Source: an uncultured Candidatus Saccharibacteria bacterium | Lineage (GTDB): Bacteria > Patescibacteriota > Minisyncoccia > Minisyncoccales > Staskawiczbacteraceae | Direction of reading: 5' to 3' | Length of the DNA: 64,000 nt | NCBI GenBank assembly: GCA_964599285.1 | Contig: CAZREI010000001.1 | Location: 34,562 to 98,561, forward strand | Shown here: one piece after another, positions 1 to 64,000 of the stretch | Position numbering within the stretch: the first letter of the stretch is position 1 | Layout: the number at the start of each line of letters is the position of its first letter | Notes under the pieces: generated by a model | Told to the model about the DNA's origin: nothing | The model's database searches: none | Seen by the model: the letters and a program-made list of their open reading frames with translations, nothing else | Made by a program: the position numbers and the translations under genes

Positions 1-6
1 TTTATA

Positions 7-264
7 ATGATGATATCTCAAAACGCAATCAAACAATATAAAACACCGGTAGATAAAGAAGGTGGATACCGAATATATACCGTTTATAAAAAAGAAAATC
101 TTTTTGTTTTTGAATGCTGGGATTGCTCCCTAACCAGTAGTGACAATTCCAGTGTCGGAACACGCAAAGCATATAATGAATTCCCAATTGAAAAAGAAGC
201 TGTAGCTGAATACGAGAAATACATAAATACCTGGGAACCTAAAAATAGATCCCCAAAACTATGA
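7..264 (+). CDS. hypothetical small protein (mobile-element neighbourhood)
   Basis: 85-aa ORF. Its stop overlaps the next start (ATGA at 261-264). No recognisable motif. Confidence 0.35.
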   Translation: MMISQNAIKQYKTPVDKEGGYRIYTVYKKENLFVFECWDCSLTSSDNSSVGTRKAYNEFPIEKEAVAEYEKYINTWEPKNRSPKL

Positions 265-578
265 ACATAAAACCAGAAAAAATAAAAGAAGAATTCACAA
301 AGGATACTTATTGGACTCGTATTCATTTTGAGTCCGAAGACAAGTCCCAAAAATCCACACTGCTTGTTTGTGCTTCGCGAGAATATTTATGGGATCTTTT
401 TGGTGCGCGCAAACCAGAAGAAGTAAAAATAGACCAATGGCTTCAGGGTGTCATTAAAAAATGGGAATCGATGGCAGATATTATTTTTAACAACAAAGTC
501 CATTATGATGTATATGCCAATACTCCGGAGGGAAGTAAAAATGGGTTAAAATTTTTAAAAGAAGAAGTGACTCCATGA
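261..578 (+). CDS. hypothetical small protein, coupled to the previous ORF
   Basis: 105-aa ORF with a 4-nt overlap to the upstream ORF. No recognisable motif. Confidence 0.35.
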   Translation: MNIKPEKIKEEFTKDTYWTRIHFESEDKSQKSTLLVCASREYLWDLFGARKPEEVKIDQWLQGVIKKWESMADIIFNNKVHYDVYANTPEGSKNGLKFLKEEVTP

Positions 579-601
579 ATTCCCCCGGAATTTTTTTGAT
601 T

Positions 602-1912
602 CTAACCCAATTCTATCTTTTTATCTTTGATAGTAAGCTTGCTTTTCATGAATGACATGAGTTCTCGTTTCTCGGTTATGGTTCCGTCCCGTAATAGGTA
701 CTTTGCATAATTCCGTATATCAATATCCGCATTATTGGCTTCTTTTTTATGGCCCAAGACGCCGATCCTGAATTTATTGAATCTGGCGATTTCCAGTTCA
801 ATGGAAGCTCTGATCCCCAGCTCATCAAGATCTATTTTATCGACTAGTTCTATAAATTCATTGATTAATCCGGGTTCGGTTATCGCCGGATTCTTGCAGT
901 CAATATTTCTAGCCTTAGAGCAAAAATAGTAGACGTGGCGATTAACCCCGCCATCCTTGAGCTTTTTAAATTTCTCATCGGCAGTGATGCCGGATCCGCA
1001 GTAGCCACACTTGATCAGTTGGGTAAAGGCGAATTCCTTACTTTCGGTTTTAGGGATAAACTTTTCATTAAGTACCACCTGCACTTTATCGAAGAGTTCC
1101 TTTGTGATAATCGGGGTATGCTTGCCCTGGTACCAATTACCACTGCCGACCGGATATTCAAACTCACCGTAGTAAAAGGTATTTCTTAATAGGATATAAA
1201 TATTTCCCAGGGTCAGAGTTTTCCCGGTCTTAGTTTTGAAGCCGCTATCCACCAGCCAGCGGAATACTTTTCGGCCGGACCACTGCTCGTTTCCCACTTT
1301 TTCGAACATCTGTCTGATAATATGCCCGCGGTGAGGGTCAATCTTTACCTGGCATTTTTTATCCGTGCGGTGTTCGCTTAGGTAACCAGTCGGCGGCTGG
1401 CTTGGGCGCCAGCCCATTTCACATCGAGTCTTAAGGCCACGCATGACATTAACTACTTTATTATCATTTTCTAGCTTAGCCTGGCTACCAAGGATCATCA
1501 GCAAGAATTTCTCATTGGGATTGTTGGTGAATTTCTGGCTGTAGGTTCTGATTTCTACGATCAACTTTTGGTCTATCAGGTCTACCACTGATCCTAGGTC
1601 TCCAGCATTCCTCGCCAGCCGGTCGGGTGCCCAGGTCAAGATACCATTGAATTTCTTTTCACGGATATCAGCCAACATCTGATTGAAGATTGGTCGCTGA
1701 CCGACTTCCTTGGATGAGTGAGCCTCTTTCTTGATTTCTGCCACCGTTAAGCCATCACGCTCCGCTATGACCAGCATTTCCTTAATCTGGGACTCAATGG
1801 AGAGTGCCTGCTGGTCTTCAGCCTCCGTGCTTTTCCTGGCATAGAGGCAATATTTTACCGGTATGGGAATTACCACGGTTTTTTCTCTCGTTGTTATAGT
1901 TGCGTTTTCCAT
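602..1912 (-). CDS. large serine recombinase (resolvase/invertase N-domain, recombinase domain, zinc ribbon)
   Basis: N-terminal 'YCLYARKSTEAEDQQALSIESQ' with the catalytic-Ser context, plus 'WAPDRLARN'. C-terminal Cys cluster 'CGYCGSG...YYFCSKARNIDC'. Length is 436 aa. Confidence 0.9.
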   Translation of the reverse strand: MENATITTREKTVVIPIPVKYCLYARKSTEAEDQQALSIESQIKEMLVIAERDGLTVAEIKKEAHSSKEVGQRPIFNQMLADIREKKFNGILTWAPDRLARNAGDLGSVVDLIDQKLIVEIRTYSQKFTNNPNEKFLLMILGSQAKLENDNKVVNVMRGLKTRCEMGWRPSQPPTGYLSEHRTDKKCQVKIDPHRGHIIRQMFEKVGNEQWSGRKVFRWLVDSGFKTKTGKTLTLGNIYILLRNTFYYGEFEYPVGSGNWYQGKHTPIITKELFDKVQVVLNEKFIPKTESKEFAFTQLIKCGYCGSGITADEKFKKLKDGGVNRHVYYFCSKARNIDCKNPAITEPGLINEFIELVDKIDLDELGIRASIELEIARFNKFRIGVLGHKKEANNADIDIRNYAKYLLRDGTITEKRELMSFMKSKLTIKDKKIELG

Positions 1913-2047
1913 GGTTTTGTATGAAGGTTTAGTATTTTTTCCACTCGTATTCGACCTTTCTACATCAAGGAATGACGCAACCCCACTAGGGAGTCCAGAC
2001 CCCAGGAGTTGATAACTTTTGTTCTCTAATTTTTTATTTATGATAGA

Positions 2048-3442
2048 ATGAACGAATTGATTATTAAAAATAAAATTATGGAAAATATTACATCATCAAC
2101 GCCTCAGCCAACATTTATCACTCCGGACATTACTCCAAACCGTCCCAAAAGGAAGGTTTTTAAAATAATTCTAATAATAGCGCTACCTATTATTGTTTTA
2201 ATTGTGATTATAGTTGCTATCCCATTTTTTCTGAATACATTTTTTGCAAAAGATATACCCACCATAGATGATTCAGATCTCCAGCTTAAAAATATTGAAG
2301 TTGCCGACGCCGATAACGCTTATTTTGATTTGGCAAAAGTAAAAGACCTTTCTTTCCCAACCAGCCAGCAAAATCCACAAGAACTGCAAAAGGTAAATGA
2401 TATGCTCGCAGGAAAAACTTGGGACGATGATTTATTTAACCAACTGTATTCCCAAAACATCCACGCTATTTCTGATTTTGATAGTGCCGCCTCAAAACCT
2501 CTATTTCAAGACCCCGCACTTGCGCATCCTTCAAGAACTGAATTACCTGAATTAACAAACCTGACAGCTAATCTTAATATGGCAAAGATAAGTGCTTTGC
2601 ATGCCCTTTATTTGGCGAAACTCGGAAAAGATAAAGAGGCGATGGATGAAGCGTTAAAATCTGCTAACATTGGCCAAAAAATTCAAAGCTCGCAAGCAAT
2701 AATCATCGACTATTTAGTTGGCGCAAGTATGAAAAAAACTGGATTGCAGACTGCCCAACAAATTCTTTCCCAATCGAAACTAGATCCTAATGCAATAAAT
2801 CAGTATACGCAAGAGATGAATCAATACTACAATAATGAAGATGGATTTATCGCGTCGTTAAAAAATGAATATTATACTGAAACTTATATTTTTGAGTTGC
2901 TTAAAGCAAACAGGTTAAAAAACGAGGATACTCAATCTCTTAAAAAAAATTATTATTTCTCACCTAACACAACAGAACTTTTGTATGCCAATCTTTGGCG
3001 TACTTATATAAATAGTATAAAAGGTTCTTGTGATAATATTGATGCCATAAATGTTAGCAAAATTTCTCCTAATAACTTTGCTCAGCTATACATAGAGAGA
3101 AACGCCATTGGGGAAAAGTTGTATGATATAGTCGCAGACAGCAATATAAAAAATCATCTTTTCCACAGGTGCGATGAAGATGTATTGATAGGATCCACCC
3201 AAACAATGTTTGCCATGAAAGCCTATAAGGATAAAAATGGTCATTATCCTAATACACTCGATGATCTTGTTCCTGGCTATTTGCCGTCCGTACCTTTGGA
3301 TCCCTATGATAACAAAGAATTAAAATATTCCGTAGATAAAAAAATCATATATTCTATCGGGAAAGATTTGAAGGATAGCGGAGGAAGTACGGGGGATGAT
3401 TGGTCAAAAATGGCAGATCCTACCTTTACGGTTAATTTTTAG
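2048..3442 (+). CDS. membrane-anchored hypothetical protein with pseudopilin-like C-terminus
   Basis: N-terminal TM helix 'VFKIILIIALPIIVLIVIIVAIPFF'. The C-terminal 'LPSVPLDPYDNKELKYS...YSIGKDLKDSGGS' resembles the GspG-type C-terminal motif. Confidence 0.55.
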   Translation: MNELIIKNKIMENITSSTPQPTFITPDITPNRPKRKVFKIILIIALPIIVLIVIIVAIPFFLNTFFAKDIPTIDDSDLQLKNIEVADADNAYFDLAKVKDLSFPTSQQNPQELQKVNDMLAGKTWDDDLFNQLYSQNIHAISDFDSAASKPLFQDPALAHPSRTELPELTNLTANLNMAKISALHALYLAKLGKDKEAMDEALKSANIGQKIQSSQAIIIDYLVGASMKKTGLQTAQQILSQSKLDPNAINQYTQEMNQYYNNEDGFIASLKNEYYTETYIFELLKANRLKNEDTQSLKKNYYFSPNTTELLYANLWRTYINSIKGSCDNIDAINVSKISPNNFAQLYIERNAIGEKLYDIVADSNIKNHLFHRCDEDVLIGSTQTMFAMKAYKDKNGHYPNTLDDLVPGYLPSVPLDPYDNKELKYSVDKKIIYSIGKDLKDSGGSTGDDWSKMADPTFTVNF

Positions 3443-3489
3443 GACACAATCGCTTCTGCTTTAAATACGGGTATTTTTAAGTTTCTATT

Positions 3490-4626
3490 ATGCTTTGTCC
3501 TAACTGCAAGAAAGATTTAAGCGAGTATAAAGATAGGCGCATAGCAATGTATCAGTGTTACCGCTGTGGCGGTTTTTGGTTTCCATTTGGCACACTCGGA
3601 GAATTTCTTGATATATCAGTGAAAGAAAATCCAAATATTCCAGAAGAAAAGCTTGATTTGGAGAGAAAAGAAGATACCTACCGTGAAGTTCACAAAGATG
3701 AGAAGTCTTTTTTATGCCCTGTGGAAAATAAGCTCATGGAGCCTTTTAATTATGCCGCTGATTCCAATATTATTGTTTATCGCTGTGAGTCTTGTGAGGG
3801 TATCTGGGCAAGTAAAGAACAAGTAAGCGATCTTCTCTCTTTTCACAAAGGGGGTAAGGCCGTAGACACATTTGCCAAGGCTTTTGGAGAAGAAATAGGG
3901 GAGGAGGCAAGAGAGGAGCAAACTATAAAAGATGTTAGCAGTGTCTTTAGCAATCCCGCTTTTATACTTTTTCCAGTTATCCTTCCTCTCGAAGAAGAAA
4001 CAAAAATTAATATTTTTCCTGCTGTAACAATTATTATCATTGCTATAAACGTATGTGTTTTTCTGTATCAGATATTTTTTATTTCTAATATTGATTTTTA
4101 CTTTCAATTTTGGGGGCTTGTTCCCGCAGTTGTTTTTTCTCAAGGAAAATATTATCAATTCCTGTCGGCCATCTTTATTCATGAAGGCTTTTTCCATCTG
4201 TTCGGCAATATGTTTTATCTCTGGATATTTGGGCCACATATAGAAAAACATATCAAACCTCTAAAGTTTTTTTCCTTTTATATATTAATGGGCATTATTT
4301 CAAGTGCTGTGTATATTGATTTTCATCCATCGTCATACATTCCTTTAATCGGAGCAAGCGGCGCAATATCAGGAATCATGGGAGCATATTTTATTTTCTA
4401 CCCAAAGGTAAAAATCAAAACTCTTTTTGTAAGCAAAATTATAGAAATACCAGCATATGTATATCTTGGTCTTTGGGTTCTTTTGCAGTTTCATTCTATT
4501 GGTTCTTCAGTTGCTTGGCTTGCCCATATTGCAGGGTTTATTTTCGGTGCCGTAATTGCGTGGATCTACAAAATCAGAAAAAGAATTATCCTAACCCAAA
4601 AACAAGTAGGTGACACAGTGAATTAA
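3490..4626 (+). CDS. rhomboid-family intramembrane serine protease with two N-terminal zinc-ribbon modules
   Basis: 'GASGAISGIMGAYF' (GxSG catalytic Ser) and 'AHIAGFIFG' (catalytic His) within a multi-TM C-terminal half. N-terminus carries 'CPNC...CYRCGGFWF' and 'CPV...CESCEGIWA'. Confidence 0.85.
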   Translation: MLCPNCKKDLSEYKDRRIAMYQCYRCGGFWFPFGTLGEFLDISVKENPNIPEEKLDLERKEDTYREVHKDEKSFLCPVENKLMEPFNYAADSNIIVYRCESCEGIWASKEQVSDLLSFHKGGKAVDTFAKAFGEEIGEEAREEQTIKDVSSVFSNPAFILFPVILPLEEETKINIFPAVTIIIIAINVCVFLYQIFFISNIDFYFQFWGLVPAVVFSQGKYYQFLSAIFIHEGFFHLFGNMFYLWIFGPHIEKHIKPLKFFSFYILMGIISSAVYIDFHPSSYIPLIGASGAISGIMGAYFIFYPKVKIKTLFVSKIIEIPAYVYLGLWVLLQFHSIGSSVAWLAHIAGFIFGAVIAWIYKIRKRIILTQKQVGDTVN

Positions 4627-4692
4627 TTTCACCGCACAAAGTGACGACCTGTCTGCTCGCAAAAAATACCTAAAAAAATAAAACCAGTAAAC

Positions 4693-5175
4693 TTAGTGTC
4701 GCCCTAAAAACTCTTCTAATCCCGGAATATTAATATCGTTTGACCTATCCTTGATAACTCCCTTCTTAATCAAAAGACCCTTCAACTCCTTTTCTTGGTT
4801 CTGAAGGAGAGCTCTAATCTCAGGATCCTCAAGATCCGCCGGGTCAAGGTTGCTGGGCAGGTTGTAGAGGTATGGCCCCTGTTCAAGGTAAGTAAGTGTT
4901 ACTCCCGATGACGTGCCGGGTTTGCCTTCCAGTTGCTCAATAATGAATTTGGCAACACTGACGTTCTTTTCATCGATAGCCTTGTGGAAGAGTTTCTCGA
5001 TTAATAAATCAAGATGGGTAATATCCTTGCTCTCCCAGACCTTACTATTCGCCTTTTCCCTCAACAGTTCTCCGATTTGTTTTTTGATTGATACTGCACC
5101 AAGCGGCCTGCCTTTGGTGTTCCGCCGCGGGTCGTTTCCTTTTTGGAATGGTTTTAATGAATCGGGATTTGCCAT
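4693..5175 (-). CDS. phage/mobile-element-type protein (DUF5681-like N-terminus)
   Basis: The N-terminal 'KPFQKGNDPRRNTKGRPLG' resembles the 'PFxKGxSGNPxGRPKG' motif of phage-associated proteins. Family assignment is from memory. Confidence 0.45.
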   Translation of the reverse strand: MANPDSLKPFQKGNDPRRNTKGRPLGAVSIKKQIGELLREKANSKVWESKDITHLDLLIEKLFHKAIDEKNVSVAKFIIEQLEGKPGTSSGVTLTYLEQGPYLYNLPSNLDPADLEDPEIRALLQNQEKELKGLLIKKGVIKDRSNDINIPGLEEFLGRH

Positions 5176-5264
5176 ATTATCTCATGATACCATGTTTCTG
5201 ATTGAACGCAGTAAATTCACAGTTATTATGGTATATATCCACACCTATTGTGCTTATGGAAAAC

Positions 5265-5475
5265 AACTAAAATGTTACACCGGTCAGTACCACCGAAAAC
5301 ACGGCTTTCTGTGTAACATTTGTAACATTTTAGGAACAAAACGGGGAAAAATGTTACACAGCCAAAATACCGAAATGTTACAAATAAGACACGAGAATAA
5401 GACACGTGACTTGTGTCTTATTTGTCTTATTTACCGAACAAAATGGGAAAAATGAGACATAGCCAAAAATTTGCA
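5265..5475. promoter_or_regulatory. iteron/operator-like array of short direct and inverted repeats
   Basis: AATGTTACA occurs 5 times (5271+, 5312-, 5321-, 5350+, 5374+). AATAAGACA occurs 4 times (5383+, 5396+, 5414-, 5423-). The 24-nt direct repeat GGGAAAAATGNNACANAGCCAAAA is at 5344-5367 and 5445-5468. Confidence 0.6.
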
Positions 5476-5499
5476 TATTTTGCCAAAACCCCTTACAAT
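5471..5499 (+). promoter_or_regulatory. candidate sigma70-type promoter
   Basis: TTGCAT (5471-5476), a 17-nt spacer, then TACAAT (5494-5499). Confidence 0.3.
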
Positions 5500-5505
5500 A
5501 CAGCT

Positions 5506-5625
5506 AGACTGAGTGGCCTAGTTACGGAGCCACTCAAAACCCCTAATTTCCCTCTTAAAACCCAGGTTCACAACTGGGTTGGGGCACTAGAAAACTAAAA
5601 AGCCGCGGTAAAACTGTGGCTTTTT
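5506..5625 (+). ncRNA. candidate ~120-nt small RNA (two hairpins plus intrinsic terminator)
   Basis: Lies downstream of the candidate promoter. Hairpins are 'gagtggc..gccactc' and 'acccag..ctgggt'. The terminator at 5597-5625 has G-U pairs that only work on the + strand. Confidence 0.3.
5597..5625 (+). terminator. rho-independent terminator
   Basis: The stem aaaaagccgcgg/ctgtggcttttt has two G-T wobbles valid only as + strand RNA, followed by a T-run. Confidence 0.6.
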
Positions 5626-5635
5626 AGTTTCTATT

Positions 5636-5752
5636 CCCAGCAGGACTCGAACCCAAATCACCCCGTGTAGGAAAATATTAAAAACCGAGGGTTTTTAAAG
5701 CAGGGGGTCGGGGTGATTTGAAAGGGTTCTAGCGAAGCGGAGTCCTGCTGGG
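5636..5752. repeat. long imperfect inverted repeat / structured region
   Basis: cccagcaggactc-gaaccc-aaatcaccccg (5636-5665) pairs with cggggtgattt..gggttc..gagtcctgctggg (5709-5752). Confidence 0.6.
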
Positions 5753-5807
5753 GGCACAAACCAGTGCTAAGTCAACTGACCGACTGGGTCTGATGACTTA
5801 GTCGCTC

Positions 5808-5838
5808 AAAATCACCCTTTATTTTAGGGTGATTTTTT
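5808..5838 (+). terminator. rho-independent terminator
   Basis: Stem aaaatcaccct / agggtgatttt followed by tt, just upstream of the EamA gene. Confidence 0.6.
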
Positions 5839-5854
5839 GATAGGATGAGCGAAT

Positions 5855-6766
5855 ATGTTGACATGGTATCTGCTAGCTTTTTCTGCTCCAGCGCTTTGGG
5901 CAGTGAGCAATCATATCGATAAATATGTCTTAGGTCGTTATTTGAAGGGTGGAAGCATCGGCGCTCTTGTTATTTTCGGCGGGATTGTCGGCTTTATTTT
6001 TTCCATATTAATTTTTATTCTTGCTCCTCATCAATTATTAGCACTGACTCCTTTTCACGCCGCAATAATTATCATCAATGGAATACTCCTAATTGCTGCT
6101 ATGATTCCATATTTTTATGCCCTTTCAAAAGATGAAACTTCTATCATTGTTCCACTCTATCAAACCGTTTCTATTTTCTCCTTTTTGTTAGGATTTGCTG
6201 TTCTAGGAGAGACGATATCAGTTATGCGAATATTTGCCGGTATTTTGATTATTGCTGGAGCAGTAATGATTTCCGTAGACCTCGAAAATCTCAAAATTAA
6301 GAAAGGCGTTCTCCTTCTCATGTTGCTTTCTTCGTTCATGGTAGCAATCTATATTCTCATTTTTAAAATCGTTGCGCTTCAAGAAAATTTCTGGGGTAGC
6401 GCTTTTTATGAAGAAGTCGGGATTGCTTTGGCGGGTTTGTTGATTTTTACTTTTACGGGTAGGTATCGAAGACAGTTTTTGACCATTTTGAAGGAGAACC
6501 GGCTTTCCATTATTGGCGTTAATGGCTTAAATGAATTGGTAAATATTGGAGCGAAGCTGATGGTAAACTATGCTAGCTTACTGGCGCCTATTGCACTTGT
6601 GACAGTCGCCAATGGATTGCAACCATTTTTTGTTTTCATTTATGGCATCGCACTGACCCTATTCTTTCCAAAAGTTGCCCAGGAACGGGTTGATAGAAAA
6701 CATCTTGCACAAAAAGTCGTAGCAATCATTATTATATTTGCCGGCAGTTATTTGCTTATCTTTTAA
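5855..6766 (+). CDS. EamA/DMT-family transporter
   Basis: 303 aa with ~10 predicted hydrophobic helices and the duplicated EamA-like architecture. Confidence 0.75.
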   Translation: MLTWYLLAFSAPALWAVSNHIDKYVLGRYLKGGSIGALVIFGGIVGFIFSILIFILAPHQLLALTPFHAAIIIINGILLIAAMIPYFYALSKDETSIIVPLYQTVSIFSFLLGFAVLGETISVMRIFAGILIIAGAVMISVDLENLKIKKGVLLLMLLSSFMVAIYILIFKIVALQENFWGSAFYEEVGIALAGLLIFTFTGRYRRQFLTILKENRLSIIGVNGLNELVNIGAKLMVNYASLLAPIALVTVANGLQPFFVFIYGIALTLFFPKVAQERVDRKHLAQKVVAIIIIFAGSYLLIF

Positions 6767-6837
6767 TGGTTGTAATTATCCTTTCTTCTGGTATATTAAT
6801 ACGTAGATCTTTCCATCCTTCATCTTGGAGTTTTGCA

Positions 6838-7386
6838 ATGATTTCCTTAATTGCCGCGGTTGCCCAAAACGGAGTTATTGGTTATAGAAACGCCATGCCC
6901 TGGAATTTGCCCAATGATTTTCGATGGTTTAAGGAAAAAACGTTTGGCAAACAGTTAATTGTTGGACGCAAAACGTTTGAATCCATCGGCAAAAAACCGT
7001 TGCCCAACCGATCCCATGTTATCCTGACTACCCAGCGGGCATACGAAATCCCCAGCGATTGTAATTGTGTTCTGGCGCACTCTATAGATCAGGTCTTGGC
7101 GCTGACGCAGGAAAATCAAGAAACCATGGTATGCGGTGGCGGAATTGTCTACCAGCAATTTTTGCCCACGGCAGACAGGATGTACCTGACGTACGTTCAC
7201 CACGACTTTGAGGGAGACGTGTTCTTTCCAGAATTTTCGCCAACCCAATGGAGCCAAATCAATAAAAGGGACTACGGTCCCGATGAGGAAAATGTATACG
7301 CGTACTCCATCATCACTTTCCAAAAAACCAAGACTTCTTTGAATTACGAAATGCTTTCGAGGTATTTTCTTCAAATTTTGAGATAG
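6838..7386 (+). CDS. folA: dihydrofolate reductase
   Basis: 'MISLIAAVAQNGVIGYRNAMPWNLPNDFRWFKEKTFGKQLIVGRKTFESIG' is classic DHFR. The start was moved to ATG 6838. The last ~16 codons and the stop lie inside repeat family A. Confidence 0.85.
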   Translation: MISLIAAVAQNGVIGYRNAMPWNLPNDFRWFKEKTFGKQLIVGRKTFESIGKKPLPNRSHVILTTQRAYEIPSDCNCVLAHSIDQVLALTQENQETMVCGGGIVYQQFLPTADRMYLTYVHHDFEGDVFFPEFSPTQWSQINKRDYGPDEENVYAYSIITFQKTKTSLNYEMLSRYFLQILR

Positions 7387-7508
7387 AAATTTGATAGAAT
7401 TTTTCGGCTTAGCCAACGGCTCCGCCGAAAAATTATAGCGAATTTGTAGCCAAAATTTGGAGAAAAGACCCGAAATCCACTTTTTAATGTGCATTTCGTA
7501 ATTCAAAG
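7339..7508 (+). repeat. family A long-hairpin MITE-like element, copy 1
   Basis: TIRs are TTGAATTACGAAATG...CATTTCGTAATTCAA. Core is 'gagatagaaatttgatagaatttttcggcttagccaacggctccgccgaaaaattatagcgaattt'. Confidence 0.85.
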
Positions 7509-7513
7509 AAGGT

Positions 7514-8287
7514 TTAGCTCTTGGTTTTTCTTTGCTTACCGCTACCGCCTTTACGCCATGGCATTGAAGAAAATAGGGGATAGTACACATCTTCTTTTGT
7601 TTTGATTTCAAATGAAGAAAACGGCAGTTTTGACACGACGGGTTTAGTTACAAATGTTACCCAGGGAATGTCGGTGATAAGGCAAAGCGGCGTAGCCTCG
7701 GACCCTTCACCCATTAAAACAACAGCAGCCGCGGCAAGCCCATCGGCAATATTGGTTTGAGCCATTTTAAATTTTCTTCCAAACAAGTCGGGCTTGGCGC
7801 GATAATCTTTTAAGGGATTAAATCCGTAGTGGGCCAGCGAAATTCCCAAAACGCCGCGACGCAGGGGGAGGGTGTGAGAATCAGTAATAATAATGCCCAG
7901 ATTTTTTACCTTATATTTTTTTCGAAGCCAAGTCCATAATTGTTTTGCTGCGGCTTGCACATCTTTTGGCCATAGAATGTAGTAGCCATCAGCGTTACTT
8001 TCGTCAACGCCGGCCGCGGGAATGAATACATTATTTTTTATGGTGTGCATGCACCAAGCTCCCGGGGTGGCTTGGCGAGGCAAATACAAATCAGCTTCTT
8101 GCGCTACCAGTTCGTCCTTATTATGATCGATCATCGGCACACAGCATCCTTGCCAAATGCTCACTACTTTTGAGGTAATGGCGATGATACTTTTTTCGGG
8201 AATGGATTTTACAGAATCTTCAATGGCCGCCAAAAGATCATCTTGCGGTGGCCGGAGAACGCTGGTTTTAATGGGTTGCACGATCAT
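7514..8287 (-). CDS. CofE-family gamma-glutamyl ligase-like protein
   Basis: 'IITDSHTLPLRRGVLGISLAHYGFNPLKDYRAKPDLFGRKFKMAQTNIADGLAAAAVVLMGEGSEATP' matches the F420-0:gamma-glutamyl ligase fold pattern. Convergent with folA. Confidence 0.65.
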   Translation of the reverse strand: MIVQPIKTSVLRPPQDDLLAAIEDSVKSIPEKSIIAITSKVVSIWQGCCVPMIDHNKDELVAQEADLYLPRQATPGAWCMHTIKNNVFIPAAGVDESNADGYYILWPKDVQAAAKQLWTWLRKKYKVKNLGIIITDSHTLPLRRGVLGISLAHYGFNPLKDYRAKPDLFGRKFKMAQTNIADGLAAAAVVLMGEGSEATPLCLITDIPWVTFVTKPVVSKLPFSSFEIKTKEDVYYPLFSSMPWRKGGSGKQRKTKS

Positions 8288-8333
8288 ACTTATGTAATGT
8301 TAATTATTGGGTAATAATATCATTGGCGCATCA

Positions 8334-8366
8334 AAAAATACAGTCCGCTTGAACTGTATTTTTTCA
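8334..8366 (-). terminator. hairpin terminator (bidirectional shape)
   Basis: aaaaaatacagt..actgtatttttt, downstream of the 72-aa gene on the minus strand. Confidence 0.5.
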
Positions 8367-8386
8367 CGTCTAACCGAGTGAGTGCT

Positions 8387-8605
8387 TTAGTAACCGGGAG
8401 ATCGATTTTGCTGTTGGGTCTGGCTTTGGGTTTGAGATGGGCCAGCGCTTTGCTGAATTTGCGGTTGCGGATAGCGACCACGGTAAATGAAAAAGGCGAT
8501 AATTACCAATAAAATGGCGATAATAATACCCAGTAAAAGTCCCGCGCCCATTCCATCACCCGAATTATTCTGACTTGAGGGAGGATTGTTAATTACGGTT
8601 GCCAT
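8387..8605 (-). CDS. small membrane protein with a Gln/Pro-rich tail
   Basis: 72 aa with a single TM helix 'GLLLGIIIAILLVIIAFFIY'. Confidence 0.4.
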   Translation of the reverse strand: MATVINNPPSSQNNSGDGMGAGLLLGIIIAILLVIIAFFIYRGRYPQPQIQQSAGPSQTQSQTQQQNRSPGY

Positions 8606-8676
8606 AGGTTTTTACGATATTAATTGTTAATGCGCGACCTTTAGTAACATATAAGACGAAGCTGTTGGTAAATCTT

Positions 8677-8725
8677 TTTATTATGGCCCAGCTAAGCGGG
8701 CCTACCCCGCCCAGCGGGGTGCGAC
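8677..8725 (+). repeat. family B double-hairpin element, degenerate copy
   Basis: 'tttattatggcccagctaagcgggcctaccccgcccagcggggtgcgac' shares the ACCCCGC-NNN-GCGGGGT hairpin. Confidence 0.4.
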
Positions 8726-8921
8726 TCCGCCAGGGGGATCAAGGTTCGATAAGCAGATTGGCAAACACCCAAGGAGATTGAGCAACTGAACCTCAAAAGA
8801 AATCCCTTATTGTTGCGTCGCATATTATACTACCCCGAATCGCCCAGCCAAATCTCTTCATTTCCCTTCATTGGTTGCGGTGGTTCGGGGGAAAGACAAA
8901 TGGGTCGGCTTGTTTTCATTA

Positions 8922-9092
8922 CCGTGAATCGCGAAATGGTTTCTTTGGATTTCCCCCAATTTTTGAGATAGAAATTTGATAGAATTTTTCGGCTTAGCCA
9001 ACGGCTCCGCCGAAAAATAATAGCGAATTTATAGCCAAAAATTGGGGGAAAGACAAGAAATACGTTTTCATCATCCATTTCGTAATTCACGG
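8922..9092 (+). repeat. family A element, copy 2
   Basis: TIR variant CCGTGAATCGCGAAATGG...CCATTTCGTAATTCACGG with the same core as copy 1. Confidence 0.85.
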
Positions 9093-9118
9093 TTCATTAT
9101 CATTCATTTTTTAAAATT

Positions 9119-9162
9119 TTGAATTACGATTTGAATGGCATTGTCCATTTTGTAATTCAAAG
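9119..9162. repeat. family A solo-TIR mini hairpin
   Basis: 'ttgaattacgatttgaatggcattgtccattttgtaattcaaag' has only the terminal inverted repeats. It ends 9 nt before the ATG at 9171. Confidence 0.6.
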
Positions 9163-9170
9163 CAAAACCT

Positions 9171-9593
9171 ATGGCTCAAGATTCAAATACAACCACAACT
9201 TGGATTATCGTTATCGTAGTCATTATCATTATCATCGCTTTGGGTTGGTGGTACTTTGCCCAGCAAAATGCGGCAACCACGGTTACCACAACGCCATCGC
9301 CAAGCGCGCAAGTTCAAAGTTCGGCAAAATATATTATGTCATTTAGTTTTTCTGGTTTGACGCCGGCGGTTAGCGCCACCATTGACAACACCAACTACAC
9401 GGTCACAGCAACCGTTCCCAAAGGCACTGACTTGACCAAACTGACGCCCACGATTACGGTTTCTGATAATGCCACGGTAGTCCCCGCATCGGGCACCCAG
9501 CAAGATTTTACCAATCCGGTTACCTACACTGTTACGGCCCAGGACGGATCAACCCAGCAATATACCGTTACCGTGAAGGCGGCCAGCAAATAG
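9171..9593 (+). CDS. membrane-anchored surface protein with an Ig-like beta-sandwich domain
   Basis: N-terminal TM 'WIIVIVVIIIIIALGWWYF'. C-terminal 'TVPKGTDLTKLTPTITVSDNATVVPASGTQQDFTNPVTYTVTAQDGSTQQYTVTV' is typical of bacterial surface Ig-like repeats. Confidence 0.6.
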   Translation: MAQDSNTTTTWIIVIVVIIIIIALGWWYFAQQNAATTVTTTPSPSAQVQSSAKYIMSFSFSGLTPAVSATIDNTNYTVTATVPKGTDLTKLTPTITVSDNATVVPASGTQQDFTNPVTYTVTAQDGSTQQYTVTVKAASK

Positions 9594-9608
9594 TGGGAAA
9601 ATAATCAA

Positions 9609-9643
9609 ATTAAAACCACTTAGTATGAGTGGTTTTAATTTTC
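9609..9643 (+). terminator. rho-independent terminator
   Basis: ttaaaaccact-tagtatg-agtggttttaa followed by ttttc. Confidence 0.6.
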
Positions 9644-9664
9644 GCAACGGATCATTTAAGATTT

Positions 9665-9881
9665 CCTTGAATTACGAAATGCCCGTTTAAGAAGACTCTT
9701 TTTGTCTTTTCCGAGACGGGGCGAATTGACTGCGGCCAATTGCGCCTCGCGTCTTGACCAAATTTTGGCTATAAATTCGCTACAATTTTTCGGCGGAGCC
9801 GTTGGCTAAGCCGAAAAATTCTATTGAATTTCTATCTCAAAATTTGAGAAAAATCCTAAAAAGGCATTTCGTAATTCAAGG
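9665..9881 (-). repeat. family A element, copy 3 (inverted, with a ~45-bp internal insert)
   Basis: The core is in reverse orientation ('ggctataaattcgctacaatttttcggcggagccgttggctaagccgaaaaattctattgaatttctatctc'). Extra segment 'ccgagacggggcgaattgactgcggccaattgcgcctcgcgtcttgacc'. Confidence 0.8.
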
Positions 9882-9956
9882 AAAAGTTTAAAAGATTTTA
9901 CATCAGGTGCCGTCATACTGTATGATGACGCTCGCATGATTACCTGCAAGGTTAAG

Positions 9957-10044
9957 CAGTGTCCGCATGCGCCAGCGGCAACCATATTCTTTCAGGAGAA
10001 ATTAAATATGCCTGAAAGAGTGCCGCTGTCGCATGCGGACAGTG
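9957..10044 (+). promoter_or_regulatory. 88-nt hairpin enclosing the SD and start codon of the next ORF
   Basis: 24-nt arms at 9957-9980 and 10021-10044 (2 mismatches). An inner stem ctttcagg/cctgaaag flanks AGGAG (9994-9998) and ATG 10008. Confidence 0.5.
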
Positions 10045-10322
10045 TGAGGCAATCCATTATTAAAGGAAATACTACTGCTATGATTTTGATTATTTGGTTA
10101 GAATATATCGTTGTGTTTTTCGCTGCTAATCCGGTGGGGTTTGTGATGGGCATGGCACTCTTGGTGTACGCTCAATTTCGCTTGTTGCAAAATATTTCCG
10201 AAGATAAACAGCAAAAACGCATGCGGAAAATTATCCTGCAAAATGCTCATGCCTGGGAATATAGATTGACACATCTGCATCTTAAATTTCCAAGGTTACG
10301 GTTTAAACGAAAACCAGCGTAA
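10008..10322 (+). CDS. small membrane protein
   Basis: SD AGGAG lies 9 nt upstream. Two hydrophobic helices 'MILIIWLEYIVVFFAANPVGFVMGMALLVYA'. A strong terminator follows. Confidence 0.45.
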   Translation: MPERVPLSHADSVRQSIIKGNTTAMILIIWLEYIVVFFAANPVGFVMGMALLVYAQFRLLQNISEDKQQKRMRKIILQNAHAWEYRLTHLHLKFPRLRFKRKPA

Positions 10323-10330
10323 GTTTTAGA

Positions 10331-10363
10331 AACCGGCTCGCCAAAAATGGCGAGCCGGTTTTG
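10331..10363 (+). terminator. rho-independent terminator
   Basis: aaccggctcgcc-aaaaat-ggcgagccggtt followed by tt. Confidence 0.7.
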
Positions 10364-10448
10364 CTTGCAAAAAGCTTCTAAAGTATGTGATAATGACTAT
10401 GAAAATCATCCGGATATTTGTGCGAGGCTAAGCCTACCACAAAAATGT

Positions 10449-11051
10449 ATGAACAAATTTTTGGAATTAAAAAAACTGCACCAGGAAATGGTAAAAAACG
10501 CAAACCTTCCCCTCAAAACCAATTTGGTGTTTGGCGAAGGCAACCCCGATTGCCAGGTGCTGTTTATTGGCGAAGCGCCCGGAGCTGTGGAAGACCAATT
10601 GGTGCGCCCGTTTGTCGGCCGATCCGGACAGCTGTTGCGAAAATCCATCCGCGAGCTTGACTGGAAAGAAGAAGATGTGTATATTACCAATATTGTCAAG
10701 CGCAGGCCTCCGGAAAACCGCGACCCGTTGCCCGAAGAAATCGCCGCCTACAAACCTTACTTAACGCGCCAAATTGAAATTATCAATCCCAGAATTATTA
10801 TCCCGCTTGGCCGCTTTTCCATGAATTACTTTCTGCCCGAAGCTAAAATTACCCGCGACCAAGGCCACCTGTTTGAGGTGGTAGTTAAAAGTAAATCCGG
10901 ACAAGAATTAACACTGTTTGTGGCACCGATGCTTCATCCATCAGCGGCACTAAGAGCACCAGCCATGATGAAATCGTTTCAAGAAAGTTTCAAAAAACTC
11001 CCAGCGATGCTTAAGAAAGTGGAAGAAATGAAAGCTAAGGTGAAGCCTTAG
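10449..11051 (+). CDS. uracil-DNA glycosylase, family 4
   Basis: 'GEGNPDCQVLFIGEAPGAVEDQLVRPFVGRSGQLL' and 'HPSAALR'. The start was moved past the terminator to ATG 10449. Confidence 0.85.
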   Translation: MNKFLELKKLHQEMVKNANLPLKTNLVFGEGNPDCQVLFIGEAPGAVEDQLVRPFVGRSGQLLRKSIRELDWKEEDVYITNIVKRRPPENRDPLPEEIAAYKPYLTRQIEIINPRIIIPLGRFSMNYFLPEAKITRDQGHLFEVVVKSKSGQELTLFVAPMLHPSAALRAPAMMKSFQESFKKLPAMLKKVEEMKAKVKP

Positions 11052-11168
11052 CAAATCCCAAATTACAAATTACAAATCACAAACAACACCTAAATCACAA
11101 ATTAAAAACGTTTAGAATTTCAGTCATTAGGATTTATTTGTAATTTGGTGCTTGTAATTTGTAATTTC
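11052..11168. repeat. family E long hairpin (ACAAATTACAAAT arms), copy 1
   Basis: Arms 'aaattacaaattacaaatcacaaac' and 'gtaatttggtgcttgtaatttgtaattt'. It ends 8 nt before tRNA-Ala. Confidence 0.7.
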
Positions 11169-11176
11169 AAAGCATT

Positions 11177-11249
11177 GGGCCCATAGCTCATTCGGTAGAG
11201 CGCGCGCATGGCATGCGCGAGGTGACGAGTTCGAATCTCGTTGGGTCCA
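11177..11249 (+). tRNA. tRNA-Ala (anticodon GGC)
   Basis: Manual cloverleaf: acceptor GGGCCCA/TGGGTCC with G3:U70, D arm GCTC..GAGC, anticodon loop ATGGCAT, T arm ACGAG-TTCGAAT-CTCGT, discriminator A. No encoded CCA. Confidence 0.9.
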
Positions 11250-11252
11250 CAA

Positions 11253-11310
11253 CTTATTGTGCGACCCCGCTTAGCGGGGTCAAGGGTCCGCTGGGCGGAC
11301 CGACAAAATC
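11253..11310 (+). repeat. family B double-hairpin element
   Basis: 'cttattgtgcgaccccgcttagcggggtcaagggtccgctgggcggaccgacaaaatc'. Confidence 0.85.
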
Positions 11311-11396
11311 AGGGGTTTAACCTCTTTTTTTGTTTGCGTTTTGGACGGCTGGTGCTATATTAAAATCATTCACTGGGATTCATCGTCATTATTAGC

Positions 11397-12284
11397 ATGA
11401 GGTTGCAATACAAATTATTTTTATTTGGGCTATCGGTGGCGCTGGTTTTTTTCGCTCGGTTTTCAATTGCGGATGCTTTGCCGGCGCCTGGTGTAGTTAT
11501 TTCTTCTGATCATCTTGCGCAAGCTGACACGCTTTTGGTGGCCGTAAAAAATGAAACTGTAAAACCAGCGGGAACTTTGGGCAACGTAAAGCTACGATTT
11601 TTTCAAAGTCAAAATCAACAGGATTGGATTGCTTTAGTGGGCATGCCTGTTAGCAAAAAACCTGGTGATTATTTGCTCACCGTTACGGTCGCCGGCAAGG
11701 CGCCGTTTCAAAAAACCATTACCGTGGCGGCGCGGGAATTTCCGGTTACCGAATTGGTGTTAACGCCCCAGCTTTTACAAGAAGGCTACACGGCCAAAAA
11801 AATTATCAAAAATATCACCACCAAAGAAAATGTGCGTTTGGAAAAAGTGCTAAGCGTTATCCATAAAAAATCTTATATTGCAAAACCTTTTATTGACCCG
11901 CTCAAAGAAATTAAAATCGTGGGACCGTTTGGCGATATCCGGGCAACTAAAAAATATAAAATCCAGCACTTGGGGGTTGATTTGGCGGCACCCATCGGCA
12001 CGCCGGTGCTGGCGGTCAACGATGGCAAAGTGGTGTTTGAAAAAAGTTTGCCTGATTATGGCAACACACTGGTCATAGATCACGGCCTGGGATTATATTC
12101 GCTATATCTGCACCTTAAAACCTTCAACGTAAAAACGGGGGCCGCGGTAAAGCAAGGGGACACGGTGGCGCTATCGGGAAACACCGGGTACGTGACCGGC
12201 CCGCACTTGCATTTTTCTATCAAGATGCGCGGAGCTGCATTAGATCCACTAAAATTCATCCAAACCACGCAAACCACTTGGTAG
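11397..12284 (+). CDS. M23/LytM-family peptidoglycan endopeptidase
   Basis: Signal peptide, then 'HLGVDLAAPIGTPVLAVNDGKVV', 'GNTLVIDHG' and 'GNTGYVTGPHLHFSI'. Confidence 0.85.
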   Translation: MRLQYKLFLFGLSVALVFFARFSIADALPAPGVVISSDHLAQADTLLVAVKNETVKPAGTLGNVKLRFFQSQNQQDWIALVGMPVSKKPGDYLLTVTVAGKAPFQKTITVAAREFPVTELVLTPQLLQEGYTAKKIIKNITTKENVRLEKVLSVIHKKSYIAKPFIDPLKEIKIVGPFGDIRATKKYKIQHLGVDLAAPIGTPVLAVNDGKVVFEKSLPDYGNTLVIDHGLGLYSLYLHLKTFNVKTGAAVKQGDTVALSGNTGYVTGPHLHFSIKMRGAALDPLKFIQTTQTTW

Positions 12285-12286
12285 AT

Positions 12287-12343
12287 TTATTATGCGACCC
12301 CGCTTAGCGGGGTCAGGGGTCCGCTTAGCGGACCGACAATTTG
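12287..12343 (+). repeat. family B double-hairpin element
   Basis: 'tttattatgcgaccccgcttagcggggtcaggggtccgcttagcggaccgacaatttg'. Confidence 0.85.
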
Positions 12344-12447
12344 TTGACAATAGAGTAGTTTAATGATAGTATAAAACCGTAGCCCGGCGAAGAATTTTTC
12401 TTCGTTTTTGACAACCTAATCCCTTTGAAGTTTGAAGGAGGAATGCG

Positions 12448-13188
12448 ATGGTTCCCATTGTGGTTATGTTTCCTGATCACCAGGGCAAAGACGCTTTAGA
12501 TGGAGAATTTGTAACTCGGATAAAAAACACCCTGCCCAAAGCCGTCATCGTCCCGATTCTCAATGGCCTTCCATTAGCAGAGTTAGCTACCATTGCTGGC
12601 AAGGTTTCTGGATCCTGCGAGCCAGTGGTCGCGGCCGATGCTAGGGGACTGCTCGACACTTTAATTGCTGGCTATGTCAGGGTATTGGGTCAATATCCTT
12701 TGGCAACGGTCGTCCGTCTTGATACGGCGGAACATCCCGTTACGGATATTCCCAGGTTGATCGAAGTGGCCATAAACATCAATGGAATGGCAATCGGCGA
12801 TCTTGAATTCGAGCCAGGAACGCTAAGGAGTGATTCCATTGATGAATTTGCCCACCTTGATCTTTTTCCGGAACTCTATCGCCAAACCACCCGCGGCAAG
12901 CTTTCCATTTCCTGCGCGCATGGGTACCAAGCGTTTGCTCCGGGCGTATTGCGGGCAGTCCTTACAGCCGCTCAATGCATCGTCCACCGCGTCCAACAAG
13001 AGTTGGGGCCGATAAGCTGGGGGTTTGACGGGGCAATGGCACTGGGAGCAGTTGGCATTGGAACACCCGTTACCGTTGAAAAAGTTGAAGCTCAAGTACT
13101 GCGCGATCGCCCTCGCGCAAAGGTGGCCAGCCAATTTGCCGGAGCTTTGCGGATGTGCCTGGCCGCCGGCCAGCTATTTCAGTACTAG
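12448..13188 (+). CDS. orphan hypothetical protein, visibly more GC-rich than its neighbours
   Basis: Strong SD 'gaaggagg' upstream of the ATG, a 246-aa Ala/Gly/Leu-rich product, and its own terminator. No motif recognised. Confidence 0.55.
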   Translation: MVPIVVMFPDHQGKDALDGEFVTRIKNTLPKAVIVPILNGLPLAELATIAGKVSGSCEPVVAADARGLLDTLIAGYVRVLGQYPLATVVRLDTAEHPVTDIPRLIEVAININGMAIGDLEFEPGTLRSDSIDEFAHLDLFPELYRQTTRGKLSISCAHGYQAFAPGVLRAVLTAAQCIVHRVQQELGPISWGFDGAMALGAVGIGTPVTVEKVEAQVLRDRPRAKVASQFAGALRMCLAAGQLFQY

Positions 13189-13193
13189 TCCAT

Positions 13194-13245
13194 AGCGTTT
13201 TGCGGGATTCGTGAAAACGAAATTACCCGCAAAACGCTTTTTTAT
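13194..13245 (+). terminator. rho-independent terminator
   Basis: 13-bp stem agcgttttgcggg...cccgcaaaacgct followed by ttttttatttt. Confidence 0.7.
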
Positions 13246-13272
13246 TTTATAAAAATATCGTACAATGGAAAA

Positions 13273-13884
13273 ATGAAACATACGTTAACATCAAACGAAA
13301 TAGTTTTTGGGCTTGCATTTGATATTGAGAAAGATAAAGACCGTAAGAGCAAGTATCGGCCGGCAAAAAGAGATTTAAATTCAAATAAAGAAGTATTTGC
13401 TGACGTTAGGCTTGAAGCATTTGCCAATGTAATACGACTTAACATTACGAATAAATTAATTGTCGTGGGAGGAAATGAGCAAAAATATAGTAAAGAAACA
13501 CCACTCATTAATCGGGGGTGGGCCGTTTGCGAGATGCTTATTCATGATTTTGGCGTTAACCCAAAACAAGTGGGGTATTTAGAGTCCAAAGGAAATACTG
13601 CCGGTAATATTATGGCCATTAAAAAGTACGTTAAGAAAAATAAGATAGGCAAATATTTTATCGTCAGTAATTTTTACCATTTACCAAGAATTAGCGCGGA
13701 GTTAATCTTAAGAAAAAACCCTGCCATTACTTTGCCAGCAGAAGCATTCTGGTTATTAGACCATAATAATTCTACAAAAAAACTGGCAACTCTTTTGGGT
13801 AATGGGCCGTTGGCACAAAGGATTGTTAAAGAGTCCCAGGGTATTATGCAAAAAATTTCCAGAACTAATAAAAAACTACTGTAA
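13273..13884 (+). CDS. DUF218/YdcF-like protein
   Basis: 'IVSNFYHLPRISAELILR' resembles the DUF218 'SxxYHxxRA' region. Assignment is from memory. Confidence 0.5.
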   Translation: MKHTLTSNEIVFGLAFDIEKDKDRKSKYRPAKRDLNSNKEVFADVRLEAFANVIRLNITNKLIVVGGNEQKYSKETPLINRGWAVCEMLIHDFGVNPKQVGYLESKGNTAGNIMAIKKYVKKNKIGKYFIVSNFYHLPRISAELILRKNPAITLPAEAFWLLDHNNSTKKLATLLGNGPLAQRIVKESQGIMQKISRTNKKLL

Positions 13885-13895
13885 TCATTCGTTTC

Positions 13896-13942
13896 AAAAA
13901 AATACCATAATTTCCGCACCTGCGAAAATGATGGTATTTTTT
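13896..13942. terminator. bidirectional terminator between convergent genes
   Basis: aaaaaaataccat...atggtatttttt. Confidence 0.55.
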
Positions 13943-13957
13943 CAGATTTTTTTTGGG

Positions 13958-14590
13958 TTATTTTGCCAAATCCGTAAAAATTACAAGACGTTGCGTGTAG
14001 GTTTTTTGGGTGGCAATCCAATCTCCGTTGCAAGTAATCAAATTCAGATGCACGCCGTTTTTGTTGCTAAACACTTCCGAAGCGCGGTCGTTTGGGTTGT
14101 AGATTTTGCTGCCGGTGACCACAAAAGAAAATCGCTTGCCTTTATCGTCCTTGACGTAAACAACGTCGCCTTTTTTAAGCTGACTAAGGTTGTCAAACAC
14201 TGAATGCGCCCCGCTTTTCCATGGGCCAAAGTGTCCGGTCAGGATGGCGCTGCCTTGCGAGCCGGGCCGCGGACCGAGTTTAAACCAAGCCACTTGGTAA
14301 GGCCCTTTTGGCACGCCAATAGACCCGTCAGCTGCTAATCCAACGCTGATAACTTGCGCGTCCACCTTGATACTCGGAATACTCAAATGCACGGGCAGGC
14401 CGGGGCCAGTTTGGGTGCTTACGGCACTGGCTTGGAAATTTTGGCTGGCTGCTTGGGTTGGCGACTGGGACGCTCCAGGAATAATTTGCGTTGGTAAATT
14501 CTGGCCAGAAAATCCATAAAAAACTGCCAGCGCAATCAGCGCCAATCCGCCAAGAATGATGGATATGTTTTTTACGATTTTTGTAGCCAT
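13958..14590 (-). CDS. sortase-family transpeptidase
   Basis: N-terminal TM anchor, 'AILTGH' (His) and 'LNLITCNG' (TLxTC-type Cys). The start was moved to ATG 14590 because the upstream ATG lies inside a repeat. Confidence 0.8.
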   Translation of the reverse strand: MATKIVKNISIILGGLALIALAVFYGFSGQNLPTQIIPGASQSPTQAASQNFQASAVSTQTGPGLPVHLSIPSIKVDAQVISVGLAADGSIGVPKGPYQVAWFKLGPRPGSQGSAILTGHFGPWKSGAHSVFDNLSQLKKGDVVYVKDDKGKRFSFVVTGSKIYNPNDRASEVFSNKNGVHLNLITCNGDWIATQKTYTQRLVIFTDLAK

Positions 14591-14605
14591 AATATAAAAG
14601 CTTCT

Positions 14606-14677
14606 CGTCATTGCGAGGCGCGCCGAAGCAATCTTTTTGACAATGCCTGGATTGCCGCACTGCGGTTCGCAATGACG
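14606..14677. repeat. family C (GTCATTGCGAG...GCAATC) inverted pair
   Basis: 'cgtcattgcgaggcgcgccgaagcaatc' and 'gattgccgcactgcggttcgcaatgacg'. Confidence 0.8.
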
Positions 14678-14735
14678 AAAAGAAGAAATCTCCTCAACTA
14701 AGAGCCGAGCGACTTGCCCGGCTCTTAGTATCTGG

Positions 14736-15809
14736 CTATTTTGCTATCCATGCGCGTCGTGCTCCAACTGCAACCAGGAACAATCCCAACACTGACAAGC
14801 CGGCTAAGGCTGCTGCGTTCCATCCTGAAGGCTGGTCAGCGGGGCCAAATCCGGTGTTAGGCAAAACGGGAGTAACCGATGTGGGCGATACGGTAAACAG
14901 CACATCGTTGGACATTCCTCCTGGAGCGGGATTGGTTACCGATACCACGTACAATCCCGTAGTTCCAAGATCAGAAGCCGGAATCAATGCCGTCAGCCGA
15001 TTGGAAGACACAAAGCCAGTGGTACGGTTCAATCCATTGAAAGATACCTGGGAATTTGGGGTAAAGTTGCCGCCAAGGACGGTCAGGGTGAAAGCACCAC
15101 TGCCAACTACCGCTGACGATGGCAAAATGCTGGAGATAACCGGAGTGAGGTTTGGATTTGGGGTAGGGGTAGGAGTGTTGCCCGTAACAATAAAAGCCAA
15201 TGCATTAGAGGTTGCTGCTCCCGGATTGGTTACGGTAACGTTGAAGCTGCCGGAATTTACCAGGTCTACCGCGTTAATCGGAACGGTCAGTTGGTTGCTG
15301 GAAATGTAGGCCGTGGATCGAGCTAATCCGTTGACGTTCACCAAAGCTCCGGAAACAAAGCCTGAACCATTGACGGTAAGCGTGAATCCCGAACTTCCCA
15401 TAGCCGCCGATGAGGGTGACAAAGAACTGATGCTGGCTACCCCGTTTATATTGCCCACGGTAAACGTTACGCTGTTGGACGTTCCGCCGCCAGGACCCGG
15501 ATTGGTTACGTTAACGCTGAAACTTCCCGTGTTGCTGGTGTCGGAAGCAAAAACTGAGGCATCTACCTGGTTGGAAGAAATATAAGTAGTTGGCCGGCTG
15601 GATCCATTAAAGTTTACCATGGCTCCCGGCACAAAGTTACTGCCGTGGACAATCAGGGTAAAACCTGCCGTGCCCGCTGCCACCGATGACGGAACCACGT
15701 TGTTGACAAAAGGAACGGGGTTATCAGCCAGGGCCGCGAAAGGGATCATGGCCGCTAGTGCCAAACCCGTTGCTAAAACTGCGATAGATCGGATATTTTT
15801 AGTGTTCAT
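14736..15809 (-). CDS. LPXTG-anchored surface protein with three IPT/TIG-like repeats
   Basis: Signal peptide and three ~95-aa repeats ('P.ISS..PSS...G..GFTL.V.G..F..G..V.FNG..R.T..SSN'). C-terminal 'LPNTG' plus hydrophobic helix plus 'RRAWIAK'. Confidence 0.85.
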   Translation of the reverse strand: MNTKNIRSIAVLATGLALAAMIPFAALADNPVPFVNNVVPSSVAAGTAGFTLIVHGSNFVPGAMVNFNGSSRPTTYISSNQVDASVFASDTSNTGSFSVNVTNPGPGGGTSNSVTFTVGNINGVASISSLSPSSAAMGSSGFTLTVNGSGFVSGALVNVNGLARSTAYISSNQLTVPINAVDLVNSGSFNVTVTNPGAATSNALAFIVTGNTPTPTPNPNLTPVISSILPSSAVVGSGAFTLTVLGGNFTPNSQVSFNGLNRTTGFVSSNRLTALIPASDLGTTGLYVVSVTNPAPGGMSNDVLFTVSPTSVTPVLPNTGFGPADQPSGWNAAALAGLSVLGLFLVAVGARRAWIAK

Positions 15810-15902
15810 AGGTTTTTTATTTAATGTGATTATATTGGATTATATTGGGTTCGACCTTTATACTTAACCAGACGTTGGAGAGCGTAAAATCTTTGTTATT
15901 TC

Positions 15903-15930
15903 AGTCGTCGGCCGCGCGCGGCCGACGACT
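15903..15930. repeat. perfect 28-nt GC-rich palindrome
   Basis: agtcgtcggccgcg|cgcggccgacgact, in a divergent intergenic region. Confidence 0.8.
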
Positions 15931-16020
15931 CTGAAAAACTAGCTCAAACCCCTTGAAAAAATCTATAATTGTGCCATAATACCTTTGAATTAATAGCAAG
16001 TAACAATTTACATTAAACCT

Positions 16021-16896
16021 ATGAAAACCATACCATTATTTGCTTTCGCGGGAATTATTGCGCTATTTTTCGTTGCCAGTTTTTTGCCGGTCCAGCCTGC
16101 AAAAGCCATTACCTGCTACTCGCACGCCTCGCGCCAATGCATCAGTAATATTTCTTACTGGTATAACTCCTGTGGCGTCCTGGAAGACTTGGCCCAAAAC
16201 TGTAATGCCACCGGCCAGGTCTGTCAAAGCGGCCAATGCGTCAGTAAAAACCCCGTAACGACAATAACCCCAAGACCAACCCCGCAAAGCTCGCCGGTTT
16301 TGGTGCAAGCTCAGAATTCTCAAACCGCCAGCGCGACCATTGCTGTTTTTGGAAAAAATCACACCGACAGCGCGCAATGGACCAAAAATGTTTCCGCGGC
16401 GACTGGCAGCACCATTGACGTTTTGATTGTTGTCAAAAATAAATCCGAAACTCCCATCACCGATGCCTCGGTAAAAACATATTTGACCAGCCCGATTTTT
16501 ACCATCAGCGACTTACAAATTAACAACGCAACGGCTCCTTCCAACGATATTTCCCAAATTAACCTTGGTACGCTGGCAGCCAAAACAGCGCAAATTATTT
16601 CTTTTAGCGCGACGGTGCAATCACCCAGTGTCCAACCCCAAGCAAACGGCGCGACCGGAACCCAAATTATTGCCAACGTTACTTCGGGCACGGCCACGTA
16701 CGATTCGGATTACCTGGTAGTTTCTACCAACGCCGGCAATGGCGCATTAGCATCGGCTACTCCCACTGCCAGCCCAAGTTCAAAATTGGGATCCGGTTTT
16801 TTTAGCTTTAACAATAACTGGTTTATTTGGTTTTTGATCGTCCTGGTGCTGGTAGTAATCTTTATCATTTTGTTCAGGCGATTCTCCCGCGAATAA
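16021..16896 (+). CDS. secreted/anchored protein with a Cys-rich 'YWYNSCG' module and a DUF11-like domain
   Basis: Signal peptide. 'CYSHASRQCISNISYWYNSCGVLEDLAQNCNATGQVCQSGQCV'. C-terminal TM 'WFIWFLIVLVLVVIFIILFRRFSRE'. Confidence 0.7.
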   Translation: MKTIPLFAFAGIIALFFVASFLPVQPAKAITCYSHASRQCISNISYWYNSCGVLEDLAQNCNATGQVCQSGQCVSKNPVTTITPRPTPQSSPVLVQAQNSQTASATIAVFGKNHTDSAQWTKNVSAATGSTIDVLIVVKNKSETPITDASVKTYLTSPIFTISDLQINNATAPSNDISQINLGTLAAKTAQIISFSATVQSPSVQPQANGATGTQIIANVTSGTATYDSDYLVVSTNAGNGALASATPTASPSSKLGSGFFSFNNNWFIWFLIVLVLVVIFIILFRRFSRE

Positions 16897-16903
16897 CTTT
16901 TGT

Positions 16904-17079
16904 AACCGTGAATCACGAAATGGACAATAAGAAACATATTTCTTGTCTTTCCCCCAATTTTTGGCTATAAATTCGCTATAATTTTTCGGCGGACCCTTTG
17001 GGTAAGCCGAAAAATTCTATCAAATTTCTATCTCAAAAATTGGGGAAAATCCAAAGAAACCATTTCGTGATTCACGGTT
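16904..17079 (-). repeat. family A element, copy 4
   Basis: TIRs are CCGTGAATCACGAAATGG...CCATTTCGTGATTCACGG with the core in reverse orientation. It ends 10 nt before the ATG at 17090. Confidence 0.85.
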
Positions 17080-17089
17080 ATGCTTTGTC

Positions 17090-19717
17090 ATGCCCCAATC
17101 CGCAGCGGTTTTTGAATTTACTTCTTATACATTTGAACCCGATAAAAAAAGGGTTCTTTTCCGTTACACCACCAAATTTAAGGATCGACCACCGCTGCGT
17201 TTTACCGAAACTATTTTGTTGCCAAAGATTCCCAACCTTGATCGCATTCCGCCAGAACCTTTAAAAAAACTCCTCCAAAGCCTGCACTTAATACTGGGCA
17301 TCAGTTATTACAAGTTTTATTGCCCGCCCGCCGTAGCCTTGGCGAAGGAGGATGCGAAACTGTCAAAACAAGAAGCCGAGTTTTGGAACATCGTATACAA
17401 AAAAGGCCTTGGCGAATTTTTTTACAAAAACAATCTGAATCCAAACCGCGCTCCAAAATTTCCGTACGGGGTAACCCGTAACCAGGAACCCGTAACCAGT
17501 AAATTACGCGTTACGGGTTACGCGTTACCGGTTACCAAAAGATCTCTCGTGGGCATCGGGGGAGGAAAAGACTCCATCGTCGCCGCGGAATTATTGAAAG
17601 AAGGCGGGTTTGACGCCACCGCGTTTTACGTTCAAACCAGCAGCGACTCATCGCTGGTAAATAGCATCATCAAAAAAACTGGCCTGCCGTCGCTGAAAAT
17701 TCGACGATTGCTAGACGAAAAAGTGCATCAACCTCATCTTTATGATGGCCATGTTCCCGTGTCAGCCATCCTGGCATTTTTGGGATTTTTTGCCGGCATA
17801 CTTTACGGTTTTGATTATGTCATCGTGGGCAACGAATACAGCAGTAACTTTGGCAACCTCAAATACAAAGGTTTAGACATTAACCACCAGTGGAGCAAGT
17901 CGTTTGAATTTGAAACGCTTTTTCAAACCTATGTAAAAACTTTCATCACGCCTGACATAACCTATTTTTCTTTGCTGCGGCGGTTTTACGAAATCCGGAT
18001 TGTAAAATTGTTTGCAAGTCATAAAAAATATTTTCCGCATTTTTCAAGCTGCAATTCCAATTTCAGAATCGCGGAATCACGCGGAAATTTACGCGGAAAA
18101 ATGCGGAATAAATGGTGTGGTCGATGTGCTAAGTGTGTTTTTGTATTTACACTTCTGTCGGCGTTTTTACCAAAAAAAGAATTGGTTAACATTTTTAAAA
18201 AAAACTTGTACCAAGATAAAACTCTCCTGCCATTATTTAAAGATATTTTGGGATTTGGCGCGATGAAACCTTTTGATTGCGTCGGCACGTTTGAAGAAGC
18301 GCAAACCGCGATGTGGCTGGCCAAAAAAAGATTCGCCCGTGATTTTATTATGCGACAACTTGGCCGGCGCGTAACATTTCACCAAGAAGTTTTTACGACC
18401 AACAAAAACGCCCGCATTCCCGAACAGTTTACTTTCTTGGGAATGGATAGCACGTTGATAGCCGGATTTGGCAACGAGGGAAGTGCTACCAAGAAATACC
18501 TTGAAAAATATTACCCAAAATTAAAACTTGGGATAGCCGAAATATATAAAAATAGGGAAGTGTTCCGCGTAGTTCCGCGTGAATTTCCGCGTAGTTCCGC
18601 GGCTTTTGATCTGGCAATCAAAACTCCAGGCATCAAAAAAGAACTGATTAAAATTCCGTACACCACCGCCACCAATATTTTTTTCTCAAATATTTCCGGC
18701 AAATATCTTACTATCGGCGTTACCGGCAGCAAAGGAAAAAGCACCACCGCGTCACTCATTTTTCATATCTTAAAAACCGCCGGAAAAAATGTTCACCCCG
18801 TTAAATCCGCCAAAAGCGGTGTTTCGCAAACTGCGAAACAATTTAACAGGGTAAAACTATTGGGCAACATTGGAAAACCCATGCTAGAAAATTTGCTCCA
18901 TCCTATAGCAAAAAATACCATTTTTGTCCTGGAACTTTCCAGTTACCAGTTAGATGACCTGCGGTTTTCTCCCGATATTGCCGTGGTGACAAATTTATTT
19001 CCGGAGCACTTGGATTTTCACGGTAGTCTTCAACATTATTACGATGCCAAAAAAAATATCATCCGCTACCAGCAGCCCGACCAATATTTTGTCTACGATA
19101 AAAAAACTGAACCGTGGCTAAAAGAATATCGAGGCAAGCCGGTGCCATTTGCCAAAACAATTCCGGTTCCAAAACACCAAATTCCATTATTGGGTCAGCA
19201 CAATGAAAGCAACATTAAAGCGGCCATCGCCGTCGCTCGGATTTTAAAAATTCCGGAAGCAAAAATAAAAAAAGCCATTAAATGTTTTAAAGGCTTACCG
19301 CATCGATTAGAAAACGTAGGAACATTTAAGGGAATTATTTTTTACGACGACGCCATTTCCACCACGCCCGAATCAACCATCATGGCCATCAAAGCCTTGC
19401 CAGGCGTGCAAACTATTTTTTTGGGAGGCAGCGACCGCGGCTACGATTTTTCGCAGTTGGAAAAAACCTTAAAACAATATAAAATAAAGAACGTGGTGCT
19501 GTTTCCCGACACCGGCTCGCGCATCATAAAAAACACCAAGGGTTTGAATATTCTAAAAACTCGCAGCATGGAAAAAGCGATTGCCTTCGCCTACAAACAC
19601 ACCACACCAGGACACATCTGTTTATTGTCCTGCGCATCGCCCAGCTATTCATTATGGAAAAACTTTGAACACAAAGGCACCCAATTTACCAGATTGGTAA
19701 AAAAGTTGGCTAAGTAG
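17090..19717 (+). CDS. murD: fusion protein: PP-loop-like N-terminal domain (possible MurL-type epimerase) plus UDP-MurNAc-L-Ala--Glu ligase MurD
   Basis: The C-terminal half carries 'IGVTGSKGKSTTASL', 'LELSSYQLDD', 'NLFPEHLDFHGS' and 'GLPHRLE'. The N-terminal ~455 aa carry 'VGIGGGKDSIVAAELL' and 'WCGRCAKC'. Confidence 0.85.
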   Translation: MPQSAAVFEFTSYTFEPDKKRVLFRYTTKFKDRPPLRFTETILLPKIPNLDRIPPEPLKKLLQSLHLILGISYYKFYCPPAVALAKEDAKLSKQEAEFWNIVYKKGLGEFFYKNNLNPNRAPKFPYGVTRNQEPVTSKLRVTGYALPVTKRSLVGIGGGKDSIVAAELLKEGGFDATAFYVQTSSDSSLVNSIIKKTGLPSLKIRRLLDEKVHQPHLYDGHVPVSAILAFLGFFAGILYGFDYVIVGNEYSSNFGNLKYKGLDINHQWSKSFEFETLFQTYVKTFITPDITYFSLLRRFYEIRIVKLFASHKKYFPHFSSCNSNFRIAESRGNLRGKMRNKWCGRCAKCVFVFTLLSAFLPKKELVNIFKKNLYQDKTLLPLFKDILGFGAMKPFDCVGTFEEAQTAMWLAKKRFARDFIMRQLGRRVTFHQEVFTTNKNARIPEQFTFLGMDSTLIAGFGNEGSATKKYLEKYYPKLKLGIAEIYKNREVFRVVPREFPRSSAAFDLAIKTPGIKKELIKIPYTTATNIFFSNISGKYLTIGVTGSKGKSTTASLIFHILKTAGKNVHPVKSAKSGVSQTAKQFNRVKLLGNIGKPMLENLLHPIAKNTIFVLELSSYQLDDLRFSPDIAVVTNLFPEHLDFHGSLQHYYDAKKNIIRYQQPDQYFVYDKKTEPWLKEYRGKPVPFAKTIPVPKHQIPLLGQHNESNIKAAIAVARILKIPEAKIKKAIKCFKGLPHRLENVGTFKGIIFYDDAISTTPESTIMAIKALPGVQTIFLGGSDRGYDFSQLEKTLKQYKIKNVVLFPDTGSRIIKNTKGLNILKTRSMEKAIAFAYKHTTPGHICLLSCASPSYSLWKNFEHKGTQFTRLVKKLAK
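17464..17536. repeat. intragenic in-frame hairpin (CGTAAC/GTTACG words)
   Basis: 'ggtaacccgtaaccaggaacccgtaacc...gttacgggttacgcgttaccggttacc' encodes 'GVTRNQEPVTSKLRVTGYALPVT'. Confidence 0.7.
18067..18113 (+). repeat. intragenic array of 4x CGCGGAA
   Basis: 'aatcgcggaatcacgcggaaatttacgcggaaaaatgcggaa' encodes 'ESRGNLRGKMRN'. Confidence 0.7.
18558..18602 (-). repeat. intragenic array of 4x TTCCGCG (inverse of the 18067 array)
   Basis: 'ttccgcgtagttccgcgtgaatttccgcgtagttccgcgg' encodes 'FRVVPREFPRSSA'. Confidence 0.7.
18796..18851. repeat. intragenic in-frame compound hairpin
   Basis: Outer stem ccccgttaaat/atttaacaggg with inner hairpins ccgc-caaaa-gcgg and tgtttcgc-aaact-gcgaaaca. Encodes 'HPVKSAKSGVSQTAKQFNRV' between the MurD P-loop helix and 'LLGNIG'. 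Confidence 0.7.
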
Positions 19718-19720
19718 AAC

Positions 19721-19806
19721 TGGCTACCAAATACGAATCTGTACGAATATACCAATAACCAAAGCGTTTTCATTCGTATATTCGTACAGATTCGTATTTG
19801 GTAGCA
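19721..19806. repeat. family D (TACGAATAT-word) long hairpin, copy 1
   Basis: Perfect 29-bp stem gctaccaaatacgaatctgtacgaatata / tatattcgtacagattcgtatttggtagc. It ends 3 nt before the ftsW start. Confidence 0.85.
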
Positions 19807-19808
19807 TA

Positions 19809-20936
19809 GTGATGAAGCAACACATAAATTATTATTTTTTAGGATTATCCATTATTCTTTCCGGATTCGGTCTGCTGTTTTTATCAACCCTTTCGGCCAT
19901 CGCCTCGCTGCAAGTGTTTGGCAACACTAACCACTATTTATTCCACCAATTAATTGCCCTGGTCATTGGCATTGTTGCCGGCATCATCATATTTTTTCTG
20001 CCGCTGGGATTTTTAAAAAAACTGTCGCCGATATTGCTGGTAATAAATGTTTTGGGATTGGTGGTGGTATTTTTGCCATTTTTGGGAACCAAATTTTGGG
20101 GTGCTTCGCGCTGGATTAGCGTGGGAGACACCACCTTCCAACCTTCGGAATTTTTTAAAATCACCATCATTTTATTTTTTGCCAGCTGGCTTGCCAGCAA
20201 GTTCTCCGAGTCATCAAAAAGAGGCTTTGGATTTAAAATAAAAAAAGAGTACGATAATCTGGTAAAAGTATTTGTGCCTTTTGTTATTTTTTTGGCCATC
20301 ATCGCCGCCATTTTTTATTTACAAAAAGACATCAGCACGCTGGGCATTATCATGGTGGCGCTCTTGGGAATGTACTTTATTGCTGGCACGCCGATTTGGC
20401 ACACGCTGACATTGCTAGTGGTTGGAGTGTCAGGTGCGGCGCTGGTTATTATTAAAGAACCTTATCGCTTAAACCGTTTGCTGATATTTTTGCATCCGGA
20501 CGCCGACCCTTTGGGCAAAGGATTACAATTAAAACAGTCACTCATTGCCCTGGGATCAGGTGGTTGGTTTGGAAAGGGGCTTGGCATGTCCACCCAAAAA
20601 TTCGGCTTTTTGCCCCAAGCCATGTCGGACTCTATTTTTGCCATTTTGGGAGAGGAACTGGGCATCATCGGTTGCGCTATTTTGGTGCTGGCATTTTTAG
20701 CATTTTTGTATTTGGGATTTAAAATCTCGCGCCAATCAACTGATTCATTTGCTCGCCTGACCGCCGTTGGCATCACCCTGTGGATTGTGTTTCAGGCGTT
20801 TTTCAACATAGCCTCAACCCTGGGGTTGTTTCCACTAAGCGGCATTCCGCTGCCATTTTTTTCTTACGGAGGCTCGCACATCATAGCGGAACTGATGGGA
20901 GTGGGGTTGATGTTGAATATCTCTAAGAACGGGTAA
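19809..20936 (+). CDS. ftsW: SEDS-family peptidoglycan glycosyltransferase FtsW/RodA
   Basis: Multi-TM protein with 'GGWFGKGLGMS', 'SDSIFAILGEELG' and 'PLPFFSYGGS'. Confidence 0.9.
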   Translation: MMKQHINYYFLGLSIILSGFGLLFLSTLSAIASLQVFGNTNHYLFHQLIALVIGIVAGIIIFFLPLGFLKKLSPILLVINVLGLVVVFLPFLGTKFWGASRWISVGDTTFQPSEFFKITIILFFASWLASKFSESSKRGFGFKIKKEYDNLVKVFVPFVIFLAIIAAIFYLQKDISTLGIIMVALLGMYFIAGTPIWHTLTLLVVGVSGAALVIIKEPYRLNRLLIFLHPDADPLGKGLQLKQSLIALGSGGWFGKGLGMSTQKFGFLPQAMSDSIFAILGEELGIIGCAILVLAFLAFLYLGFKISRQSTDSFARLTAVGITLWIVFQAFFNIASTLGLFPLSGIPLPFFSYGGSHIIAELMGVGLMLNISKNG

Positions 20937-21020
20937 GTGGCTTGATTTACGATTTATGATTTAGGATTTATGAATCCGTAAAAAAACGACGCCTCATCAT
21001 TCTGATTTGGCGCCCTGTTA

Positions 21021-21287
21021 TTAGAGCTTCTTGCCACACTCTGTGCAATAAATGCTTCTTGCCTCTTCAGGAAGTTCGCACTCGTCCTCTTTTTCGGTTT
21101 GATGGTATTTATGCGGGTCAGCGTCATGACGCTCCTGTTCGGAATTCTCCTCTCTTATTTCTAATGCATCCAAATTGGGCGGAAGAGGAAGAAGTTTACC
21201 ACATTGCCGACAATACCTATCATAGTTACCGATGGGCCAATGACAGTTTGGGCATTCTTGAATATTGATTTCATCAAATAAGACCAT
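21021..21287 (-). CDS. small double zinc-ribbon protein
   Basis: 'CPNCHWPIGNYDRYCRQCG' and 'CTECGKKL' separated by an acidic linker. Confidence 0.5.
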   Translation of the reverse strand: MVLFDEINIQECPNCHWPIGNYDRYCRQCGKLLPLPPNLDALEIREENSEQERHDADPHKYHQTEKEDECELPEEARSIYCTECGKKL

Positions 21288-21399
21288 ATGGCCTCCTGGT
21301 TAAGAAAGAGCAAATAGTAACCTTTTGTACTTTAGTACATTAAAATAATAATGTCAAGTCTTTTATGGCTCTGCCAAGTTTGATAACATGAACGAACAA

Positions 21400-21463
21400 G
21401 ATTGCCGCGCTGCGGCCTCGGCCAGCTGAGCTGGCCAGACCCGCTCAGCGGGTCGCAATGACG
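21400..21463. repeat. family C element
   Basis: 'gattgccgcgctgcggcctcggccagctgagctggccagacccgctcagcgggtcgcaatgacg'. Confidence 0.75.
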
Positions 21464-21464
21464 T

Positions 21465-21536
21465 TACGTATTAGCAATTTTGTAGATTAGCATAAGATTT
21501 GTAGATTTGCATTGCCCTTATTAGCATTACAATTAT
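21465..21536. repeat. family G arm (GCAAATCTACAAATCT words)
   Basis: 'attagcaattttgtagattagcataagatttgtagatttgcattgccc' is near-identical to 33780-33826. It abuts the murG ATG. Confidence 0.7.
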
Positions 21537-22649
21537 ATGAAAATACTTTTTACCGGTGGGGGAACGGGCGGCCACTTGTTTCCCGTCATTGCCATCGCCC
21601 GGGAACTCAAGCGCTTGTCGCAGGACCCGTCCATTAGCCTGCACTACATTGGTCCCGCGGACAGATTGGGCAGCGCGGTTTTGGCCCAGGAAAACATTGC
21701 CATTCATTCCATTGTTGCCGGAAAACTGCGCAACTATTTTTCTTTACAAAATATCAGCGACGCGCTTTTTTTTATTCCCCTTGGATTTTTGCAAAGCTTT
21801 TTTTTGTTGCTTTTTATCCGACCCAATCTGGTTTTCAGCAAAGGCGGCACCGGATCGGCCCAGGTGGTACTGGCCGCCAGAATTTTGGCCATCCCGATAT
21901 TCATTCACGAATCCGATTCGGTAGCCGGCCGCGCCAACAAGCTGGCCTATTCGTGGGCCAAAAAAGTGTTTGCCTCATTTGAAAAAACTGATTACTTTGA
22001 CCCGTCAAAATCCGTGGTAGTGGGCAACCCGATATTAAAAGAAATCACCGAAGGTGACAAAAAAACCGCAAAAGATATTTTCAATCTTGCACTGCAAAAA
22101 CCGGTTTTACTCTTTTTGGGAGGTTCGCAAGGCGCCCAGCCCATCAACGATTTTATCCTTGGCATTTTGCAGGATCTGACAAGAAGTTACCAGGTCATCC
22201 ATGTCTGTGGCAAAAAAAATGAAACAGCAGTCAAAGAAGAGTCTGACGTGATTTTGACTGGCGACGCAAAAGCGCAATACCATGTTTTTGGATTCCTCAA
22301 TGAAATAGAACTAAAACATGCCTTCGCCGTCGCGGACTTGGTGGTTTCGCGGGGCGGGTCGGGCAGCATTTTTGAAATCGCCGCTTGCGGCAAACCCAGC
22401 ATTATTATTCCTTTGCCATCATCGGCCAACAACCACCAAGCCAAAAATGCCTATGCGTACGCCAAAAATGGCGCGGCGCTGATCATAGAACAAGACAACC
22501 TGACCCCAAACTTTTTTCTGGAAAAACTGCGCAATTATTTTTCACATCCGGAAGAGTTGGAAAGCATGAGCCAAGCCGCCCTGCAATTTGCCAAGCCACT
22601 GGCAGCCAAAGCGATTGCAAGAGAAATCTTGGAATTTCTCAATGCGTAA
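21537..22649 (+). CDS. murG: UDP-GlcNAc:lipid I N-acetylglucosaminyltransferase MurG
   Basis: 'KILFTGGGTGGHLFPVIAIA', 'RGGSGSIFEIAACGKPSIIIPLP' and 'HQAKNA'. Confidence 0.9.
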   Translation: MKILFTGGGTGGHLFPVIAIARELKRLSQDPSISLHYIGPADRLGSAVLAQENIAIHSIVAGKLRNYFSLQNISDALFFIPLGFLQSFFLLLFIRPNLVFSKGGTGSAQVVLAARILAIPIFIHESDSVAGRANKLAYSWAKKVFASFEKTDYFDPSKSVVVGNPILKEITEGDKKTAKDIFNLALQKPVLLFLGGSQGAQPINDFILGILQDLTRSYQVIHVCGKKNETAVKEESDVILTGDAKAQYHVFGFLNEIELKHAFAVADLVVSRGGSGSIFEIAACGKPSIIIPLPSSANNHQAKNAYAYAKNGAALIIEQDNLTPNFFLEKLRNYFSHPEELESMSQAALQFAKPLAAKAIAREILEFLNA

Positions 22650-22788
22650 TTGATCTAATTAACCTAATTATTCTAATTGATCTAATCAAATCCCAATGCC
22701 AAAATGTCCAAACCGTTTTAGCAATTAGTCATTCACGTTTTTAGACATTCCTTAGAATAATTAGGTTAATTAGAACAATTAGAATAAT
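22648..22788 (+). repeat. family F long hairpin (AATTAGAATAATT arms), copy 1
   Basis: Arms 'taattaacctaattattctaattg' and 'cttagaataattaggttaattagaacaattagaataatt'. It ends 7 nt before the gltX ATG. Confidence 0.8.
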
Positions 22789-22795
22789 TTAAAAA

Positions 22796-24265
22796 ATGAG
22801 AGAGAAAAAATCAAAAGTAAAAATAAATGATATTCGCGTGCGCTTTGCTCCCTCTCCCACCGGTCCTTTGCACATTGGTGGCGCTCGCACGGCGCTGTTT
22901 AATTACCTGTTTGCCAAACAACACAAAGGCAGCTTTTTGTTGCGCATTGAAGATACTGATAAAGAACGTTCAGATCAAAAATGGACCCAGGAAATTATTG
23001 ACGAATTACACTGGTTGGGCCTTGAGTGGCAAGAAGGTCCGGATGTGGGCGGTAAATTCGGCCCATACAAGCAATCTCAGCGGCTTGATATTTACCAAAA
23101 ATATTTAGAAAAATTATTAGCAGAAAACAAATCTTATTATTGTGATTGCAGTCCGGGAGAATTAGAAGCCAAACGCCAAGACCAGCAAAGCAGGGGACTG
23201 GCACCAAAATATGATGGCAAGTGCCGTGGTTTGCACAAAACCCAGGGCGTCATTCGGTTTCATATAGAAAATAAAAAAGTGAAATTCCACGATTTGGTGC
23301 GCGCTGATGTGGAGTTTGACATGGGACTTTTAGGTGATATTGTCATTGCCAAAAATCTGGAAACTCCGCTGTTTCACTTCACTGTTGTGGTTGATGATTT
23401 TTTGATGCAGATAAGCCACGTCATCCGCGGCGAAGAGCACCTGTCAAACACGGCCCGCCAAATACTATTGCAGGAAGCGCTAGGATTTTCGCATCCGATA
23501 TACGCGCACATTCCGCTGTTTTTAAATCCTGACCGCAGCAAAATGTCCAAACGTCAAGGGGACGTGACACTAAAGGACTACCATGACAAAGGTTATCTGC
23601 CTGAAGCGCTGATAAATTTCATGGCGCTTTTGGGCTGGAATCCGGGGACCCCTTCGACTTATCGCTCAGGGCAAGCTGAAAAAGAAATATTTACGCTTGA
23701 CCAATTGGTCAAAGAATTTTCCTTGGAAAACGTGCAAAAATCCGGTGCCATATTTAACCTGCAAAAATTGGATTACTTAAATGGCTATTATATTCGCGAA
23801 AAATCTGCGGCGGCTTTGGTGAAATTGTGTTTACCGTATTTACCGGAAAGCGCGGCCAACCTGCCTAAAAAAACGCTGGAAAAAATAGTAGAAGCATACA
23901 AAGCGCGGCTAAAAAAACTTTCCGATATTACCGAACTAACAAATTTTTTCTTTCAAGAAAAATTATCATACGACAAAAAATTATTAGCCTGGCAAAAAAT
24001 GGGGGATAGGGAAGTGAGGGAATCATTGGAGCATTCACAAAAAGTTTTATCATCGGCAAAAAAATGGGACAAAAAAGGTTTGGAAGAATTACTGGTCAAA
24101 GAAGCTGAAAAATTCAATCCAAAAAGCAAAGGAAATTTGCTGTGGCCGCTAAGAGTAGCCTTGTCTGGAAAAGAAGCATCGGCCAGCCCGTTTGAAATAG
24201 CCGAAATTCTAGGCAAAGAAAAATCAATGCAAAGAATCCAAGAAGCCATAGCACTGCTTGATTAG
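22796..24265 (+). CDS. gltX: glutamyl-tRNA synthetase
   Basis: 'RFAPSPTGPLHIGGARTALFNYLFA' (HIGH) and 'KMSKRQG' (KMSKS). Confidence 0.9.
   Translation: MREKKSKVKINDIRVRFAPSPTGPLHIGGARTALFNYLFAKQHKGSFLLRIEDTDKERSDQKWTQEIIDELHWLGLEWQEGPDVGGKFGPYKQSQRLDIYQKYLEKLLAENKSYYCDCSPGELEAKRQDQQSRGLAPKYDGKCRGLHKTQGVIRFHIENKKVKFHDLVRADVEFDMGLLGDIVIAKNLETPLFHFTVVVDDFLMQISHVIRGEEHLSNTARQILLQEALGFSHPIYAHIPLFLNPDRSKMSKRQGDVTLKDYHDKGYLPEALINFMALLGWNPGTPSTYRSGQAEKEIFTLDQLVKEFSLENVQKSGAIFNLQKLDYLNGYYIREKSAAALVKLCLPYLPESAANLPKKTLEKIVEAYKARLKKLSDITELTNFFFQEKLSYDKKLLAWQKMGDREVRESLEHSQKVLSSAKKWDKKGLEELLVKEAEKFNPKSKGNLLWPLRVALSGKEASASPFEIAEILGKEKSMQRIQEAIALLD
23651..23678. repeat. intragenic in-frame repeat word in gltX
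   Basis: 'ccttcgacttatcgctcagggcaagctg' encodes 'PSTYRSGQAE', at a position where GltX proteins are usually contiguous (from memory). Confidence 0.4.
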
Positions 24266-24275
24266 AACTATCGTG

Positions 24276-24309
24276 AATGGCTAATTCGCACGAATTAGCC
24301 ATTTTTATT
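24276..24309 (+). terminator. hairpin terminator after gltX
   Basis: aatggctaattcg..cgaattagccatt followed by tttatt. Confidence 0.55.
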
Positions 24310-24360
24310 GTGCGACCCCGCTCAGCGGGGTCAAGGTCCGCTTAGCGGACCGACAGTTTG
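24304..24360 (+). repeat. family B double-hairpin element
   Basis: 'tttattgtgcgaccccgctcagcggggtcaaggtccgcttagcggaccgacagtttg'. Confidence 0.85.
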
Positions 24361-24479
24361 GCTTGGCAAAAAGATAAAACTACTCTATACTGAAGTTCAG
24401 CACCTACTACATGGCTCATCTTAGTTTTGCCTTCGCCAAACCAAAGATGCGCCATACTCATACACAGGGAGGATTTGTC

Positions 24480-25028
24480 ATGGAACGGGTAACACCACGT
24501 ACTGGAGAGAGAGAGTCATTACGGGTTCACATCCGTTGGATGATTCGGCGCGACATGCCCGAAGTACTCTGCATTGAAGAAAGTAGTTTTGATTACGCTT
24601 GGACAGATGAAGACTTCTTGCGATGTTTGCGCCAACGCCAGTGCATTGGCATGGTTGCCGAGCATGGCGAAAAAGTCCTCGGATTTTTCATAAAGGAGCT
24701 CCACCGGTCAAAATTCCACATCTTGAATTTTGCCGTCCATCCGGACTTTCGCCACCAAGGAATTGGCAGTCAAATGGCAGGCAAACTCATCAGCCAGCTC
24801 GCGAGTGAAGGCCATCCAAATCGGCGCACTATCGAATTGGAGGTACGTGAAAAAAATCTGCCGGCGCAACTCTTTTTCCGAAGCCAGGGCTTTGAAGCCA
24901 CGCGCGTACTTCGAAGTTACTACGAAGACACCGGAGAAGACGCGTTCCTGATGCGTTACCAGCTCAATGGCGCTCACATGGAAACCGAGACAAGCCGACT
25001 TGCTCAATATTTTGAAGGGCAAGATTAG
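24480..25028 (+). CDS. GNAT-family N-acetyltransferase (RimI-like)
   Basis: 'ILNFAVHPDFRHQGIGSQMAGKLI' is the acetyl-CoA motif A. SD 'gggagga' precedes ATG 24480. More GC-rich than flanking housekeeping genes. Confidence 0.8.
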   Translation: MERVTPRTGERESLRVHIRWMIRRDMPEVLCIEESSFDYAWTDEDFLRCLRQRQCIGMVAEHGEKVLGFFIKELHRSKFHILNFAVHPDFRHQGIGSQMAGKLISQLASEGHPNRRTIELEVREKNLPAQLFFRSQGFEATRVLRSYYEDTGEDAFLMRYQLNGAHMETETSRLAQYFEGQD

Positions 25029-25046
25029 AAATGGCAAATCCCGACA

Positions 25047-25080
25047 GAAGCCCTGGATTCAATTTCAGGGCTTTTTTATT
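25047..25080 (+). terminator. rho-independent terminator
   Basis: aagccctg-gattcaattt-cagggctt followed by ttttatt. Confidence 0.65.
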
Positions 25081-25119
25081 ATTTTACGGATGTGGTAAAA
25101 TACATTAACGCGTCGCAAT

Positions 25120-25174
25120 CTTATTGTGCGACTCCGCTCAGCGGAGTCAGGGTCCGCTTAGCGGACCGACAAAT
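25120..25174 (+). repeat. family B double-hairpin element
   Basis: 'cttattgtgcgactccgctcagcggagtcagggtccgcttagcggaccgacaaatg' carries a compensated hairpin variant (ACTCCGC/GCGGAGT). Confidence 0.85.
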
Positions 25175-25177
25175 GAT

Positions 25178-25516
25178 ATGGACACAAAAGCATTTTTTAA
25201 AAACTTAGCCATTATCGCCATCATCTTTGTGGTGCTTTTTTTGAGCCAACTACCTTATTTTCGACAACGGGGTAATGGAAGTAATGGCACTTACTCACAA
25301 GGAATCGCGCAGCTAAACTCCTATTGGCTCAAAGCCAACGATTGGGTCAAAGCGTATCTTGGACCCAAGGTCAGTAGGGAAGTGGCCAAGGATAAGGTCA
25401 CTGCAACCCAAGAATTTACCAAGCAAAAAGATTATTTAGTGCAAAATATTTGGGAGAAAATAAAAAATTATTTCGCACAAAAATTTTCCGCGATCTTTGG
25501 CACCAAAGTAAAGTAG
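25178..25516 (+). CDS. small membrane-anchored protein
   Basis: The start was moved out of the repeat to ATG 25178. TM helix 'LAIIAIIFVVLFLSQL'. Confidence 0.5.
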   Translation: MDTKAFFKNLAIIAIIFVVLFLSQLPYFRQRGNGSNGTYSQGIAQLNSYWLKANDWVKAYLGPKVSREVAKDKVTATQEFTKQKDYLVQNIWEKIKNYFAQKFSAIFGTKVK

Positions 25517-25524
25517 GGTATGTC

Positions 25525-25553
25525 TTGACAGGGCTTTTTGCAGAGCTTATCAT
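25525..25553 (+). promoter_or_regulatory. candidate sigma70-type promoter for the recombinase gene
   Basis: TTGACA (25525-25530), a 17-nt spacer, then TATCAT (25548-25553). Confidence 0.4.
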
Positions 25554-25610
25554 GGATAATAGTAGTTCGCATAATTATAGTTAAGCGTACCATAAGAGGC
25601 CCTTAAACAT

Positions 25611-26591
25611 ATGGAACAAAGCAATATACCAATCCCAAAACACATAAATAACTTCTTAGATTGGATAGATATTGAAAAAGGATTATCTTCTAAAACTCAA
25701 GAAAATTACCGCAGATTCCTTGAAAAATTTTTGGTTTGGTTGAAAAAAAATAATTTAGAAAGTTTGCTTCCCCACCAGCTAACCAAAGAACATATTTGGG
25801 ACTATAGGGTCCACTTATCACGTCATTCCCCTCGACCCAGCCGACCTGGGTACCCCGATAACCAGCCTTTAAAGAAGATAACCCAAAACTACTATTTAAT
25901 CGCTTTAAGGGCCTTTTTAGGCTATTTTGTGGCCAAAGACATACTTTCCATGCCTCCCGATAAAATAACGCTTTCTAGGCCCGATAAAGAGAAAATAGTG
26001 AAGTTTTTGACACTAGAACAGCTATATAAGCTATTTTTAGCTCCAGATACCTCTACGATGCAAGGATTGCGAGATAAAGCCATATTAGAGACCTTCTTTT
26101 CAACCGGAATGAGAATATCAGAGTTAACTTCTTTAAATCGGGAGCAAATTAAAATCAAACCAGGTGCAAATGAAATAGAACTTGGAATTGTCGGCAAGGG
26201 AGGCAGGGCTAGAACCGTTTATTTTTCAAAAAGCACCGTAGAATCGCTAAAAAAATACCTTGACGCGCGAGATACTCAAAACGATAAAGAAAAGGCATTA
26301 TTTGTAAGTTATAGCGGAAAAAAAAATTCACCACACAGATTAACTCCAAGAGCCATTGAAAAAAACTTAAAAAAATACATCATTTTGGCGGGTCTGCCGG
26401 TCACCACAACCCCCCATGTCCTGCGCCATAGCTTTGCTACTGATTTATTGACCCAAGGCGTGGATTTAAGAGTTATCCAGGAATTTCTGGGACATAAAAG
26501 CATTGTTGCCACTCAAATATATGCCCATGTTACGAGTAAAAAATTAAAAGATATCCACCAAAAATTCCACGGCGAGCCAGGTTCAAAGTAA
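25611..26591 (+). CDS. tyrosine recombinase, XerC/XerD-like
   Basis: 'HVLRHSFATDLLTQGVDLRVIQEFLGHKSIVATQIYAHV' (R-H-R-Y catalytic region) and 'GKGGRARTVYF'. Confidence 0.85.
   Translation: MEQSNIPIPKHINNFLDWIDIEKGLSSKTQENYRRFLEKFLVWLKKNNLESLLPHQLTKEHIWDYRVHLSRHSPRPSRPGYPDNQPLKKITQNYYLIALRAFLGYFVAKDILSMPPDKITLSRPDKEKIVKFLTLEQLYKLFLAPDTSTMQGLRDKAILETFFSTGMRISELTSLNREQIKIKPGANEIELGIVGKGGRARTVYFSKSTVESLKKYLDARDTQNDKEKALFVSYSGKKNSPHRLTPRAIEKNLKKYIILAGLPVTTTPHVLRHSFATDLLTQGVDLRVIQEFLGHKSIVATQIYAHVTSKKLKDIHQKFHGEPGSK
25821..25858. repeat. intragenic in-frame repeat word in the recombinase gene
   Basis: 'cgtcattcccctcgacccagccgacctgggtaccccga' (family C-like GTCATTCC plus a cccag..ctggg hairpin) encodes 'RHSPRPSRPGYPD'. 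Confidence 0.45.
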
Positions 26592-26631
26592 CAAACTGTC
26601 AGCCGTTTTAGTCACTCTCCCCAATCCTAAT

Positions 26632-26729
26632 GTGTCGCACAATAAAACGCTCCTACCCACCTACGAGTAGGAGTGTTTTGTCGGTCGCTAAGCGGACCCT
26701 GACCCCGCTCAGCGGGGTCGCATAATAAG
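26632..26729 (-). repeat. composite: truncated family B tail, 24-nt hairpin module, full family B copy (left island boundary)
   Basis: 'gtcgcacaataaaacgctcctacccacctacgagtaggagtgttttgtcggtcgctaagcggaccctgaccccgctcagcggggtcgcataataag'. Confidence 0.85.
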
Positions 26730-26804
26730 ATTGAGGCAAAGAAAAAGCCCTGCGCATTGCTGACGCCGGGCCTGTTTTTTTTTGCGTGGTAAGCGTGGAT
26801 ACGC

Positions 26805-27512
26805 TTACGGTTTTTGAGCTTGGGGTTGCTGTCCTTGATTCCAAACTTCGATACAGTAGCTGCGATAGTGGTACCTCGAGTCTCCTTCATCTAAAGCCAC
26901 CAAAAGAAGATCAGTATGGACAGGAAAACGCTTCATTGAGCTTGGATTTTCCAGGTGAAAATCTCGCGGGATATGCCGCACCCACAATTCCCGTACCTCA
27001 AATTGTACGTCAGCACATTTTTCCCGCAAAACCTTCATAATCTGTGCCACGGATACAGAAAGACTTTGGTCATTTACATCTATGACTCTTGGAAGCCAAC
27101 TAGCGTCTGTTTGCATGGTTTTAGAGTAATAGACAGCGAAGGCTATACCAAGAATGATACTGGGTAACCCACCGTATTTGCAGGATACCACAAACCAAAT
27201 AGGAGGGTCGGTAAAACATGCCGTAACACCCATCCCAAAAATCCCGAAAAGAGCCAAGATAGCTGCAATAACAATGGGAGGACCTAGGGCGTCGTACAGC
27301 TTTTCATCTAAACGACGGGCGTTACGAACTGCACTATCCATGTATGCTGTCACGGATTCACGCGTAAACGGCTGGATTCCCAGCTGCTCCATGGCCAAAC
27401 ACAGGGGTGTTAACGCCTCGGTTTTTTCGGGGCCAGACTCTTGGTCAGCTTGAGAAGATTCGCTTTCAACTTGAAATCGAATCGGCCGGCGTTCTAACAA
27501 TGCGGTGCTCAC
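26805..27512 (-). CDS. hypothetical membrane protein (island cargo)
   Basis: 235 aa with central hydrophobic helices 'PPIVIAAILALFGIFGMGVTACF' and 'GGLPSIILGIAFAVYY'. No motif recognised. Confidence 0.5.
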   Translation of the reverse strand: MSTALLERRPIRFQVESESSQADQESGPEKTEALTPLCLAMEQLGIQPFTRESVTAYMDSAVRNARRLDEKLYDALGPPIVIAAILALFGIFGMGVTACFTDPPIWFVVSCKYGGLPSIILGIAFAVYYSKTMQTDASWLPRVIDVNDQSLSVSVAQIMKVLREKCADVQFEVRELWVRHIPRDFHLENPSSMKRFPVHTDLLLVALDEGDSRYHYRSYCIEVWNQGQQPQAQKP

Positions 27513-27615
27513 GACGCAATCCTTTCACTCAAGAAAGTAGCAGGAGCCACAAAACGCTTGTGGCAAAAAGAAGGAACTGGTTTTATGCTAACACGAGCGC
27601 GACACCCAGTCAACG

Positions 27616-27671
27616 AAGTCGGTCCGCTCAGCGGACCGAAACCCCGCTTAGCGGGGTTGCACAATAAAAAG
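27616..27671 (-). repeat. family B double-hairpin element
   Basis: 'gaagtcggtccgctcagcggaccgaaaccccgcttagcggggttgcacaataaaaag'. Confidence 0.85.
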
Positions 27672-27711
27672 CACTCTTGTCGCATAATTACTTATTTGCT
27701 ATACTTATACT

Positions 27712-28212
27712 ATGACAGCGAAAATATCAGAATTTAATTTAGCTCAACTTGCCAGCGATGACGGCTGTTTTGATTTGCAGTTTCGCAAGGATACTCGGCA
27801 CGATCGCACCGGCTCCCCCACTTACTATCGCTGGAAGGCGCAATTTATTATTACCCTGCCAAAAGAACAAGTTGACATTTTGGAAAAAGCTAAAAAAACT
27901 ATCGGCTGTGGTACGGTTTCAAAAACTGCTACACAAGCCCGATTTTCGGTCCAGAACATTGATGATATTGCCGATGGCGTAATCCCCTACTTTACCCAAC
28001 ACAAGCTGTCGGGCAATAAAAAACAAGATTTTTCGCTGTGGCAAAAAGCCGTCCAAATTATTTACCAAAATAAGCGGACGCCGCTTTCCAAATGGAAAAA
28101 GAATGATTTGTTGAGCCTTCTGCAAATCCACAAAGCCAGCGCCAAATATAAAATAAAACCCAAAAAATCCAAGTGGATGGAGATGGCACAAGTGTTAGTT
28201 AAAAAACCGTAA
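27712..28212 (+). CDS. LAGLIDADG-family homing endonuclease, single-motif (homodimer-size), free-standing
   Basis: 'FNLAQLASDDGCFDL' is a LAGLIDADG-type motif. 166 aa. 'GVIPYFTQHKLSGNKKQDFSLW' is typical of the family. Confidence 0.75.
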   Translation: MTAKISEFNLAQLASDDGCFDLQFRKDTRHDRTGSPTYYRWKAQFIITLPKEQVDILEKAKKTIGCGTVSKTATQARFSVQNIDDIADGVIPYFTQHKLSGNKKQDFSLWQKAVQIIYQNKRTPLSKWKKNDLLSLLQIHKASAKYKIKPKKSKWMEMAQVLVKKP

Positions 28213-28227
28213 ATACATCAGCAACTT

Positions 28228-28287
28228 GTCATTCCCAGCTCGACTGCCTTTAAAAAAACTCTGGATCCCCGCTTTCGCGAGGATGAC
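28228..28287. repeat. family C variant (GTCATTCC...GGATGAC)
   Basis: 'gtcattcccagctcgactgcc...ctggatccccgctttcgcgaggatgac'. Confidence 0.6.
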
Positions 28288-28323
28288 TAGTGGAGAAAAA
28301 AAGTTGCGAATAACGAAAAGAAA

Positions 28324-28353
28324 GAACCGCAGAAACGCTCTGCGGTTTTTTTG
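28324..28353 (+). terminator. rho-independent terminator
   Basis: aaccgcaga-aacgct-ctgcggtt followed by tttttg. Confidence 0.6.
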
Positions 28354-28368
28354 TTGCGCAAAGGACAG

Positions 28369-28728
28369 TTATTGGGTTTGTGCTGTTTGGTAGGACGGCA
28401 CCACTTCAAACACGATGGCCGTGAAACCAACATACCTTTTTGTTTGGTAGTAGCGCCAGCGACTTGCGTCCTTGTTTGAAACAAGGCTTTGCGCCCATTG
28501 CCGATGCTCCGTTGTATTTTTGGAAACCAACGAATCTTCAATGACTACCGCCACGTAGGCGCAACGATCCCGTTCCGAAAAACTCATTTCTGGCGCGGTT
28601 GTTTCATCCACGAATACCACGTAATCGGGAATGTCTTTTGCGTACGTCGCAACAAAATACGTAACAACATTGGAAGCAACAATCGCCAAAATTACCAGAG
28701 CGTGCCACCGCAGATTTTTAGAAACCAT
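28369..28728 (-). CDS. hypothetical membrane-anchored protein (island cargo)
   Basis: 119 aa with N-terminal TM 'WHALVILAIVASNVVTYFVATY'. Confidence 0.35.
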   Translation of the reverse strand: MVSKNLRWHALVILAIVASNVVTYFVATYAKDIPDYVVFVDETTAPEMSFSERDRCAYVAVVIEDSLVSKNTTEHRQWAQSLVSNKDASRWRYYQTKRYVGFTAIVFEVVPSYQTAQTQ

Positions 28729-28858
28729 CGCAAAACCCCTTTGCGTTAGAAATCGAAGTTATGCAGGTGCTGGGTTTATTGTACTGCGAATGGATGCAAG
28801 AAAAAAGCCCCTCCACACGCGTGTGCGAAGGGGCTTGGCGATACTTTTGAGCATCGCC

Positions 28859-30295
28859 CTAAATCAAGGTCATTGTAGGAGCTGTAACGGGTGGAGTCGA
28901 ATCCATCGTTCCGGTTGTTGCACCAGTCGTAAATTTGACCCACGACAATGCGATGGTCGCGGTTGTTCCCGGCGGAAGGCCACCTATACCCACCGAAGCG
29001 TAAGATACAAATACTGCCATCATCAATCCAGCGCCACCGTTGGGAACGGCAAGATTCAAACCAGTCAGGTATGCAATTCCATTTACCGGAGCCGCGCACA
29101 CCGTTCCTACGCAAATATTGGTAACGGCGTTGTTGGTAACCGTGAACTTCAGTGCGGTAATAGTCAAGGCACCACCTACCGAAACAAAGTTGTAGGTTGC
29201 CTGGGAAGCATTGACAGCTCCACTACTACCGACCGCGATGGATTGCGACGGCGTTGTAAGAGCGGTAACAATCGTGGGGCGGCTCAAATGGCCGATACTT
29301 AGTGTTAAAGTTTGGCCAGTGATCGGGCCGACCGTAGCCGGAATGTTGTCAACCACGCCGATAGACGAAACTGTCAGCATGGTGGCAATGGTGCCGCTGA
29401 TATCTGGACCGGTGTCGGTAAAGATGTCGAGTACCATGGACTGTCCGGACTGCAAGATGTCGTTAACCGAGAATACATCGTTGCCCGTTGGCTGAATGGC
29501 TTGTGAGCCAGAGCCAGTGGTGTCCGAAGTCTTCAAGCCCGAAAAGTTACTGAAAGTCGTGCCCGCCACGGTCGTGGCAATGCTCAAGGAACTGATCCGG
29601 ATAGCTTCCGACGTTCCCAAGTTTTGTAAAACGTAAGAACCAATCTTTACGTTAGTCGTATTGGGCGCAACGGTTTGGTTTAGGTAAGCGGAATTTTGAG
29701 AAACTACCAGTAACGCGGCGGATTTCAAATGGTGGAGCGTTGGACTTGCGCCACCATACGCCACATGGGAATTAGGAACCGGCGTATTGCGCAAGTCGGC
29801 AAAAAACGCCTGGGCTAATTCCACACCAATCTTGTCTCCCGTGAAGTGGCTGCCAAAGTAAGCGACCACTTGCAGATGGATCAAACGATTTGGCCGAGCC
29901 CACGCCGGATAGAAGGTGCGAAAATCAACCACGTCGGTTTGGTAGTTTGCGCGCGCCGCGGCAATAGGGGTTTCGCAGCCATCTCGCGAATCGCCGTTAA
30001 GGTCAGCCAGAAGCCTCATGCCTATGGTATTAGGCCACAAAACTTCGCTTCCCACGGCCGGGACCAACAGCATTTCTGTCAGCCTTGCGTACGATCGGTT
30101 CGTAGTATTGATGGTCATGTCGGCGATCACCCGATTGGTGGCGCCCGGCAAGATGTTCAACGGCCTTTCGGGCAGGTTCATTACCTGCACCATAGGCGGC
30201 ACAACCGGCGGCAGTGGAGGCAAAAAACCTCCTGTCGGCAATTCCCTATACTCCAACTGTTCCAGCGAAAGACGGCAAACATTCTTCTTGGACAT
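28859..30295 (-). CDS. GC-rich secreted beta-rich orphan protein with an 'LxLEQLExR' N-terminal motif
   Basis: 478 aa. N-terminus 'CRLSLEQLEYRELPTG' followed by a Pro-rich stretch, then Thr/Ser/Gly/Val-rich sequence. Confidence 0.55.
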   Translation of the reverse strand: MSKKNVCRLSLEQLEYRELPTGGFLPPLPPVVPPMVQVMNLPERPLNILPGATNRVIADMTINTTNRSYARLTEMLLVPAVGSEVLWPNTIGMRLLADLNGDSRDGCETPIAAARANYQTDVVDFRTFYPAWARPNRLIHLQVVAYFGSHFTGDKIGVELAQAFFADLRNTPVPNSHVAYGGASPTLHHLKSAALLVVSQNSAYLNQTVAPNTTNVKIGSYVLQNLGTSEAIRISSLSIATTVAGTTFSNFSGLKTSDTTGSGSQAIQPTGNDVFSVNDILQSGQSMVLDIFTDTGPDISGTIATMLTVSSIGVVDNIPATVGPITGQTLTLSIGHLSRPTIVTALTTPSQSIAVGSSGAVNASQATYNFVSVGGALTITALKFTVTNNAVTNICVGTVCAAPVNGIAYLTGLNLAVPNGGAGLMMAVFVSYASVGIGGLPPGTTATIALSWVKFTTGATTGTMDSTPPVTAPTMTLI

Positions 30296-30413
30296 TGCAC
30301 GTTCTCCTAAAATATAATGAGCTTTCCTTCACGCTTTTTAGGGCGTATTCCTTCACACGAAAGAATATTTTAGCTTAGCACACTTTGTATATTTTGTCCA
30401 TACTTTGACCAAT

Positions 30414-30552
30414 CTTGTCGGTCCGCTAAGCGGACCTTGACCCCGCTCAGCGGGGTCGCATAATAAAACACTCCTACTCGTAGGTGGGTAGGAGTGTTTT
30501 GTCGGTCCGCTACGCGGACCCTGACCCCGCTCAGCGGGGTCGTATAATATAA
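30414..30552 (-). repeat. composite: family B copy, 24-nt hairpin module (flipped), family B copy (right island boundary)
   Basis: 'cttgtcggtccgctaagcggaccttgaccccgctcagcggggtcgcataataaaacactcctactcgtaggtgggtaggagtgttttgtcggtccgctacgcggaccctgaccccgctcagcggggtcgtataatat'. Confidence 0.85.
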
Positions 30553-30559
30553 ATCTGAA

Positions 30560-30587
30560 GATTGCTTCGCTGCGGCTCGCAATGACG
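30560..30587. repeat. family C element
   Basis: 'gattgcttcgctgcggctcgcaatgacg'. Confidence 0.8.
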
Positions 30588-30616
30588 ACGGTGAAAAAAA
30601 TGACGACTATAAAAAA

Positions 30617-30661
30617 TTCGTGATTCGTGGAAATTCGTTCGTCAATTCGTGTTCATTCGTT
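30617..30661. repeat. family D-like half element (ATTCGT words)
   Basis: 'attcgtgattcgtggaaattcgttcgtcaattcgtgttcattcgt'. Confidence 0.5.
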
Positions 30662-30663
30662 TT

Positions 30664-31350
30664 TTACTTCCCGAAGCGGCGGTGGCGGCTGTCAAATTCC
30701 TCCAGCGCTTTATCAAAGTCTTCCTTGGTAAAATCCGGCCAGAGTTTTTCGGAAAAATAGAGTTCCGCGTAGGCCGCTTGCCATAAGACAAAATTAGACA
30801 AGCGCATCTGGCCGCCGGCGCGGATGACCAAATCCGGATCGGGCAAGCCCGCCGTTGATAAATAATTTTCAAACAGTTCTTCGGTTATTTTTTCTGCCGG
30901 AATTTTCTCCTGGATGATTTTTTTGACCGCTTGCACAATGTCCCATTTTCCGCCGTAGCTTACGGCCAGATTCAAATGTAATTTTTGATTTTTCGCGGTT
31001 TGAGTTTCTACATTTTCCACCACTTTTTTTAAAGATGAAGATAATTTTTCTTTTTGGCCGATGACGCGCACCCGCACGCCTTCTTGGTTAAACCGATCAA
31101 TGCCTTGGCTAAGGTATTTTTCAAACACGTGCATTAAAAAATCAACCTGATCTTGCGGGCGCTTCCAATTTTCACTGGAAAATCCAAAAACGGTGACCAC
31201 CTTCACTCCCCTTTCCTTGCACCAGCCCAAAAAATCATTGAATTTATCTTTGCCTTTTAGGTAACCGTCTTGCATCAAAAAACCCTTTTCTTGCGCCCAG
31301 CGCCGGTTGCCATCGGGAAATAAGACGATATGATTTGGTACCTTTGACAT
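30664..31350 (-). CDS. uppS: undecaprenyl-diphosphate synthase
   Basis: 'HIVLFPDGNRRWAQEKG', 'VTVFGFSSENWKRP' and 'DLVIRAGGQMRLSNFVLWQAAYAELYF'. Confidence 0.9.
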   Translation of the reverse strand: MSKVPNHIVLFPDGNRRWAQEKGFLMQDGYLKGKDKFNDFLGWCKERGVKVVTVFGFSSENWKRPQDQVDFLMHVFEKYLSQGIDRFNQEGVRVRVIGQKEKLSSSLKKVVENVETQTAKNQKLHLNLAVSYGGKWDIVQAVKKIIQEKIPAEKITEELFENYLSTAGLPDPDLVIRAGGQMRLSNFVLWQAAYAELYFSEKLWPDFTKEDFDKALEEFDSRHRRFGK

Positions 31351-31378
31351 AGATTACAGTATACACGATGGAAAATTT

Positions 31379-31407
31379 TTGACAAATACAGGTATTCTTG
31401 CTAACAT
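31379..31407 (+). promoter_or_regulatory. candidate sigma70-type promoter for rpmA
   Basis: TTGACA (31379-31384), a 17-nt spacer, then TAACAT (31402-31407). Confidence 0.4.
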
Positions 31408-31444
31408 ACAATTGTTATGTAATTGAACTATTAAAGTTATTATC

Positions 31445-31530
31445 TTGCTACGAAATACGAATTTTTTACGAATATACGAAACTAAACGCTTATGTTCGTA
31501 TATTCGCAGGTAATTCGTATTTCGTAGAGA
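31445..31530. repeat. family D long hairpin, copy 2 (rpmA leader)
   Basis: 'gctacgaaatacgaattttttacgaatatacgaa...ttcgtatattcgcaggtaattcgtatttcgtagaga' ends 5 nt before ATG 31536. Confidence 0.85.
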
Positions 31531-31535
31531 AATTC

Positions 31536-31814
31536 ATGTCAACAAGTAAATCATCAGGTTCATCCAGGCTCGGCCGAGATTCGGCCGCACAGCGCCTTGG
31601 CATTAAGCGATACGCCGGCCAAACGGTAAAAACCGGCATGATCATCGTGCGCCAGCGCGGCACGCGGTATTTGCCTGGAAAAAATGTAAAACGCGGATCG
31701 GACGATACGCTCTACGCCTACAAACCGGGAACGGTGCGGTTTGCAACTAAATTAAAAAAGTTATTTAATGGACGGCAACGGCAGGTTAAGGTGGTGAATG
31801 TAGACGCAAAATAA
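31536..31814 (+). CDS. rpmA: ribosomal protein L27
   Basis: '[56 protein letters not shown]'. The start was trimmed to ATG 31536. Confidence 0.9.
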
Positions 31815-31832
31815 ATAATTATTTATTTTACG

Positions 31833-31968
31833 TAAATCACAAACCACAAATTACAAATCACAAACAATATCTAAATTCGAATTTTTAAAACTAAAACTTA
31901 TTTAGAATTTCGGGTTTTAGTAATTGGAATTTGTTTGTAATTTGTTTATTGTAATTTGGAATTTAACA
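31833..31968. repeat. family E long hairpin, copy 2
   Basis: Arms 'aaatcacaaaccacaaattacaaatcacaaac' and 'gaatttgtttgtaatttgtttattgtaatttgg'. Confidence 0.7.
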
Positions 31969-31988
31969 AAAAATAGAATCTCTCGATT

Positions 31989-33611
31989 CTATTTTTTGTT
32001 TGTGGCTTTGATAAATTCCCTAAACAGCGGATTGGGCTTGAGCGGGCGCGACGTAAATTCCGGGTGGAACTGGGTTCCCAACATAAACGGATGCACGGAT
32101 TTTGGTAGTTCGGCAATTTCCATCAACCGACCATCGGGGGAGGTGCCGCTAAACACAAGCCCCGCGTCCGAAAGCGGTTTTATATAATCCATATTTACCT
32201 CGTATCGATGCCGATGACGCTCACGAACTTCGCTGGCTCCATACGCTTCTTTGGCAATAGTTTTTGGATGCAATACACACGGATAGCCGCCCAGGCGCAT
32301 GGTGCCTCCGTAGTCCTGCCGAGACATTTTATCTTTTTGTTCAACCATCAAATCAATAACCTTGTGCGGCGCATCGGGATTTACTTCGGCGGTGTTTGCA
32401 TTTTTTAACCCCGCGACGTTCCTGGCATATTCAATAACCATCCACTGCATGCCATAGCACAGTCCAAGGTACGGAATTTTGTTGACACGAGCAAACTCAA
32501 TGGCAAGCACAATGCCCTCCACTCCCCTGCTGCCAAATCCGCCAGGAACCACGATGCCATCGTAGGCGCGCAGTTGCTCCAACTTTTTGGGATCTTTTTC
32601 ATATTCTTCGGAATCAAGATAAGAAAGTTTTATCCCCACATTCTGATCGGCGCACGCATGTTTTAGGGCTTCAATGACGGAAATATAAACGTCTGACAGA
32701 ACGTAGTCTCCCGACATAAAATATTTTCCAACGACGGCAATTTGCAATTTTTTACTGCCATTTTTTACTTTGGCGACAAAACCCTCCCATTCTTTTAAAT
32801 TGGTTGGACGGTGTTTCAATCCCAACACATCGCATAAAATATCTCCCAATCCGTCTTTTTCAAAATTCAAAGGCACGTCGTAAATGCTTTCCACGTCCGG
32901 AGCCGAGATAACACGCTCTGGCAATACGTTGCAAAACGTGGCGATTTTTTCTTTGCGTTTTTGGTCAAGCGGTACGGTGGCACGGGCCAAAATAATATCT
33001 GCCTGCAGTCCCGCCGCATTGAGTTCCCGATTGGCGTGTTGAGTAGGTTTGGTTTTCATTTCTCCAATGTGATTTGGTGAATGCACATAGGAAACCAAAA
33101 CATTGGCAACATCATGGGGATGTTGATGCTTTAATAGACGCGCGGCTTCTAAAAATAAAATATTATCGTAGTCGCCAACCGTTCCACCAATTTCAATAAC
33201 CACAATATCGGCTTTTGACTCCGATCCTGCAGCCTTAATGCGACGAATAACATCAAGAGGCACATCGGGAACCACTTGGACGGTCTTGCCCCCGTATTCC
33301 AAATTGCGCTCTTTGCGGATGACTTCCTGGTAGACCCGACCCGTGGTCATGTAGTTAATAGACGGCAGTGTTTCATCCAGAAACCTTTCGTAGTTGCCCA
33401 TGTCTTGATCGGTTTCATAGCCGTCGTCCAAAACAAAAACCTCGCCGTGTTCGGTGGGGTTCATAGTGCCCGCATCAACGTTGATGTAAGGGTCGATTTT
33501 TAGGGCAGTAACCGTATATCCTTTTGATTTAAGAATGCGGGAGATCGAAGAAGAAGCTATGCCTTTGCCGATTCCGGACATCACGCCGCCGGCGACGAAA
33601 ATATACTTCAT
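31989..33611 (-). CDS. pyrG: CTP synthase
   Basis: 'KYIFVAGGVMSGIGKG' and the glutaminase domain 'GLCYGMQ' and 'HRHRYEVN'. Confidence 0.95.
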   Translation of the reverse strand: MKYIFVAGGVMSGIGKGIASSSISRILKSKGYTVTALKIDPYINVDAGTMNPTEHGEVFVLDDGYETDQDMGNYERFLDETLPSINYMTTGRVYQEVIRKERNLEYGGKTVQVVPDVPLDVIRRIKAAGSESKADIVVIEIGGTVGDYDNILFLEAARLLKHQHPHDVANVLVSYVHSPNHIGEMKTKPTQHANRELNAAGLQADIILARATVPLDQKRKEKIATFCNVLPERVISAPDVESIYDVPLNFEKDGLGDILCDVLGLKHRPTNLKEWEGFVAKVKNGSKKLQIAVVGKYFMSGDYVLSDVYISVIEALKHACADQNVGIKLSYLDSEEYEKDPKKLEQLRAYDGIVVPGGFGSRGVEGIVLAIEFARVNKIPYLGLCYGMQWMVIEYARNVAGLKNANTAEVNPDAPHKVIDLMVEQKDKMSRQDYGGTMRLGGYPCVLHPKTIAKEAYGASEVRERHRHRYEVNMDYIKPLSDAGLVFSGTSPDGRLMEIAELPKSVHPFMLGTQFHPEFTSRPLKPNPLFREFIKATNKK

Positions 33612-33826
33612 GATAATGGTAATGCAAATCTACAAATCTCATGCGAATGCCGCGAAATTGCGAATGCTACAAATCTTGGATTGCCGCGTGTCCGGCTTGC
33701 GAGCCGGCACTCGCAATGACGACGAGCGCATATACGCCTCTCACCGTCATTGCGAGCCGCAGCGTGGCAATCCAGACACATTAGCAATTTTGTAGATTAG
33801 CATGAGATTTGTAGATTTGCATTGCC
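33612..33826. repeat. family G composite long hairpin with a family C pair at its centre
   Basis: The left arm 'ggtaatgcaaatctacaaatctcatgc' and right arm 'gcatgagatttgtagatttgcattgcc' enclose 33679-33773 ('ggattgccgcg...cgcaatgacg' / 'cgtcattgcgagccgcagcgtggcaatcc'). Confidence 0.8.
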
Positions 33827-34276
33827 CTATGCTTTCTCTTCCGTTATAATCACTTTTACTTCTGCTTCCAAGTTATGATCCAGATTTATTTTTACCGGAA
33901 ATTCTCCGGTTGCCTTTATCGGTTCACCAAGCGTAATCTGGGATTTTTTTACCACAAAGCCCATTTCTTTTAATTTTTCGACTATCTTTACGGCGCTAAT
34001 GGACTCAAACAACTGACCCGAGTCCCCCACCTTCACCGCCATCGGCACTTCCAAGCCATCAAGATGCGATGCCATTTCTTGGGATTTTTTCAGATCTTCT
34101 TCAACCTCTTTTTCCATGACCTCTTTTTGTTTTTTAAGCCACAGTAAATTTTCTTTGGTAGCTTTTTTGATCAAATTCTTGGGCATCAAAAAGTTTCGGG
34201 CATAGCCGTCTTTAACTTCCTTAACATCATACTTTTTCCCCACGTTTTCAATGTCCTCAAGCAAGATTACTTTCAT
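33827..34276 (-). CDS. rplI: ribosomal protein L9
   Basis: 'MKVILLEDIENVGKKYDVKEVKDGYARNFLMPKNL'. Confidence 0.9.
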   Translation of the reverse strand: MKVILLEDIENVGKKYDVKEVKDGYARNFLMPKNLIKKATKENLLWLKKQKEVMEKEVEEDLKKSQEMASHLDGLEVPMAVKVGDSGQLFESISAVKIVEKLKEMGFVVKKSQITLGEPIKATGEFPVKINLDHNLEAEVKVIITEEKA

Positions 34277-34389
34277 GGATATAGTTTTTGGTTTAAAGTT
34301 TTAGGTTTTGGTTTTTTGGTTGTAAGTTTTAAACCGAAAACTTTTTTAAACTTAAACTTTAAACTATCAACTACTAACTATTTGATATT

Positions 34390-35580
34390 CTACTTTAAAT
34401 TCTGTATGATTTCAAGGGCTTTGGCCAGCTGCGGATCTTTTTTTGCCTGGATATCGGCGTCGTTGATGTCAACTTTTACATCGGGGGCAAGTCCGACTTC
34501 GGAAATGGAATTTCCCTTGGGCGTCAGCCACTTGGCAATGGTAATTTTCAAAAACGATGCGTTGTCCTGCAAATTTATTACTTCCTGCACCGATCCCTTG
34601 CCAAACGATTTTTCGCCAATCAATTGGACATTACGATCATCGTGCAAGGCTCCGGCCAATATTTCCGAAGCCGATGCTGACCCTTTGTTCATCAAAACCA
34701 CCACCGGATACAAAGCAAAACTGGCGTTTCCCTCGGCTTTATACTGCTCCTGCGCCTTGCCTTTTCCAAAATCTTCAATGGTCACCACCTGGCCTTGTTT
34801 TAAAAACCAACCGGCAATATCCTGGCAAACTTCAAGGTATCCGCCTGGATTGTCGCGCACGTCAATGATAATTTTTTTGGCCGGACTTTTTAAAATTTCA
34901 AAAGCGGCTTTTTTAAAATCATCTGATAACGTTTGGTCAAACTGGTGGATATGGATAACCGCCACATCGCCATCTTTTAGCTGCCAATCCACCGATGGCA
35001 CAATAATAGTGGCGCGGGTAATGGTAAAATCTTTGGTGTCGTTCCATCCTTCCCGAAAAATGGTAAGTGTCACCGGAGTTCCCTTTTTGCCGCGGATGGC
35101 GTTGACCGCTTGATCGGCGCTCATGTCAGAAGTGCTTTTGCCATTGATTTTTACAATCGCATCACCGGCTTTTAACCCAGCTTTTTCGCCCGGCGTACCT
35201 TTTAGGGGTGCCACAATAGTCAGCTGGTCTTTTTTGATGGCAACTTCTATGCCAATACCTTCAAATGATCCAGCCAAATCCTGTTGGAATATTTTGGCGT
35301 CTTGCGGATTAAAAAACGAAGTGTATGGGTCTCCTAAGCTTTTAGTCATGCCGGCGATAGCGCCGTAAACCACCTGCTGATCTTGAATTTTATCGGGATT
35401 GATATAATTTTGGTGGAGCTTATTGTAAGCGTCCCAGAACAAAGAAAAATCAACCGTTTCCGGTTTGCAAACTTTGCAGACCACCTGGCTTTTACCCAAT
35501 AAATCACCGGCACCAAAAGCAATCAAAAGCAACAGAATAAATCCTACCCCATAGCCAATATTTTTTTTATTAAAAACCAT
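34390..35580 (-). CDS. ctpA: C-terminal processing peptidase (S41) with a PDZ domain
   Basis: 'GIGIEVAIK...GTPGEKAGLKAGDAIVKING' (PDZ), 'DVRDNPGGYL' and 'VVLMNKGSASASEILAGAL'. Confidence 0.9.
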   Translation of the reverse strand: MVFNKKNIGYGVGFILLLLIAFGAGDLLGKSQVVCKVCKPETVDFSLFWDAYNKLHQNYINPDKIQDQQVVYGAIAGMTKSLGDPYTSFFNPQDAKIFQQDLAGSFEGIGIEVAIKKDQLTIVAPLKGTPGEKAGLKAGDAIVKINGKSTSDMSADQAVNAIRGKKGTPVTLTIFREGWNDTKDFTITRATIIVPSVDWQLKDGDVAVIHIHQFDQTLSDDFKKAAFEILKSPAKKIIIDVRDNPGGYLEVCQDIAGWFLKQGQVVTIEDFGKGKAQEQYKAEGNASFALYPVVVLMNKGSASASEILAGALHDDRNVQLIGEKSFGKGSVQEVINLQDNASFLKITIAKWLTPKGNSISEVGLAPDVKVDINDADIQAKKDPQLAKALEIIQNLK

Positions 35581-35662
35581 GTCCTATTTATACCAAAAAA
35601 TATTTCACAAGGCAATGCGCAGCACGGCAATCCTCGTACTTCAAGCAAAACCCCGTCACCGT

Positions 35663-35735
35663 GTCATCCCAGGCCGCGACCCGGGATCCAGAATTTCAAC
35701 ACCCTCCTGGATTCCCGCTTGCGGCGGGAATGACA
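35663..35735. repeat. family C variant pair (GTCATCCC...GGGAATGAC)
   Basis: 'gtcatcccaggccgcgacccgggatccag' and 'ctggattcccgcttgcggcgggaatgaca'. Confidence 0.6.
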
Positions 35736-35901
35736 GCGGGTACGGTTCACATGTAAACCGTACCCTAAATTTACAACGTTGTAAATTTGCGCTACGGTTT
35801 TAAAATGAAACTCCGCCACCGTCATTGACGTAGAGTGAAAACAAATTCTTTGCATAAAAAAATTGCTTTCATTTATGAAAACAATTTTTTTTATTACTTA
35901 A

Positions 35902-36210
35902 TTATATCGCGTTTTCTTTCTGGCGGATTTGGAGGATTTTGTTTTGGAGGGTTCTTTGGGCCATCAGGTCCTTTGGGTTTTTAATTCCCAATTTTGGCAT
36001 GATTCCCAAGAATCCCGACCGGTACATCCAAATGCCGATGACCGCAATTACCAGCGGCAGGAAAAACGAATCGGTCAAAAGATTATTGGTCAGCCCAGTT
36101 GAAACATTAGTTGGGCCAAGTCCTGGTGTCACAATCACCGACGCGCTGGCGTTTCCTGGGTCATACCCGGGATCGGTGGTAGTGACAATAACGTTGTTTG
36201 CACTAGTCAT
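35902..36210 (-). CDS. small membrane protein
   Basis: 102 aa with TM 'FFLPLVIAVIGIWMY'. The start context 'tcgtagagaaattcATG' is identical to that of rpmA. Confidence 0.45.
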   Translation of the reverse strand: MTSANNVIVTTTDPGYDPGNASASVIVTPGLGPTNVSTGLTNNLLTDSFFLPLVIAVIGIWMYRSGFLGIMPKLGIKNPKDLMAQRTLQNKILQIRQKENAI

Positions 36211-36215
36211 GAATT

Positions 36216-36304
36216 TCTCTACGAATTACGAATGTAGTACGAATATACGAATGCAAATGTTTTTGGTTATTGGTATATTCGTAAAAAATTCGTATTTCGT
36301 AGCA
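36216..36304. repeat. family D long hairpin, copy 3
   Basis: 'ctctacgaattacgaatgtagtacgaatatacgaatg...ggtatattcgtaaaaaattcgtatttcgtagca'. Confidence 0.85.
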
Positions 36305-36308
36305 TATT

Positions 36309-39300
36309 TTATCTTAATACTTGCGCGTAGTAAGTAATGGTTCTTGTCTGGCCTTGGGTGATGCTGCCGATGTTTAATCCCGATATCACGTCGCCGGAAT
36401 TAGGAATGCCGTCAACCGTTAAGTTTCCCTTGTAAATTAAGTTGTAAGGCAGAAGATCTCGCACCGAAACATTGTTGACGTTCTGAAAGGCAGATGAAGA
36501 AACTACAATTTTAAACTGGACAACATCATCAACGTGGGCATAGACAAAGTTTCCCCAGGTCAACAGTCCATTGGAAAGGTTGCGCACGGTTTTTACCACA
36601 ATGAACGAAGACCGGCTTGTCGTCTGTCCCACACAAGAACTGTTTTGGCAGGTTTGGTTGCCCTGGCAATACTGCGCCACTTCCTGCTGGTTGCCGCAGG
36701 AGTTGTACCAGTACACATTATTGTTGGAACAGAGCTGGTAGGAATGGTTGATGCAGAAATTATTATTGTTATTGATACAGCTTCCGTTCTGGCAGGTTTG
36801 GTTTGAATTGCAGTTGTAGCTGAAGGTTCGGTTGCCGCAATTGTCTTGATTATACACCGCGTTTCCTTGGCAAATCTGGCTGGTATTCTGGTTGCAATTT
36901 TGGTTAACTTGAACACTGCAAGAAGCGCTTTGCGTCTGACCAGCCGATGTTACGGTGACCGAAGCGGTTTGGGTATTTGAATAGTAGTTTGAGTTTGAAA
37001 AAACGTTGGAACAGCTTTGATTGGAACCACTGCAAGCTCCCGACCATTGGTAAGTGTAGCTGCTGTTGCCGCCGGTTGGGCTGGCCGTAAAGGTTACCAC
37101 CTGGTTGGCATTGGCCGGATTTGGAGAAGCATTGCAGGTAACCTGTAAATTGCTTTGAGTTTGGTTAACTTGAACGGAACAGGTGGTGTCTTTAGTTTGG
37201 CCATCGGATGTTACTCTCAAGTTGGCGGTTTGGGTTCCGGTGCTACCAAAAGAATTTTGGCAAGTTTGGCTGGAACCGGTACAGGCGTTGGTCCACTGGT
37301 AATTATAGGTTCCATTGCCACCGCTGACGGTTGGCACAAAGGTTACTTGCTGATTAGTGTTGGCGGGATTAGGAGCAGCCAAACACGAAGCTTGCAGATT
37401 ATTATTGGTAGTTTGATTAACCTGAACACTGCAGATTGCGTCCTGAACTTGACCACCCGAAGTCACCCGAAGCCCGGCATTAAAGGTGCCTGTATTGCTA
37501 AACGTAGTGGAGCAGGTTTGGCCGGAGCCGGTGCAGGCATTGGTCCATTGATAAGTATAGCTGCCGTTCCCACCATTGATAATTGGGAAAAAGGTTACTT
37601 GCTGGTTAGTCGTTGTAGGGTTTGGTGAAGCGCTGCAAGAAATTTGCAAAGGATTTGGCGTTGGGGTTGGGGTAGGAGTTGGGGTCGGGGTTGGCGTAGG
37701 TCCTGGATTTACCTGGACCGTGCAGACCGCATCTTGGGCCTGATTGCCCGAAGTTACATGAAGCGCAGCAGTATAAGTTCCTGGCGCAAATGAGTTTACG
37801 CAGGTTTGGTTATTTCCATTGCAAGCCAACATCCAATGATAAGTATAACTTCCCGTTCCGCCGATGGCGCTTCCAGTAAAGGTAACTGGCTGGTTTGGTG
37901 TGGCGGGATTGGGAGCGCCGCTGCAAGAAATTTGCAGGTCGGCAGTTGGCGCTATAATGCTGAAATAATTGTCTGATAGATCGTTTGGAGCACCGGTTTG
38001 GGTAACATCATCGACTTCTATTTTGTATGTATTGCCTTGTAGCCCAGCTGGTATTGTCCATGAATATGATCCAGAATTAATGGTATTCGCTATAAGCGTA
38101 CTGACAACAACGCCACGATAATCATTAAGGAAAATCTGAATGTTTGCATTTAATGGCACGTTAGTTGATGTCCACGTAATAGTGTGCGTGGTTCCTTGAA
38201 TCCATTGCTCACCTCCATTTGGTGAAATCACGGTAATAGTTGGTGTTGGATTGTTATTGCAGGTGCCGTTTGAGCAGGTTTGGTTGCTTTGGCAATTCTG
38301 CACCAAATTGCCTCGCACTCCGCAAGAGTCAAAGTTGTAAACACCGGTAACTCCGTTGACCGTGGTGCATTGCTGGGATGCGTTTGGAGTGCAGGTTTGG
38401 TTGACTAATACACTGCACGAAGCAGTTTGGGTTTGGTTTCCCGAGGTAACGGTTACGGACGCAACGTGGATTCCCGGAAAAGCATACGCTACCCTGCAAA
38501 TTTGGGCGCTATCGCACATGGCTACTCCTCCGGTCCATTGGTAGCTATAACTGCCAGTGCCTCCGGTGGGTATAGGGGTAAAGGTAACTTGCTGGTTAGT
38601 GTTGGCTGGATTAGGAGAGGAAGAACAGGAAACTTGCAGAGGGTTTGGATTTTGAATGCAGGTTCCGCCCATGCACGTTTCGTTTGCATTGCAAGGTGTT
38701 TTTTGCTGAAACACGGTAGCGGTGTCACAACGGGCATTGGGTGTTGAAGGATTGACACAAGTATTGGTGGTAAAATCTTGCCACACACTGCCGTTAAAGC
38801 ATCTTGGGAATCCCGTGTATCCAGTAGCTCCGCAATCGGTGTTAGTGTTGCACGCGATAGTTTGGTTCTGGCAGACGGCAGTGCTGGAACTGGTGTTGAC
38901 GCAGGTTTGGTTGGTGGTGCAATTTTGGGCAAGACTGCCTCGCACTCCACAAGAATCAAAGTTGTAAACACCGGTAACTCCGTTGATTGTGGCACATTGC
39001 TGAGATGCGTTAGGAGTGCAAACCTGGTTTACCTGGACATCGCAAGTGGCATCCTGGAATTGGCTCCCTGATGTTACATGCAAATGTGCCGTATAGGTTC
39101 CTGGATTTGAAAAGGTGCGAGCGCAGCTTTGGTTGGAACCATTACAATCGCCGGTCCATTGATAGATGAAATTTCCAACGCCTCCGGTAACCGAAGCATG
39201 AAATTGCATTGCGGTGTTGGTCGATACGGGGTTTGGAAAAGCAAAACAGGAAACTTGGAAAGGAAAAGGAGTCGGAGTTGGCGTGGGATTATTAAAACAG

Positions 39301-40025
39301 CTTCCGGATTGGCAAGTTTGGATTGAAGAACAGCTATGGTCAAACGTTTGATTTCCGCAAGAGTCTACATCAAATACCGAATTATTTTGACAGATCTGGC
39401 TGACGTTAGGCGTGCAAGTTGGCGTTGGGGTCGGGGTGGGAGTTGGCGCTGGAGATGGAACGAGACTCGGACAATCATTTATTAAATTTGCAAAGGAATA
39501 CCCAAAAGGCTGACCTGGGTAAGTTACCACTGGCGCGACGCCATTGATGGCATCCATGAAAAAATCCAGCTGCATGGATCCGCAGGACTGGTTGTTAAAT
39601 TGCACCACGTCGGCTTCTATCAATTTGCTTTCACCGGGTTGCAAGGTTACGTCTTGTGAAATGACTTGGCAGGCCTGGCTGGTGGGATTTTGGTCGGGAG
39701 TCCAGTAGTGCTGGCACTGGCCGATTCCGGATCTGGCTGGCCAACCACTGGCTTCCTGGCAACGACAAGAAAACTTGCGCAAAGCAAGCGTCTTGGCAAA
39801 TCCATCGTTGTTTTTGACCCAGGCTTGCAGGCTGTTTTGGCCGCCCACAACATACTGGGCAATCGGGCCGATAGTCAGCCCGTTAAAATAACTTGATGGG
39901 GCAATGACCGTGCCGCTGTTGCCATAGGTATAGTCGGCCGATATTACTCCCGGGTACAATAAGATGCTGGCCAACGCAAAAAACAGCAATGCGCCGGTGC
40001 TCGATGCTTTATATACTATCTTCAT
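36309..40025 (-). CDS. giant secreted protein: ~8 PKD-like repeats, ~6 Cys-rich modules, C-terminal DUF11-like domain
   Basis: Signal peptide from ATG 40025. Repeats 'LQVSC..PNPA.TNQ.VTF....GG.G.Y.YQW...C.G..Q.C'. Cys modules 'C.PNASQQC......VYNFDSCG.......C..NQTC'. PT-rich linkers. Confidence 0.8.
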   Translation of the reverse strand: MKIVYKASSTGALLFFALASILLYPGVISADYTYGNSGTVIAPSSYFNGLTIGPIAQYVVGGQNSLQAWVKNNDGFAKTLALRKFSCRCQEASGWPARSGIGQCQHYWTPDQNPTSQACQVISQDVTLQPGESKLIEADVVQFNNQSCGSMQLDFFMDAINGVAPVVTYPGQPFGYSFANLINDCPSLVPSPAPTPTPTPTPTCTPNVSQICQNNSVFDVDSCGNQTFDHSCSSIQTCQSGSCFNNPTPTPTPFPFQVSCFAFPNPVSTNTAMQFHASVTGGVGNFIYQWTGDCNGSNQSCARTFSNPGTYTAHLHVTSGSQFQDATCDVQVNQVCTPNASQQCATINGVTGVYNFDSCGVRGSLAQNCTTNQTCVNTSSSTAVCQNQTIACNTNTDCGATGYTGFPRCFNGSVWQDFTTNTCVNPSTPNARCDTATVFQQKTPCNANETCMGGTCIQNPNPLQVSCSSSPNPANTNQQVTFTPIPTGGTGSYSYQWTGGVAMCDSAQICRVAYAFPGIHVASVTVTSGNQTQTASCSVLVNQTCTPNASQQCTTVNGVTGVYNFDSCGVRGNLVQNCQSNQTCSNGTCNNNPTPTITVISPNGGEQWIQGTTHTITWTSTNVPLNANIQIFLNDYRGVVVSTLIANTINSGSYSWTIPAGLQGNTYKIEVDDVTQTGAPNDLSDNYFSIIAPTADLQISCSGAPNPATPNQPVTFTGSAIGGTGSYTYHWMLACNGNNQTCVNSFAPGTYTAALHVTSGNQAQDAVCTVQVNPGPTPTPTPTPTPTPTPNPLQISCSASPNPTTTNQQVTFFPIINGGNGSYTYQWTNACTGSGQTCSTTFSNTGTFNAGLRVTSGGQVQDAICSVQVNQTTNNNLQASCLAAPNPANTNQQVTFVPTVSGGNGTYNYQWTNACTGSSQTCQNSFGSTGTQTANLRVTSDGQTKDTTCSVQVNQTQSNLQVTCNASPNPANANQVVTFTASPTGGNSSYTYQWSGACSGSNQSCSNVFSNSNYYSNTQTASVTVTSAGQTQSASCSVQVNQNCNQNTSQICQGNAVYNQDNCGNRTFSYNCNSNQTCQNGSCINNNNNFCINHSYQLCSNNNVYWYNSCGNQQEVAQYCQGNQTCQNSSCVGQTTSRSSFIVVKTVRNLSNGLLTWGNFVYAHVDDVVQFKIVVSSSAFQNVNNVSVRDLLPYNLIYKGNLTVDGIPNSGDVISGLNIGSITQGQTRTITYYAQVLR

Positions 40026-40132
40026 AATCGTGGCGCGCTTTATTAGGCTCGCGTAAGTAGATGCCCGAGAAACTTGGCAAATCCCCACTACAAAACAAAG
40101 CGTCAAATTAATTTACCTTTTTATGTATTTTA

Positions 40133-40305
40133 CTTTGAATTACGAAATGCTTTCGAGGTATTTTCTCCAAATTTTGAGATAGAAATTTGATAGAATTTTT
40201 CGGCTTAGCCAACGGCTCCGCCGAAAAATTATAGCGAATTTATAGCCAAAATTTGGAGAAAAGACGCGAAACTCGCCTTTTCAAATGGCATTTCGTAATT
40301 CAAAG
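40133..40305 (+). repeat. family A element, copy 5
   Basis: Near-identical to copy 1 (TTGAATTACGAAATGCTTTCGAGGTATTTTCT...). Confidence 0.85.
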
Positions 40306-40570
40306 TATTTTAGTACAACGTATCAAAAAAGAATCCTTTTTGATGTATGACATTACATGCTACCCTTTTTGTGTGTTGCTGTCAAGCCTTGGCGCAATTG
40401 GCAAGCATTTTTCTGGGGTTTTTGCCGTGTTCATTATATTCTTTGAAAAATGAAGATAGTATTAATCAGCAAAAAACCAGAAGCAGGAAGCAAGAAAAAT
40501 CTTGTTCAACAAAAAACGCTTTTGCAGCGTATGAGGCATTGTAACCGCAGAAGATTAATATTTTATGAAC

Positions 40571-40657
40571 ATGCTACCAAATACCAATAGTTACGAATAT
40601 ACCAATAACCAAAACGTTTTCATTCGTATATTCGTAAAAAATTCGTATTTCGTAGCG
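40571..40657. repeat. family D long hairpin, copy 4
   Basis: 'atgctaccaaataccaatagttacgaatataccaataaccaaaacgttttcattcgtatattcgtaaaaaattcgtatttcgtagcga'. Confidence 0.85.
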
Positions 40658-40663
40658 ATCGTC

Positions 40664-40726
40664 ATCCCAATAACTTAATAACCACTCCAATAATAGCCAG
40701 CACCACCCCCACTACCCAAAACCGTC
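40664..40726 (-). pseudogene. relic duplicate of the mraY 3' end (last 20 codons plus stop)
   Basis: The reverse complement translates 'RRFWVVGVVLAIIGVVIKLLG*', versus the live mraY C-terminus 'MRFWIVGIVLAIIGVVIRLLG*'. Confidence 0.7.
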
Positions 40727-40732
40727 GCTTCG

Positions 40733-40817
40733 CTCCTTAGAAACCCACGGTTTCTAACGTGTCCGCTTCGCGGCACTGTTTTCCTTCACGGGGAAATACC
40801 CAATTTCCCCGACCCCC
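40733..40817. ncRNA. candidate structured motif, copy 1 (three hairpins)
   Basis: 29 nt are identical to copy 2 (gctccttagaaacccacggtttctaacgt), followed by a variable hairpin and then a conserved 41-nt segment with a covarying 8-bp stem. Confidence 0.35.
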
Positions 40818-40854
40818 TTTGTACGGTTTTGGATTGTCCTGCCTCAAAGAGTTG

Positions 40855-41916
40855 CTATCCCAACAACCGTATTACCACTCCTATGATAGCTAATACAATT
40901 CCAACAATCCAAAACCGCATCGTAACCTTGTATGCTGGCCAGCCTATGGCTTCAAAGTGATGGTGGATGGGTGTGGATTGGAATATTTTTTTGTGGCGAA
41001 ATTTTTTGGATAAAAGTTGGATAATCACTGACAGAACTTCTATCACCAAAAGACCGGCAATGATGGGCAAGACAAAAACGGAATCTGTCAAAAACGCTAC
41101 GACCGACAACGTGGTAGCAAGCCCGACCGTTCCCACTTCTGACATGTAAAACCGAGCCGGCGGAATGTTAAACCACAAAAAAGAAAAAAGCGTTCCCGTA
41201 ATGACCGCGCAGAAAGTTGCCAAATCCACCTTGCCCTGCGAGAAAGCAATAATGGTAAAGGCGCCAAAAATAGAAGCAAAAACGCCGCCAGACAATCCGT
41301 CTAACCCGTCAATGATGCCTCCGGACCAGGTAGCAATCATCACGATAATAAAAACCGGAATATAAAAAATTCCCAAAGAAATATGTCCCAATAACGGAAT
41401 GCTGATTACGTCAAATCCGAGTTTTGCATAAAACCACCAACCACCTACCAATCCAATCAGCGCTACTATCAAAAGGCGTTTTTTAAAAGACAATCCCCCG
41501 CCAACATAACCACCCAGCGACGATACTACCAGCATATCGTCTAAGAGCCCCGCCAATGAAGCGACTATCAACGTAAACAACGGAAGCCAGGTTTGGCTTC
41601 TTGATAAAAAATTCAGATTTGCAAACCAAGTATTAGGAAACAGGAAAGAAATAATATAAAAAAAGAAAATAACCGCTACCGTGGTGATGCAAATTAAAAG
41701 TCCTCCCATGCGCGGCGCCTTGGTTTCACGCTCTTTATGAAGACTGTTAAATACTACAGCTTCTTCTCCGCTGATAGCTTTTTTTCCAGCCTGTTTTTTC
41801 CAGAGCTTATGCTTATACAAAAAATGTATTAAAAAAGGACACCAGGCAATGGCGATGATAGAAGCGGCGGCCGAAACCCCCAAAACCTTAATTACATAAA
41901 ACGTAAGAAGTGTCAT
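40855..41916 (-). CDS. mraY: phospho-N-acetylmuramoyl-pentapeptide transferase
   Basis: Multi-TM protein with 'GLLDDMLVV', 'IIDGLDGLSGG' and 'TPIHHHFE'. Confidence 0.9.
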   Translation of the reverse strand: MTLLTFYVIKVLGVSAAASIIAIAWCPFLIHFLYKHKLWKKQAGKKAISGEEAVVFNSLHKERETKAPRMGGLLICITTVAVIFFFYIISFLFPNTWFANLNFLSRSQTWLPLFTLIVASLAGLLDDMLVVSSLGGYVGGGLSFKKRLLIVALIGLVGGWWFYAKLGFDVISIPLLGHISLGIFYIPVFIIVMIATWSGGIIDGLDGLSGGVFASIFGAFTIIAFSQGKVDLATFCAVITGTLFSFLWFNIPPARFYMSEVGTVGLATTLSVVAFLTDSVFVLPIIAGLLVIEVLSVIIQLLSKKFRHKKIFQSTPIHHHFEAIGWPAYKVTMRFWIVGIVLAIIGVVIRLLG

Positions 41917-41923
41917 TAAACTT

Positions 41924-42097
41924 GGCTACGAAATACGAATTTTTTACGAATATACGGAAACGCTTCGCTTCTCCACGAATTACGAAACGAGTACGAATAT
42001 ACGAACGTGAACCTATGACTCATTTTCGTATATTCGTAAGATTTCGTATTTCGTAGCCCGTTTTGGTATATTCGTAAAAAATTCGTATTTCGTAGCG
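41924..42097. repeat. family D double-length hairpin cluster, copy 5
   Basis: 'gctacgaaatacgaattttttacgaatatacgg...cgtatattcgtaagatttcgtatttcgtagc' plus 'ggtatattcgtaaaaaattcgtatttcgtagcga'. It starts 8 nt upstream of the mraY ATG. Confidence 0.85.
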
Positions 42098-42100
42098 ATA

Positions 42101-43102
42101 TCACCAGGTGTAGGCTTTCCCAACCCAGTCAACCAGTTCCTGCATTTGGCCGAAGCGGTCTTCGGTTCCAAGAACAATATAAATAATATCATCTCCCTGT
42201 TTTTGGTTTTGTTGGACCACCATAAAACATCCCAGCGCCTTGTCGGTCCATCCGGTTTTGCCGCCGATGATATTATCCGTTCCCAGTAATTTGTTGGTGT
42301 TGACCAGAACGTGATGAAGTGTGCCATCGTCCAAATATAACGAATGCTCCTTTTGGCTGACAATTTCCCGAAAGAGCGGATAATTTTCAAACAAGTATCC
42401 TGATAATACGGCCAAGTCTTTGGCACTGGAATGAGACGCGACGTCCAGACCGGCTGGATCGCTAAAATGGGTTTGAGTCAATCCCAAATTTTTGGCTTGC
42501 TCGTTCATGGCTGACACAAAAGCGTCAGTACCCATCACTTCCGAAAGCGCAAAAGCGGCTCGATTGCTGGATTCCATTAAGGTAATGTATAAAAGGTTTT
42601 TTACCGAAAGTGTTTGGCCAAGTTGCAAGCTTCCCTGTTCACCCTCTTGTGCCATCGCCGCTGAATCTATGGTAATTTTTTTGCCCAAGTCAAGATTTTG
42701 CATCACCGCCAGCGCTGTCATCAGCTTGGTCAAACTGGCAACCGGCAAACGTATTTGAGCATTTTTTTGAAATAATATTTTGGAAGGTTGGTTGCCAATT
42801 TCAACTGCAATAGCTGAAGGCGCGTCAAGCGCCAAGTCTTCCACTTGCCAATTGCGAGTGGGCTTGGTGTCTGGATTAGCCAGTGGTTTAACCGCAGGAC
42901 TGTCCGATGGCAAAGGTTTTTGAATGTTAGCTGATACGTTTTCAATAGGCGCGGGCAAACTTGCGGTAAAAAATCCCTTGTGACTAAAAGTCCAATTGCT
43001 CGCGTTGGTCGCAAGCCACTGGACTGAAGTAACCAGCAGCGAAGCCAAAACCAAACATTTAAAAAATACTACGGCTTGTTTTGCGATGTATACCCTGTTC
43101 AT
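42101..43102 (-). CDS. D-alanyl-D-alanine carboxypeptidase (S11 PBP)
   Basis: 'ASLTKLMT' (SxxK), 'MESSNRAA' (SxN) and 'GGKTGWT' (KTG). Confidence 0.85.
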   Translation of the reverse strand: MNRVYIAKQAVVFFKCLVLASLLVTSVQWLATNASNWTFSHKGFFTASLPAPIENVSANIQKPLPSDSPAVKPLANPDTKPTRNWQVEDLALDAPSAIAVEIGNQPSKILFQKNAQIRLPVASLTKLMTALAVMQNLDLGKKITIDSAAMAQEGEQGSLQLGQTLSVKNLLYITLMESSNRAAFALSEVMGTDAFVSAMNEQAKNLGLTQTHFSDPAGLDVASHSSAKDLAVLSGYLFENYPLFREIVSQKEHSLYLDDGTLHHVLVNTNKLLGTDNIIGGKTGWTDKALGCFMVVQQNQKQGDDIIYIVLGTEDRFGQMQELVDWVGKAYTW

Positions 43103-44580
43103 TTTTTATGTTTACCGTGAATGTTTGCTTTTTTTGTGGCAAGTGTTTTGTGGCCAGGAGCTGGATGCTTTTGTATTTGAATATGTAATTCCTTCAATTG
43201 CTCCGGATAAATTTCCGATGGAGCCTGCATCATCAAGTCTCGTCCATCACCGGTTTTAGGAAAAGCAATCACTTCGCGGATATTGGGTTCGCCCAATAAT
43301 AATGCCACAATCCTATCAATGCCGCTACCAATTCCTCCGTGCGGCGGCGCGCCAAAGGTGTAAGCTTCCACCATATGACCAAACTTTTCCTTGATTTCTT
43401 GTTTGCCATACCCCATAATTTCAAACACCGCCTCAATGGCTTCAGGCGTATTGTTGCGGATGCTGCCTCCGCCGATTTCCCAACCATTGAGCACAATATC
43501 ATACTGGCTGGTCAATATATTGGCGATGTTTTTTTTGGCTAATAAATCTTGCATAAACTCCGGCTTGGGCGCGGAAAAAGGGTTGTGGGTGAATGTCCAC
43601 TTTCCGTCATCGCCTTGCTTGCCCTGAGCCGGTTCGACGGGTTCAAAAAAGGGAAAGTCAACAACCCAGCAAAATGCCAAAAGATTTGGATCGTTTTTAT
43701 CAGTGCGAAGATCTGGCTTGTCCGATTGATATTTTTCCATTGCTTCCTGATAGCTCAATCGTGGAAACGGAATCTGTTGGATTTTTTTTTCGGGAAAAAG
43801 AGTTTGGACCAGCGCGATGAGCATCCGTTCGTACAGTTCTATAAAATCATCCCGTTCAATGAAGCTCATTTCCACGTCAATTTGAGTGTGCTCGGTTTGC
43901 CGATCCCCCCGCGGATCTTCGTCGCGCAGGCATCGAGCCAACTGAAAATATTTTTCAATCCCCGCTACCATCAGCAGTTGCTTGTACTGTTGCGGGCTTT
44001 GCGGGAGCGCGTAAAACATCCCCGCGTGCAGGCGGCTTGGCACCACAAAATCTCGCGAGCCTTCCGGAGTTGACTTGGTTAATGTTGGAGTTTCAATTTC
44101 CACAAAACCTTCCTGGGCAAAAAACGCGCGCGCAAAGTTAGTCACTTTTTGTCGCATAATAAGATTGCGCTGTAACCGCGGTCGGCGCAAATCCAAGTAG
44201 CGATATTTCATGCGTATCTCCTCGTTAATTTCCATGCCATCGGTGCTTACATCAAAAGGCAATGTTTGCGCTTTTGCCAAAACCGCCAAGCTTTCCACAG
44301 CCATTTCCACACCACCGGTTTCAATAGCGGTATTGACCATTTTTTCCGGCCGCTTAATAATCTGGCCAACAAGCTCCACCACCCATTCGCTACGTACGTC
44401 CTGCGAAGTGGCGTAAGCCTCTGCGTTTTGCGGCACCAGCACGCACTGCAAAACCCCCGACTTGTCGCGCAAATCAATAAAAACAATCTTGCCATGGGCA
44501 CGGCGCACACTGACCCATCCGGCCACCTTCACTTTTTCGCCCACATGTTTTGCCGCCTCACTGATTAGAAATCTAGGCAT
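43099..44580 (-). CDS. aspS: aspartyl-tRNA synthetase, bacterial-type core without the GAD insertion domain
   Basis: 'FYALPQSPQQYKQLLMVAGIEKYFQLARCLRDEDPRGDRQTEHTQID', 'GGGSIR' and 'PPHGGIGSGIDR'. Only 493 aa. Confidence 0.9.
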   Translation of the reverse strand: MPRFLISEAAKHVGEKVKVAGWVSVRRAHGKIVFIDLRDKSGVLQCVLVPQNAEAYATSQDVRSEWVVELVGQIIKRPEKMVNTAIETGGVEMAVESLAVLAKAQTLPFDVSTDGMEINEEIRMKYRYLDLRRPRLQRNLIMRQKVTNFARAFFAQEGFVEIETPTLTKSTPEGSRDFVVPSRLHAGMFYALPQSPQQYKQLLMVAGIEKYFQLARCLRDEDPRGDRQTEHTQIDVEMSFIERDDFIELYERMLIALVQTLFPEKKIQQIPFPRLSYQEAMEKYQSDKPDLRTDKNDPNLLAFCWVVDFPFFEPVEPAQGKQGDDGKWTFTHNPFSAPKPEFMQDLLAKKNIANILTSQYDIVLNGWEIGGGSIRNNTPEAIEAVFEIMGYGKQEIKEKFGHMVEAYTFGAPPHGGIGSGIDRIVALLLGEPNIREVIAFPKTGDGRDLMMQAPSEIYPEQLKELHIQIQKHPAPGHKTLATKKANIHGKHKK

Positions 44581-44635
44581 AATTTTTTATTATTTTACAG
44601 ATTCAAAAGGTTTATATTTCGTTTCAACTTTATTT

Positions 44636-45199
44636 TTACGAATTTTCTGCTACTTTTTTAATTAATGCCTCCAACATCTCTAATGTTCCCTGCTTCTGCG
44701 CCAAATCTCTAACCCGCTCTAAATCAACTTCTGAAATAGCCAACACTGATTCTATATCTTCAAGCTGTCGAGTTGATTCCGTCATTTTGTGCCACAAAAG
44801 CTTGCTTAAAATTAAATCTTCAGGACAAACAAAATTAATCTTATAACCATAAAAATCTTTGGCAACCGCTCGTTTTAATTCTTGTTCATTAAAATAATCT
44901 TTAACAATCCAAAAATCTGCTTTTAGTCCGGTGTTTGGATCAACAAAATTAAATTCTCCCTTTTGTTTTAACGCTTGCCCCATGGCTTCTTTCGAAACAT
45001 ACACATCTTTATCGAATTGTAATAATTCTCTAGCCAAGGTACCAATATCTTTTGGAGTAAATTCAACGATGATATCAACGTCTGCGGTATGACGCACCCT
45101 TCCCCAAACAGAAACTGCCATTCCACCCGTTATAGCATAAGGTATTTTTAACCGGTCTAATATTTTAGCTATTTTTATGAGAAAGGCCGTTATTTCCAT
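44636..45199 (-). CDS. minimal nucleotidyltransferase-fold protein
   Basis: 'IPYAITGGMAVSVWGRVRHTADVDIIV' fits the GGx(9-13)DxD NTase signature. Confidence 0.55.
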   Translation of the reverse strand: MEITAFLIKIAKILDRLKIPYAITGGMAVSVWGRVRHTADVDIIVEFTPKDIGTLARELLQFDKDVYVSKEAMGQALKQKGEFNFVDPNTGLKADFWIVKDYFNEQELKRAVAKDFYGYKINFVCPEDLILSKLLWHKMTESTRQLEDIESVLAISEVDLERVRDLAQKQGTLEMLEALIKKVAENS

Positions 45200-45347
45200 G
45201 CTTTTTCCTATCGTTTAACGAGTTTAACGTTTTACCAAGCTCAAAAAGCTGACCTACCATGCTAATCTTTTGGGCTGCGGTCATTTTCTTAAAAATTTCA
45301 TCCTGCATTTTCTGAGCCATCTTTGGAGTTACTATTTGTTTTTTCAT
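45165..45347 (-). CDS. small helical protein upstream of the NTase gene (possible partner)
   Basis: 60-aa ORF overlapping the NTase start by 35 nt. No motif recognised. Confidence 0.3.
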   Translation of the reverse strand: MKKQIVTPKMAQKMQDEIFKKMTAAQKISMVGQLFELGKTLNSLNDRKKHGNNGLSHKNS

Positions 45348-45350
45348 TAT

Positions 45351-46529
45351 TTATTTCAACTTTATTTTTATAAATTTTCGTTTGCCCGCCTGCACCACCA
45401 TTTCATTTTCCAACGCTACCTCTTCTTTCCAGTTGGTAATTTTTATTTCCGAATTAATGGTCACCGCGCCACCGTCCACCAGCCGGCGGGCTTCATTTTT
45501 TGAGGGAGCCAAATTACTATCGCACAATAAATCTAAAATCGGGTAACTGGTTTTTGATGTTTCAAAAATTTCTATTTCGCTAGGCGTTTCGTGCCGGCGA
45601 AACACTTTATCGAAATTTTCTGTTGCCTCTCTAGCGGCTTTTTCTCCGTGGTACATTTTTACAATCTCGCTTGCCAGACGCGCTTTTTGATCGCGCGGGT
45701 TTGGTATTTTTTTAATTTCTTGTAAATCTAAATTCGTGCAAAGTTCAACATAATCACCAATCAATTCATCCTTTATAGACATAATTTTTCCGTACATATT
45801 TTCAGGAGTATCGGTAAGGTAAATCGCGTTATCATACGTTTTACTCATTTTACGCCCATCGGTGCCCAGCAACAGTTTTGTGGTTAAAATATCTTTGTCT
45901 TTATGATGGTATATTTTTTGCAAGGTTCTGCCACAAAGCATGTTAAACATTTGGTCGTTTCCGCCAATCTCCACATCAACGTCCATGGCCACCGAATCGT
46001 ACCCTTGCATTAACGGGTACATAAATTCAGTTTGGTTTATCGGAGTATTTTCTTTCATGCGCTTATCAAACATGTCCCGATGCAACATTTGCTGAACGGT
46101 AAAATGGCTGGATAATGTTAGAATATCTTCCCACCGTAATTTTGAAAGCCAAGCGGAATTATACTTTATTTTTACGTTGGAAAAATTTAAAACTTTGGAA
46201 GCCTGCTTTTTATAATTTTTAAAATTTTCTTTGATTTGCTTATCAGAAAGCGGTAAGCGCATGGCATCGCGGCCAGAAGGATCCCCAATTTTTGCGGTAA
46301 AATCTCCGATTAACAAAATAACTTCATGTCCCAGTTCCACAAATTCTTGTAGTTTTTTCAAAACAACCGCATGCCCCAAATGCAACAAAGACCCCGTAGG
46401 ATCAATGCCGTAATATACCCTAAGCCGCTTGCCCGAAAGCAGCTTTTTTCCCAAGTCCTGTCGCACAATAACTTCGCTCACTCCCCTGCTCAACACGCCT
46501 TCAATTTTTTGCTGGTCAATGTTTACCAT
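45351..46529 (-). CDS. tyrS: tyrosyl-tRNA synthetase
   Basis: 'GIDPTGSLLHLGHAVVLKKL' (HIGH), 'KMSKT' and the C-terminal S4-like 'SKNEARRLVDGGAVTIN'. The start was trimmed to ATG 46529. Confidence 0.9.
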   Translation of the reverse strand: MVNIDQQKIEGVLSRGVSEVIVRQDLGKKLLSGKRLRVYYGIDPTGSLLHLGHAVVLKKLQEFVELGHEVILLIGDFTAKIGDPSGRDAMRLPLSDKQIKENFKNYKKQASKVLNFSNVKIKYNSAWLSKLRWEDILTLSSHFTVQQMLHRDMFDKRMKENTPINQTEFMYPLMQGYDSVAMDVDVEIGGNDQMFNMLCGRTLQKIYHHKDKDILTTKLLLGTDGRKMSKTYDNAIYLTDTPENMYGKIMSIKDELIGDYVELCTNLDLQEIKKIPNPRDQKARLASEIVKMYHGEKAAREATENFDKVFRRHETPSEIEIFETSKTSYPILDLLCDSNLAPSKNEARRLVDGGAVTINSEIKITNWKEEVALENEMVVQAGKRKFIKIKLK

Positions 46530-46566
46530 GAGTTTATTATACTGATTTGCCAATAAAATAAAACTA

Positions 46567-46594
46567 TTGACAATAACTCTCAACATAGTAAGAT
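46567..46594 (+). promoter_or_regulatory. candidate promoter for the small Cys-rich ORF
   Basis: TTGACA (46567-46572), a 16-nt spacer, then TAAGAT (46589-46594). Confidence 0.35.
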
Positions 46595-46660
46595 GGGTGC
46601 GAGTAGGATGGCAGAATGGTTTTGCCAAAAACTCAATGTGTCCTTTGACAAGGGATTGGT

Positions 46661-46855
46661 ATGAACATCAGTGAAAACGGGTTCGGGAAGAATTTTTGTA
46701 GAGGCAACTGCGGCAAAGAACTGCCAAGAGGCCAGTTCTACTGCCCGACTTGCCATGGCAAGATAGGTTCAAAGCCGCTTTCAAAAGTGGCTATCCTGAT
46801 GATGCGGTGCAAACCGAAAGGCAAACGTTGTCCGGCAAAGAGTCCGCCGGAATAG
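46661..46855 (+). CDS. small Cys-rich (zinc-ribbon-like) protein
   Basis: 'CRGNCGKELPRGQFYCPTCHGK', bracketed by a candidate promoter and a terminator. Confidence 0.4.
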   Translation: MNISENGFGKNFCRGNCGKELPRGQFYCPTCHGKIGSKPLSKVAILMMRCKPKGKRCPAKSPPE

Positions 46856-46877
46856 TAAAATCACAAAACCACGAATG

Positions 46878-46907
46878 CGGCAAAGCTGATGCTTTGCCGT
46901 CTTTTTT
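46878..46907 (+). terminator. rho-independent terminator
   Basis: cggcaaagc-tgat-gctttgccg followed by tcttttttt. Confidence 0.65.
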
Positions 46908-48232
46908 TAAAACTTGTCCACAAGCTTATAAATATCTCCAGCTCCCATAATCACTAATACTTCCCCATTTTTTATGTTTTCTTTTACGAATTTTTCGGCT
47001 TGATCAGTTGGCATATAAGTTGCATTTTTGCGAGCGATTTTTTTTACCAGATTTTCAGAGCTTACCTCATTGCTGATTTTTTTCTCCTCGCGGCCAGCGA
47101 CATCGTAAATATCGGTAATAATAATGGTATCTATTTTGACTTGCCGAAACACTTTTACAAAATCTTTTAATAAATAAAACGTGCGCTGATATTGGTGGGG
47201 CTGGAAAATGAGCCAGATTTTTCTTCGCCCTTCCGAAGCCTTGCGCGAAGGAGGGTTAGAAGGATATTTTTCTCGTGCGGCTTTAAGTGTCGCTAACACT
47301 TCGTTTGGATGATGGCCGTAATCAGAAACCACGATTATTTTTTTCCCATTGACATTCCCTTCCTTAATTTCGAATCTTCTCCAAGATCCCTTGTATTCAG
47401 AAAGAACTTTAAACGTAATAGCATCTTTGATATGCAAAATTCTGGCCACTGCCAGTACCGCCAATGCGTTGGACACGTTATGCTGGCCGGGAATTTTTAA
47501 AATCTTTTTTATTTTTGCCGATTCTTTCTGGCGCAGCGAATATGGCATAGCGGAAAATTTCCCACCAGAAATTTTTTTCAAATTTTTATCGTCGTTATTA
47601 AATACCAAAAATCCATCGCGGGGTAACTTGGCAATAAAATGCTTGAAGGTTTTTACAACGTTGGCAAACGTTTTAAAATAATCCAAATGTTCTTTGTCCA
47701 CGTTGGTGACTACCGTAATTTTAGGAAAATAATGGGAAAAAGAATCATCGTACTCGCAGGCTTCAATGACCAGGTACTTGCTCTGGCCCATCCTAAAATT
47801 TGAATTATTAAACTCTTTTAATTTAGTGCCGACAATCACCGTCGGGTCCAGCCCCGCTTTTACCAACGTCAAAGCAATCATGGCCGTGGTAGTACTTTTG
47901 CCATGGCTCCCAGAAACCGCGATGGTGTCGTATGTTTTGGTTAATTCTCCCAATGCTTCAGGGTAAGTTATAGCTTTTAGCTTATAGCTTATAGCTTTTA
48001 GCAATTCCGGGTTATTCTGCGCAACTGCGGGACTATAAACTACTAAATCAAAACTTTTATCTATGTGTTCTGCTTTATTGCCAATGAGAATTTTTACTCC
48101 TTTGGCTTCCAAAAAATCGGTAATTTCCGACTGTGCCAAATCCGAGCCACTAATTTTGTGTCCCTGCCCCAAATAATATTGGGCCAAAGCCGAAACCCCA
48201 ATACCCCCAATGCCAATAACGTGAATTTTCAT
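46907..48232 (-). CDS. murC: UDP-N-acetylmuramate--L-alanine ligase
   Basis: 'KIHVIGIGGIGVSALAQ', 'IAVSGSHGKSTTTAMI' and 'VVTNVDKEHLDYF'. Confidence 0.9.
   Translation of the reverse strand: MKIHVIGIGGIGVSALAQYYLGQGHKISGSDLAQSEITDFLEAKGVKILIGNKAEHIDKSFDLVVYSPAVAQNNPELLKAISYKLKAITYPEALGELTKTYDTIAVSGSHGKSTTTAMIALTLVKAGLDPTVIVGTKLKEFNNSNFRMGQSKYLVIEACEYDDSFSHYFPKITVVTNVDKEHLDYFKTFANVVKTFKHFIAKLPRDGFLVFNNDDKNLKKISGGKFSAMPYSLRQKESAKIKKILKIPGQHNVSNALAVLAVARILHIKDAITFKVLSEYKGSWRRFEIKEGNVNGKKIIVVSDYGHHPNEVLATLKAAREKYPSNPPSRKASEGRRKIWLIFQPHQYQRTFYLLKDFVKVFRQVKIDTIIITDIYDVAGREEKKISNEVSSENLVKKIARKNATYMPTDQAEKFVKENIKNGEVLVIMGAGDIYKLVDKF
47223..47263. repeat. intragenic in-frame repeat word in murC (AGCCTTGCGCGAAGGAGG type)
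   Basis: 'cttcgcccttccgaagccttgcgcgaaggagggttagaagg' encodes 'PSNPPSRKASEGRRK' on the minus strand. Confidence 0.55.
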
Positions 48233-48294
48233 ATTTTTCTGTCCAGACGCGAGCGAGGCCGGCTTTGCCGGATCGCCCGTCTCGGGAAAAATTT

Positions 48295-48376
48295 CTTACG
48301 AATTACGAATTTGGCCGAATTACGAATGTACGAATTCGCCGTATTCGTAATTCGCTTAAATTCGTAATTCGTAGGA
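48295..48376. repeat. family D-type hairpin, copy 6
   Basis: 'cttacgaattacgaatttggccgaattacgaatgtacgaattcgccgtattcgtaattcgcttaaattcgtaattcgtagga'. Confidence 0.8.
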
Positions 48377-49048
48377 TTATTTTAATTGATGTGATTCAAT
48401 AATTACATAGCGCGGCCCCTGGCGCGTCAGTTCTGATTCCATTACTTCAATCGATTCAACCGTGAATGTCGCATCAAGGGATTGGCTGACTTCCGGTCGC
48501 TCCTCTGGTTCAATCGCCCGCCACTCCCAATCTTTAATTCTGGCCAAGGTAACATGTGCGGTAAAACTATTTTTATCAATTTTAAATTTTATGCTTTCAA
48601 ACAACGCGTCTTCTAAATCTTTTTTAAGTTTTGATGCTTCGCTATTTGCTTGGCCACCTGCCCAAATGTATCTCGGGCTCCTAAGTTTTGGCATCGATAA
48701 CGCATCATTGTCTATATTCTCATCTTCTGTAACCATATCGCTGCTGACACTATTGCTATTTAAAAATTTAGGCGCCCGAGGAGGAACTTTTCCTTCCGGC
48801 CCGTACGCTATTTTTTGCAGGGTAATATTAAAAGCCCTGTGGCGGCTGGCGACTTCTTTTGCATCCAAACAGACTTGACCCAATTCAACATCGGTTAAGT
48901 CTCCCAAAAACAATAGGGTAATATGCAAATTTTCTTCGGGCGTCCACTTGGCAGGCAAATCCGGCCATTTTTTTTGAAAACCGGCCAAAAACTTTTTGAC
49001 ATCGCCAGGCAGATTTATGGCGATAAAAATTCGATGTCGCTTATGCAT
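48377..49048 (-). CDS. thpR: 2H-phosphoesterase (2'-5' RNA ligase / ThpR family) with a central insertion
   Basis: 'HITLLFLG' and 'HVTLAR' HxT/S motifs, spaced ~35-40 aa further apart than I recall for the family. Confidence 0.8.
   Translation of the reverse strand: MHKRHRIFIAINLPGDVKKFLAGFQKKWPDLPAKWTPEENLHITLLFLGDLTDVELGQVCLDAKEVASRHRAFNITLQKIAYGPEGKVPPRAPKFLNSNSVSSDMVTEDENIDNDALSMPKLRSPRYIWAGGQANSEASKLKKDLEDALFESIKFKIDKNSFTAHVTLARIKDWEWRAIEPEERPEVSQSLDATFTVESIEVMESELTRQGPRYVIIESHQLK
48672..48781. repeat. intragenic ~110-bp TIR-bounded insertion in thpR
   Basis: The TIRs ctcgggctcctaagtttt (48672-48689) and aaaatttaggcgcccgag (48763-48780) enclose sequence translated as 'PKFLNSNSVSSDMVTEDENIDNDALSMPKLRSP'. 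Confidence 0.65.
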
Positions 49049-49159
49049 GCGTTCAGCTTATCAAAAAAACTTTTTGGTTTCACTATTGACATATACTTCT
49101 AACGTGCTACCGTTAAAGTAGTATTGGAACCACTTGGCAATTCAAATTAAGGAGAAGTT

Positions 49160-49516
49160 ATGGAAATTCGAAAACGCACGCTGGTGGCGTGTGATTTGTA
49201 CCTGCCGGCCAATAGAAAAATGGGGTTTGGCATCGTACTAAATCAGGATGAAAATGAAAACAGTTTAGCGGGACGGAGCTTCCGAGTAAAAATAATCTAT
49301 CCGGACTCCGCTAAAAACTCAACCTATCACATTCTTGAAACCGAAATGGTTCCGCTGGCACAAGATTGTGATCTGGATAGCAAAGCAGATCATCTCCTGG
49401 AACATCTCCCCGAAGTTTTCCTTACCCTAATACGCGCCATTGACGGTCTGAAAAGGGAAAACCAATTCCTCAAACAGACCATTAACGGCGGCGTTGACGG
49501 TGTTAAGATACGGTAG
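49160..49516 (+). CDS. hypothetical protein
   Basis: 118-aa ORF preceded by 'aaggagaag' and followed by a terminator at 49541-49569. Confidence 0.5.
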   Translation: MEIRKRTLVACDLYLPANRKMGFGIVLNQDENENSLAGRSFRVKIIYPDSAKNSTYHILETEMVPLAQDCDLDSKADHLLEHLPEVFLTLIRAIDGLKRENQFLKQTINGGVDGVKIR

Positions 49517-49540
49517 GTCTTGCGAGGAATTTCGTAAGAC

Positions 49541-49569
49541 AAAGCTCGAATCCCGGTTCGAGCTTTTTT
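49541..49569 (+). terminator. rho-independent terminator
   Basis: aaagctcgaa-tcccgg-ttcgagcttt followed by tttg. Confidence 0.65.
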
Positions 49570-49589
49570 GTTCTTTTAAACATGGTACT

Positions 49590-50294
49590 ATGGAAATGAT
49601 GAATAAAGAAATTGCTGATATTTTTAATGACATGGCTATCCTCTTGGAAATTAAGGGAGATTCGGCTTTTCGAATCAATGCTTACCGAAAATCGGCTCGG
49701 ATTTTGGCTTCCCTACCCCAGGATATTTCAAGTATTTATCAGGAGAAGGGGTTAAAAGGCATACGGGATATCGGCATCGGAGAGAAAAATGCCAAGAAAA
49801 TTGAGGAGTATATTCAAAGCGCCGCGCGCCCGCGGGCGCGCGGCGCAGGTGGCTTCGGAAAAATCAAAGACTACGAAAAATTAAAAGAAGAAACCGCTAT
49901 CCGCCAAATTATCACCCATTTTTTCAAATCCAAGGGACTGGGCTTGCAAGAATTAAAAGAACATGCTAAAAAAAGAAAGATAATCTATTCCCGCTACACC
50001 AAACCGGCAAAACAGCTTTTAGAATTGGCTGGATCCATTGAAGGCGCCAAACAAGCCATTGATACGGTAGCCGCCTGGGCCAATTCGCGCAAACTGGATT
50101 ACACCATTGAAACGGTTTTTAAAAAGTGGCTGGAATTGGATCGCTTAAAGCCCAAAGAAATTATCAAAAAACCGTTTTACCAGGGTGACCCGATAGTAGA
50201 AAAACACGGCAAGCGTTATGTTATTTCAAAGCAGGGAGAATGGCTCTTGTTCGCGGGCAAGGACAAAGACATAGAGTGGAGAATAGTAAATTAA
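49590..50294 (+). CDS. helix-hairpin-helix protein resembling the N-terminal 8-kDa domain of PolX, without a polymerase domain
   Basis: 'EIADIFNDMAILLEIKGDSAFRINAYRKSARILASLPQDI...IGIGEKNAKKIEEYI'. The start was moved past the terminator. Confidence 0.55.
   Translation: MEMMNKEIADIFNDMAILLEIKGDSAFRINAYRKSARILASLPQDISSIYQEKGLKGIRDIGIGEKNAKKIEEYIQSAARPRARGAGGFGKIKDYEKLKEETAIRQIITHFFKSKGLGLQELKEHAKKRKIIYSRYTKPAKQLLELAGSIEGAKQAIDTVAAWANSRKLDYTIETVFKKWLELDRLKPKEIIKKPFYQGDPIVEKHGKRYVISKQGEWLLFAGKDKDIEWRIVN
49819..49846. repeat. perfect 28-nt GC palindrome embedded in frame
   Basis: gcgccgcgcgcccg|cgggcgcgcggcgc encodes 'SAARPRARGAG'. Confidence 0.8.
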
Positions 50295-50424
50295 CCTAAT
50301 TATTCTAATTATTCTAATCAAATCCCAATACAAAAATACCTAATGCCTAAAATCGTGCTTGGGCATTCACTGATTTAGTCATTATTTAGAATAATTAGTT
50401 CAATTAGAATAATTAGAATAATTT
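50290..50424 (+). repeat. family F long hairpin, copy 2
   Basis: Arms 'ttaacctaattattctaattattctaat' and 'tttagaataattagttcaattagaataattagaataatt'. It ends 7 nt before the efp ATG. Confidence 0.8.
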
Positions 50425-50431
50425 CACACGC

Positions 50432-50998
50432 ATGTTGACACACACTGATTTAAAAAAAGGAACTCAATTTATTTTTGAAGGCCAGCCATGGGAAGTGGTG
50501 GACGCGCTTTTGGTTAAAATGGCCCAGCGCCGGCCGGTGGTGCAGACCAAAATAAAAAACCTCATTGACGGCCGGTTTCAGGAAAAAAATTTCCAGCAGG
50601 GCGACGTGTTTGAAGAAGCTATGTTGGAAAAAAAGAATATTAAGTTTTTGTATTCTAATAAAGGCCAGTATTGGTTTTCCGAGGAAAACGATCCCTCCAA
50701 GCGCTTCTTTTTTACCGAGGAAATGCTGGGAGCGCAGGCAAAGTTTTTTAAACCTAATTCAATGGTGGAAGGTATTATGTTTGATGAAAAAATCATCAAC
50801 GTAAAGTCGCCCATCAAGGTGCAATTGAAAGTCAAAGAAGCGCCACCGGGAATTAAGGGAGACCGCGCTCAGGGAGGAACTAAAGCGGCCGTGCTGGAAT
50901 CGGGAGCGGAAATTCAGGTTCCATTATTCATAGAAGAGGGTGACACAATAGAAGTCAACACGGAACTGGGAGAATACGTAAAGCGCGCGTCGGAATAA
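50432..50998 (+). CDS. efp: translation elongation factor P
   Basis: 188 aa with 'DLKKGTQFIFEGQPWEVVDALLVKMAQRRPVVQTKIKNL' and 'PPGIKGDRAQGGTKAAVLESGAEIQVPLFI'. Confidence 0.95.
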   Translation: MLTHTDLKKGTQFIFEGQPWEVVDALLVKMAQRRPVVQTKIKNLIDGRFQEKNFQQGDVFEEAMLEKKNIKFLYSNKGQYWFSEENDPSKRFFFTEEMLGAQAKFFKPNSMVEGIMFDEKIINVKSPIKVQLKVKEAPPGIKGDRAQGGTKAAVLESGAEIQVPLFIEEGDTIEVNTELGEYVKRASE

Positions 50999-51010
50999 TT
51001 TAAAATTTAA

Positions 51011-51043
51011 AAAAGCCGTCGCGTTTGGAGCGACGGCTTTTTT
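51011..51043. terminator. bidirectional terminator between convergent genes
   Basis: aaaaagccgtcgc-gtttgga-gcgacggcttttt. Confidence 0.7.
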
Positions 51044-51054
51044 AGTTTAGGTTT

Positions 51055-51981
51055 TTACAGGAATTTTTTAAAAAGGCTTTTTACCACAAGAGAACTTAAG
51101 AAAGAAGCCAGTAACTGGGATTGGAGAAGATACGGAAGGTTTGTAGAATTTGTTGAACTTGTTGAAGGTGGCTGGTTTTGAGTATTACTACTATTATTAT
51201 AATTAGAGCTCCCAAGCAAACAATCAGAATTCTCTTGGCATAATTTATTTCCATGGCTAAATACACATTTCATATCTTGGCAGGTGGAACCAGATTCTCT
51301 GCAATCGTATTCCCCACCATTGCATTGGTCAGAACCTGGACCATCTTTTTCTACACACTTTTGGTAAGGTGGATCTTTTTCATCGTCGACACAGACAAAA
51401 TGAGTACTTTTTTTACAATCACTATTATTTCTACATTGATCATCACCTTTTCCTGCTACATAAATACATGTTTCTTGAGAACACTCGGTATGGATTGAGG
51501 AAGTCACACCACACTCGAAATCACCATAACACTGATTAAATCCTCCATGACCTCCACCTAATAAACACCTTTGATTAACACATATATTATTTCTTCCACT
51601 AGCACAATCATCATCACTATTGCATTCATTAATACCTGGACTATTTATTTCTTTGCAAACATTGAGACCTCCTTCTCCGACAGCACATTCGTTGTGATTT
51701 TCTATAACAACCGGAGGAAAGAAGCCAGATCCTGGAATAAAGCAATCTCCATCACGAAGGCATTGATTTTTACCCTCTCCATCTTTAACTTCGCATTTCG
51801 CTGTAGTAATATCTCCCGCCGCCTCCTGAACACATTCATTATGAGTCAATTTAATTGGAGTAGGTGTAGGAGATAAATTACCCGGTGTTTCTCCCGAGTA
51901 GGCTTTTACCGCAACATGCATACCGAATATAAAAACAGAAACAACGCCTAATAAAATAACTGCTTTTAAAAAATTTTTCAT
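51055..51981 (-). CDS. secreted protein with six Cys-rich repeats
   Basis: Signal peptide. Repeats of the form 'C.....C....G.G..QC....DC' occur 6 times. Asn/Ser-rich tail and a hydrophobic C-terminus. Confidence 0.6.
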   Translation of the reverse strand: MKNFLKAVILLGVVSVFIFGMHVAVKAYSGETPGNLSPTPTPIKLTHNECVQEAAGDITTAKCEVKDGEGKNQCLRDGDCFIPGSGFFPPVVIENHNECAVGEGGLNVCKEINSPGINECNSDDDCASGRNNICVNQRCLLGGGHGGFNQCYGDFECGVTSSIHTECSQETCIYVAGKGDDQCRNNSDCKKSTHFVCVDDEKDPPYQKCVEKDGPGSDQCNGGEYDCRESGSTCQDMKCVFSHGNKLCQENSDCLLGSSNYNNSSNTQNQPPSTSSTNSTNLPYLLQSQLLASFLSSLVVKSLFKKFL

Positions 51982-52010
51982 GTATTTTTAATTTTAATAA
52001 TTTTTACTGC

Positions 52011-54488
52011 TTATTTTTTAACTATGGGTGGCGGAGTTGGAGGTACTACCGGAGCCATAACAAACGAGCGCTTTACAATATCTTCTTCCACTATCGCTCG
52101 CGGTTTTCCGTATTTTAATTTGGAGATTTTTTTTATGGCTTCCACAATTTTTGGATTTCCTTTTTTGGGCGCGTACGTTTCCATTTTAAATGGGCTTGAA
52201 ATTTTGTTATTTAACATCATTTTTACAATCAAGTTAAAGTTGTCCAAATTGACCAAGTCAAAACGCGAGAAGCCCGGCTCAAACTGTTTTTCCAAAAATT
52301 CAGCATCTTCCGCGCCAATCCGGAAAGCGCCGATCGTCCCCACGTTCCCCAGCACTGCATTTTTAATTTGATCAGTTAGTTGTGGAATATATTGATGAGC
52401 GATGGTTAAATTTAATTTATACTTTCGGGCTTCAGATAAAATGGTGGCAATGGAATCGGTGGTAAAATTTTGGAACTCGTCAACATACAAGTAAAAATCT
52501 TTTCGCTTTTCAGACGCCATAGCAGATCTTTTCATAGCCGCCATCTGCATTTTGGAAACCAAAATCAGACCCAACAAAGAACTGTTAACTTCACCGGTCT
52601 GACCCTTAGATAAATTGGCCAAAAATATTTTTCCGCTATCCATAATTTCCGATAAATCAAACCCGGATTGACCCTGTCCGATAATATTTCTCATCATTTC
52701 GTTTTCAATGAACCGCCCCACTTTTGACACCACATATCCCAACATATCGCTGCGAGTATTTCCTGTTGTCTGCGCCCATTCTTTGACCCAAAAATTCCTG
52801 ACCACCGGATCCTGCACCTTGGCCAGACGTTCCTGCAAAAAAGCTGGGTCGGTAAACATTTTGGGAATTTCCACCAGCGTGCCCGGGTGATCCTTGTCGG
52901 CCATCAGCGCCAGCATGGCGTTTCGCATGTAGTGTTCAAACATCGGGCCGATGATTTCTGGCGGAAATAGTTTGTAAAAAATGGCAATCATTTCCTGCAC
53001 CGCAAAATCTTTTTGCTCGGGCGAATCGTATTCCAGCATATTTAAACCCATGGGTCGCTCCAGGTCAAAAGGTTCAAACAACACCACGTCGTCAACTCGG
53101 TTTTTGGGAATGTTGGCCAGCGTCGCTTCTATTAATTCCCCGTGCGGGTCAATGACTGCCACGCCTTCCCCATTTTCAATATCCTGTCGAATCATTTCCT
53201 GTAAAAAGGCCGATTTTCCGGTACCGGTTTGCCCAATGACATAAAAGTGGCGGCGGCGATCATCGCGCGAAGCAAAATAGACCCTTTTTTCTTCACCGCG
53301 AAACAATACTTTGCCCAATAAGTTAATCCCCTGTTCCGGCAAATCGCTGGGCGGAGCAGCCACCGCGGATTTTGCGGCTTTAATATAAGGAGTTTCGGTA
53401 AAGTGCGTCGGGAAATGGTAAATGCTGGCCAGTTCTTCAATGTTTAAAATATTGCTTTGCGACTGGTCAAAAATCCGAAAACTGAATTGATACATAAATT
53501 TTTTCAGCTGCCGTTTTTGCACGATTACGGGATTTAAGCTATTGATGGCCGAAAGCGAAAACTGCGAAAAGGCGCCAACTAAGTGATGTAAAATTTCCTC
53601 CGCCCGATCTTTGGATTGGGCGCAAGCCACCAGTCGTATATTTGTTTCAAATGGCTGTTTTTGAATTTTATTTTGCACGGCGTCGTAAGCCACTTGGTCA
53701 AAACCTTGCTCTTTGGGTTTTTGGGATTCCAATTCTTTTTGAGATGGAGTTTGTGGTTTGGCTCCGCTCTTAAATATTTCCGACAAAAGCGTCATGGCCA
53801 TATTTTGCGTGGCTTCTATCACGGCGCTGCGGGCGTTTTTGCCTTCCCTGATTTTTTGCAAAGCCTTTTCGCCTTTTTTCCGTAAATTCAATCCCGATAG
53901 CGGCCGTATGATCACCTGCACCGCCGCGCCTTCGCTGGGCGCAATTTTGCTTAAATTATTGGTGATGGTTGATAAGGGATCCTTTTCCAGTTTTTGGTAG
54001 GTACTGATGGGAAATAAATAATTTTCCTGCAACTTTGTATATGCGCCGGCCGATTCTCCCTGCGGTTCAAAAACGGTATAGTCTTCAGGAACCTTGTCCA
54101 CAATAGCCCGCGGATAAACACCCTGCACGTATTTTTCAAAAGCTGACTCTAAATATGTTGGTACGCAAACATAAAACAAAATATCGCTGCCGCCGGTTTT
54201 TGAGGCGATTTCCAGAGCTATTGATGGCGCTTCTTGAAATACTTTTGGTTTTTTTAAATATAAAAAGTTTGCCAGCACTTGCTCCATTTGGGAAATTAAC
54301 ACTTTTTCTTCCTTTTGCGCCTCGCCTTCTTTTTTGGCTTCGTTTTTTGGCATCATAATCAAAAACAGGACGGATTCTAATCCGCCAAAAACCGCCCGTT
54401 TTTCCGATTGCTCTGCGCGTAGGGCAATCATAAAAGCAAAGACAATCAAGAAAAAAACCAAGATGAGGCCGTAGATGATGAAAGGCAT
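52011..54488 (-). CDS. membrane-anchored P-loop ATPase of the TraD/VirD4/HerA-FtsK type (T4 coupling-protein-like)
   Basis: N-terminal TM. Walker A 'VIGQTGTGKSAFLQEMI', Walker B 'FYLYVDEFQNF' and 'LTIAHQYIPQL'. Confidence 0.75.
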   Translation of the reverse strand: MPFIIYGLILVFFLIVFAFMIALRAEQSEKRAVFGGLESVLFLIMMPKNEAKKEGEAQKEEKVLISQMEQVLANFLYLKKPKVFQEAPSIALEIASKTGGSDILFYVCVPTYLESAFEKYVQGVYPRAIVDKVPEDYTVFEPQGESAGAYTKLQENYLFPISTYQKLEKDPLSTITNNLSKIAPSEGAAVQVIIRPLSGLNLRKKGEKALQKIREGKNARSAVIEATQNMAMTLLSEIFKSGAKPQTPSQKELESQKPKEQGFDQVAYDAVQNKIQKQPFETNIRLVACAQSKDRAEEILHHLVGAFSQFSLSAINSLNPVIVQKRQLKKFMYQFSFRIFDQSQSNILNIEELASIYHFPTHFTETPYIKAAKSAVAAPPSDLPEQGINLLGKVLFRGEEKRVYFASRDDRRRHFYVIGQTGTGKSAFLQEMIRQDIENGEGVAVIDPHGELIEATLANIPKNRVDDVVLFEPFDLERPMGLNMLEYDSPEQKDFAVQEMIAIFYKLFPPEIIGPMFEHYMRNAMLALMADKDHPGTLVEIPKMFTDPAFLQERLAKVQDPVVRNFWVKEWAQTTGNTRSDMLGYVVSKVGRFIENEMMRNIIGQGQSGFDLSEIMDSGKIFLANLSKGQTGEVNSSLLGLILVSKMQMAAMKRSAMASEKRKDFYLYVDEFQNFTTDSIATILSEARKYKLNLTIAHQYIPQLTDQIKNAVLGNVGTIGAFRIGAEDAEFLEKQFEPGFSRFDLVNLDNFNLIVKMMLNNKISSPFKMETYAPKKGNPKIVEAIKKISKLKYGKPRAIVEEDIVKRSFVMAPVVPPTPPPIVKK

Positions 54489-54494
54489 TATTGT

Positions 54495-54639
54495 GAATTA
54501 TTCTAATTATTCTAAGTGCTCTAGTTATTCTAAGGAATGTCTAAAAACGTGAATGACTAATTGCTAAAACGGTTTTGGGATTTTGGTCATTGGGATTTAT
54601 TTAGGTCAATTAGAGTAATTAGGTTAATTAGAATAATTC
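54495..54639 (-). repeat. family F long hairpin, copy 3 (reverse orientation of copy 1)
   Basis: The centre 'ggaatgtctaaaaacgtgaatgactaattgctaaaacggttttgggattttggtcattgggattt' is the reverse complement of the copy 1 centre. It starts 7 nt upstream of the ATPase ATG. Confidence 0.8.
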
Positions 54640-54649
54640 GCAAGGAATT

Positions 54650-55042
54650 TTATTTTAAAAATTCTTTGTAGTATCCTTCTTGCGCCAGCTTGTCATGGAA
54701 TGTATCCAAAAGGTACGGATCATTCATTTTTTTGGCGACTTGCACCGCAAAAACCACTCCTTTAGTTTTGACAAGCTGCAGCAGGTGTTCTAGTTTTTTC
54801 TCATCATCCAGTGATTGCGCTTTTGCCGCGTGCTGCCCTGCTTCATTTTTTTGCTTTGCATCCAAATCCATCGCTTCTAATTCTTGGCGCACTTTTTTAT
54901 GATCAAGTTCATCCTGCGATAATTCCCTTTTTTCCGGCGTTTCTTTGGTTTCCCCTGCAATAGCGGCAGTTTCTTGTTCAATCAAAAACTCCTCGGGCGC
55001 ACCAATTTCTTTGTGTTTTTCAGTTTTATCTTTTTTTACCAT
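54650..55042 (-). CDS. acidic coiled-coil hypothetical protein
   Basis: 130 aa, Glu/Lys-rich, tightly packed in the operon. Confidence 0.45.
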   Translation of the reverse strand: MVKKDKTEKHKEIGAPEEFLIEQETAAIAGETKETPEKRELSQDELDHKKVRQELEAMDLDAKQKNEAGQHAAKAQSLDDEKKLEHLLQLVKTKGVVFAVQVAKKMNDPYLLDTFHDKLAQEGYYKEFLK

Positions 55043-55047
55043 TTCTT

Positions 55048-55668
55048 TTATTGTAGCTGCATGTCGATGATCGCCTTTTGCTTCTTGGAAGAATTGGGAT
55101 CAGACACGATGACTTCTATTTTTAGATCCTTTGATTCTTTAGAAACTTCGTAGTATTTGGTGCAAGGCGTTGGTTCAAATTCGGGTTTTAATAACGCACC
55201 GCACAAATTGGGGTTGGGCAAAAAGTAAAACGCCTGGTCGTTGATGGTGACAAAATTCCGGCCGTCCGAATCAATGATATTGCCCACGTCCCAGGAGTCG
55301 CGCGGAATGTTCACCTTTCCTTTGTTCTGCGCGCCGACAACCACTTTAACGAATCGGTCGGTGGTGGTTAAATTCTGCTGGAAGGCTCGATTTCGGCTTA
55401 CCAAAACGCTGCCTAAGTCCTGGGCCGACTCAAAAACAAAGCGAGTGTTGCCGATGGTGGTTTCGTAGACCGGTTCGGGAGACTCAACAACACCAGAAGG
55501 ACCTGGGCTGGAACTAGGTTTTGCATTTCGGTTAGCCGCGATCCTGATGGCCACAAAAATGATAATCACCACAACCACCAGTAAAATGCCTAAAAATAAA
55601 ATGACCGTTGACACCGCCCCCGCTGATTTTTTTTGATTTTTGATTTTCATAGGAGTATAAGTTTTCAT
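55048..55668 (-). CDS. membrane-anchored extracytoplasmic beta-sandwich-like protein
   Basis: N-terminal TM 'VSTVILFLGILLVVVVIIIFVAI' with a beta-rich C-terminal domain. Confidence 0.5.
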   Translation of the reverse strand: MKTYTPMKIKNQKKSAGAVSTVILFLGILLVVVVIIIFVAIRIAANRNAKPSSSPGPSGVVESPEPVYETTIGNTRFVFESAQDLGSVLVSRNRAFQQNLTTTDRFVKVVVGAQNKGKVNIPRDSWDVGNIIDSDGRNFVTINDQAFYFLPNPNLCGALLKPEFEPTPCTKYYEVSKESKDLKIEVIVSDPNSSKKQKAIIDMQLQ

Positions 55669-55688
55669 TTATTATATCACAAGCCCTT

Positions 55689-55848
55689 TGTCATTGCGAG
55701 ACGGCGCGCCCTCGGGCGCGCCGTTTTGGTAACTCTCGCCACCGTCATTGCGAGTCCCGACCGCAGACCCGCTAAGCGGGCCCGCAGTCGGAGACGCGGC
55801 AATCCAGTCATCACAAAAAGATTGCTTCGCTGCGGCTCGCAATGACGG
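55689..55848. repeat. cluster of three family C elements (one containing a GC palindrome at 55701-55724)
   Basis: 'tgtcattgcgagacggcgcgccctcgggcgcgccgt', 'ccgtcattgcgagtcccgaccgcag...gacgcggcaatcc' and 'gattgcttcgctgcggctcgcaatgacgg'. Confidence 0.8.
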
Positions 55849-55887
55849 CATGCGGTAAGGTTTGTTTCACCGGTCAAACGTCAAATG

Positions 55888-58800
55888 TCACTTGTTAACG
55901 GTATTTAGAGCCGCCAGTGTGGCCGGTCCCACGTTGCCGGTTTGGCGAATGTTTTTTGATTTCTGAAAAAGTTTTACGGCTTGTGTGGTGGCTTGTCCGT
56001 AGTAACCATTGGGAATCGCGGTTAAAAATCCCAACTTTACCAAAAGCTGTTGAAGATTCAAAACGTCGGGACCACGGTCGGTCGGGCCAAGGTAGCGAGT
56101 CAAGGACGTGCTTAAGATTGCTTCGCTGTGGCTCGCAATGACGGGTGACATGACCGTAACTTGGGCAACCGCTCGAGCCTCATGGCCATAGGAATCTTTG
56201 GCAAAGACGGTGATGGTGTGCGTTCCAATATCATGTTGAGTCGGAGTCCAGGTAAAGATGCCCAAGGCATTGATGTTGGCGTTGGTGATACTGGTGGCCA
56301 CGGCAGGCGCGGGCGGCGTGGACTGCTTATTCTCACGAATAAGCAGTCCGTTGAGAACGTCTTTGGTTTTGGGGCCCACGTTTCCGGTTTGGCGGATGTT
56401 TCGAGATTGCTGGAAAAGTTTTACGGCAGTGATGGTTGATGGACCGTAGTTTCCGTTTGGTTGGATGTTTGATGGAAAGAAACCTTGCTGGTGCAACCAT
56501 TGTTGCAGTGCTAAGACATCGGGGCCGTGATCGCCCGGACCAAGGTAGCGGGAGAGCAACGCGCTTTGCGGAGGCACAGTGACGGGTGGCAAAGACACTA
56601 CCGGAGTTGATGGAGTAAACTGGTCGCTTAAAGAATACAACGGGTTGGTGGCAAAACCTTGTGGGTAAGCCTTGAGCGTAACCTGATTACCCGCGGCAAC
56701 GGATTGCTTTGAGTTGGAAAGCGAGAGGCTGAACTGAGAGCCGATCCAGCCGATGCCGCCACCCCCGCCACCTCCACCGGACGGAGTTGGTGTGGGCGTT
56801 GGCGAAGCCGCGGCCGGCGTGGTAGCAGAAGATTCGTTGGATGGATTTCCGATGCCAACAGAATTGATAGCAGAAACTCGGTAGTTGTATTGGGTGCTGG
56901 CAGTCAGGCCGGTATTGGAATAGGTGGTTGCAGTCGTCCCGGTATCGGCCACCAAAACAGCAAATCCGTTGCCAACCGGAGATTCTCTTTCTATTTTGTA
57001 ACCAGTAACCGTTCCTGAAGGCGCCGTCCAAGATAAATCAATCTGGCTGGTAGAAATAGCCGTAGCTGATAAATTAGTTGGAGCATCAGGAATAAATAGC
57101 TGCCAACGAAGATATGGGTAGCCATCGTTGCGCGCCAATGCGCTATCGATGTTCCAAATAGTGGCAAAGTCCCAAGGTTGTGATCCGCCTTGAGCATAAA
57201 CGGCATGAGTAGTTGCTCCCTTGAAAACAGTGGCACCGGCGGGTTCCAGAGTGCCTTGCCCGTTGTCGTGAGCGGAGTCAGTGAAGAAGGAGTTGGTGAT
57301 GGTGGGAATTACATTAGTGTTGCCTATTAAACCACCTACGTTACCTGTACCAGAAACGGTACCGTTAGCATAAGAGTTAGTGATGACAACTAAATTAGCG
57401 AAAGAAATTCCCACTAACCCGCCTATGTTACCGTCGCCAGAAACATTACCGGTAGCATAAGAATTGACAATGGTAGTGGGACCATACGCGCCCGCCATGA
57501 GCCCACCGCTATCAAATCCCGTCCCAAGAACACTTACATTCCCCGTGGCATACGAGTTGGTGATGGTAAGGGTGCCATCTGAGTCACCCACCAAGCCGCC
57601 AGTGTAGATACCGGTTACATTTCCGGTAGCATAGGATTTATCAACAATGAGGATGCCATCCATGTCACCGACTAATCCGCCGATACCATACGATGAATCA
57701 TCGCTGCTTGTGTTGGCAGTAGAGTAAGATTGGGTGATAGTAGTGATTCGGTCATATGGACTAAAATCGTCTTCCACGTATCCCACCAAGCCTCCAATAG
57801 CAAAAGCATTAGTAGGAACTCCGGTTACGCTTCCCGTAGACCAGCAGTTGGTGATGGTTGAAGTGCCAGATGACCAGCCGACAAGTGCGCCAACTTCATA
57901 ACTGCCACTTATGTTAGCTGATTCCACACCAACATTTTGAATGGTAGCATTGTTAATGAAACCAAAAAGCCCAATGGCTTCCACGCCGCTAGTGTTGATG
58001 AATAAGTTAGTGACTTTGTGTCCTTGGCCATTCAGTGATCCTGTGAAGGGAGTGAAGGTGTTATCAAAATCTCCCACGGGGATGAATCCCGCGCCGGAAT
58101 TCCAGTTGACGGTGTCGGAACAGTCAATGTCTCGGTCTAAAATAAAATAGGAAGAAAGCCAGTTATTCATTTCTTGGAGTTGGGTGCAGGAAGTGATTAC
58201 ATACGGATCATTTTGGGTGCCAGAACCCGAGCCGAAAAAAGAGCCTCGTGTAGTAAAATTCAACTCATCACCATACGCGTATCCCTGCGAATTGTGAGCA
58301 TAAGCCCTAAAATAATATGTGGTACTTGAGACGAGGCCAGTTAGGGAAGAGGAGAATGAAATGGCACCAAATGGACCATTGGCATCTTCCGTAAACGTGT
58401 CGTAGCCCGAAGAACCTGGCGCAGTGTTACCAGGATCTGATGGGAAGCTGGTGGTGCCATACACAAATCCTCGCTTGTCGGCATCTTCGCCGCCGGTATC
58501 GGTGATGGTGCCATGGACATCGGCGGCTGTAATGCCAATATTGTCGGAGGAATCGGTGGTAACTACCGGCTGAGAATTGGAAAAGATCCAGCCGGTGTTG
58601 TTGTCTGGGTCGGTGATGGAGTTTGCTCCGGCATACCATTGGGCGCCACCCGTCGCAGCGGAGTCTTGCAAATCAAGGTAGTCGCAATGAACAACGCCCG
58701 ATGGTTTGGACAAGGTATGACGAACTCCGTTGGTGGATGATCGAATGGTAATAATATTTCCTGGACTCCCGGCACAAGTGAACGTGCCATTGATGGTTTG

Positions 58801-61425
58801 AGTGAGAGAGGAGGGGAAGGCAATAGATTCAGGGGCGCCGATGGTAAAATTAGCGAACGTGTTTGCTGAAGAGAAAATTGATGACCCATTTGCTCCTGAA
58901 ATTACGACTGAGGTAGGATAGAATCCTCCAATAGTTCCATTAAAACTGATGAGACCAGAAGAAGTAATGGTGAACACGGGAGTAGTTCCGTTGGCTCGAT
59001 CAACAGAATCAGAAAAGGTAATATTACCATTTCCTGTATCAATGGTAGAATTAGTCGGTATTTGAACTGGACTATTGAATAGCACTGACTGATTCGAGGT
59101 AGTTACATTAGCGTTAAGAAAAGTAAATCCACTGCTAAAAGTAAATGCCCCACTGCCGGAAGCGGTTTGATTTCCATTAAGGAAAATGAAATTTTGAGCA
59201 ATAAAATGAATCGATGTATCCCAAGAGGAATAACTATTTAATGTTATCGTATCTGTTTTTGAGTTGTCACCGATGGTTAGGTCAGTGTAGTTAAGATAAC
59301 CCAGTGTCGTGCTATCAAGTTGCAAAGTTCCCGTTCCGCCGGCTACTCCCACGGTGGTGCTGGCAGTGTAAGGGGCGATCGTCAGTGACGAAACGCTGTT
59401 GATGTCATTGGCTTGGGCAAGGTTGATGGTATCTGTATTAACCGTGATGGTGCCAGTGCCGCTGGTTTGCAGGCCACCAGATATGCCCACTTGGATACCG
59501 TAGTTAGAACTATCACCACCGCCGCGAATACCAATAATAGACAAGTTACCAGACCCTGTAGTTTTGATAGTACTGTTAGTATTAAAAATTGAAATTCCAA
59601 CATTGTCACTACCTGTTCCAGCTCCGCCGCCCGTAGCAGTGATACTCAGATTACCATCAGCCGTAGAAATAGCGCCGCCACTTCTCACAGTTACACCATA
59701 ATTGCTATCGCCATTACCGCTGCCAGTGCCTCCGCCATTACCGATAATACTTAAACTTCCTGATCCGGTATTGCTCATAAGAGCATTGGTACCGGAGACT
59801 TTAACACCATAATTAGCATTACTGGCATCATCACTGCCTCCAGTACCGGTGATAGTCATCGCGCCTCCCGAACCGGTAATAGAACTGCCATCGTTGACGT
59901 AAATACCATAATTACCAAATCCACCACCCGACCCGCTACCACCAGTCCCCGTAACCGAGAGGGTTCCGGTGCCGGTTGTTTGAATACAATGAGAAACCTG
60001 ACACTCAACTCCATCATTAGAATTGCCTGAACCATCAGAATCTCCGCCAATACCCGAAACTGAAAGATTGCCCGAACCGGTAGTTTTAATAGTGCTATTA
60101 GTATTTGCAATCAAAACACCATAACTAGTACTGCCCGTCCCCGCACCACCGCCATTACCGGTAGCAGTTAAATTCCCATCAACCGTAGAAACAATTGCAC
60201 CGCCTCCCATTTGCAAGCCATAGTCTTGGCTACTATCACCAGTTCCCATTCCATTGGCGGTTACAACAAGGGTGCCTGATCCGCTATTATTGATAGCGGC
60301 GGTGCTGCCCGAAATGCGAATGCCGGCATTACTACTGCCGCTGCTATTGCCGCCAGTACCCGTGATAGTCATCGCGCCTCCTGAAGCATTAATAGAACCG
60401 GCCACAAAAATGCCATTGTTACTGCCTCCACTGCTGGTACTGCCGGTTCCTGTAACTGAAATAGCACCAGTACCGGTTGCTTGAATACAATTAACTACAT
60501 TGCAATATACTCCATAATTGCTCCCGCTACTCCCGCTGGGATTGCCCCCGGTTCCGGTAATTGAAATATTCCCCGAACCCGTGCTTTCAATGGTGCTATT
60601 GGTTCCAGTAATATAAACGCCATAGTTATTAGCGCCTGACCCTGCTCCTCCGCCGGTACTATTATTGATGGTAAGATTGCCATTCTCTGCAGAAATACTG
60701 CCACCGGCCGCGACTCGCAAACCATAATCACTATTGCTATTGCTGGTACCATTTCCATTACCCGTGATGGAAATGGTACCCGAACCAGTAGTAGTGATAT
60801 GGCCGTCAAGACCAACGCCTATATTGTTATTGGTAGTAGTGGCAAAACCTTGTCCATTAGCTATGACATTGCCTCCGCCAGCGGTTATTGTCCCTGAAAT
60901 ATAAATACCAATCGGCTGACCAGAATTTCCTATGGCAAACCCGGCACCCGTATCAATAGTACCGCTGCCCCCTCCTACAGTAACATTCCCTCCATTAGAT
61001 GTAATCGTACTATCAATCAGTACATAGCCGGAAGAGTCGGCATCTCTATCCGCATTCAATAAAATGTTAAGTTTGTTGGATGTAGAGGAAATATTTGCAC
61101 CAATATTGAGTATAATATTACTATCAGCGTAGAAACTTGCAGTCGCATCAGTTCCGGAAGATTTGGTAAAGGCATTGTTGACGGTGATGCTGCCTCCGCT
61201 GGCGGTAAAGCTCACACTCGTGCTTGCATTAAGTTGGGTTTGGATATCAGTAACATTGACGACGCAATCACTACCGCTGGTCGCCCAATCCGGACTGCCG
61301 GTGCAAGTAGTAGAAGAACTACTGATAGTAAGGTTGGCAGCTTGGGCGAATACCGGCAGGAACACAAAAAACACGGTAAGAATGAGTGACAGGAGAAAAA
61401 TGTTTTTTACATTACATTTTAACAT
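55888..61425 (-). CDS. giant surface protein: Gly/Ser/Thr-rich tandem repeats, GLUG-motif repeats, FN3, Ig-like and two PG-binding domains
   Basis: Signal peptide. ~140-aa repeats 'TGSGNLS..G.GG...'. 'GGLVG' occurs 6 times. '[21 protein letters not shown]...GYKIERE' is FN3. There are two 'LG.GD.GPDVL.LQ..L...GF......G.YG..T..AVK.FQ....I..TG.VGP.T' domains. Confidence 0.85.
56116..56144. repeat. family C element embedded in frame in the giant gene
   Basis: 'gattgcttcgctgtggctcgcaatgacgg' differs by 1 nt from the intergenic copies at 55820-55848 and 30560-30587. It translates as '[10 protein letters not shown]'. Confidence 0.85.
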
Positions 61426-61538
61426 AGTGCTAATGTGAAATTCGAAATTTTTGCAGACATATTCTTAAATTATACCACGATTTTGCGAGCCATTACCATC
61501 TCTTTTTTGTGGATAAATATCTGGTCAAAATAAAATCA

Positions 61539-61560
61539 GCGCGGCCCCGCGGGGCCGCGC
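61539..61560 (-). terminator. perfect 22-nt GC palindrome, likely prmC terminator
   Basis: gcgcggccccg|cggggccgcgc is flanked by an A-run and a T-run. Confidence 0.6.
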
Positions 61561-61584
61561 CTATTTATTTTGTGAAGAGCTAAG

Positions 61585-62364
61585 CTAATCACAAATAATC
61601 ACGTACCTAAATTTACCGTACTGGTCTTTGCGAAATTCCCAGTGATTGTAACCGTATTTTTTTAATAATTTTTCTATGCCAGGTTTTTGCGGCGGGTCAA
61701 ACTCCATGTATATTTTTCCGTTTTGGTTTAGGAAATTTTTGGCTTCGGCCAAAAATTTCCTGATGTAAAACAATCCATCCTTTCCACCAAACAAAGCCAT
61801 TTTGGGTTCGTATTGTAAAACTGATTTTTGTATGTTATTTTTTTGTGTCGTTGGAATATACGGCGGATTGGCAAAAATGTAATCATACCTGCCTTTTATA
61901 TTACTAAAAACATCTGATTGAACGACATGATGCCTTTTCTTATTATCTATTCGCTTATTCGTACGAATAAGCGAATAGTTTATTTTTATATTTATTTTTA
62001 TCTGTTCTAAAAAGTTTTTTTCTTTTTCCACAAACGTTAGAGTCGCGTTTTTAATCTGTCGCATAATAGAAACACCAATGCACCCGGACCCGGCAAACAT
62101 ATCTAAAACTCGTATACTACGTTTTTCACGGCCGTTAAAATCAGAGTATATGTCTTCCGTGGCTTTTTGGACCCAATATTCCGTTTCCGGCCGAGGAATC
62201 AAAGGCTTTTTCGACAAATCAATTTTGCATCCTAAAAATTCAGTAAAGCCAATAACATAATCCACCGGCTCCCCCATTTTCAGGCGCCTAACATCTTGTT
62301 GAAATTTTGCAGTTGGCTTTCCCTGATATTTCTCTTTCAAAAGCCATGAGATTTCTTTTTGCAT
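61585..62364 (-). CDS. prmC: release-factor glutamine N5-methyltransferase
   Basis: 'VLDMFAGSGCIGVS' (SAM motif) and 'IFANPPYIP' (NPPY). Confidence 0.85.
   Translation of the reverse strand: MQKEISWLLKEKYQGKPTAKFQQDVRRLKMGEPVDYVIGFTEFLGCKIDLSKKPLIPRPETEYWVQKATEDIYSDFNGREKRSIRVLDMFAGSGCIGVSIMRQIKNATLTFVEKEKNFLEQIKINIKINYSLIRTNKRIDNKKRHHVVQSDVFSNIKGRYDYIFANPPYIPTTQKNNIQKSVLQYEPKMALFGGKDGLFYIRKFLAEAKNFLNQNGKIYMEFDPPQKPGIEKLLKKYGYNHWEFRKDQYGKFRYVIICD
61947..61978. repeat. perfect 32-nt palindrome embedded in frame in prmC
   Basis: ctattcgcttattcgt|acgaataagcgaatag, built of ATTCGT/ACGAAT words, translates as 'YSLIRTNKRID'. Confidence 0.8.
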
Positions 62365-62384
62365 GTTTTTTTATTCTTGCATAA

Positions 62385-62413
62385 ATAAAAAAAAGACCCA
62401 AATTACTTTGGGT
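62385..62413 (-). terminator. rho-independent terminator after pyrB
   Basis: The minus strand reads gacccaaagtaatttgggtc followed by ttttttttatt. Confidence 0.65.
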
Positions 62414-62429
62414 CACCAACCGTTAGGTT

Positions 62430-63404
62430 CTATTCTTTTGGAGCAAGGATTATCCGAAGCAAAGCCATCCGCACTGATAGCCCATTGGCTACTTGTCGAA
62501 AATAAGCGGCTCGTGGGTCGGCGTCAACTTCGGGCGCGATTTCATCCACCCTGGGCAACGGATGCATAATGATGGCATCTTTTTTCATGCGCTCAAGCAC
62601 CTTGCCATCAACGGTAAAGTATCCGAGTTTCCGGTCGTTGCTCTTAAAATTACTTCCGCGCTCTTTTTGGACTCTGGTCTGGTAGATCACATCTATCTCC
62701 GGCGCTACGTCCAAAATGCTCGTTGATTCGGAAAACACAATGCCTCGACGCTCCAAGTATGCTTTAATGTCCGGCTTCATTTGAGCACATGTTGGCGAGA
62801 CAAAATCAATGTGCACACCTTCGAACTTACCCAAGTTGTAGCAAAGCGAACGCACGACCCTACTTTTTTCCAAATCACCCACCATGGCAATGCGTAAATT
62901 ATCGATGCGACCCAACTCTTTTTGGATAGTAAAAATGTCCAGCAATGCCTGCGTGGGATGCTGCTGTTTGCCATCCCCCGCATTGATGATAGGAACACTG
63001 GAAACTTTGGCCGCTTCTTTGGACGCATCATCTTGGTGATGGCGCAAAACGATGACGTTAGGCTTATACTGGCAAAGAACCTGTATGGTATCGGTAAGAA
63101 TTTCGCCCTTTGCCGCCGAAGAAAACAGCCCGGCGTTTTCGGTGGAAAACATAGTTTGTCCACCAAGCCTAAGCATTGCGGCAGAAAATGATGCCCTGGT
63201 ACGAGTACTTTCTTCGTAAAATAACTGAACCATGGTTTGATGTTCCAGAAGAGTTCTTACCCATTTTAATTCAACTCGTTCTTGCATCGTATTAGCTCTG
63301 TCCATCAATATCGCTTCCCGAAAAAATGGGCCCTCAATCCATTCTCGAGAAAACTGCTGTGCTTCCAGGATGTGAGGAAAACCAGGAAATCGTTCGGAGA
63401 TCAT
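62430..63404 (-). CDS. pyrB: aspartate carbamoyltransferase catalytic subunit
   Basis: 'ESTRTRASF', 'HPTQALLD' and 'HPLPRVDEI'. SD AAGGAG lies 8 nt before ATG 63404, so the ORF-track TTG start was trimmed. Confidence 0.9.
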   Translation of the reverse strand: MISERFPGFPHILEAQQFSREWIEGPFFREAILMDRANTMQERVELKWVRTLLEHQTMVQLFYEESTRTRASFSAAMLRLGGQTMFSTENAGLFSSAAKGEILTDTIQVLCQYKPNVIVLRHHQDDASKEAAKVSSVPIINAGDGKQQHPTQALLDIFTIQKELGRIDNLRIAMVGDLEKSRVVRSLCYNLGKFEGVHIDFVSPTCAQMKPDIKAYLERRGIVFSESTSILDVAPEIDVIYQTRVQKERGSNFKSNDRKLGYFTVDGKVLERMKKDAIIMHPLPRVDEIAPEVDADPRAAYFRQVANGLSVRMALLRIILAPKE

Positions 63405-63474
63405 TACCCTGCTCCTTGTTGTTAAGGTGCGACCACTCAAAAAATCCGCAACGTCACTCGCCTTTTTTGGGCGA

Positions 63475-63592
63475 GCTCCTTAGAAACCCACGGTTTCTAA
63501 CGTCTCTGTGCTCATGAGAATTTTTTGCTAAAAATTCTCATGAGCACAGGACTGTTTTCCTCCACGGGAAGATACCCAATCTTCCCGACCCC
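63475..63592. ncRNA. candidate structured motif, copy 2 (pyrB upstream region)
   Basis: Same conserved flanks as 40733-40817. The variable middle hairpin is expanded to a 19-bp stem (ctgtgctcatgagaatttt/aaaattctcatgagcacag). Confidence 0.35.
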
Positions 63593-63597
63593 ATCTT

Positions 63598-63628
63598 TAA
63601 AAAAGCAGCTTTAATAGCTGCTTTTTTG
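63598..63628. terminator. bidirectional-shape terminator after rplU
   Basis: aaaagcagct-ttaat-agctgctttt. Confidence 0.65.
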
Positions 63629-63636
63629 CGGATTTT

Positions 63637-63978
63637 TTAATTTCCAATTTTTAAAATCTCAATTTCAGTGAACAGTTGCCGATGTCCGATTTTTCTTTTG
63701 TATCTTTTCTTGGGCTTGTATTTAAAAATAATCAGTTTTTCGCCTTTGCCATGATTCAGTACTTTGGCGGTTACTTTGGCATCTTTTACTAGCGGCGCGC
63801 CAATTTGCATATCTTTGTTTCTCGCACCCTCCTTCGCTAAAGCTTCAGAAGAGCAAAGCAATAAAACCTCGCCAAAGGTAATTTCTTTTCCTTCTTTTTC
63901 ATCCAGTTTTTCCACCTTGATTTTATCGCCGGGCTGGACAAGATACTGCTTGCCACCGGTTTTAATCACTGCAATCAT
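63637..63978 (-). CDS. rplU: ribosomal protein L21 (with a short internal insertion)
   Basis: 'MIAVIKTGGKQYLVQPGDKIKVEKL' and 'KVLNHGKGEKLIIFKYKPKKRYKRKIGHRQ'. Confidence 0.9.
   Translation of the reverse strand: MIAVIKTGGKQYLVQPGDKIKVEKLDEKEGKEITFGEVLLLCSSEALAKEGARNKDMQIGAPLVKDAKVTAKVLNHGKGEKLIIFKYKPKKRYKRKIGHRQLFTEIEILKIGN
63824..63851. repeat. intragenic in-frame repeat word in rplU (GCGAAGGAGG type)
   Basis: The reverse complement 'cttctgaagctttagcgaaggagggtgc' encodes 'SEALAKEGA', which is absent from the L21 sequences I can recall. Confidence 0.5.
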
Positions 63979-64000
63979 GATAGTTTTTGGTTTTAGGTTT

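Follow-up and report, generated by a model that had tools for sequence, protein, structure and literature searches.

The window (the whole stretch of DNA that was analysed, 64,000 nucleotides) carries five full intergenic copies of a short repeat, here called family A, and one much smaller derivative (Table 1). Copy 1 lies where a DHFR gene and an F420-ligase-like gene converge, and the DHFR open reading frame (6766–7386) takes its final 16 codons and its stop from this copy; read from the sequence, the frame would terminate aag-act-TAG without copy 1. Although the stop has been displaced, the Pfam DHFR domain is intact (residues 25–187 of 206). Copy 4 takes up 172 of the 193 bp between a stop at 16896 and an ATG at 17090. 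The median distance to the nearest open reading frame is 92 bp, and insertions reach even zero-length intergenic gaps.

Table 1. Family A elements and their parts in the window. The strand sign of the copies shows which way the asymmetric core points.
Feature	Position	Strand	Length	Remarks
Family A copy 1	7337–7508	+	172 bp	
Copy 1 flanks	7330–7336, 7509–7515			aagactt, aaggttt; 5/7 duplication
Family A copy 2	8922–9092	+	171 bp	TIR variant CCGTGAATCGCGAAATGG
Copy 2 duplication	8915–8921, 9093–9099		7 bp	TTCATTA; perfect
Mini-element	9117–9162	.	46 nt	two degenerate TIRs, left and right, abutting; interior wholly deleted
Family A copy 3	9665–9881	-	217 bp	7-mer flanks agree at 5/7
Nested small GC-rich hairpin module in copy 3	~9713–9758	.	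46 nt	GAGACGGGGCGAATTG...CGCCTCGCGTCTTGAC
Family A copy 4	16906–17077	-	172 bp	95% identity to copy 2; duplication not recognisable
Family A copy 5	40133–40305	+	173 bp	94% identity to copy 1
Copy 5 duplication	40126–40132, 40306–40312		7 bp	TATTTTA; perfect

An initial annotation of this DNA had placed the five copies at, or within 2–3 nt of, the positions given here, and had correctly described terminal inverted repeats (TIRs), both orientations and an insert in copy 3; the ends have now been refined. The TIRs are 18–19 bp long in all full copies, with the consensus C-Y-K-TGAATTACGAAATG-S. The copies range from 171 to 217 bp, with copy-to-copy identities of 84–95% in the window, and the open reading frames that overlap them are only read-through tails or spurious. 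The 14-nt TIR core TGAATYRCGAAATG has 14 matches in the window at two mismatches or fewer, compared with 2.9 ± 1.7 expected (none of 100 shuffles has as many), and 12 of these matches fall at the termini of the five copies and the mini-element; the same scan disclosed no further TIR copies in the window. What had been called a solo TIR at 9119–9162 is indeed a short element made of TIR sequence, but it comprises two TIRs rather than one. The insert in copy 3 is a nested hairpin that belongs to a separate small-repeat family, stand-alone copies of which occur in the Candidatus Staskawiczbacteria MAG MHOT01.

The target-site duplications that were to be looked for are present and measure 7 bp. 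Among 15 unique family A copies, five are flanked by identical 7-mers, one by 7-mers that differ at one position and three by 7-mers that differ at two, and two further copies have perfect repeats of 8 and 6 bp, respectively; in cross-copy flank controls 0% are perfect and the mean agreement is 2.2 of 7. The perfect 7-bp duplications belong to copies 2 and 5 and to three relatives elsewhere, copies 1 and 3 agree at 5/7, and copy 4 and one relative (L004) are without a duplication. Furthermore, derivatives of only 32–52 bp, with little beyond two TIRs, still bear duplications. One of these, in MHOT01 (L026, 5682–5733), lies with an 8-bp duplication, CCGAAAGG, within a terminator hairpin, and another, analogous mini-element is found in the same MAG (L014, 5250–5277). 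Because such nearly TIR-only derivatives are duplicated at their flanks, it appears that the TIRs alone are needed in cis. A search for A-type empty and occupied versions of the same site found none, the sole empty-site match being the nested case described below; look-ups with exact proteins yielded nothing but short Logan contigs ending within the repeats, and the syntenic block common to the window and MHOT01 (L005) is rearranged too much to provide a clean empty site.

Beyond the window, related sequences occur in 24 stretches of MHOT01 (at least 24 core matches over 14 contigs), in 3 stretches of the MAG CAYHFP01 and in 34 stretches of groundwater metagenomes (Rifle and Hainich), and related copies are known from at least five independent assemblies on two continents. 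Logan contigs of the window strain likewise hold the copies; reads of this organism are deposited as SRR8931233 and SRR8931234. When a copy was run by BLAST against collections of phages and plasmids, the sole match was an AT-rich one due to chance; no published description of family A was found in the literature searched. This distribution bears on the concern, raised in the initial annotation, that the copies are collapsed or chimeric repeats produced by assembly. Contigs of the window organism in Logan, which are built from short reads, do break inside copies, and one flank (L049) is inconsistent with L007. However, the five copies differ from one another by 5–16%, each has unique flanks, with a duplication of its own in all but copy 4, and relatives recur in independent assemblies; for these reasons an artefact is so improbable that it can practically be dismissed.

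In these MAGs and groundwater metagenomes, elements also occur nested in one another. The family A core of ~88 bp is found there, too, in a second shell (types B/C) that has other TIRs and a 3-bp duplication; 37 of 41 BC copies have identical 3-bp flanks, compared with 30% in controls. An A2-type element in L052 is interrupted by a type-BC element whose duplication is ATT, and an uninterrupted paralogue of that target is seen in L022 (570–749). The notion that the core shared by A, B and C is a selected cargo module was set aside in favor of a simpler reading that fits better, in which B/C would be an A-type element that has been shortened, still with a degenerate remnant of a TTACGAAA TIR, and enclosed by new outer TIRs.

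Each full copy folds as a single, near-complete long hairpin, with an energy of −75.4 kcal/mol compared with −31 ± 3.9 for shuffles (z = −11.4). In an alignment of 14 copies, 97.2% of cells are paired (34–57% in slid controls), helix 1, formed by the TIRs, is 97% paired, and compensatory changes are seen in 31 of 66 stem pairs, which 0 of 500 shuffles attain. The palindromic core first described stands, as part of one long hairpin, but its GC-rich apex is not conserved in the wider family, where only the adjoining GATAG/TATAGC box is kept. On one strand G-U pairs exceed A-C mismatches (39 vs 7 cells), and the strand richer in G-U is the more stable in 36 of 39 copies. It is also apparent by eye that a bottom-strand TATAAT is conserved, but without a −35 partner at normal spacing.

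Conservation of the hairpin over its whole length and the excess of G-U on one strand are not demanded by a plain TIR-transposon model, and it is worth considering whether the copies are instead structured regulatory RNAs or RNA-level cis elements (stabilizers, RNase III sites or terminators) that are kept for a host function, with the terminal repeats as merely the base of the stem. The very strong covariation along the entire stem, the wobble excess and the position of the copies tight against gene ends are all in keeping with this. An RNA of this kind does not, however, explain why unrelated flanking sequence is duplicated, why there are nested insertions and TIR-only derivatives, or why the apex sequence is free to vary. 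In addition, the orientation of the copies relative to co-directional neighbors (3:6 for A, 14:7 for BC) shows no significant bias, and a promoter and terminator scan made no calls within copies. Nor did family A prove to belong to a known noncoding RNA family, the other outcome that would have undone the first description: Rfam searches at gathering and permissive thresholds matched no family, with a tRNA as the sole match in the window, and the best scores on a copy were those of plant miRNA-precursor hairpins, at 22–24 bits compared with gathering scores of 83–211. Taken with the duplications and the nesting, these observations make a host RNA function quite unlikely.

The elements are small and non-coding, with TIRs, a fixed-length duplication and multiple dispersed copies, as miniature inverted-repeat transposable elements (MITEs) are, and the MITE-like reading first offered is borne out by several diverged intergenic copies with target-site duplications. 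Other bacterial repeats invite comparison. The ERIC/YPAL elements of enterobacteria are whole-length imperfect palindromes of 130–170 bp in transcribed intergenic DNA, with internal insertion variants at fixed sites. Compared by description, family A is like them in being a long palindrome with insertion variants, but its sequence is probably unrelated, its host is unrelated, and TIRs with duplications, as well as derivatives made of TIRs alone, are plain to see in it. The Correia/NEMIS elements of Neisseria are defined by 26-bp TIRs of set sequence and a TA duplication. With these, family A shares a size of 100–300 bp, TIRs, target-site duplication, lack of coding capacity, copy numbers in the tens, an intergenic position near gene ends, hairpin-forming transcripts and length variants (see the reviews PMC2229807 and PMC3184786). 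Nonetheless, there is no sequence similarity, the TIRs differ, the duplication is 7 bp (6–8) rather than TA, the whole element rather than the TIRs alone forms the hairpin, and the host is of a CPR/Parcubacteria lineage. Family A is thus new, yet of a known kind; it is the connection with TnpB, to which we now turn, that is unusual.

The initial annotation had called for an autonomous partner with the same TIRs. Longer elements with these ends do exist, but the only ones found encode TnpB and no recognizable transposase. Specifically, the same TIRs bracket four independent solo-TnpB elements of 1105–1141 bp (L073, L160, L161/L172 and L297), the ends of which agree with the MITE TIR consensus at 15–18 of 18 positions. 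Their flanking repeats agree at 7/7 in L160 (TGAAGAA), at 6/8 and 5/7 in two others and at only 3/7 in L073. In all four the tnpB stop lies 7–28 nt from the right end, and similarity to the MITEs is confined to the terminal 18–35 nt. The hosts are other organisms and one viral contig, not the MITE-bearing CPR genomes, and no TnpB homologue was detected in 588 kb of the latter. IS607-type relatives of the linked TnpB are found only at greater distance: those at 57–59% identity lie in units of this type, which have no TIRs, and A-type TIRs are absent from relatives at 54–59% identity. The idea that L073 is a one-off, a TnpB unit that landed in a mini-MITE, is weakened, since three further independent loci share the same ends and positions; a landing of this kind may be the origin of the lineage.

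Solo TnpBs have been described whose enclosing ends are identical to the ends of elements with a transposase, and so have TnpBs carried by DDE transposons that have inverted terminal repeats (Altae-Tran et al. 2023, PMC10691335), and the published inference for such solo-TnpB elements is that a transposase mobilizes them in trans (PMC10691335). The published symmetric-end elements are like the four found here in their inverted terminal repeats and flanking duplications. In general, IS630 and IS5-group transposases make duplications of 2–3 bp, whereas the duplication in the family A lineage is 7 bp. It is these enzymes (IS630 and, in the IS5 group, ISL2 and IS1031) that have been tied to TnpB in print (PMC10691335, PMC13565253). 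MITE derivatives of such a TIR-type TnpB lineage did not appear in the literature searched.

The shared ends raise the question of whether TnpB itself acts on family A. The copies could be OMEGA-related non-autonomous units, either stand-alone omega-RNAs or PATE-like, that depend on TnpB in trans for homing or retention and are transcribed outward through a TIR, with flanking DNA serving as the guide. Mobilized stand-alone omega-RNAs are documented (PMC10691335), and the TIRs are common to four solo-TnpB elements. The tnpB stop is placed where omega-RNA scaffolds normally end, and the wobble pairs of the hairpin are strand-asymmetric. However, local alignment of the MITEs with the 260 nt at the 3' end of the L073 element found nothing past the TIR and hence no homology in the omega-RNA region, and a near-perfect 80-bp hairpin is unlike known omega-RNA scaffolds. 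With symmetric elements found in both orientations, and with no TnpB homologue in the MITE-bearing sequence, we regard this dependence on TnpB as quite unlikely, to about the same degree as a host RNA function.

A related possibility is that the palindromes are of the REP/BIME or IS200/IS605-PATE type and move as single-stranded DNA by means of a Y1 enzyme (RAYT or TnpA). A full-length hairpin with strand asymmetry would suit this, as would the IS607/IS605-type units in which relatives of the linked TnpB are found. Also, REP/BIME/REPIN sequences are, like family A, abundant intergenic palindromes that form mosaics, and the stand-alone omega-RNAs and PATEs of IS200/IS605 are likewise short, non-coding, multiplied in genomes and possessed of ends shared with TnpB elements. 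REPs, however, are 20–40 nt long, lack duplications and depend on RAYT, all of which is otherwise in family A; in PATEs the LE/RE hairpins are asymmetric and a duplication is missing, and family A has only the TIR in common with TnpB elements. More generally, IS200/IS605 PATEs and REP/RAYT systems show no duplication, asymmetric subterminal hairpins and insertion beside a fixed 4–5-nt target (PMC13565253), and the IS607 family has neither TIRs nor duplication and uses a serine recombinase TnpA (PMC6188088). Asymmetric ends without target-site duplication are the rule in such systems (PMC13565253, PMC6188088), whereas family A has symmetric TIRs and 6–8-bp duplications that vary in sequence. 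As no Y1 gene was detected among the window's open reading frames either, movement of this type is very improbable.

The observations are best explained if family A is a true family of MITEs that a putative transposase moves in trans, and we consider this highly probable. We infer that the mobilizing enzyme is of the DDE type. As first reported, no transposase is encoded among the open reading frames of the window, and none with these TIRs was found in ~590 kb of related CPR loci. Nor was one seen in IMG/VR, where a looser TIR scan gave no paired ends among the matches listed. Long-range TIR pairs and repeats of at least 400 nt in the window and the ~590 kb of related loci were chance matches only; these fall inside a peroxiredoxin-like and an Obg-like GTPase open reading frame, both named from their translations by eye. 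A transposase supplied in trans would bind the 18–19-bp TIRs, as the sole cis requirement, and insert the element at staggered cuts ~7 bp apart (6–8 observed), the repair of which would make the target-site duplication. The interior is a long hairpin, its pairing upheld by compensatory changes, and at the same time a mosaic: apexes are exchanged, small hairpin modules become nested in it, and the B/C shell has come to enclose it in turn. Insertions survive in the very short intergenic spaces alone, whichever way they point, and family A accordingly behaves as selfish DNA rather than as a host RNA gene. The occurrence of the same TIRs and duplication length around ~1.1-kb TnpB-only elements points to a TIR/duplication transposon lineage able to carry TnpB as a passenger.

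It is also conceivable, albeit unlikely, that family A and the solo-TnpB elements form a TIR/7-bp-duplication lineage with no conventional transposase at all, and that the mover is a TnpB-lineage RuvC nuclease or an unrecognized class of enzyme, perhaps supplied by phages. If this were true, that machinery would handle the MITEs in the form of their whole-length, strand-asymmetric hairpin, and the dozens of copies in ~1-Mb CPR genomes that show neither transposase nor TnpB would be accounted for.

With family A taken as a MITE family moved in trans, the findings bear on a group of organisms, the CPR/Patescibacteria, whose ~1-Mb genomes are densely packed and, by the usual accounts, hold little mobile DNA. 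One CPR lineage holds a diverse and nested community of hairpin MITEs, roughly one per 10–25 kb, and a single insertion has rewritten the C-terminus of a DHFR. Assemblies made from short reads break at the repeats, which also matters for the quality of the MAGs of these organisms. The link of the TIRs and the 7-bp duplication to solo-TnpB elements provides a handle on which enzyme moves TIR-type TnpB transposons, and on whether OMEGA nucleases ride on, or help, duplication-making transposons in prokaryotes; L160, with an intact TnpB and defined ends, is a compact candidate for testing this.

Family A, a MITE-like hairpin element of about 172 bp, is present in the window as five full copies, as the initial annotation had claimed; they hold up at refined ends in full-length alignment, and a repeat search groups them into a single family with members in both orientations (repeats D1, D4 and I1–I6). 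The TIR core TGAATYRCGAAATG has 14 matches in the window at no more than 2 mismatches, against 2.9 expected, and no shuffle reaches 14. Twelve of these 14 mark the termini of the five copies and of a 46-nt mini-element, and the scan found no additional TIR copies in the window beyond these known elements. The mini-element had been described as a solo TIR (9119–9162); the TIR sequence is indeed there, but as a left and a right TIR back to back, and the structure is therefore an internally deleted element. Copy 3 owes its extra length, noted earlier as an insert of about 45 bp, to a separate 46-nt GC-rich hairpin nested within it, and copy 4 takes up 172 of the 193 bp separating a stop codon from the next ATG.

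Coordinates of family A copies and of other repeats in the window and in related loci
Feature	Source	Coordinates
Family A copy 1	window	7337–7508
Family A copy 2	window	8922–9092
Family A copy 3	window	9665–9881
46-nt hairpin nested in copy 3	window	about 9713–9758
Family A copy 4	window	16906–17077
Family A copy 5	window	40133–40305
Mini-element	window	9117–9162
Double-hairpin repeat	window	8690–8735, 11249–11304, 12282–12337, 24300–24355, 25116–25171, 26677–26730, 27616–27669, 30415–30468, 30499–30552
Third repeat family	window	19717–19816, 31442–31556, 36208–36311, 40562–40684, 41917–42101
AATTAGAATAATT/GATTGCTTCGCTGCGGCTCGCAATGACG families	window	22642–22794, 50283–50424, 54481–54648; also 14645, 21431, 30555, 55815, 56111
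Relatives of the 46-nt hairpin	related loci	L002 4447–4492, L012 4420–4462, L022 6046–6087, L004 3526–3567
Module-bearing type B/C loci	MHOT01	L002, L006, L008, L011–L013, L017, L021, L022, L027

The TIRs are 18–19 bp long (C-Y-K-TGAAT-Y-R-CGAAATG-S) and occur in the window as three variants (CTTTG.../...CAAAG, CCTTG.../...CAAGG and CCGTG.../...CACGG), within every one of which the left and right ends are altered in concert. Inside the TIR lie about 16 variable, unpaired nucleotides on one arm only, followed by two further stems, a conserved box (arms TTGATAGAAT and ATTATAGC, with conserved G-A mismatches) and, beyond it, a GC-rich apical hairpin that caps the element. The GC-rich apex previously ascribed to the palindromic core is thus present in the fold, but its sequence is not conserved across the wider family, where elements that are otherwise collinear carry at least five different apexes. 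Each copy forms one long hairpin (copy 1, −75.4 kcal/mol versus −31.0 ± 3.9 for shuffles, z = −11.4). An alignment of 14 A copies, drawn from four sources, gives a consensus hairpin of 66 pairs, with 97.2% of cells paired and compensatory double changes at 31 of the 66; none of 500 column shuffles matched the observed pairing and compensation values, and sliding the partners by 1–3 columns brought pairing down to 34–57%. G-U cells outnumber A-C cells 39:7 on one strand, and this strand has the more stable fold in all 12 A copies compared and in 24 of 27 copies of types B and C (a second shell around the family A core, with other TIRs), although these are not independent observations, since the shared core holds much of the asymmetry. 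We do not adopt the reading of family A as a host RNA gene, as orientation relative to co-directional neighbour genes is without consistent bias (3:6 for A, 14:7 for B/C) and a promoter and terminator scan called none within the window copies; nor is membership of an already described ncRNA family borne out, no Rfam family having been found for it. We instead take the upkeep of the hairpin to reflect selection for foldback ability, or intramolecular correction to the same effect, in amplifying lineages.

Target-site duplications, for which the initial annotation had advised looking, are found as 7-bp direct repeats that are perfect at copies 2 (TTCATTA) and 5 (TATTTTA); at copies 1 and 3 the flanking 7-mers agree at 5/7, and copy 4 has no flanking duplication. 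Among 15 unique A copies from the window and its relatives, the flanking 7-mers are identical in five, agree at 6/7 in one and at 5/7 in three, and two further A copies have perfect repeats of 8 bp (CTCTTGAG) and 6 bp (GTTCTA); left flanks of one copy set against right flanks of another gave no perfect match and a mean of 2.2/7. Copy 1 lies at the former junction of two convergent genes, one for DHFR (6766–7386, +) and one F420-ligase-like (7514–8287, −). With copy 1 and one copy of the duplication removed, the DHFR ORF would end aag-act-TAG, and this TAG overlapped the TAA of the F420-ligase-like gene at an intergenic distance of zero; the present ORF extends 16 codons into copy 1, and the Pfam DHFR domain (residues 25–187 of 206) is untouched. 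TIR-only derivatives are present in related genomes, and one such derivative keeps an 8-bp duplication, within a terminator-like hairpin; no A-type empty (uninserted) site was found.

Among species-representative genomes, a 23-nt core pattern matched 27 stretches, 24 in Candidatus Staskawiczbacteria RIFCSPHIGHO2_02_FULL_42_22 (MHOT01) and three in a second MAG, CAYHFP01, and a second core pattern found 34 in metagenomes, from Rifle groundwater datasets plus one from a Hainich groundwater assembly, with no match in IMG/VR. The window is not from MHOT01, their sole long similarity being a syntenic block that is 75% identical at the DNA level. Because the repeats recur in other genomes and metagenomes, they are real and a property of a Parcubacteria-type CPR group, and the concern that they might be assembly artefacts is not borne out. 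Exact-protein look-ups trace the window organism to the Logan assemblies SRR8931233 and SRR8931234, whose contigs terminate within family A copies; the repeats therefore break short-read assemblies. Two loci from different Rifle datasets, L049 (1–330) and L007 (2017–2315), share the same A copy and right flank (99.7% identity) and differ in the left flank, which points to a recombination event at the repeat or else to chimerism of the contig.

In MHOT01, a core of about 88 bp, 95% identical to the local A-type core, is also housed in a different shell. Types B and C begin AGACCTGT... and have 3-bp duplications (AAT, ATT or ACT), the left and right 3-bp flanks being identical in 37 of 41 copies versus 30% in controls. 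When aligned, they prove to contain a shortened A-type interior with a TTACGAAA remnant of the A TIR, and on this comparison the likeliest origin of the shared core is an ancient nesting event with later amplification; selected cargo was set aside on the same ground. Nesting is ongoing, as in L052, where a type-C element with an ATT duplication sits within an element of the A-type kind A2 whose uninterrupted paralogue is L022 570–749. Many MHOT01 B/C copies have two added hairpin modules at fixed internal sites, of 43 nt (GAGATGGGGAAATTTGTTGCTACAAATTTACCCACATCTTGAC) and about 75 nt, and are then 275–319 bp long. The 46-nt hairpin of copy 3 is a small element in its own right: MHOT01 has copies of it at about 85% identity, some stand-alone and some nested, and they show no clear target duplication. 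Also in MHOT01, a 542-bp tandem duplication in L003 (309–466 and 851–1008) spans a type-B element plus flanks.

The window holds other repeats as well. A second abundant one is a GC-rich double hairpin of about 50 nt (GCGACCCCGCTCAGCGGGGTC-AAGG-TCCGCTTAGCGGACC), intergenic and in both orientations; two small families are AATTAGAATAATT-type arrays and GATTGCTTCGCTGCGGCTCGCAATGACG, the latter also flanking many MHOT01 elements. A third family has long TIR-like arms of ACGAAT/ACGAAAT motifs (GCTACGAAATACGAATTTTTTACGAATATAC) resembling the family A TIR core TTACGAAAT, a likeness suggesting that the two may share a binding protein. Other mobile-DNA functions are nearby, since the window encodes a large serine recombinase (602–1912, −; Resolvase, Recombinase and Zn_ribbon_recom) and, in pooled Pfam scans, a Phage_integrase-family protein, a LAGLIDADG endonuclease and a T4SS coupling-protein-like ORF.

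No DDE, Y1 or TnpB family was found among the window ORFs at E ≤ 1e-6, among the matches listed, which agrees with the earlier statement that no transposase is encoded; about 590 kb of related loci contained neither a repeat of at least 400 nt nor a long-range TIR pair, and no homologue of TnpB. The search for an autonomous partner did yield longer elements with the same TIRs, but with TnpB only and no transposase. Scanning IMG/VR with the 18-nt TIR gave 11 matches, roughly the chance number, ten of them in unrelated coding DNA without an inverted partner. The eleventh (L073) forms the left end of an element of 1141 bp, which closes with an inverted TIR (15/18), sits precisely between two phage ORFs and has as its only product a TnpB/Cas12f-like protein (Pfam Cas12f1-like_TNB, 6e-18). 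This copy is probably a pseudogene, because an in-frame TAG (7641–7643) replaces a conserved Trp present in 24 homologues. Its closest homologues (64–69% identity), at three independent loci (L160, L161/L172 and L297), are solo-TnpB elements of 1105–1108 bp, each end of which agrees with the MITE TIR consensus at 15–17 of 18 positions, with flanking repeats of 7/7 (TGAAGAA), 5/7 and 6/8. More distant TnpB relatives (54–59%) are without family A TIRs, and several are located in IS607-type units with a serine recombinase. Similarity between the MITE and the TnpB elements ends 18–35 nt in from the termini. Viral contigs L086 (2443–3556) and L084 carry TnpBs at 42% identity; the L086 one is enclosed by perfect 21-bp TIRs of another sequence (GGAACTATTTACTTAACAAAG) together with an 8-bp direct repeat (AAATGATA), so that solo-TnpB elements of the TIR type extend beyond the family A TIR.

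Judged by its ends, family A falls within a lineage of the TIR type whose members elsewhere carry TnpB. With its TIRs and duplications, it works like a classical MITE, in which a transposase acting in trans would make staggered target cuts and so leave the signature of TIRs plus duplication; from established transposon biology, this enzyme would be of the DDE type. Already on record are TnpBs inside DDE transposons with inverted terminal repeats, solo TnpBs enclosed by the very ends found on transposase-bearing elements, and omega-RNAs mobilised as stand-alone units, and the TnpB-associated DDE transposases named are IS630 and IS5-group (PMC10691335, PMC13565253). TIRs and duplications are both absent from IS200/IS605 and IS607 (PMC13565253, PMC6188088), in contrast to family A. 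IS630 and IS5-group transposases make 2–3 bp duplications, which the 6–8-bp duplication of family A does not fit. Full-text literature searches turned up no account of MITEs in CPR/Parcubacteria. As a kind of element, family A is already known; what is less ordinary is its host group, its density and nesting, an 80-bp hairpin maintained by compensatory changes, and the identity of its TIRs and duplication with those of solo-TnpB elements.

Follow-up and report, generated by a model that had tools for sequence, protein, structure and literature searches.

Family B, a repeat with nine copies in the ~64 kb of host genome analysed here (the window, a stretch of 64,000 nucleotides from an uncultured Candidatus Staskawiczbacteria-like bacterium of the CPR), is probably a non-autonomous mobile palindromic element that is addressed to one position of an older, conserved host motif. 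Its behaviour is that of a selfish insert with a fixed target site, not that of a terminator. The ~55-nt consensus that a first-pass annotation had taken as the repeat unit consists of two parts, the host motif (AATC)TTATTRTGCGAC|AAA and a hairpin insert; its outer 12 + 3 nt belong to the motif, which relatives carry without the hairpins. The insert, YCCGC-TNA-GCGGGGTC-ARG-GTCCGC-TNA-GCGGACCGAC, is a cassette of 37–39 nt with a GC content of ~74% that forms two adjacent perfect hairpins. Matches in the window lie far above chance for hairpin 1 (GACCCCGCTNAGCGGGGTC, with at most 3 mismatches allowed; 9 against 0.01 expected) and hairpin 2 (GGTCCGCTNAGCGGACC; 9 against 0.13 expected), so that the annotated repeat is real, and its eight full copies lie where they had been placed. 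Instead of the annotated "at least 10 copies", the window contains eight that are intact and a ninth that is decayed and nested.

Four intact copies are found on the forward strand. Copy 1 (11254–11308) comprises the motif half TTATTGTGCGAC (11254–11265), a 39-nt insert (11266–11304) and AAAA; it begins 3 nt past tRNA-Ala (11177–11250) and is followed by a terminator-like hairpin (11311–11325). Copy 2 (12287–12340; 39-nt insert 12299–12337) has its motif start 3 nt after the stop of an M23 peptidase gene, and a promoter-like site, TTGACA-17-TAGTAT, begins after it at 12344. Copy 3 (24305–24357; 38-nt insert 24317–24354) sits between the gltX terminator hairpin (24275–24304) and a rimI promoter-like site at 24363, and copy 4 (25121–25173; 38-nt insert 25133–25170) lies 45 nt past the rimI terminator and 2 nt before the start codon (ATG) of a conserved small ORF. 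The reverse strand carries copy 5 (26677–26728; 37-nt insert 26680–26716, hairpin 2 having lost 1 nt) downstream of orf235 (26805–27512, reverse strand), and copy 6 (27616–27667; 38-nt insert 27618–27655), which fills the second motif of a tandem pair in a divergent region between orf235 and a LAGLIDADG gene and is followed by a promoter-like site (27613–27585). Copies 7 (30414–30466; 38-nt insert 30417–30454) and 8 (30498–30550; 38-nt insert 30501–30538), also on the reverse strand, lie upstream of orf478 and downstream of uppS, respectively, the latter in a diverged motif, ATATTATACGAC. The degenerate copy annotated at 8677 does contain a decayed insert (TCCGCCAGGGGGATCAAGGTTCGATAAGCAGATTGGC; 8677–8775, forward strand, motif TTTATTATG...GCGAC...AAAC), and the same motif has also received, 4 nt upstream, a distinct double hairpin (GGCCCAGCTAAGCGGGCC, CCCCGCCCAGCGGGG) as a nested insert. 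Private variants are common to neighbouring copies and, together with this decayed and nested site, are signs of ongoing turnover.

All 15 stem pairs are kept in each of the nine sequences. The predicted fold is very stable as RNA (−35 kcal/mol, z −4.6 to −5.1) and, for either strand, as single-stranded DNA (−18 kcal/mol, z −5.7 to −5.8). The compensated stem that had been put forward as a sign of selection on the hairpin, ACTCCGC/GCGGAGT, is present in copy 4 at 25130, and a second compensated pair was found in copy 6 at 27640 (AAC...GTT, its A being a motif base). These two pairs are weak evidence for such selection, since the observed value is attained in 9 of 500 shuffles.

The motif TTATTRTGCGAC has 14 matches in the window against 0.61 expected. 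The relatives L002–L005, L055, L201, L203 and L205 carry it at 3–5 sites per 12–22 kb, all orthologous, and CCGCNNNGCGG cores are absent from their motif loci, with the exception of a single murL copy in L055. Every Staskawiczbacteria relative examined has the motif at orthologous coding and intergenic sites; judged from these sites, the host motif predates the hairpin insert. Because the outer 12 + 3 nt are this pre-existing motif, the orientation of the repeat with respect to genes is inherited from it. The "truncated tail" annotated at 26632 is in fact an unoccupied motif, TTATTGTGCGAC|ACA (26634–26645, reverse strand), orthologous to a motif 29–77 nt past the xerC stop in every relative. 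The first motif of the tandem pair is likewise empty (TAATTATGCGAC|AAG; 27679–27690, reverse strand) and sits 22 nt ahead of the start of the LAGLIDADG gene, which is encoded on the other strand. Empty motifs within genes occur in murL-murD (18345–18356, forward strand; codons DFIMRQ), where the motif is conserved at the DNA level in L003, L004, L005, L201 and L205, and, on the reverse strand and in sense orientation, in a class II tRNA synthetase gene (44151–44162) and in tyrS (46460–46471, with a 1-mismatch copy at 45519–45530). Family B fills eight of the ~10 intergenic motif copies in the window, and no family B copy lies outside the motif. The conserved motif, which also gathers other inserts, is a more intriguing lead than the hairpin element itself.

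The insertion point is identical in nine of nine copies, eight from the window and one from another lineage: the insert follows ...GCGAC in one orientation, and its 3' end always repeats 4 nt of the target, CGAC. Filled and empty orthologous sites were obtained for six loci, namely the gltX 3' end, the site upstream of the small ORF, the tandem pair, the site after xerC, the uppS 3' end and murL-murD. The orthologous motif is unoccupied in L004, L005, L055 and L205 for copy 3, in L002 for copy 4, and in L055/L207, L203 and L205 for copy 6; for copy 8, the uppS-proximal motif of L005 is unoccupied. The murL-murD gene of another Staskawiczbacteria MAG (L055/L208) carries a clean in-frame insertion of 39 nt, or 13 codons, with the junction TGTGCGAC[39 nt]AAACATAAAG, compared with TGTGCGAC|AGACATAAAG in L213 and TGTGCGAC|AAATATAAAA in L214. 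The corresponding 13 amino acids, PLSGVKVRSADRQ, are missing from homologues that are 75% and 71% identical. The gene that received this copy is essential, and its nearest homologues are free of the insert. MurL-MurD of the two lineages that bear family B share 55% identity by BLASTP and 63% in a MAFFT alignment, and the inserts are near-identical, a likeness between such distant lineages that could reflect functional constraint and not mobility alone.

We propose that the 37–39-nt cassette would be copied into the ...TTATTRTGCGAC^AAA... motif of Candidatus Staskawiczbacteria-like genomes. The element would be selfish or near-neutral and would spread by copy-in, with the activity supplied in trans. 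Tentatively, this activity might be a hairpin-recognising single-strand enzyme that follows an IS200/IS605-RAYT-like logic, with one hairpin as the left end and the other as the right end; a short target would base-pair with the hairpin 1 foot (GAC/GTC), and the element would insert on the 3' side of that target. A nearly as likely route would be templated copy-in (by homing, gene conversion or template switching), in which an empty or broken motif would be filled from an occupied one; the 12-nt motif would then provide the left homology, and CGAC the microhomology for the return. Against a mobile element, 12 + 4 nt of homology is very short for recombination. Any effect on RNA would be secondary, for instance if the hairpins blocked 3' exonucleases in the tRNA-Ala trailer or in read-through transcripts. 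In other metagenome contigs of low GC content, related double hairpins come immediately after tRNA-Glu and tRNA-Lys genes; they share the CCGC-TNA-GCGG tips and the 4-nt flanking repeats.

A classical REP/BIME (REPIN) family, with hairpins spread by a domesticated RAYT (Y1 HUH) encoded elsewhere in the genome and a motif association that merely marks where insertions are tolerated, is unlikely. REPs are described as similar to IS200/IS605 ends and tied to Y1 transposases (PMC3333891, PMC8266576). Family B shares with REP/BIME elements the paired, short, GC-rich, non-coding palindromes in multiple extragenic copies and the resemblance to transposon-end hairpins; its copies are intergenic and co-oriented with genes, several other repeat families occur in the same genome, and the CCGC-TNA-GCGG tip is kept across unrelated contigs and other repeat families of the window, which suggests a tip-reading protein. 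The REP/BIME-type assignment of the annotation thus holds in the broad sense of a dispersed, hairpin-forming, GC-rich intergenic repeat. It does not extend to the machinery, as no RAYT, Y1 or IS transposase is present among the 57 ORFs of the window, which is part of the genome; nor do the called genes of 22 kb around the L055/L208 copy include a transposase fit to act on the element. REP palindromes are imperfect whereas the stems here are perfect, a GTAG-like conserved 5' tetranucleotide is missing, one copy is genic and in frame, and nine of nine copies share a single junction within a 12–16-nt motif. Since eight of ~10 intergenic motifs are filled and no copy lies elsewhere, tolerance alone fails to explain the shared junction.

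There is a similarly small chance that the process is driven by the target: a host enzyme would cut or recombine the motif, and repair would copy in available GC-rich filler, of which family B is simply the most successful in this genome. Unrelated inserts do occur at the same phosphodiester, after xerC in L055/L207 (GCGAC|ACTTCGACTCGCTCCC...GCAGGC|AAAATGGGG) and after gltX in L205 (GCGAC|ACTTCGGCTTCGCTCGGTACAAAC|AAAAATT), and the hairpin pair nested at 8677 points the same way. Two candidate enzymes are encoded nearby on the forward strand, both syntenic in all relatives. The XerC/XerD-like tyrosine recombinase gene (25611–26591) is followed directly past its stop codon by the motif cluster; the free-standing, single-domain LAGLIDADG homologue (27712–28212) retains the catalytic Asp and has motif copies 4–22 nt upstream of its start; it is a speculative candidate for a motif-binding or motif-cutting enzyme. 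LAGLIDADG enzymes typically leave a 4-nt 3' overhang, the length of the CGAC repeat. The motif-flanked slot between the two genes holds a different gene in each genome. Proximity is, however, the sole tie between enzyme and motif, which is weakly palindromic, whereas a 166-aa single-domain LAGLIDADG protein is expected to work as a homodimer whose site is nearly symmetric. Cleavage at many chromosomal copies would be a hazard, relatives with both enzyme and motif have almost no inserts, and the conserved tip is left unexplained.

A selected RNA element that acts as terminator, insulator or 3'-end stabiliser of the upstream gene is very improbable. Seven of the eight copies do follow a gene in sense orientation, as annotated, the exception being copy 6 in its divergent promoter region, and all eight are co-oriented with the following gene. 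The very stable hairpins, the two compensated pairs, the tRNA-Ala copy that necessarily lies in the precursor trailer, the comparable hairpins after tRNA-Glu and tRNA-Lys genes, and the M23 peptidase gene, which has no other terminator between its stop and the next promoter, would fit such a role. By contrast, a terminator scan of the window calls none of the copies and finds no T-tract (U-tract) on either strand, although the genome uses canonical hairpin-plus-T terminators (41 in the window against 28.7 expected). Separate terminators of this kind adjoin the copies at 24305 and 25121, immediately 5' of the hairpins, and the copy at 11254, just after it; sigma-70-like promoters begin 4–8 nt past three copies. 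Because of these flanking signals, several copies are probably outside transcripts or at their edge, and the terminator function suggested earlier is not supported. Equal folding on both strands, the copy within murL-murD and the same gene junctions without hairpins in all relatives also speak against an RNA role. The reported clustering near GC-rich accessory genes stands, the adjoining lineage-specific genes being somewhat richer in GC, with contents of 0.50 (rimI), 0.47 (orf235), 0.53 (orf478) and 0.53 (orf246) against a window mean of 0.44.

As a site-specific mobile insert, family B can be set beside several known systems. Integron attC sites are also hairpin repeats 3' of co-oriented lineage-specific genes with a tyrosine recombinase gene nearby, but they form one imperfect hairpin, whereas family B has two separate perfect ones without R''/L''-L'/R' core sites or extrahelical bases. 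The XerC/D score of the recombinase (~220 bits) far exceeds its score on the integron-integrase model (96 bits; cut-off 265), and its gene is syntenic in hairpin-free relatives. The ends of IS608 are subterminal hairpins, and its target is read via base pairing (PMC3201880, PMC5934647). Family B shares with IS200/IS605 ends and the miniature elements derived from them, which move by "peel and paste" single-strand transposition, two subterminal hairpins, the absence of terminal inverted repeats in the strict sense and insertion in one orientation, immediately 3' of a fixed sequence. As in that family, the target GAC is complementary to the hairpin-foot GTC, and the complementarity covaries (AAC/GTT in family B, CAC/GTG in related families). 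The geometry differs from that of IS608 in that the hairpins are perfect palindromes directly adjoining the junction, and the foot has neither a spacer nor a guide on its 5' side; moreover, the target context is 12–16 nt, far longer than the 4–5 nt recognised by known IS200/IS605 or RAYT systems, the insert is flanked by a 4-nt repeat where IS200/IS605 yields no duplication, and no TnpA is seen in the window. Rickettsia palindromic elements (RPEs) can lie in frame within protein-coding genes (PMC10969869); they share with family B a selfish, palindromic nature and a host-dependent bacterial carrier whose genome is small and AT-leaning, but they measure ~100–150 bp and are often intragenic, in contrast to the 38-nt, mostly intergenic and motif-restricted family B. 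The GC42 clusters of yeast mitochondria are palindromes of 42 nt, flanked by short direct repeats, and they merge and are exchanged by recombination at conserved flanks (PMC4478555). Mitochondrial GC clusters resemble family B in that they are palindromic, GC-rich and ~40 nt long, sit between short direct repeats in compact genomes rich in AT, show merging or nesting, and can insert into a protein gene (var1); they differ in being organellar, unrelated in sequence and directed to 2–3-nt targets, compared with the 15-nt motif used here. The double-hairpin elements of Allomyces, reportedly described by Paquin et al. in 2000, have the same double-hairpin anatomy. Overall, by analogy, family B resembles REP/IS200-IS605 ends, RPEs and mitochondrial GC clusters.

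The hairpin 1 consensus of family B, allowing up to three mismatches, matches the window at nine positions against 0.01 expected from shuffled sequences, and the hairpin 2 consensus at nine positions against 0.13. Eight full copies lie where the first-pass annotation had put them, with their own 5' ends at 11254, 12287, 24305 and 25121 on the plus strand (copies 1–4) and at 26728, 27667, 30466 and 30550 on the minus strand (copies 5–8). All eight fall within 11.2–30.6 kb of the window, and none is found in the other 42 kb. The insert has the form YCCGC-TNA-GCGGGGTC-ARG-GTCCGC-TNA-GCGGACCGAC and spans 37–39 nt; its two hairpins are alike but distinct, and variation within the family is confined to the N positions of the loops and to the 3–4-nt linker. 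Private variants are common to neighbours, as copies 1 and 2 carry an extra G and the loop TTA, copies 3 and 4 the loop TCA, and copies 5, 7 and 8 the loop TGA, which suggests local copying.

All 15 proposed base pairs are formed in each of nine aligned sequences, namely the eight window copies and one from another genome. Two pairs show compensated changes and one is a G-U pair, a covariation that is suggestive, not strong, since its level was reached by 9 of 500 column shuffles. Folding gives the double hairpin as the structure of lowest energy (around -35 kcal/mol as RNA, z of about -5; -18 kcal/mol as single-stranded DNA, z of -5.8), and it folds equally well on both strands. In an Rfam search of the whole window at the gathering score, tRNA-Ala was the sole pass and family B was unmatched; the best sub-threshold E-value in the 24.2–27.8-kb region was 0.65. 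Scans of genome, metagenome and viral collections with the strict consensus gave no match, so that family B, when strictly defined, is restricted to this genome. A loose two-core scan of metagenomes (CCGCTNAGCGG-N8-14-CCGCTNAGCGG) returned at least 120 stretches; most of the matches listed are GC-rich tandem repeats, and a contig of a Staskawiczbacteria MAG (L055) and the tRNA-linked relatives described below are also among them. Literature searches with the motif and hairpin strings yielded unrelated subjects only, and those on palindromic repeats of CPR bacteria nothing relevant.

The consensus originally proposed, a single element of about 55 nt, consists of two parts. Its 5' 12 nt, TTATTRTGCGAC, together with a following AAA constitute a host motif, and the rest is the hairpin insert. 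The motif, (AATC)TTATTRTGCGAC^AAA, is also present without any hairpin. With at most one mismatch, the 12-mer matches the window 14 times (11254, 12287, 18345, 24305, 25121, 26634, 26717, 27656, 27679, 30455, 44151, 45519, 46460 and 62058) against 0.61 expected. The form (AATC)TTATTRTGCGACAAA was seen at coding and intergenic orthologous sites in loci of relatives (L002–L005, L055, L201, L203, L205, L213 and L214). In eight other Staskawiczbacteria-like genomes the motif occurs 3–5 times per 12–22-kb syntenic locus, and these loci contain no CCGCNNNGCGG cores save the single murL copy in L055. The orthologous sites comprise two inside murL-murD (codons FYCAT and DFIVRQ, with the synonymous positions conserved), one at or just past the gltX stop, one just ahead of a small ORF, one on the opposite strand 29–77 nt beyond the xerC stop, a tandem pair adjoining the LAGLIDADG gene and, in one genome, a site 3' of uppS. 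Because the motif stands without hairpins at the same places in genome after genome, it is older than the hairpins. It may be a conserved recombination, cleavage or binding site of Staskawiczbacteria-like genomes. A fixed promoter element is disfavoured by the varying spacing to -35 boxes, a dif site by the many copies, and a DNA-uptake sequence by the sense orientation of all 12 coding copies. In viral contigs the 15-mer motif gave 74 single matches, roughly the estimated chance level for a 15-mer.

The window genes are syntenic with those of Candidatus Staskawiczbacteria MAGs (CPR/Patescibacteria), at 57–77% protein identity and in the order UDG, murL-murD fusion, ftsW, murG, gltX, xerC-like, LAGLIDADG, uppS, L27, pyrG, L9. 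The fusion of a MurL-like epimerase with MurD (875 aa; 17090–19717, plus strand) is conserved across the relatives. The next-best GltX is 77% identical, and no close relative is therefore to hand. The window GltX itself is present in public data in only one 105.1-kb NCBI contig and one 1.6-kb Logan contig. The latter, the sole other public copy of this locus, stops inside the element and exemplifies how short-read assemblies are broken by these repeats. A large serine recombinase with Resolvase, Recombinase and Zn ribbon domains (602–1912, minus strand) and a VirD4/TraG-like coupling ATPase (52011–54488, minus strand) may be remnants of integrated mobile elements. The window is unusually repeat-rich for a CPR genome. 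Several families in the repeat scan are explained by the internal DNA repeats of two very large surface-type proteins encoded on the minus strand, one with PKD domains (1265 aa; 36309–40106) and one with fn3 and peptidoglycan-binding domains (1845 aa; 55888–61425). Others are AT-rich and intergenic: ACGAAATACGAA... (31448–31531, 36219–36306, 40623–40659 and 41926–42099), AATTAGAATAATTAG... (22642–22790, 50283–50424 and 54481–54648) and ACAAATTACAAATCACAAA (11053–11108 and 31802–31889).

In nine of nine copies the insert is preceded by ...GCGAC and followed by AAA, hairpin 1 adjoins the 5' half of the motif, and a CGAC repeat stands at the end of the insert. Orientation and left junction are likewise constant throughout, the flanking repeat measures 4 nt, and the target context 12–16 nt. 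At 26632, the supposed truncated tail is a motif without an insert. The presumed degenerate copy at 8677 does contain a decayed insert, but the same motif also holds a second, different double hairpin nested 4 bases upstream. Four sites that are filled in the window are empty in relatives: the gltX 3' end (24305), the site upstream of the small ORF (25121), the tandem pair (27667) and the uppS 3' end. Downstream of xerC, the orthologous motif (26634–26645) is empty in the window and a filled one (26728) stands beside it.

A ninth copy was found inside murL-murD of the Candidatus Staskawiczbacteria MAG GCA_001820305.1 (L055, contig MHPC01000007.1), where it is read through in frame. The filled site (L055/L208) reads TGTGCGAC, the insert TCCGCTAAGCGGGGTCAAGGTCCGCTCAGCGGACCGACA and then AAACATAAAG; the empty sites of two homologues run from TGTGCGAC directly into AGACATAAAG (L213, 75% identical) or AAATATAAAA (L214, 71% identical). 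The 39-nt insertion lengthens a variable loop after FYCAT by 13 residues, PLSGVKVRSADRQ. It consists of a 38-nt unit and one extra A, and the frame is thus kept, as selection would require. Since 18 contigs from several samples carry this allele, it is fixed in the L055 population. An essential cell-wall enzyme can thus gain 13 residues without being destroyed. The element's three open translations gave no match in a protein search, so that in-frame copies are rare in public proteins. The 22 kb of the L055 genome examined contain this one family B copy, and the other motif copies there are without it. The L055 insert differs from the window consensus at one position, while the MurL-MurD proteins are 55% identical by BLASTP (63% in a MAFFT alignment); near-identity of the insert at 55% protein identity suggests that a recognition machinery constrains it, that it has spread horizontally, or both. 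These data show that insertion is specific for site and orientation and enters a pre-existing motif, with 4 nt repeated at the flanks; it has happened nine or more times across two lineages. The filled and empty sites form a natural series for working out how such mini-elements move.

The position of most copies at gene 3' ends had suggested a terminator or stabiliser. No U-tract follows the hairpins on either strand, the sequences 3' of them being ARG... and CGACAAA, and none of the 41 terminator-like sites returned by a terminator scan of the 10–30-kb region is a family B hairpin. Canonical terminators are clearly used by this genome. They lie directly before the motif at gltX (24275–24304) and rimI (25046–25075), and directly after copy 1 (11311–11325). 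Sigma-70-like promoters start 4–8 nt past copies 2, 3 and 6, so that several copies have a terminator on one side and the next promoter on the other. The region around copy 6 holds divergent promoters, and the copy in the other genome interrupts a gene. A dedicated terminator or stabiliser role is unlikely. Copy 1 must nevertheless be part of the tRNA-Ala precursor trailer.

Other hairpins accompany the motif or share the tips of family B. A second hairpin repeat, AAAACACTCCTAC-(10-nt loop)-GTAGGAGTGTTTT, lies between two motif copies beside family B at 26646–26679 and 30467–30500. Its loop is inverted between the two copies, so that this repeat has gone in both ways round; it resembles a bidirectional terminator. 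The family CGTCATTGCGAG-hairpin-GCAATC (14645–14677, 21431–21463, 30555–30587, 55740–55847 and 56111–56143) has, in its members at 21431 and 55766, the same CCGCTNAGCGG tip as family B. A dispersed repeat of 124–149 nt and 65–95% identity (7337–7495, 8922–9080, 9758–9881, 16954–17077 and 40133–40291) contains the hairpin CGGCTTAGCCG, another GCTNAGC tip. This core, a BlpI-type palindrome, is outside hairpin tips neither enriched nor clearly avoided, which speaks against a restriction site. Double hairpins with CCGC-TNA-GCGG tips and TCAC...TCAC flanks are also present directly 3' of tRNA-Glu or tRNA-Lys in low-GC metagenome contigs (L029 2131; L095 125; L032 2063 / L068 4528; L113 461; also L018, L078, L089, L104 and L015/L098). 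Within about 25 nt past the hairpin, L095 and L113 each have a gene for a small GIY-YIG nuclease. The two contigs apparently represent one orthologous locus, and the window has no GIY-YIG gene.

Family B is probably a motif-addressed mobile insert, and we infer a non-autonomous, essentially selfish cassette. The 57 ORFs of the 64-kb window include no RAYT (Y1 HUH), IS200/IS605 or other transposase and no parent IS. Its recombination and nuclease genes are the large serine recombinase, the XerC-like gene (25611–26591) and a free-standing, single-domain LAGLIDADG endonuclease homologue (27712–28212, plus strand; PF00961, 3.8e-14).

Two routes for the movement of family B fit the data, both tentative. 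In one, an enzyme would work on single strands and recognise the hairpins, much as IS200/IS605 or RAYT enzymes do. The two hairpins, similar but distinct, would serve as left and right ends, and the element would go in 3' of a target ending in GAC, bases complementary to the foot of hairpin 1, GTC. This complementarity is retained in copy 6 as AAC/GTT and is also found in the related tRNA-linked double hairpins as TCAC...GTG, with TCAC repeated at the far end. IS608 likewise recognises its target through base pairing between target and element (PMC3201880; PMC5934647). The CCGC-TNA-GCGG tip is conserved across the tRNA-linked contigs and its GCTNAGC core forms the tips of other window repeat families, a recurrence that argues for a protein reading the tip.

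The second route, rated slightly lower, is a copy-in driven by the target, through homing, gene conversion or template switching. The 12-nt motif would provide the left homology and CGAC the microhomology for the return. Consistent with this route, unrelated GC-rich inserts occupy the same phosphodiester, GCGAC^AAA, in other genomes: ACTTCGACTCGCTCCCTTCGACAAGCTCAGGGCAGG... after xerC (L055 9410 / L207 17835, minus strand) and ACTTCGGCTTCGCTCGGTACAAAC after gltX (L205 11473, plus strand / L206 6011). The second hairpin pair nested 4 nt away at 8677 points in the same direction, and LAGLIDADG enzymes leave a 3' overhang of 4 nt, the size of this spacing. The LAGLIDADG gene, whose nearest solved relatives belong to the I-OnuI/I-SmaMI family, is 60–67% identical and syntenic in all relatives (L201 14709–15206; L203 11628–12140; L205 14550–15050; L207 18264–18788), keeps its catalytic Asp and has motif copies 4–22 nt upstream of its start. 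However, the enzyme is tied to the motif by proximity alone, and the motif is only weakly symmetric.

It is improbable, but conceivable, that the motif acts as a chromosomal landing pad throughout the lineage. It would then be a site, present in many copies, at which a conserved host enzyme (LAGLIDADG or Xer-type candidates) cleaves or recombines the DNA and which takes up mini-inserts and possibly whole genes. Family B, the ACTTCG... inserts and the nested hairpins would be the mini-inserts copied in; rimI and the variable content of the slot between xerC and the LAGLIDADG gene might be the genes. Motif copies border this slot (26592–27711; L201 12964–14708, L203 10562–11627, L205 12928–14549 and L003 10966–11320), which has the look of a hotspot for integration. 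On the minus strand it contains orf235 in the window, a sigma-54 activator in L201, a 263-aa ORF in L203 and purD in L205, and no gene in L003 and L004. A gene cassette, in which a gene and a motif were inserted together at a motif, is a low-probability idea that fits rimI and this slot but not orf478, with its two upstream motifs and no downstream one. If true, the landing pad would represent a multi-site homing or cassette system in CPR bacteria, for which we know of no described equivalent.

Among known systems, family B as a motif-addressed insert works most like hairpin elements of the REP/IS200-IS605 type, and the likeness to REP/BIME sequences drawn in the first-pass annotation holds to that extent. 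A RAYT gene is usually flanked by REPs, which are typically high-copy, dispersed and extragenic; no RAYT gene is among the window ORFs. The REP/BIME-RAYT pattern also calls for an imperfect palindrome with a 5' tetranucleotide of the GTAG type, whereas the stems of family B are perfect, with 100% of alignment cells paired, and its conserved 5' flank is the 12-nt host motif that also stands without hairpins. Miniature IS200/IS605 elements go in one way round, 3' of a short specific target that is not duplicated, and their left and right subterminal hairpins differ and are recognised by TnpA. In family B, orientation and left junction are constant, but a 4-nt CGAC repeat is present and the target context spans 12–16 nt; its two hairpins are similar but distinct, and no TnpA was found in the window. 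Nor does family B match a MITE, which would have a TSD and TIRs like those of a parent IS: its seeming inverted ends, TTGTGCGACCCCGC and TTGTCGGTCCGC, take in bases of the host motif, and the window has no parent IS, although 4 nt are directly repeated. An integron attC site is one imperfect hairpin that has R''/L''/L'/R' sites and extrahelical bases and is served by an IntI integrase. Two perfect hairpins without a GTTRRRY core, and a recombinase under the integron-integrase cut-off, do not correspond to it. TIGR-Tas tigRNAs have two intervals of box C, a variable spacer of about 9 nt and box D within the stem, next to a tas gene (bioRxiv 10.64898/2026.09.09.750476); family B lacks variable spacer segments, and Pfam scans found no Nop-domain gene. 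The family also lacks the defining features of CRISPR repeats.

CPR/Patescibacteria genomes are small and usually regarded as repeat-poor, and family B represents an organelle-like or Rickettsia-like invasion of one by GC-rich palindromes. Allomyces mitochondria carry double-hairpin elements whose evolutionary behaviour is like that of family B. Comparable behaviour is found in the palindromic elements of Rickettsia, which enter genes in frame (PMC10969869), and in the GC clusters of yeast mitochondria, palindromes of about 42 nt with short flanking repeats that merge, sit in var1 and are exchanged via conserved flanks (PMC4478555). Family B is not a demonstrated member of the REP/IS200-IS605, Rickettsia, GC-cluster or Allomyces groups, and its long fixed target is unlike any of them. 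Its unusual feature is the address: every copy lies at one position of a 15-nt host motif, and this motif is conserved in sense orientation, in coding and non-coding sequence alike, across a candidate order-level lineage.

Follow-up and report, generated by a model that had tools for sequence, protein, structure and literature searches.

The fused murL-murD gene of a Staskawiczbacteria-like genome (Patescibacteria/CPR) contains four short segments that are probably, at a rough probability of 0.6, DNA-level repeats, two of them hairpins and two of them four-word arrays, tolerated as disordered loop extensions of the MurL-MurD enzyme. The segments are real and non-random, are extra relative to the orthologs, are structured at the nucleotide level, lie in low-confidence loops of the modelled protein and occupy sites that have repeatedly received inserts in orthologs. 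Arrays and elements related to them are also seen elsewhere, both at different sites and in different genes, and one family that is intergenic in the analysed stretch of 64 kb (the window) has an in-frame member in an ortholog. The segments most likely represent selfish or mutational DNA repeats and form a new, very small variety resembling the Rickettsia palindromic elements (RPEs). The features are listed in Table 1.

Table 1. Coordinates of the murL-murD fusion gene, its repeat segments and other features of the window
Feature	Positions	Strand	Description
murL-murD fusion gene	17090..19717	+	875 aa, intact; hosts all four repeat segments
Segment 1	17470..17536	+	Hairpin, two inverted arrays of ~four GTAACC-type heptamers; encodes VTRNQEPVTSKLRVTGYALPVT
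Segment 2	18070..18108	+	Single-arm array, 3 x CGCGGAA + TGCGGAA, spacing 10/12/10; encodes (I)AESRGNLRGKMRN
Unoccupied 14-nt motif TTATTATGCGACAA	18345..18358	+	Codons D-F-I-M-R-Q
Segment 3	18563..18601	+	Single-arm array, 4 x TTCCGCG, spacing 10/12/10; encodes FRVVPREFPRSSA
Segment 4	18791..18850	+	Clean 60-nt/20-aa insert, Y-shaped; encodes VHPVKSAKSGVSQTAKQFNR
TACGAAT-word intergenic hairpin	19723..19805		Immediately 3' of the stop codon, 34-nt arms
Serine recombinase	605-1912		Pfam match
Tyrosine recombinase	25611-26588		Pfam match
LAGLIDADG endonuclease	27712-28209		Pfam match

The identification of the host gene as a MurL-MurD fusion, made in a preliminary description of this DNA, agrees with the profile search of the open reading frame, which returned the NCBIfam MurL model at aa 4-418 (9.7e-96) and the TIGR01087 MurD model (1.8e-71). 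Pfam places Mur_ligase_M (PF08245) and Mur_ligase_C (PF02875) in the product, and its precomputed annotation lists PF26298/PF26299. The architecture is that of MurL-MurD(2) fusions, with MurL N- and C-terminal domains followed by the Mur ligase middle and C-terminal domains and with both the PP-loop and the P-loop intact, and the GGGKDS, CxxCxKC and GSKGKST motifs are invariant in the 44 sequences compared. Alignment of the product to solved MurD reaches residue 868, which shows that the frame is intact; all four segments lie in frame within a stop-free, undisrupted ORF and none of them breaks it, as had been described before. In the AlphaFold model (mean pLDDT 83.9, pTM 0.82), pLDDT falls below 50 internally only at aa 129-140, 329-338, 486-501 and 567-585, all of them coil, and these four stretches coincide with segments 1 to 4, respectively, between confidently modelled elements.

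Both the alignment and the structural model thus bear out the earlier expectation that the segments are lineage-specific and map to loops, since they add residues when set against 120 orthologs and the solved MurD structure and fall in low-confidence coil. Occupancy at the four places is 0.01-0.11 in the 120-ortholog alignment. The net gain is about +9, +6/7 and +8 aa for segments 1 to 3 and +20 aa for segment 4. The term insertion used for all four holds cleanly for segment 4 only; segments 1 to 3 overwrite loops that are already variable and are not clean insertions, because loop codons are replaced.

Segments 1 and 4 are the palindromic members of the set. The arms of segment 1 (17470-17502 and 17504-17536, 33 nt each) are composed of xGTAACC and GTTACxx heptamers, are 82% complementary and fold as RNA at -34.9 kcal/mol (z -3.9). 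The segment replaces the variable linker that precedes the PP-loop motif GIGGGKDS, where occupancy at aa 128-136 is 0.03. A homologous hairpin occupies this site in ortholog L003. The closest relative is L004, which has the right arm only, and no second copy of the segment is present within the window. Segment 4 forms an outer stem around two hairpins (z -5.9) and sits, as previously placed, where the P-loop helix of MurD leads into its LLGNIG strand. It is absent from 119 of 119 other homologs, corresponds to a 20-aa gap at a loop relative to solved MurD 3lk7 and has no further copy either elsewhere in the window or among the loci retrieved for comparison. Its antisense strand folds more stably than the sense strand (-33.7 versus -25.7 kcal/mol), and the same bias is seen for 16 of 22 in-gene hairpins (p = 0.004). 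Strand asymmetry of the intergenic hairpins relative to gene direction follows no pattern, and a plain MFE scan of the window is too noisy for a reliable listing of in-gene hairpins.

Segments 2 and 3 are direct word arrays that are not palindromic individually (z -1.4 and -0.5), segment 2 being without local structure. Four CGCGGAA words had been described at segment 2; the array is present, with three exact words (18070, 18080, 18092) and one variant, TGCGGAA, at 18102. The four exact TTCCGCG words described for segment 3 were all found (18563, 18573, 18585, 18595), and this array contains an exact 17-nt repeat at an offset of 22 nt. Segment 2 lies in the loop that precedes the WCGxCxKC motif of MurL, and the N-terminal domain of MurD contains the loop that holds segment 3. 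Seven of the 15 CGCGGAA matches in the window fall within these two arrays, and four such matches in 39 nt would be expected by chance at about 5e-12. The two segments are inverse complementary over 39 nt (85%) at a separation of 454 nt and straddle the MurL/MurD junction, as the preliminary description had stated. Its interpretation of them as the separated arms of one hairpin element is not supported, given that the intervening DNA is conserved essential coding sequence, that TTCCGCG x4 arrays stand without an inverse partner in L001 (at the segment-3 site) and in L002 (at the segment-1 site), and that a long-range inverted pair of this kind is absent from all 48 other fused orthologs. The best reading is that a single ~40-nt element, (A)CGCGGAA x4 with spacing 10/12/10, is present twice, once in each orientation, as segments 2 and 3, and their mutual pairing is best explained as a by-product.

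Relatives of the segments are found in the other genomes L001, L002, L003 and L004. The segment-3 array recurs at the same site in L001 with 89% identity over 47 nt and is lacking in the 80%-identical relatives of L001; in a check for a recombination tract, nucleotide identity between L001 and the window around segment 3 was 0.78-0.83 in sliding windows, not above that of other conserved stretches. In L002 the array lies at the segment-1 site, with 94% identity over 33 nt and with 34 of 39 nt and the spacers identical. In a different Patescibacteria MAG, a CGCGGAA x4 array accounts for a 10-aa insert in IleS, and single, unpaired arrays of the CGCGGAA/TTCCGCG type occur in other genes; between genes, all three reading frames of the word are used. 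Searches with the encoded peptides returned no match, either for a 47-aa concatenate or for a 30-aa window segment against 1.84 billion representatives, both methods being too insensitive for 15-aa matches. A pan-bacterial TTCCGCG element was considered on the basis of three spaced words at at least 119 loci in many phyla, hairpin pairs included. In viral contigs, at least 120 matches were obtained with a control word of equal composition versus 82 for TTCCGCG, which indicates that such arrays are generic short-period tandem repeats, and the pan-bacterial claim was dropped.

The recurrence of inserts was surveyed in 49 fused murL-murD orthologs (the window gene included), counting inserts of at least 6 aa. 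The survey yielded 37 ortholog-specific inserts clustered around query aa ~130-148, ~330, ~427, ~489 and ~78, so that the loop sites of the segments are insertion hot spots in other orthologs as well. About half of the 37 are hairpins at the DNA level: relative to same-gene controls, 51% have an MFE z below -2 and 38% below -3. Across the 49 orthologs the inserts are without exception in frame and free of stops, which argues for ordinary translation. At a given site the peptides differ completely between orthologs and the hairpin or array structure of the DNA is kept. Tandem heptamers of unrelated words occupy the segment-1 site in L003, L128, L134 and L127, a double hairpin encoding 'GSASGGK' occurs in two genes of one MAG, and the "empty" segment-3 site of L124 has a single ATCCGCG word at its border.

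Hairpin and repeated-word repeats also occupy almost every intergenic spacer of the host genome. A double-hairpin element of 51-58 nt occurs eight times between genes of the window, and a further copy (94% identity over 50 nt) lies in frame in the murL-murD gene of L134, where it is flanked by a CGAC repeat and where the sequence of empty orthologs is exactly like the flanks of the element. Its presence both between genes in the window and in frame in L134 shows that intergenic repeat families enter murL-murD, and the link to intergenic hairpin elements drawn in the preliminary description is sound in principle. The 14-nt motif TTATTATGCGACAA that flanks this element in the window is also found, unoccupied, within the murL-murD gene, and the corresponding position of the L001 gene carries hairpin inserts. 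The TACGAAT-word hairpins form a second dispersed family; the arms of the copy next to the stop codon are 97% complementary (z -12), and other copies in the window are 88-92% identical to it. No sequence relative of segments 1 to 4 was found among the intergenic repeats of the 64 kb, where segments 2 and 3 copy only each other, and on sequence grounds the segments and the intergenic repeats appear to share an architecture rather than a family. Rfam gave no match at the gathering score, sub-threshold look-alikes of miRNA hairpins falling only on the intergenic hairpin, and Rfam, terminator and promoter scans of 16800-20000 returned nothing relevant.

The machinery that might mobilise such repeats was sought by a Pfam scan of the 53 ORFs of the window. 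No transposase was found among them, including the RAYT and IS200/IS605 (Y1) types; the recombinases and the endonuclease are those of Table 1. No clear target-site duplication is seen at segments 1 to 4. A tentative reading is that Patescibacteria harbour ultra-small mobile families of about 40-60 nt, comprising hairpins and four-word arrays at helical spacing, which would have preferred target sites, both between genes and in the loops of essential genes, and would insert there in either orientation through a single-stranded or antisense intermediate, in line with the greater antisense stability of 16 of 22 in-gene hairpins. The intergenic hairpins would then be pairs of arrays, and the segment 2/3 pair would be a snapshot of such a pair inside a gene. 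The host tyrosine recombinase would be one candidate enzyme, because the flank of the double-hairpin element contains the 8-mer CGCATAAT, which we take to match the arm of the E. coli dif site that is bound by XerC.

It is also possible, though doubtful, that the segments originated in place, with a seed word multiplied by replication slippage and the inverted arms, including segment 2 from segment 3, generated by template switching. The internal 17-nt repeat of segment 3, the right arm standing alone in L004 and the small net length gains are consistent with such an origin, as is the commonness everywhere of arrays of any 7-mer at a 9-13-nt period (at least 120 matches for the control word versus 82). 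Since a single seed word closes the empty L124 site and the heptamers at the segment-1 site are of unrelated words in four orthologs, growth in place fits these loci as well as insertion does. It is harder to reconcile with a near-identical array, spacers included, at a different murL-murD site in L002 and with the array at the same site in a non-sister ortholog; moreover, segment 4 is a clean 60-nt block without internal word repeats, and the double-hairpin family is clearly mobile as a unit.

The remaining explanations assign the segments a function or deny that they exist. Segments 2 and 3, complementary at 85% across 39 nt, are paired with each other in the MFE structure of 18050-18620 and also in its centroid structure (z -8.0), which could point to a functional long-range mRNA stem that closes a ~450-nt domain across the MurL/MurD junction, for example as an interdomain translation pause or for transcript stabilisation. 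This is unlikely, as only one of the 49 fused orthologs, the window gene itself, has such a pair, the segment-3 array stands alone in L001, single arrays lie in other genes, and ribosomes would hold the translated region unwound. Selection of the inserts as adaptive protein features, that is, extra loops serving interaction or regulation in the fused enzyme, is more improbable still: the loop sites are recurrent and segments 1 and 3 are common to a few orthologs, but the peptides at one site are wholly different with the DNA structure retained, different genes translate one DNA word in all three frames, disorder is predicted for the segments and most orthologs lack them. Repeats and hairpins are error-prone in short-read assemblies and the source contig is metagenome-assembled; an origin as assembly or sequencing artefacts is nonetheless hardly credible, because an identical protein has been recorded for a contig of 105 kb, independent assemblies of other samples (L001, L003, L004) have homologous segments at these sites and all segments preserve the frame.

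Under the preferred reading of tolerated DNA-level repeats, the repeats would have entered, or grown within, four structurally permissive loops of MurL-MurD. Their persistence would reflect a filter, in that an essential gene can retain a copy only if it is in frame, stop-free and located in a surface loop. Such copies would be translated, rather than removed, into short disordered loop extensions that presumably play no role in catalysis. Their spread may be that of very small non-autonomous mobile DNA, with a sister family showing marked site preference, and local slippage or template switching may then extend and perfect the arrays and arms.

If the segments are tiny mobile or self-expanding repeats, the reduced genomes of CPR bacteria tolerate repeated invasion of essential genes, and part of the ortholog-specific 'insertions' and length variation in CPR proteins would be explained. 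Annotators and structure predictors would need caution, as such loops would be passengers at the DNA level rather than functional protein features. The repeats would also be among the smallest known elements colonising coding sequence and would offer a tractable system, a single gene in which dozens of independent events fall at five hot spots. The data also bear on peptidoglycan biology, as they show which MurL and MurD loops can accommodate an additional 6-20 residues.

Several known systems resemble the segments in part. REPs are extragenic by definition and tied to a RAYT transposase, and a MITE is marked by terminal inverted repeats together with target-site duplications and has a parent insertion sequence (IS). 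The double-hairpin and TACGAAT families of the window are, like REPs, REPINs and MITEs, short hairpin-forming multi-copy repeats, but no hallmark of either class was found for segments 1 to 4, which are intragenic in a window without a Y1 transposase and with no related autonomous IS or transposase within 64 kb. The GC-cluster, double-hairpin and 'byp' elements of fungal mitochondria are likewise tiny hairpins that invade coding genes of reduced, A+T-biased genomes. Byp elements disrupt the reading frame, and the ribosome bypasses them, whereas the four segments are in frame and stop-free and murL-murD inserts keep the frame in 49 of 49 fused orthologs. The small dispersed repeats (SDR) and tandem heptamer repeats (STRR) of heterocystous cyanobacteria, reportedly described by Elhai et al. 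in 2008, are said to be tens of nucleotides long, often nested or embedded in tandem heptamers or small hairpins, and to insert site-specifically into short conserved sequence. Their size, embedding and site-specific insertion recall the present repeats; however, they belong to another phylum, differ in sequence and are mainly intergenic, and in-frame colonisation of four loops of an essential enzyme is not typical of them.

No paper on such repeats in CPR, Patescibacteria or Parcubacteria was found in literature searches. The nearest counterpart, likened here by description, is the RPEs, repeated palindromic DNA found in frame in unrelated housekeeping genes (PMC10969869). RPEs comprise ten families of about 100-150 bp with a conserved encoded peptide in an alphaproteobacterial endosymbiont, whereas the segments are shorter (39-73 nt), two of them are non-palindromic word arrays, the reading frame of their words varies and the host belongs to the CPR. 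In both cases the DNA lies in frame at positions compatible with the fold, here surface coils with pLDDT below 50 and a loop gap relative to 3lk7, and adds a peptide without loss of function.

The gene at 17090-19717 (+) encodes an 875-aa protein whose residues 4-418 match the NCBIfam family MurL (UDP-MurNAc-L-Ala-L-Glu epimerase, 9.7e-96) and whose C-terminal half matches the MurD family TIGR01087 (1.8e-71) as well as Pfam Mur_ligase_M and Mur_ligase_C. A 105-kb contig on record encodes an identical protein, the next-closest relatives are 64-65% identical and named Candidatus Staskawiczbacteria or Parcubacteria, and the best 120 of more than 1000 homologs (E <= 1e-10) are all MurL-MurD fusions from CPR/Parcubacteria. 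The MurD2/MurL pathway is described in a 2021 review as restricted to a few genera, e.g., Xanthomonas (PMC8788868). Ortholog DNA was obtained for four loci by exact look-up and for 80 further loci by a metagenome scan; murL and murD are fused in 49 of 62 orthologous loci with DNA and are adjacent, separate genes in 13. All 44 sequences of an alignment share an unchanged PP-loop, Cys cluster and P-loop, and the protein aligns with solved MurD as far as residue 868. The window's murL-murD is a functional gene and no pseudogene.

The four in-frame repeat segments of this gene were all found where the preliminary description had placed them. In segment 1, two 33-nt arms (17470-17502 and 17504-17536), 82% complementary and with about four GTAACC-type heptamers each, form a hairpin whose RNA fold reaches -34.9 kcal/mol (z -3.9). 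Segment 3 comprises, as described, four exact TTCCGCG words, and segment 2 contains three exact CGCGGAA words with TGCGGAA in place of the reported fourth. Seven of the 15 CGCGGAA matches in the 64 kb fall within these two arrays, and the chance of four matches within 39 nt is about 5e-12. Segments 2 and 3 are unstructured when each is folded alone (z -1.4 and -0.5, respectively). Segment 4 adopts a Y shape, with two hairpins within an outer stem (z -5.9).

At the protein level, a MAFFT alignment of 120 homologs shows low-occupancy runs of the query at aa 128-136, 332-337, 489-496 and 568-587 and, over three residues, at 88-90. Segment 4 forms a cleanly bounded block of 20 aa that all other homologs in this alignment lack; Streptococcus MurD 3lk7 lacks it too, with an HMMER gap of 20 residues at the exact spot. 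The term insertion is exact for segment 4 only, since segments 1-3 replace sequence in loops that vary across all orthologs and add about 9, 6-7 and 8 residues net, respectively. AlphaFold, with 44 sequences as input, gave a model (mean pLDDT 83.9, pTM 0.82) whose only internal stretches with pLDDT below 50 (aa 129-140, 329-338, 486-501 and 567-585) are coil throughout and match segments 1-4. The predicted loop location therefore holds, and the refuting outcome named beforehand, homologous residues at these positions in distant orthologs, was not observed.

Segments 2 and 3 are 85% complementary over 39 nt at a separation of 454 nt, and in a fold of 18050-18620 they pair and close a domain of about 450 nt in both the MFE and centroid structures (z -8.0). 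Several comparisons argue against the proposal that they are the split arms of a single hairpin, and equally against a conserved RNA stem. In ortholog L001, four TTCCGCG words occupy the same site as segment 3 (89% over 47 nt), with no CGCGGAA partner array anywhere in the gene; as the relatives closest to L001 (80% identity) do not have the array, the distribution is patchy and not simply inherited. In ortholog L002, the array lies at the segment-1 site (34/39 nt, with identical spacers). Other Patescibacteria MAGs carry four-word CGCGGAA arrays alone within long ORFs, with spacings of 10/12/10, 10/11/10 or 11/11/11; these are topA and ileS, both confirmed through PDB matches, and an ORF that reads as ftsQ-like. 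The ileS array corresponds to a 10-residue gap relative to solved IleS. Out of 49 fused orthologs, the window's gene alone contains a long-range inverted repeat as large as this. The simplest reading is that segments 2 and 3 are two opposite-orientation copies of one four-word element. As arrays of the CGCGGAA/TTCCGCG word are not commoner in public data than those of a control word, cross-phylum matches weigh little, as in part do the three pattern-derived Patescibacteria matches; L001 and L002, found without the pattern and in orthologous genes, carry the argument.

Hairpin or array inserts at the DNA level are general in the murL-murD family. Every one of the first-inspected ortholog-specific inserts is a hairpin or word array in DNA, including a homologous GTAACC hairpin and a multi-stem hairpin at the segment-1 and segment-3 sites of L003, a complete hairpin of CGCGGAT/ATCCGCG words at the segment-2 site of L004, and a AGTCTGCG x4 array at the same site of L001. 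At the segment-1 site, other lineages carry tandem heptamers of the unrelated words GTTACCA, TACAAAC and TATACCC. The 49 fused orthologs contain 37 inserts of at least 6 aa, which are concentrated at query positions ~130-148 (8), ~489 (6), ~330 (4), ~427 (4) and ~78-80 (3), and the frame is kept by all inserts in 49/49 genes. Fold z, calculated against 30 same-length controls drawn from the same gene, is below -2 in 51% and below -3 in 38% of the 37 inserts. A 12-nt palindrome, CCTGCCGGCAGG (peptide LPAGRQG or LPTGRQA), is also found in frame at differing sites in L136 (2236), L128 (1918) and ortholog P0044.

Nearly all intergenic spacers of the window are strongly structured, most folding at -0.3 to -0.58 kcal/mol per nt. 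Arrays of at least three 7-mer words lie almost exclusively between genes; within well-supported window genes there are just two, both in murL-murD. No sequence relatives of segments 1-4 were found among the window's intergenic repeats; the direct link from these repeats to murL-murD is supplied by another family, the double-hairpin element TTATTrTGCGAC-CCCGCTnAGCGGGG-TCArGG-TCCGCTnAGCGGA-CCGACAA. This 51-58 nt element has two GCTNAGC-centred stems 20 nt apart and conserved flanks (TTATTrTGCGAC and CGACAA), and is present in eight intergenic copies of 88-100% identity and, in ortholog L134, in frame within murL-murD (see table). CGCTNAGCG occurs 16 times versus 0.54 expected, and the flank TTATTRTGCGAC 14 times versus 0.61. 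Orthologs without the element read TTTTATTGTGCGACAAAA there (codons F-Y-C-A-T-K), which is the element's two flanks joined and thus suggests a site-preferring or site-specific insertion. L001 has hairpin inserts at both gene places encoding the flank motif, and in the window gene one copy, at 18345-18358, is unoccupied. At 17317-17359, TTATTGCCCGCCCGCCGTAGCCTTGGCGAAGGAGGATGCGAAA follows conserved F-Y-C codons, departs from the consensus C-A-T-K-V and is partly common to L004 and L128; it may be what is left, after decay, of a fifth insertion at the target motif of the double-hairpin element. Other spacers are filled by a dispersed family of long hairpins with TACGAAT-word arms and by the word families ACAAAT, TAATTAG/TTCTAAT and a 49-nt-arm GGCTAAGCCGAAAAATT type. 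The ribosomal protein L27 ORF (31398-31811) is extended at its N-terminus by about 48 residues, which overlap a TACGAAT-word hairpin (31448-31527), and translation probably starts downstream of this hairpin.

Coordinates of repeat segments, dispersed elements and recombination-related genes (window positions unless a locus is named)
Feature	Position	Strand	Remark
Segment 1	17470-17536		in murL-murD
Segment 2	18070-18108		in murL-murD
Segment 3	18563-18601		in murL-murD
Segment 4	18791-18850		in murL-murD
Double-hairpin element	24305-24362		
Double-hairpin element	30416-30466		
Double-hairpin element	30500-30542		
Double-hairpin element	25121-25171		
Double-hairpin element	12287-12343		
Double-hairpin element	11254-11305		
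Double-hairpin element	26686-26728		
Double-hairpin element	27618-27667		
Double-hairpin element	L134 1717-1766		in frame within murL-murD; 94% over 50 nt
TACGAAT-word-arm hairpin	19718-19808		copies 88-92% identical
TACGAAT-word-arm hairpin	40573-40636		copies 88-92% identical
TACGAAT-word-arm hairpin	36237-36306		copies 88-92% identical
TACGAAT-word-arm hairpin	31446-31527		copies 88-92% identical
TACGAAT-word-arm hairpin	41923-42098		copies 88-92% identical
TACGAAT-word-arm hairpin	48287-48383		copies 88-92% identical
GSASGGK double hairpin	L013 3580-3612		in frame in topA
GSASGGK double hairpin	L122 2822-2851		in frame in ftsQ-like gene
Serine recombinase, large	605-1912	-	
Tyrosine recombinase	25611-26588	+	syntenic with integrase in L003
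LAGLIDADG endonuclease	27712-28209	+	free-standing

Insertion of units and growth in place both fit these repeats, and it is likely that both contribute. The evidence for discrete units having been inserted comes from the L001 and L002 arrays, the double-hairpin element, the clean ends of segment 4, and a 34-nt double hairpin, TCCGCCnnnnGGCGGATCCGCCTCTGGCGGA (peptide GSASGGK), that two genes of a single Patescibacteria MAG share. Pointing to growth in place are an exact 17-nt repeat at an offset of 22 nt in segment 3, an empty site bordered by one ATCCGCG seed word, heptamer words that differ between orthologs at the segment-1 site, and the presence of only the right arm of segment 1 in L004, the closest relative. 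The topA and ftsQ-like genes with the GSASGGK hairpin each also have a four-word CGCGGAA array, and the peptide recurs in ortholog P0024, at its segment-2 site.

No transposase is found among the ORFs of the 64-kb window, which include two recombinases and an endonuclease. The tyrosine recombinase is probably a housekeeping Xer, as suggested by its synteny with the L003 integrase. Its gene is flanked by two inverted double-hairpin copies (25121-25171 and 26686-26728), and CGCATAAT in the element's flank presumably belongs to the arm of E. coli dif that XerC binds.

The hairpin-type ortholog inserts (L001-L004, L124-L203) fold better antisense than sense in 16/22 cases (mean difference -2.4 kcal/mol), versus 41% of control coding segments (binomial p = 0.004, for a small and partly non-independent sample). 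Among the largest differences are those of segment 4 (-25.7 sense, -33.7 antisense), the L003 version of segment 1 (-19.5, -35.2) and the L004 hairpin (-33.4, -48.6). In terms of base pairing, the bias corresponds to A-C mismatches in the sense strand where the antisense strand has G-U pairs. It could reflect selection against stable mRNA hairpins, survival of only those copies inserted antisense, or a single-stranded intermediate. Perfect hairpins also lie inside other likely genes, namely a 28-nt GC palindrome, GCGCCGCGCGCCCGCGGGCGCGCGGCGC (49819-49846), directly after the HHH_8 domain of a 266-aa protein (49494-50294), and hairpins at 60727-60798 and 56311-56350 within an 1845-aa surface protein gene (55888-61425).

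Taken together, the observation holds and the initial interpretation is right in part: segments 1-4 are lineage-specific, in-frame, loop-located DNA-level repeats, with sibling copies replacing the split hairpin, and they are most likely passengers, either selfish or mutational. A literature search turned up no paper describing repeats of this type in CPR bacteria, and no Rfam family matches. The murL-murD repeats offer a way into the repeat biology of CPR genomes. Small dispersed repeats and heptamer repeats known from cyanobacteria are similar, as are fungal mitochondrial elements of the GC-cluster or byp type; byp elements need bypassing, whereas in murL-murD there is nothing to bypass. The nearest precedent is the Rickettsia palindromic element, which sits in numerous housekeeping genes without disturbing the frame, at positions that the fold allows (PMC10969869). 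The units described here resemble that kind of element but are two to three times shorter, below its size range; some are word arrays that form no palindrome, and the reading frame differs from gene to gene.
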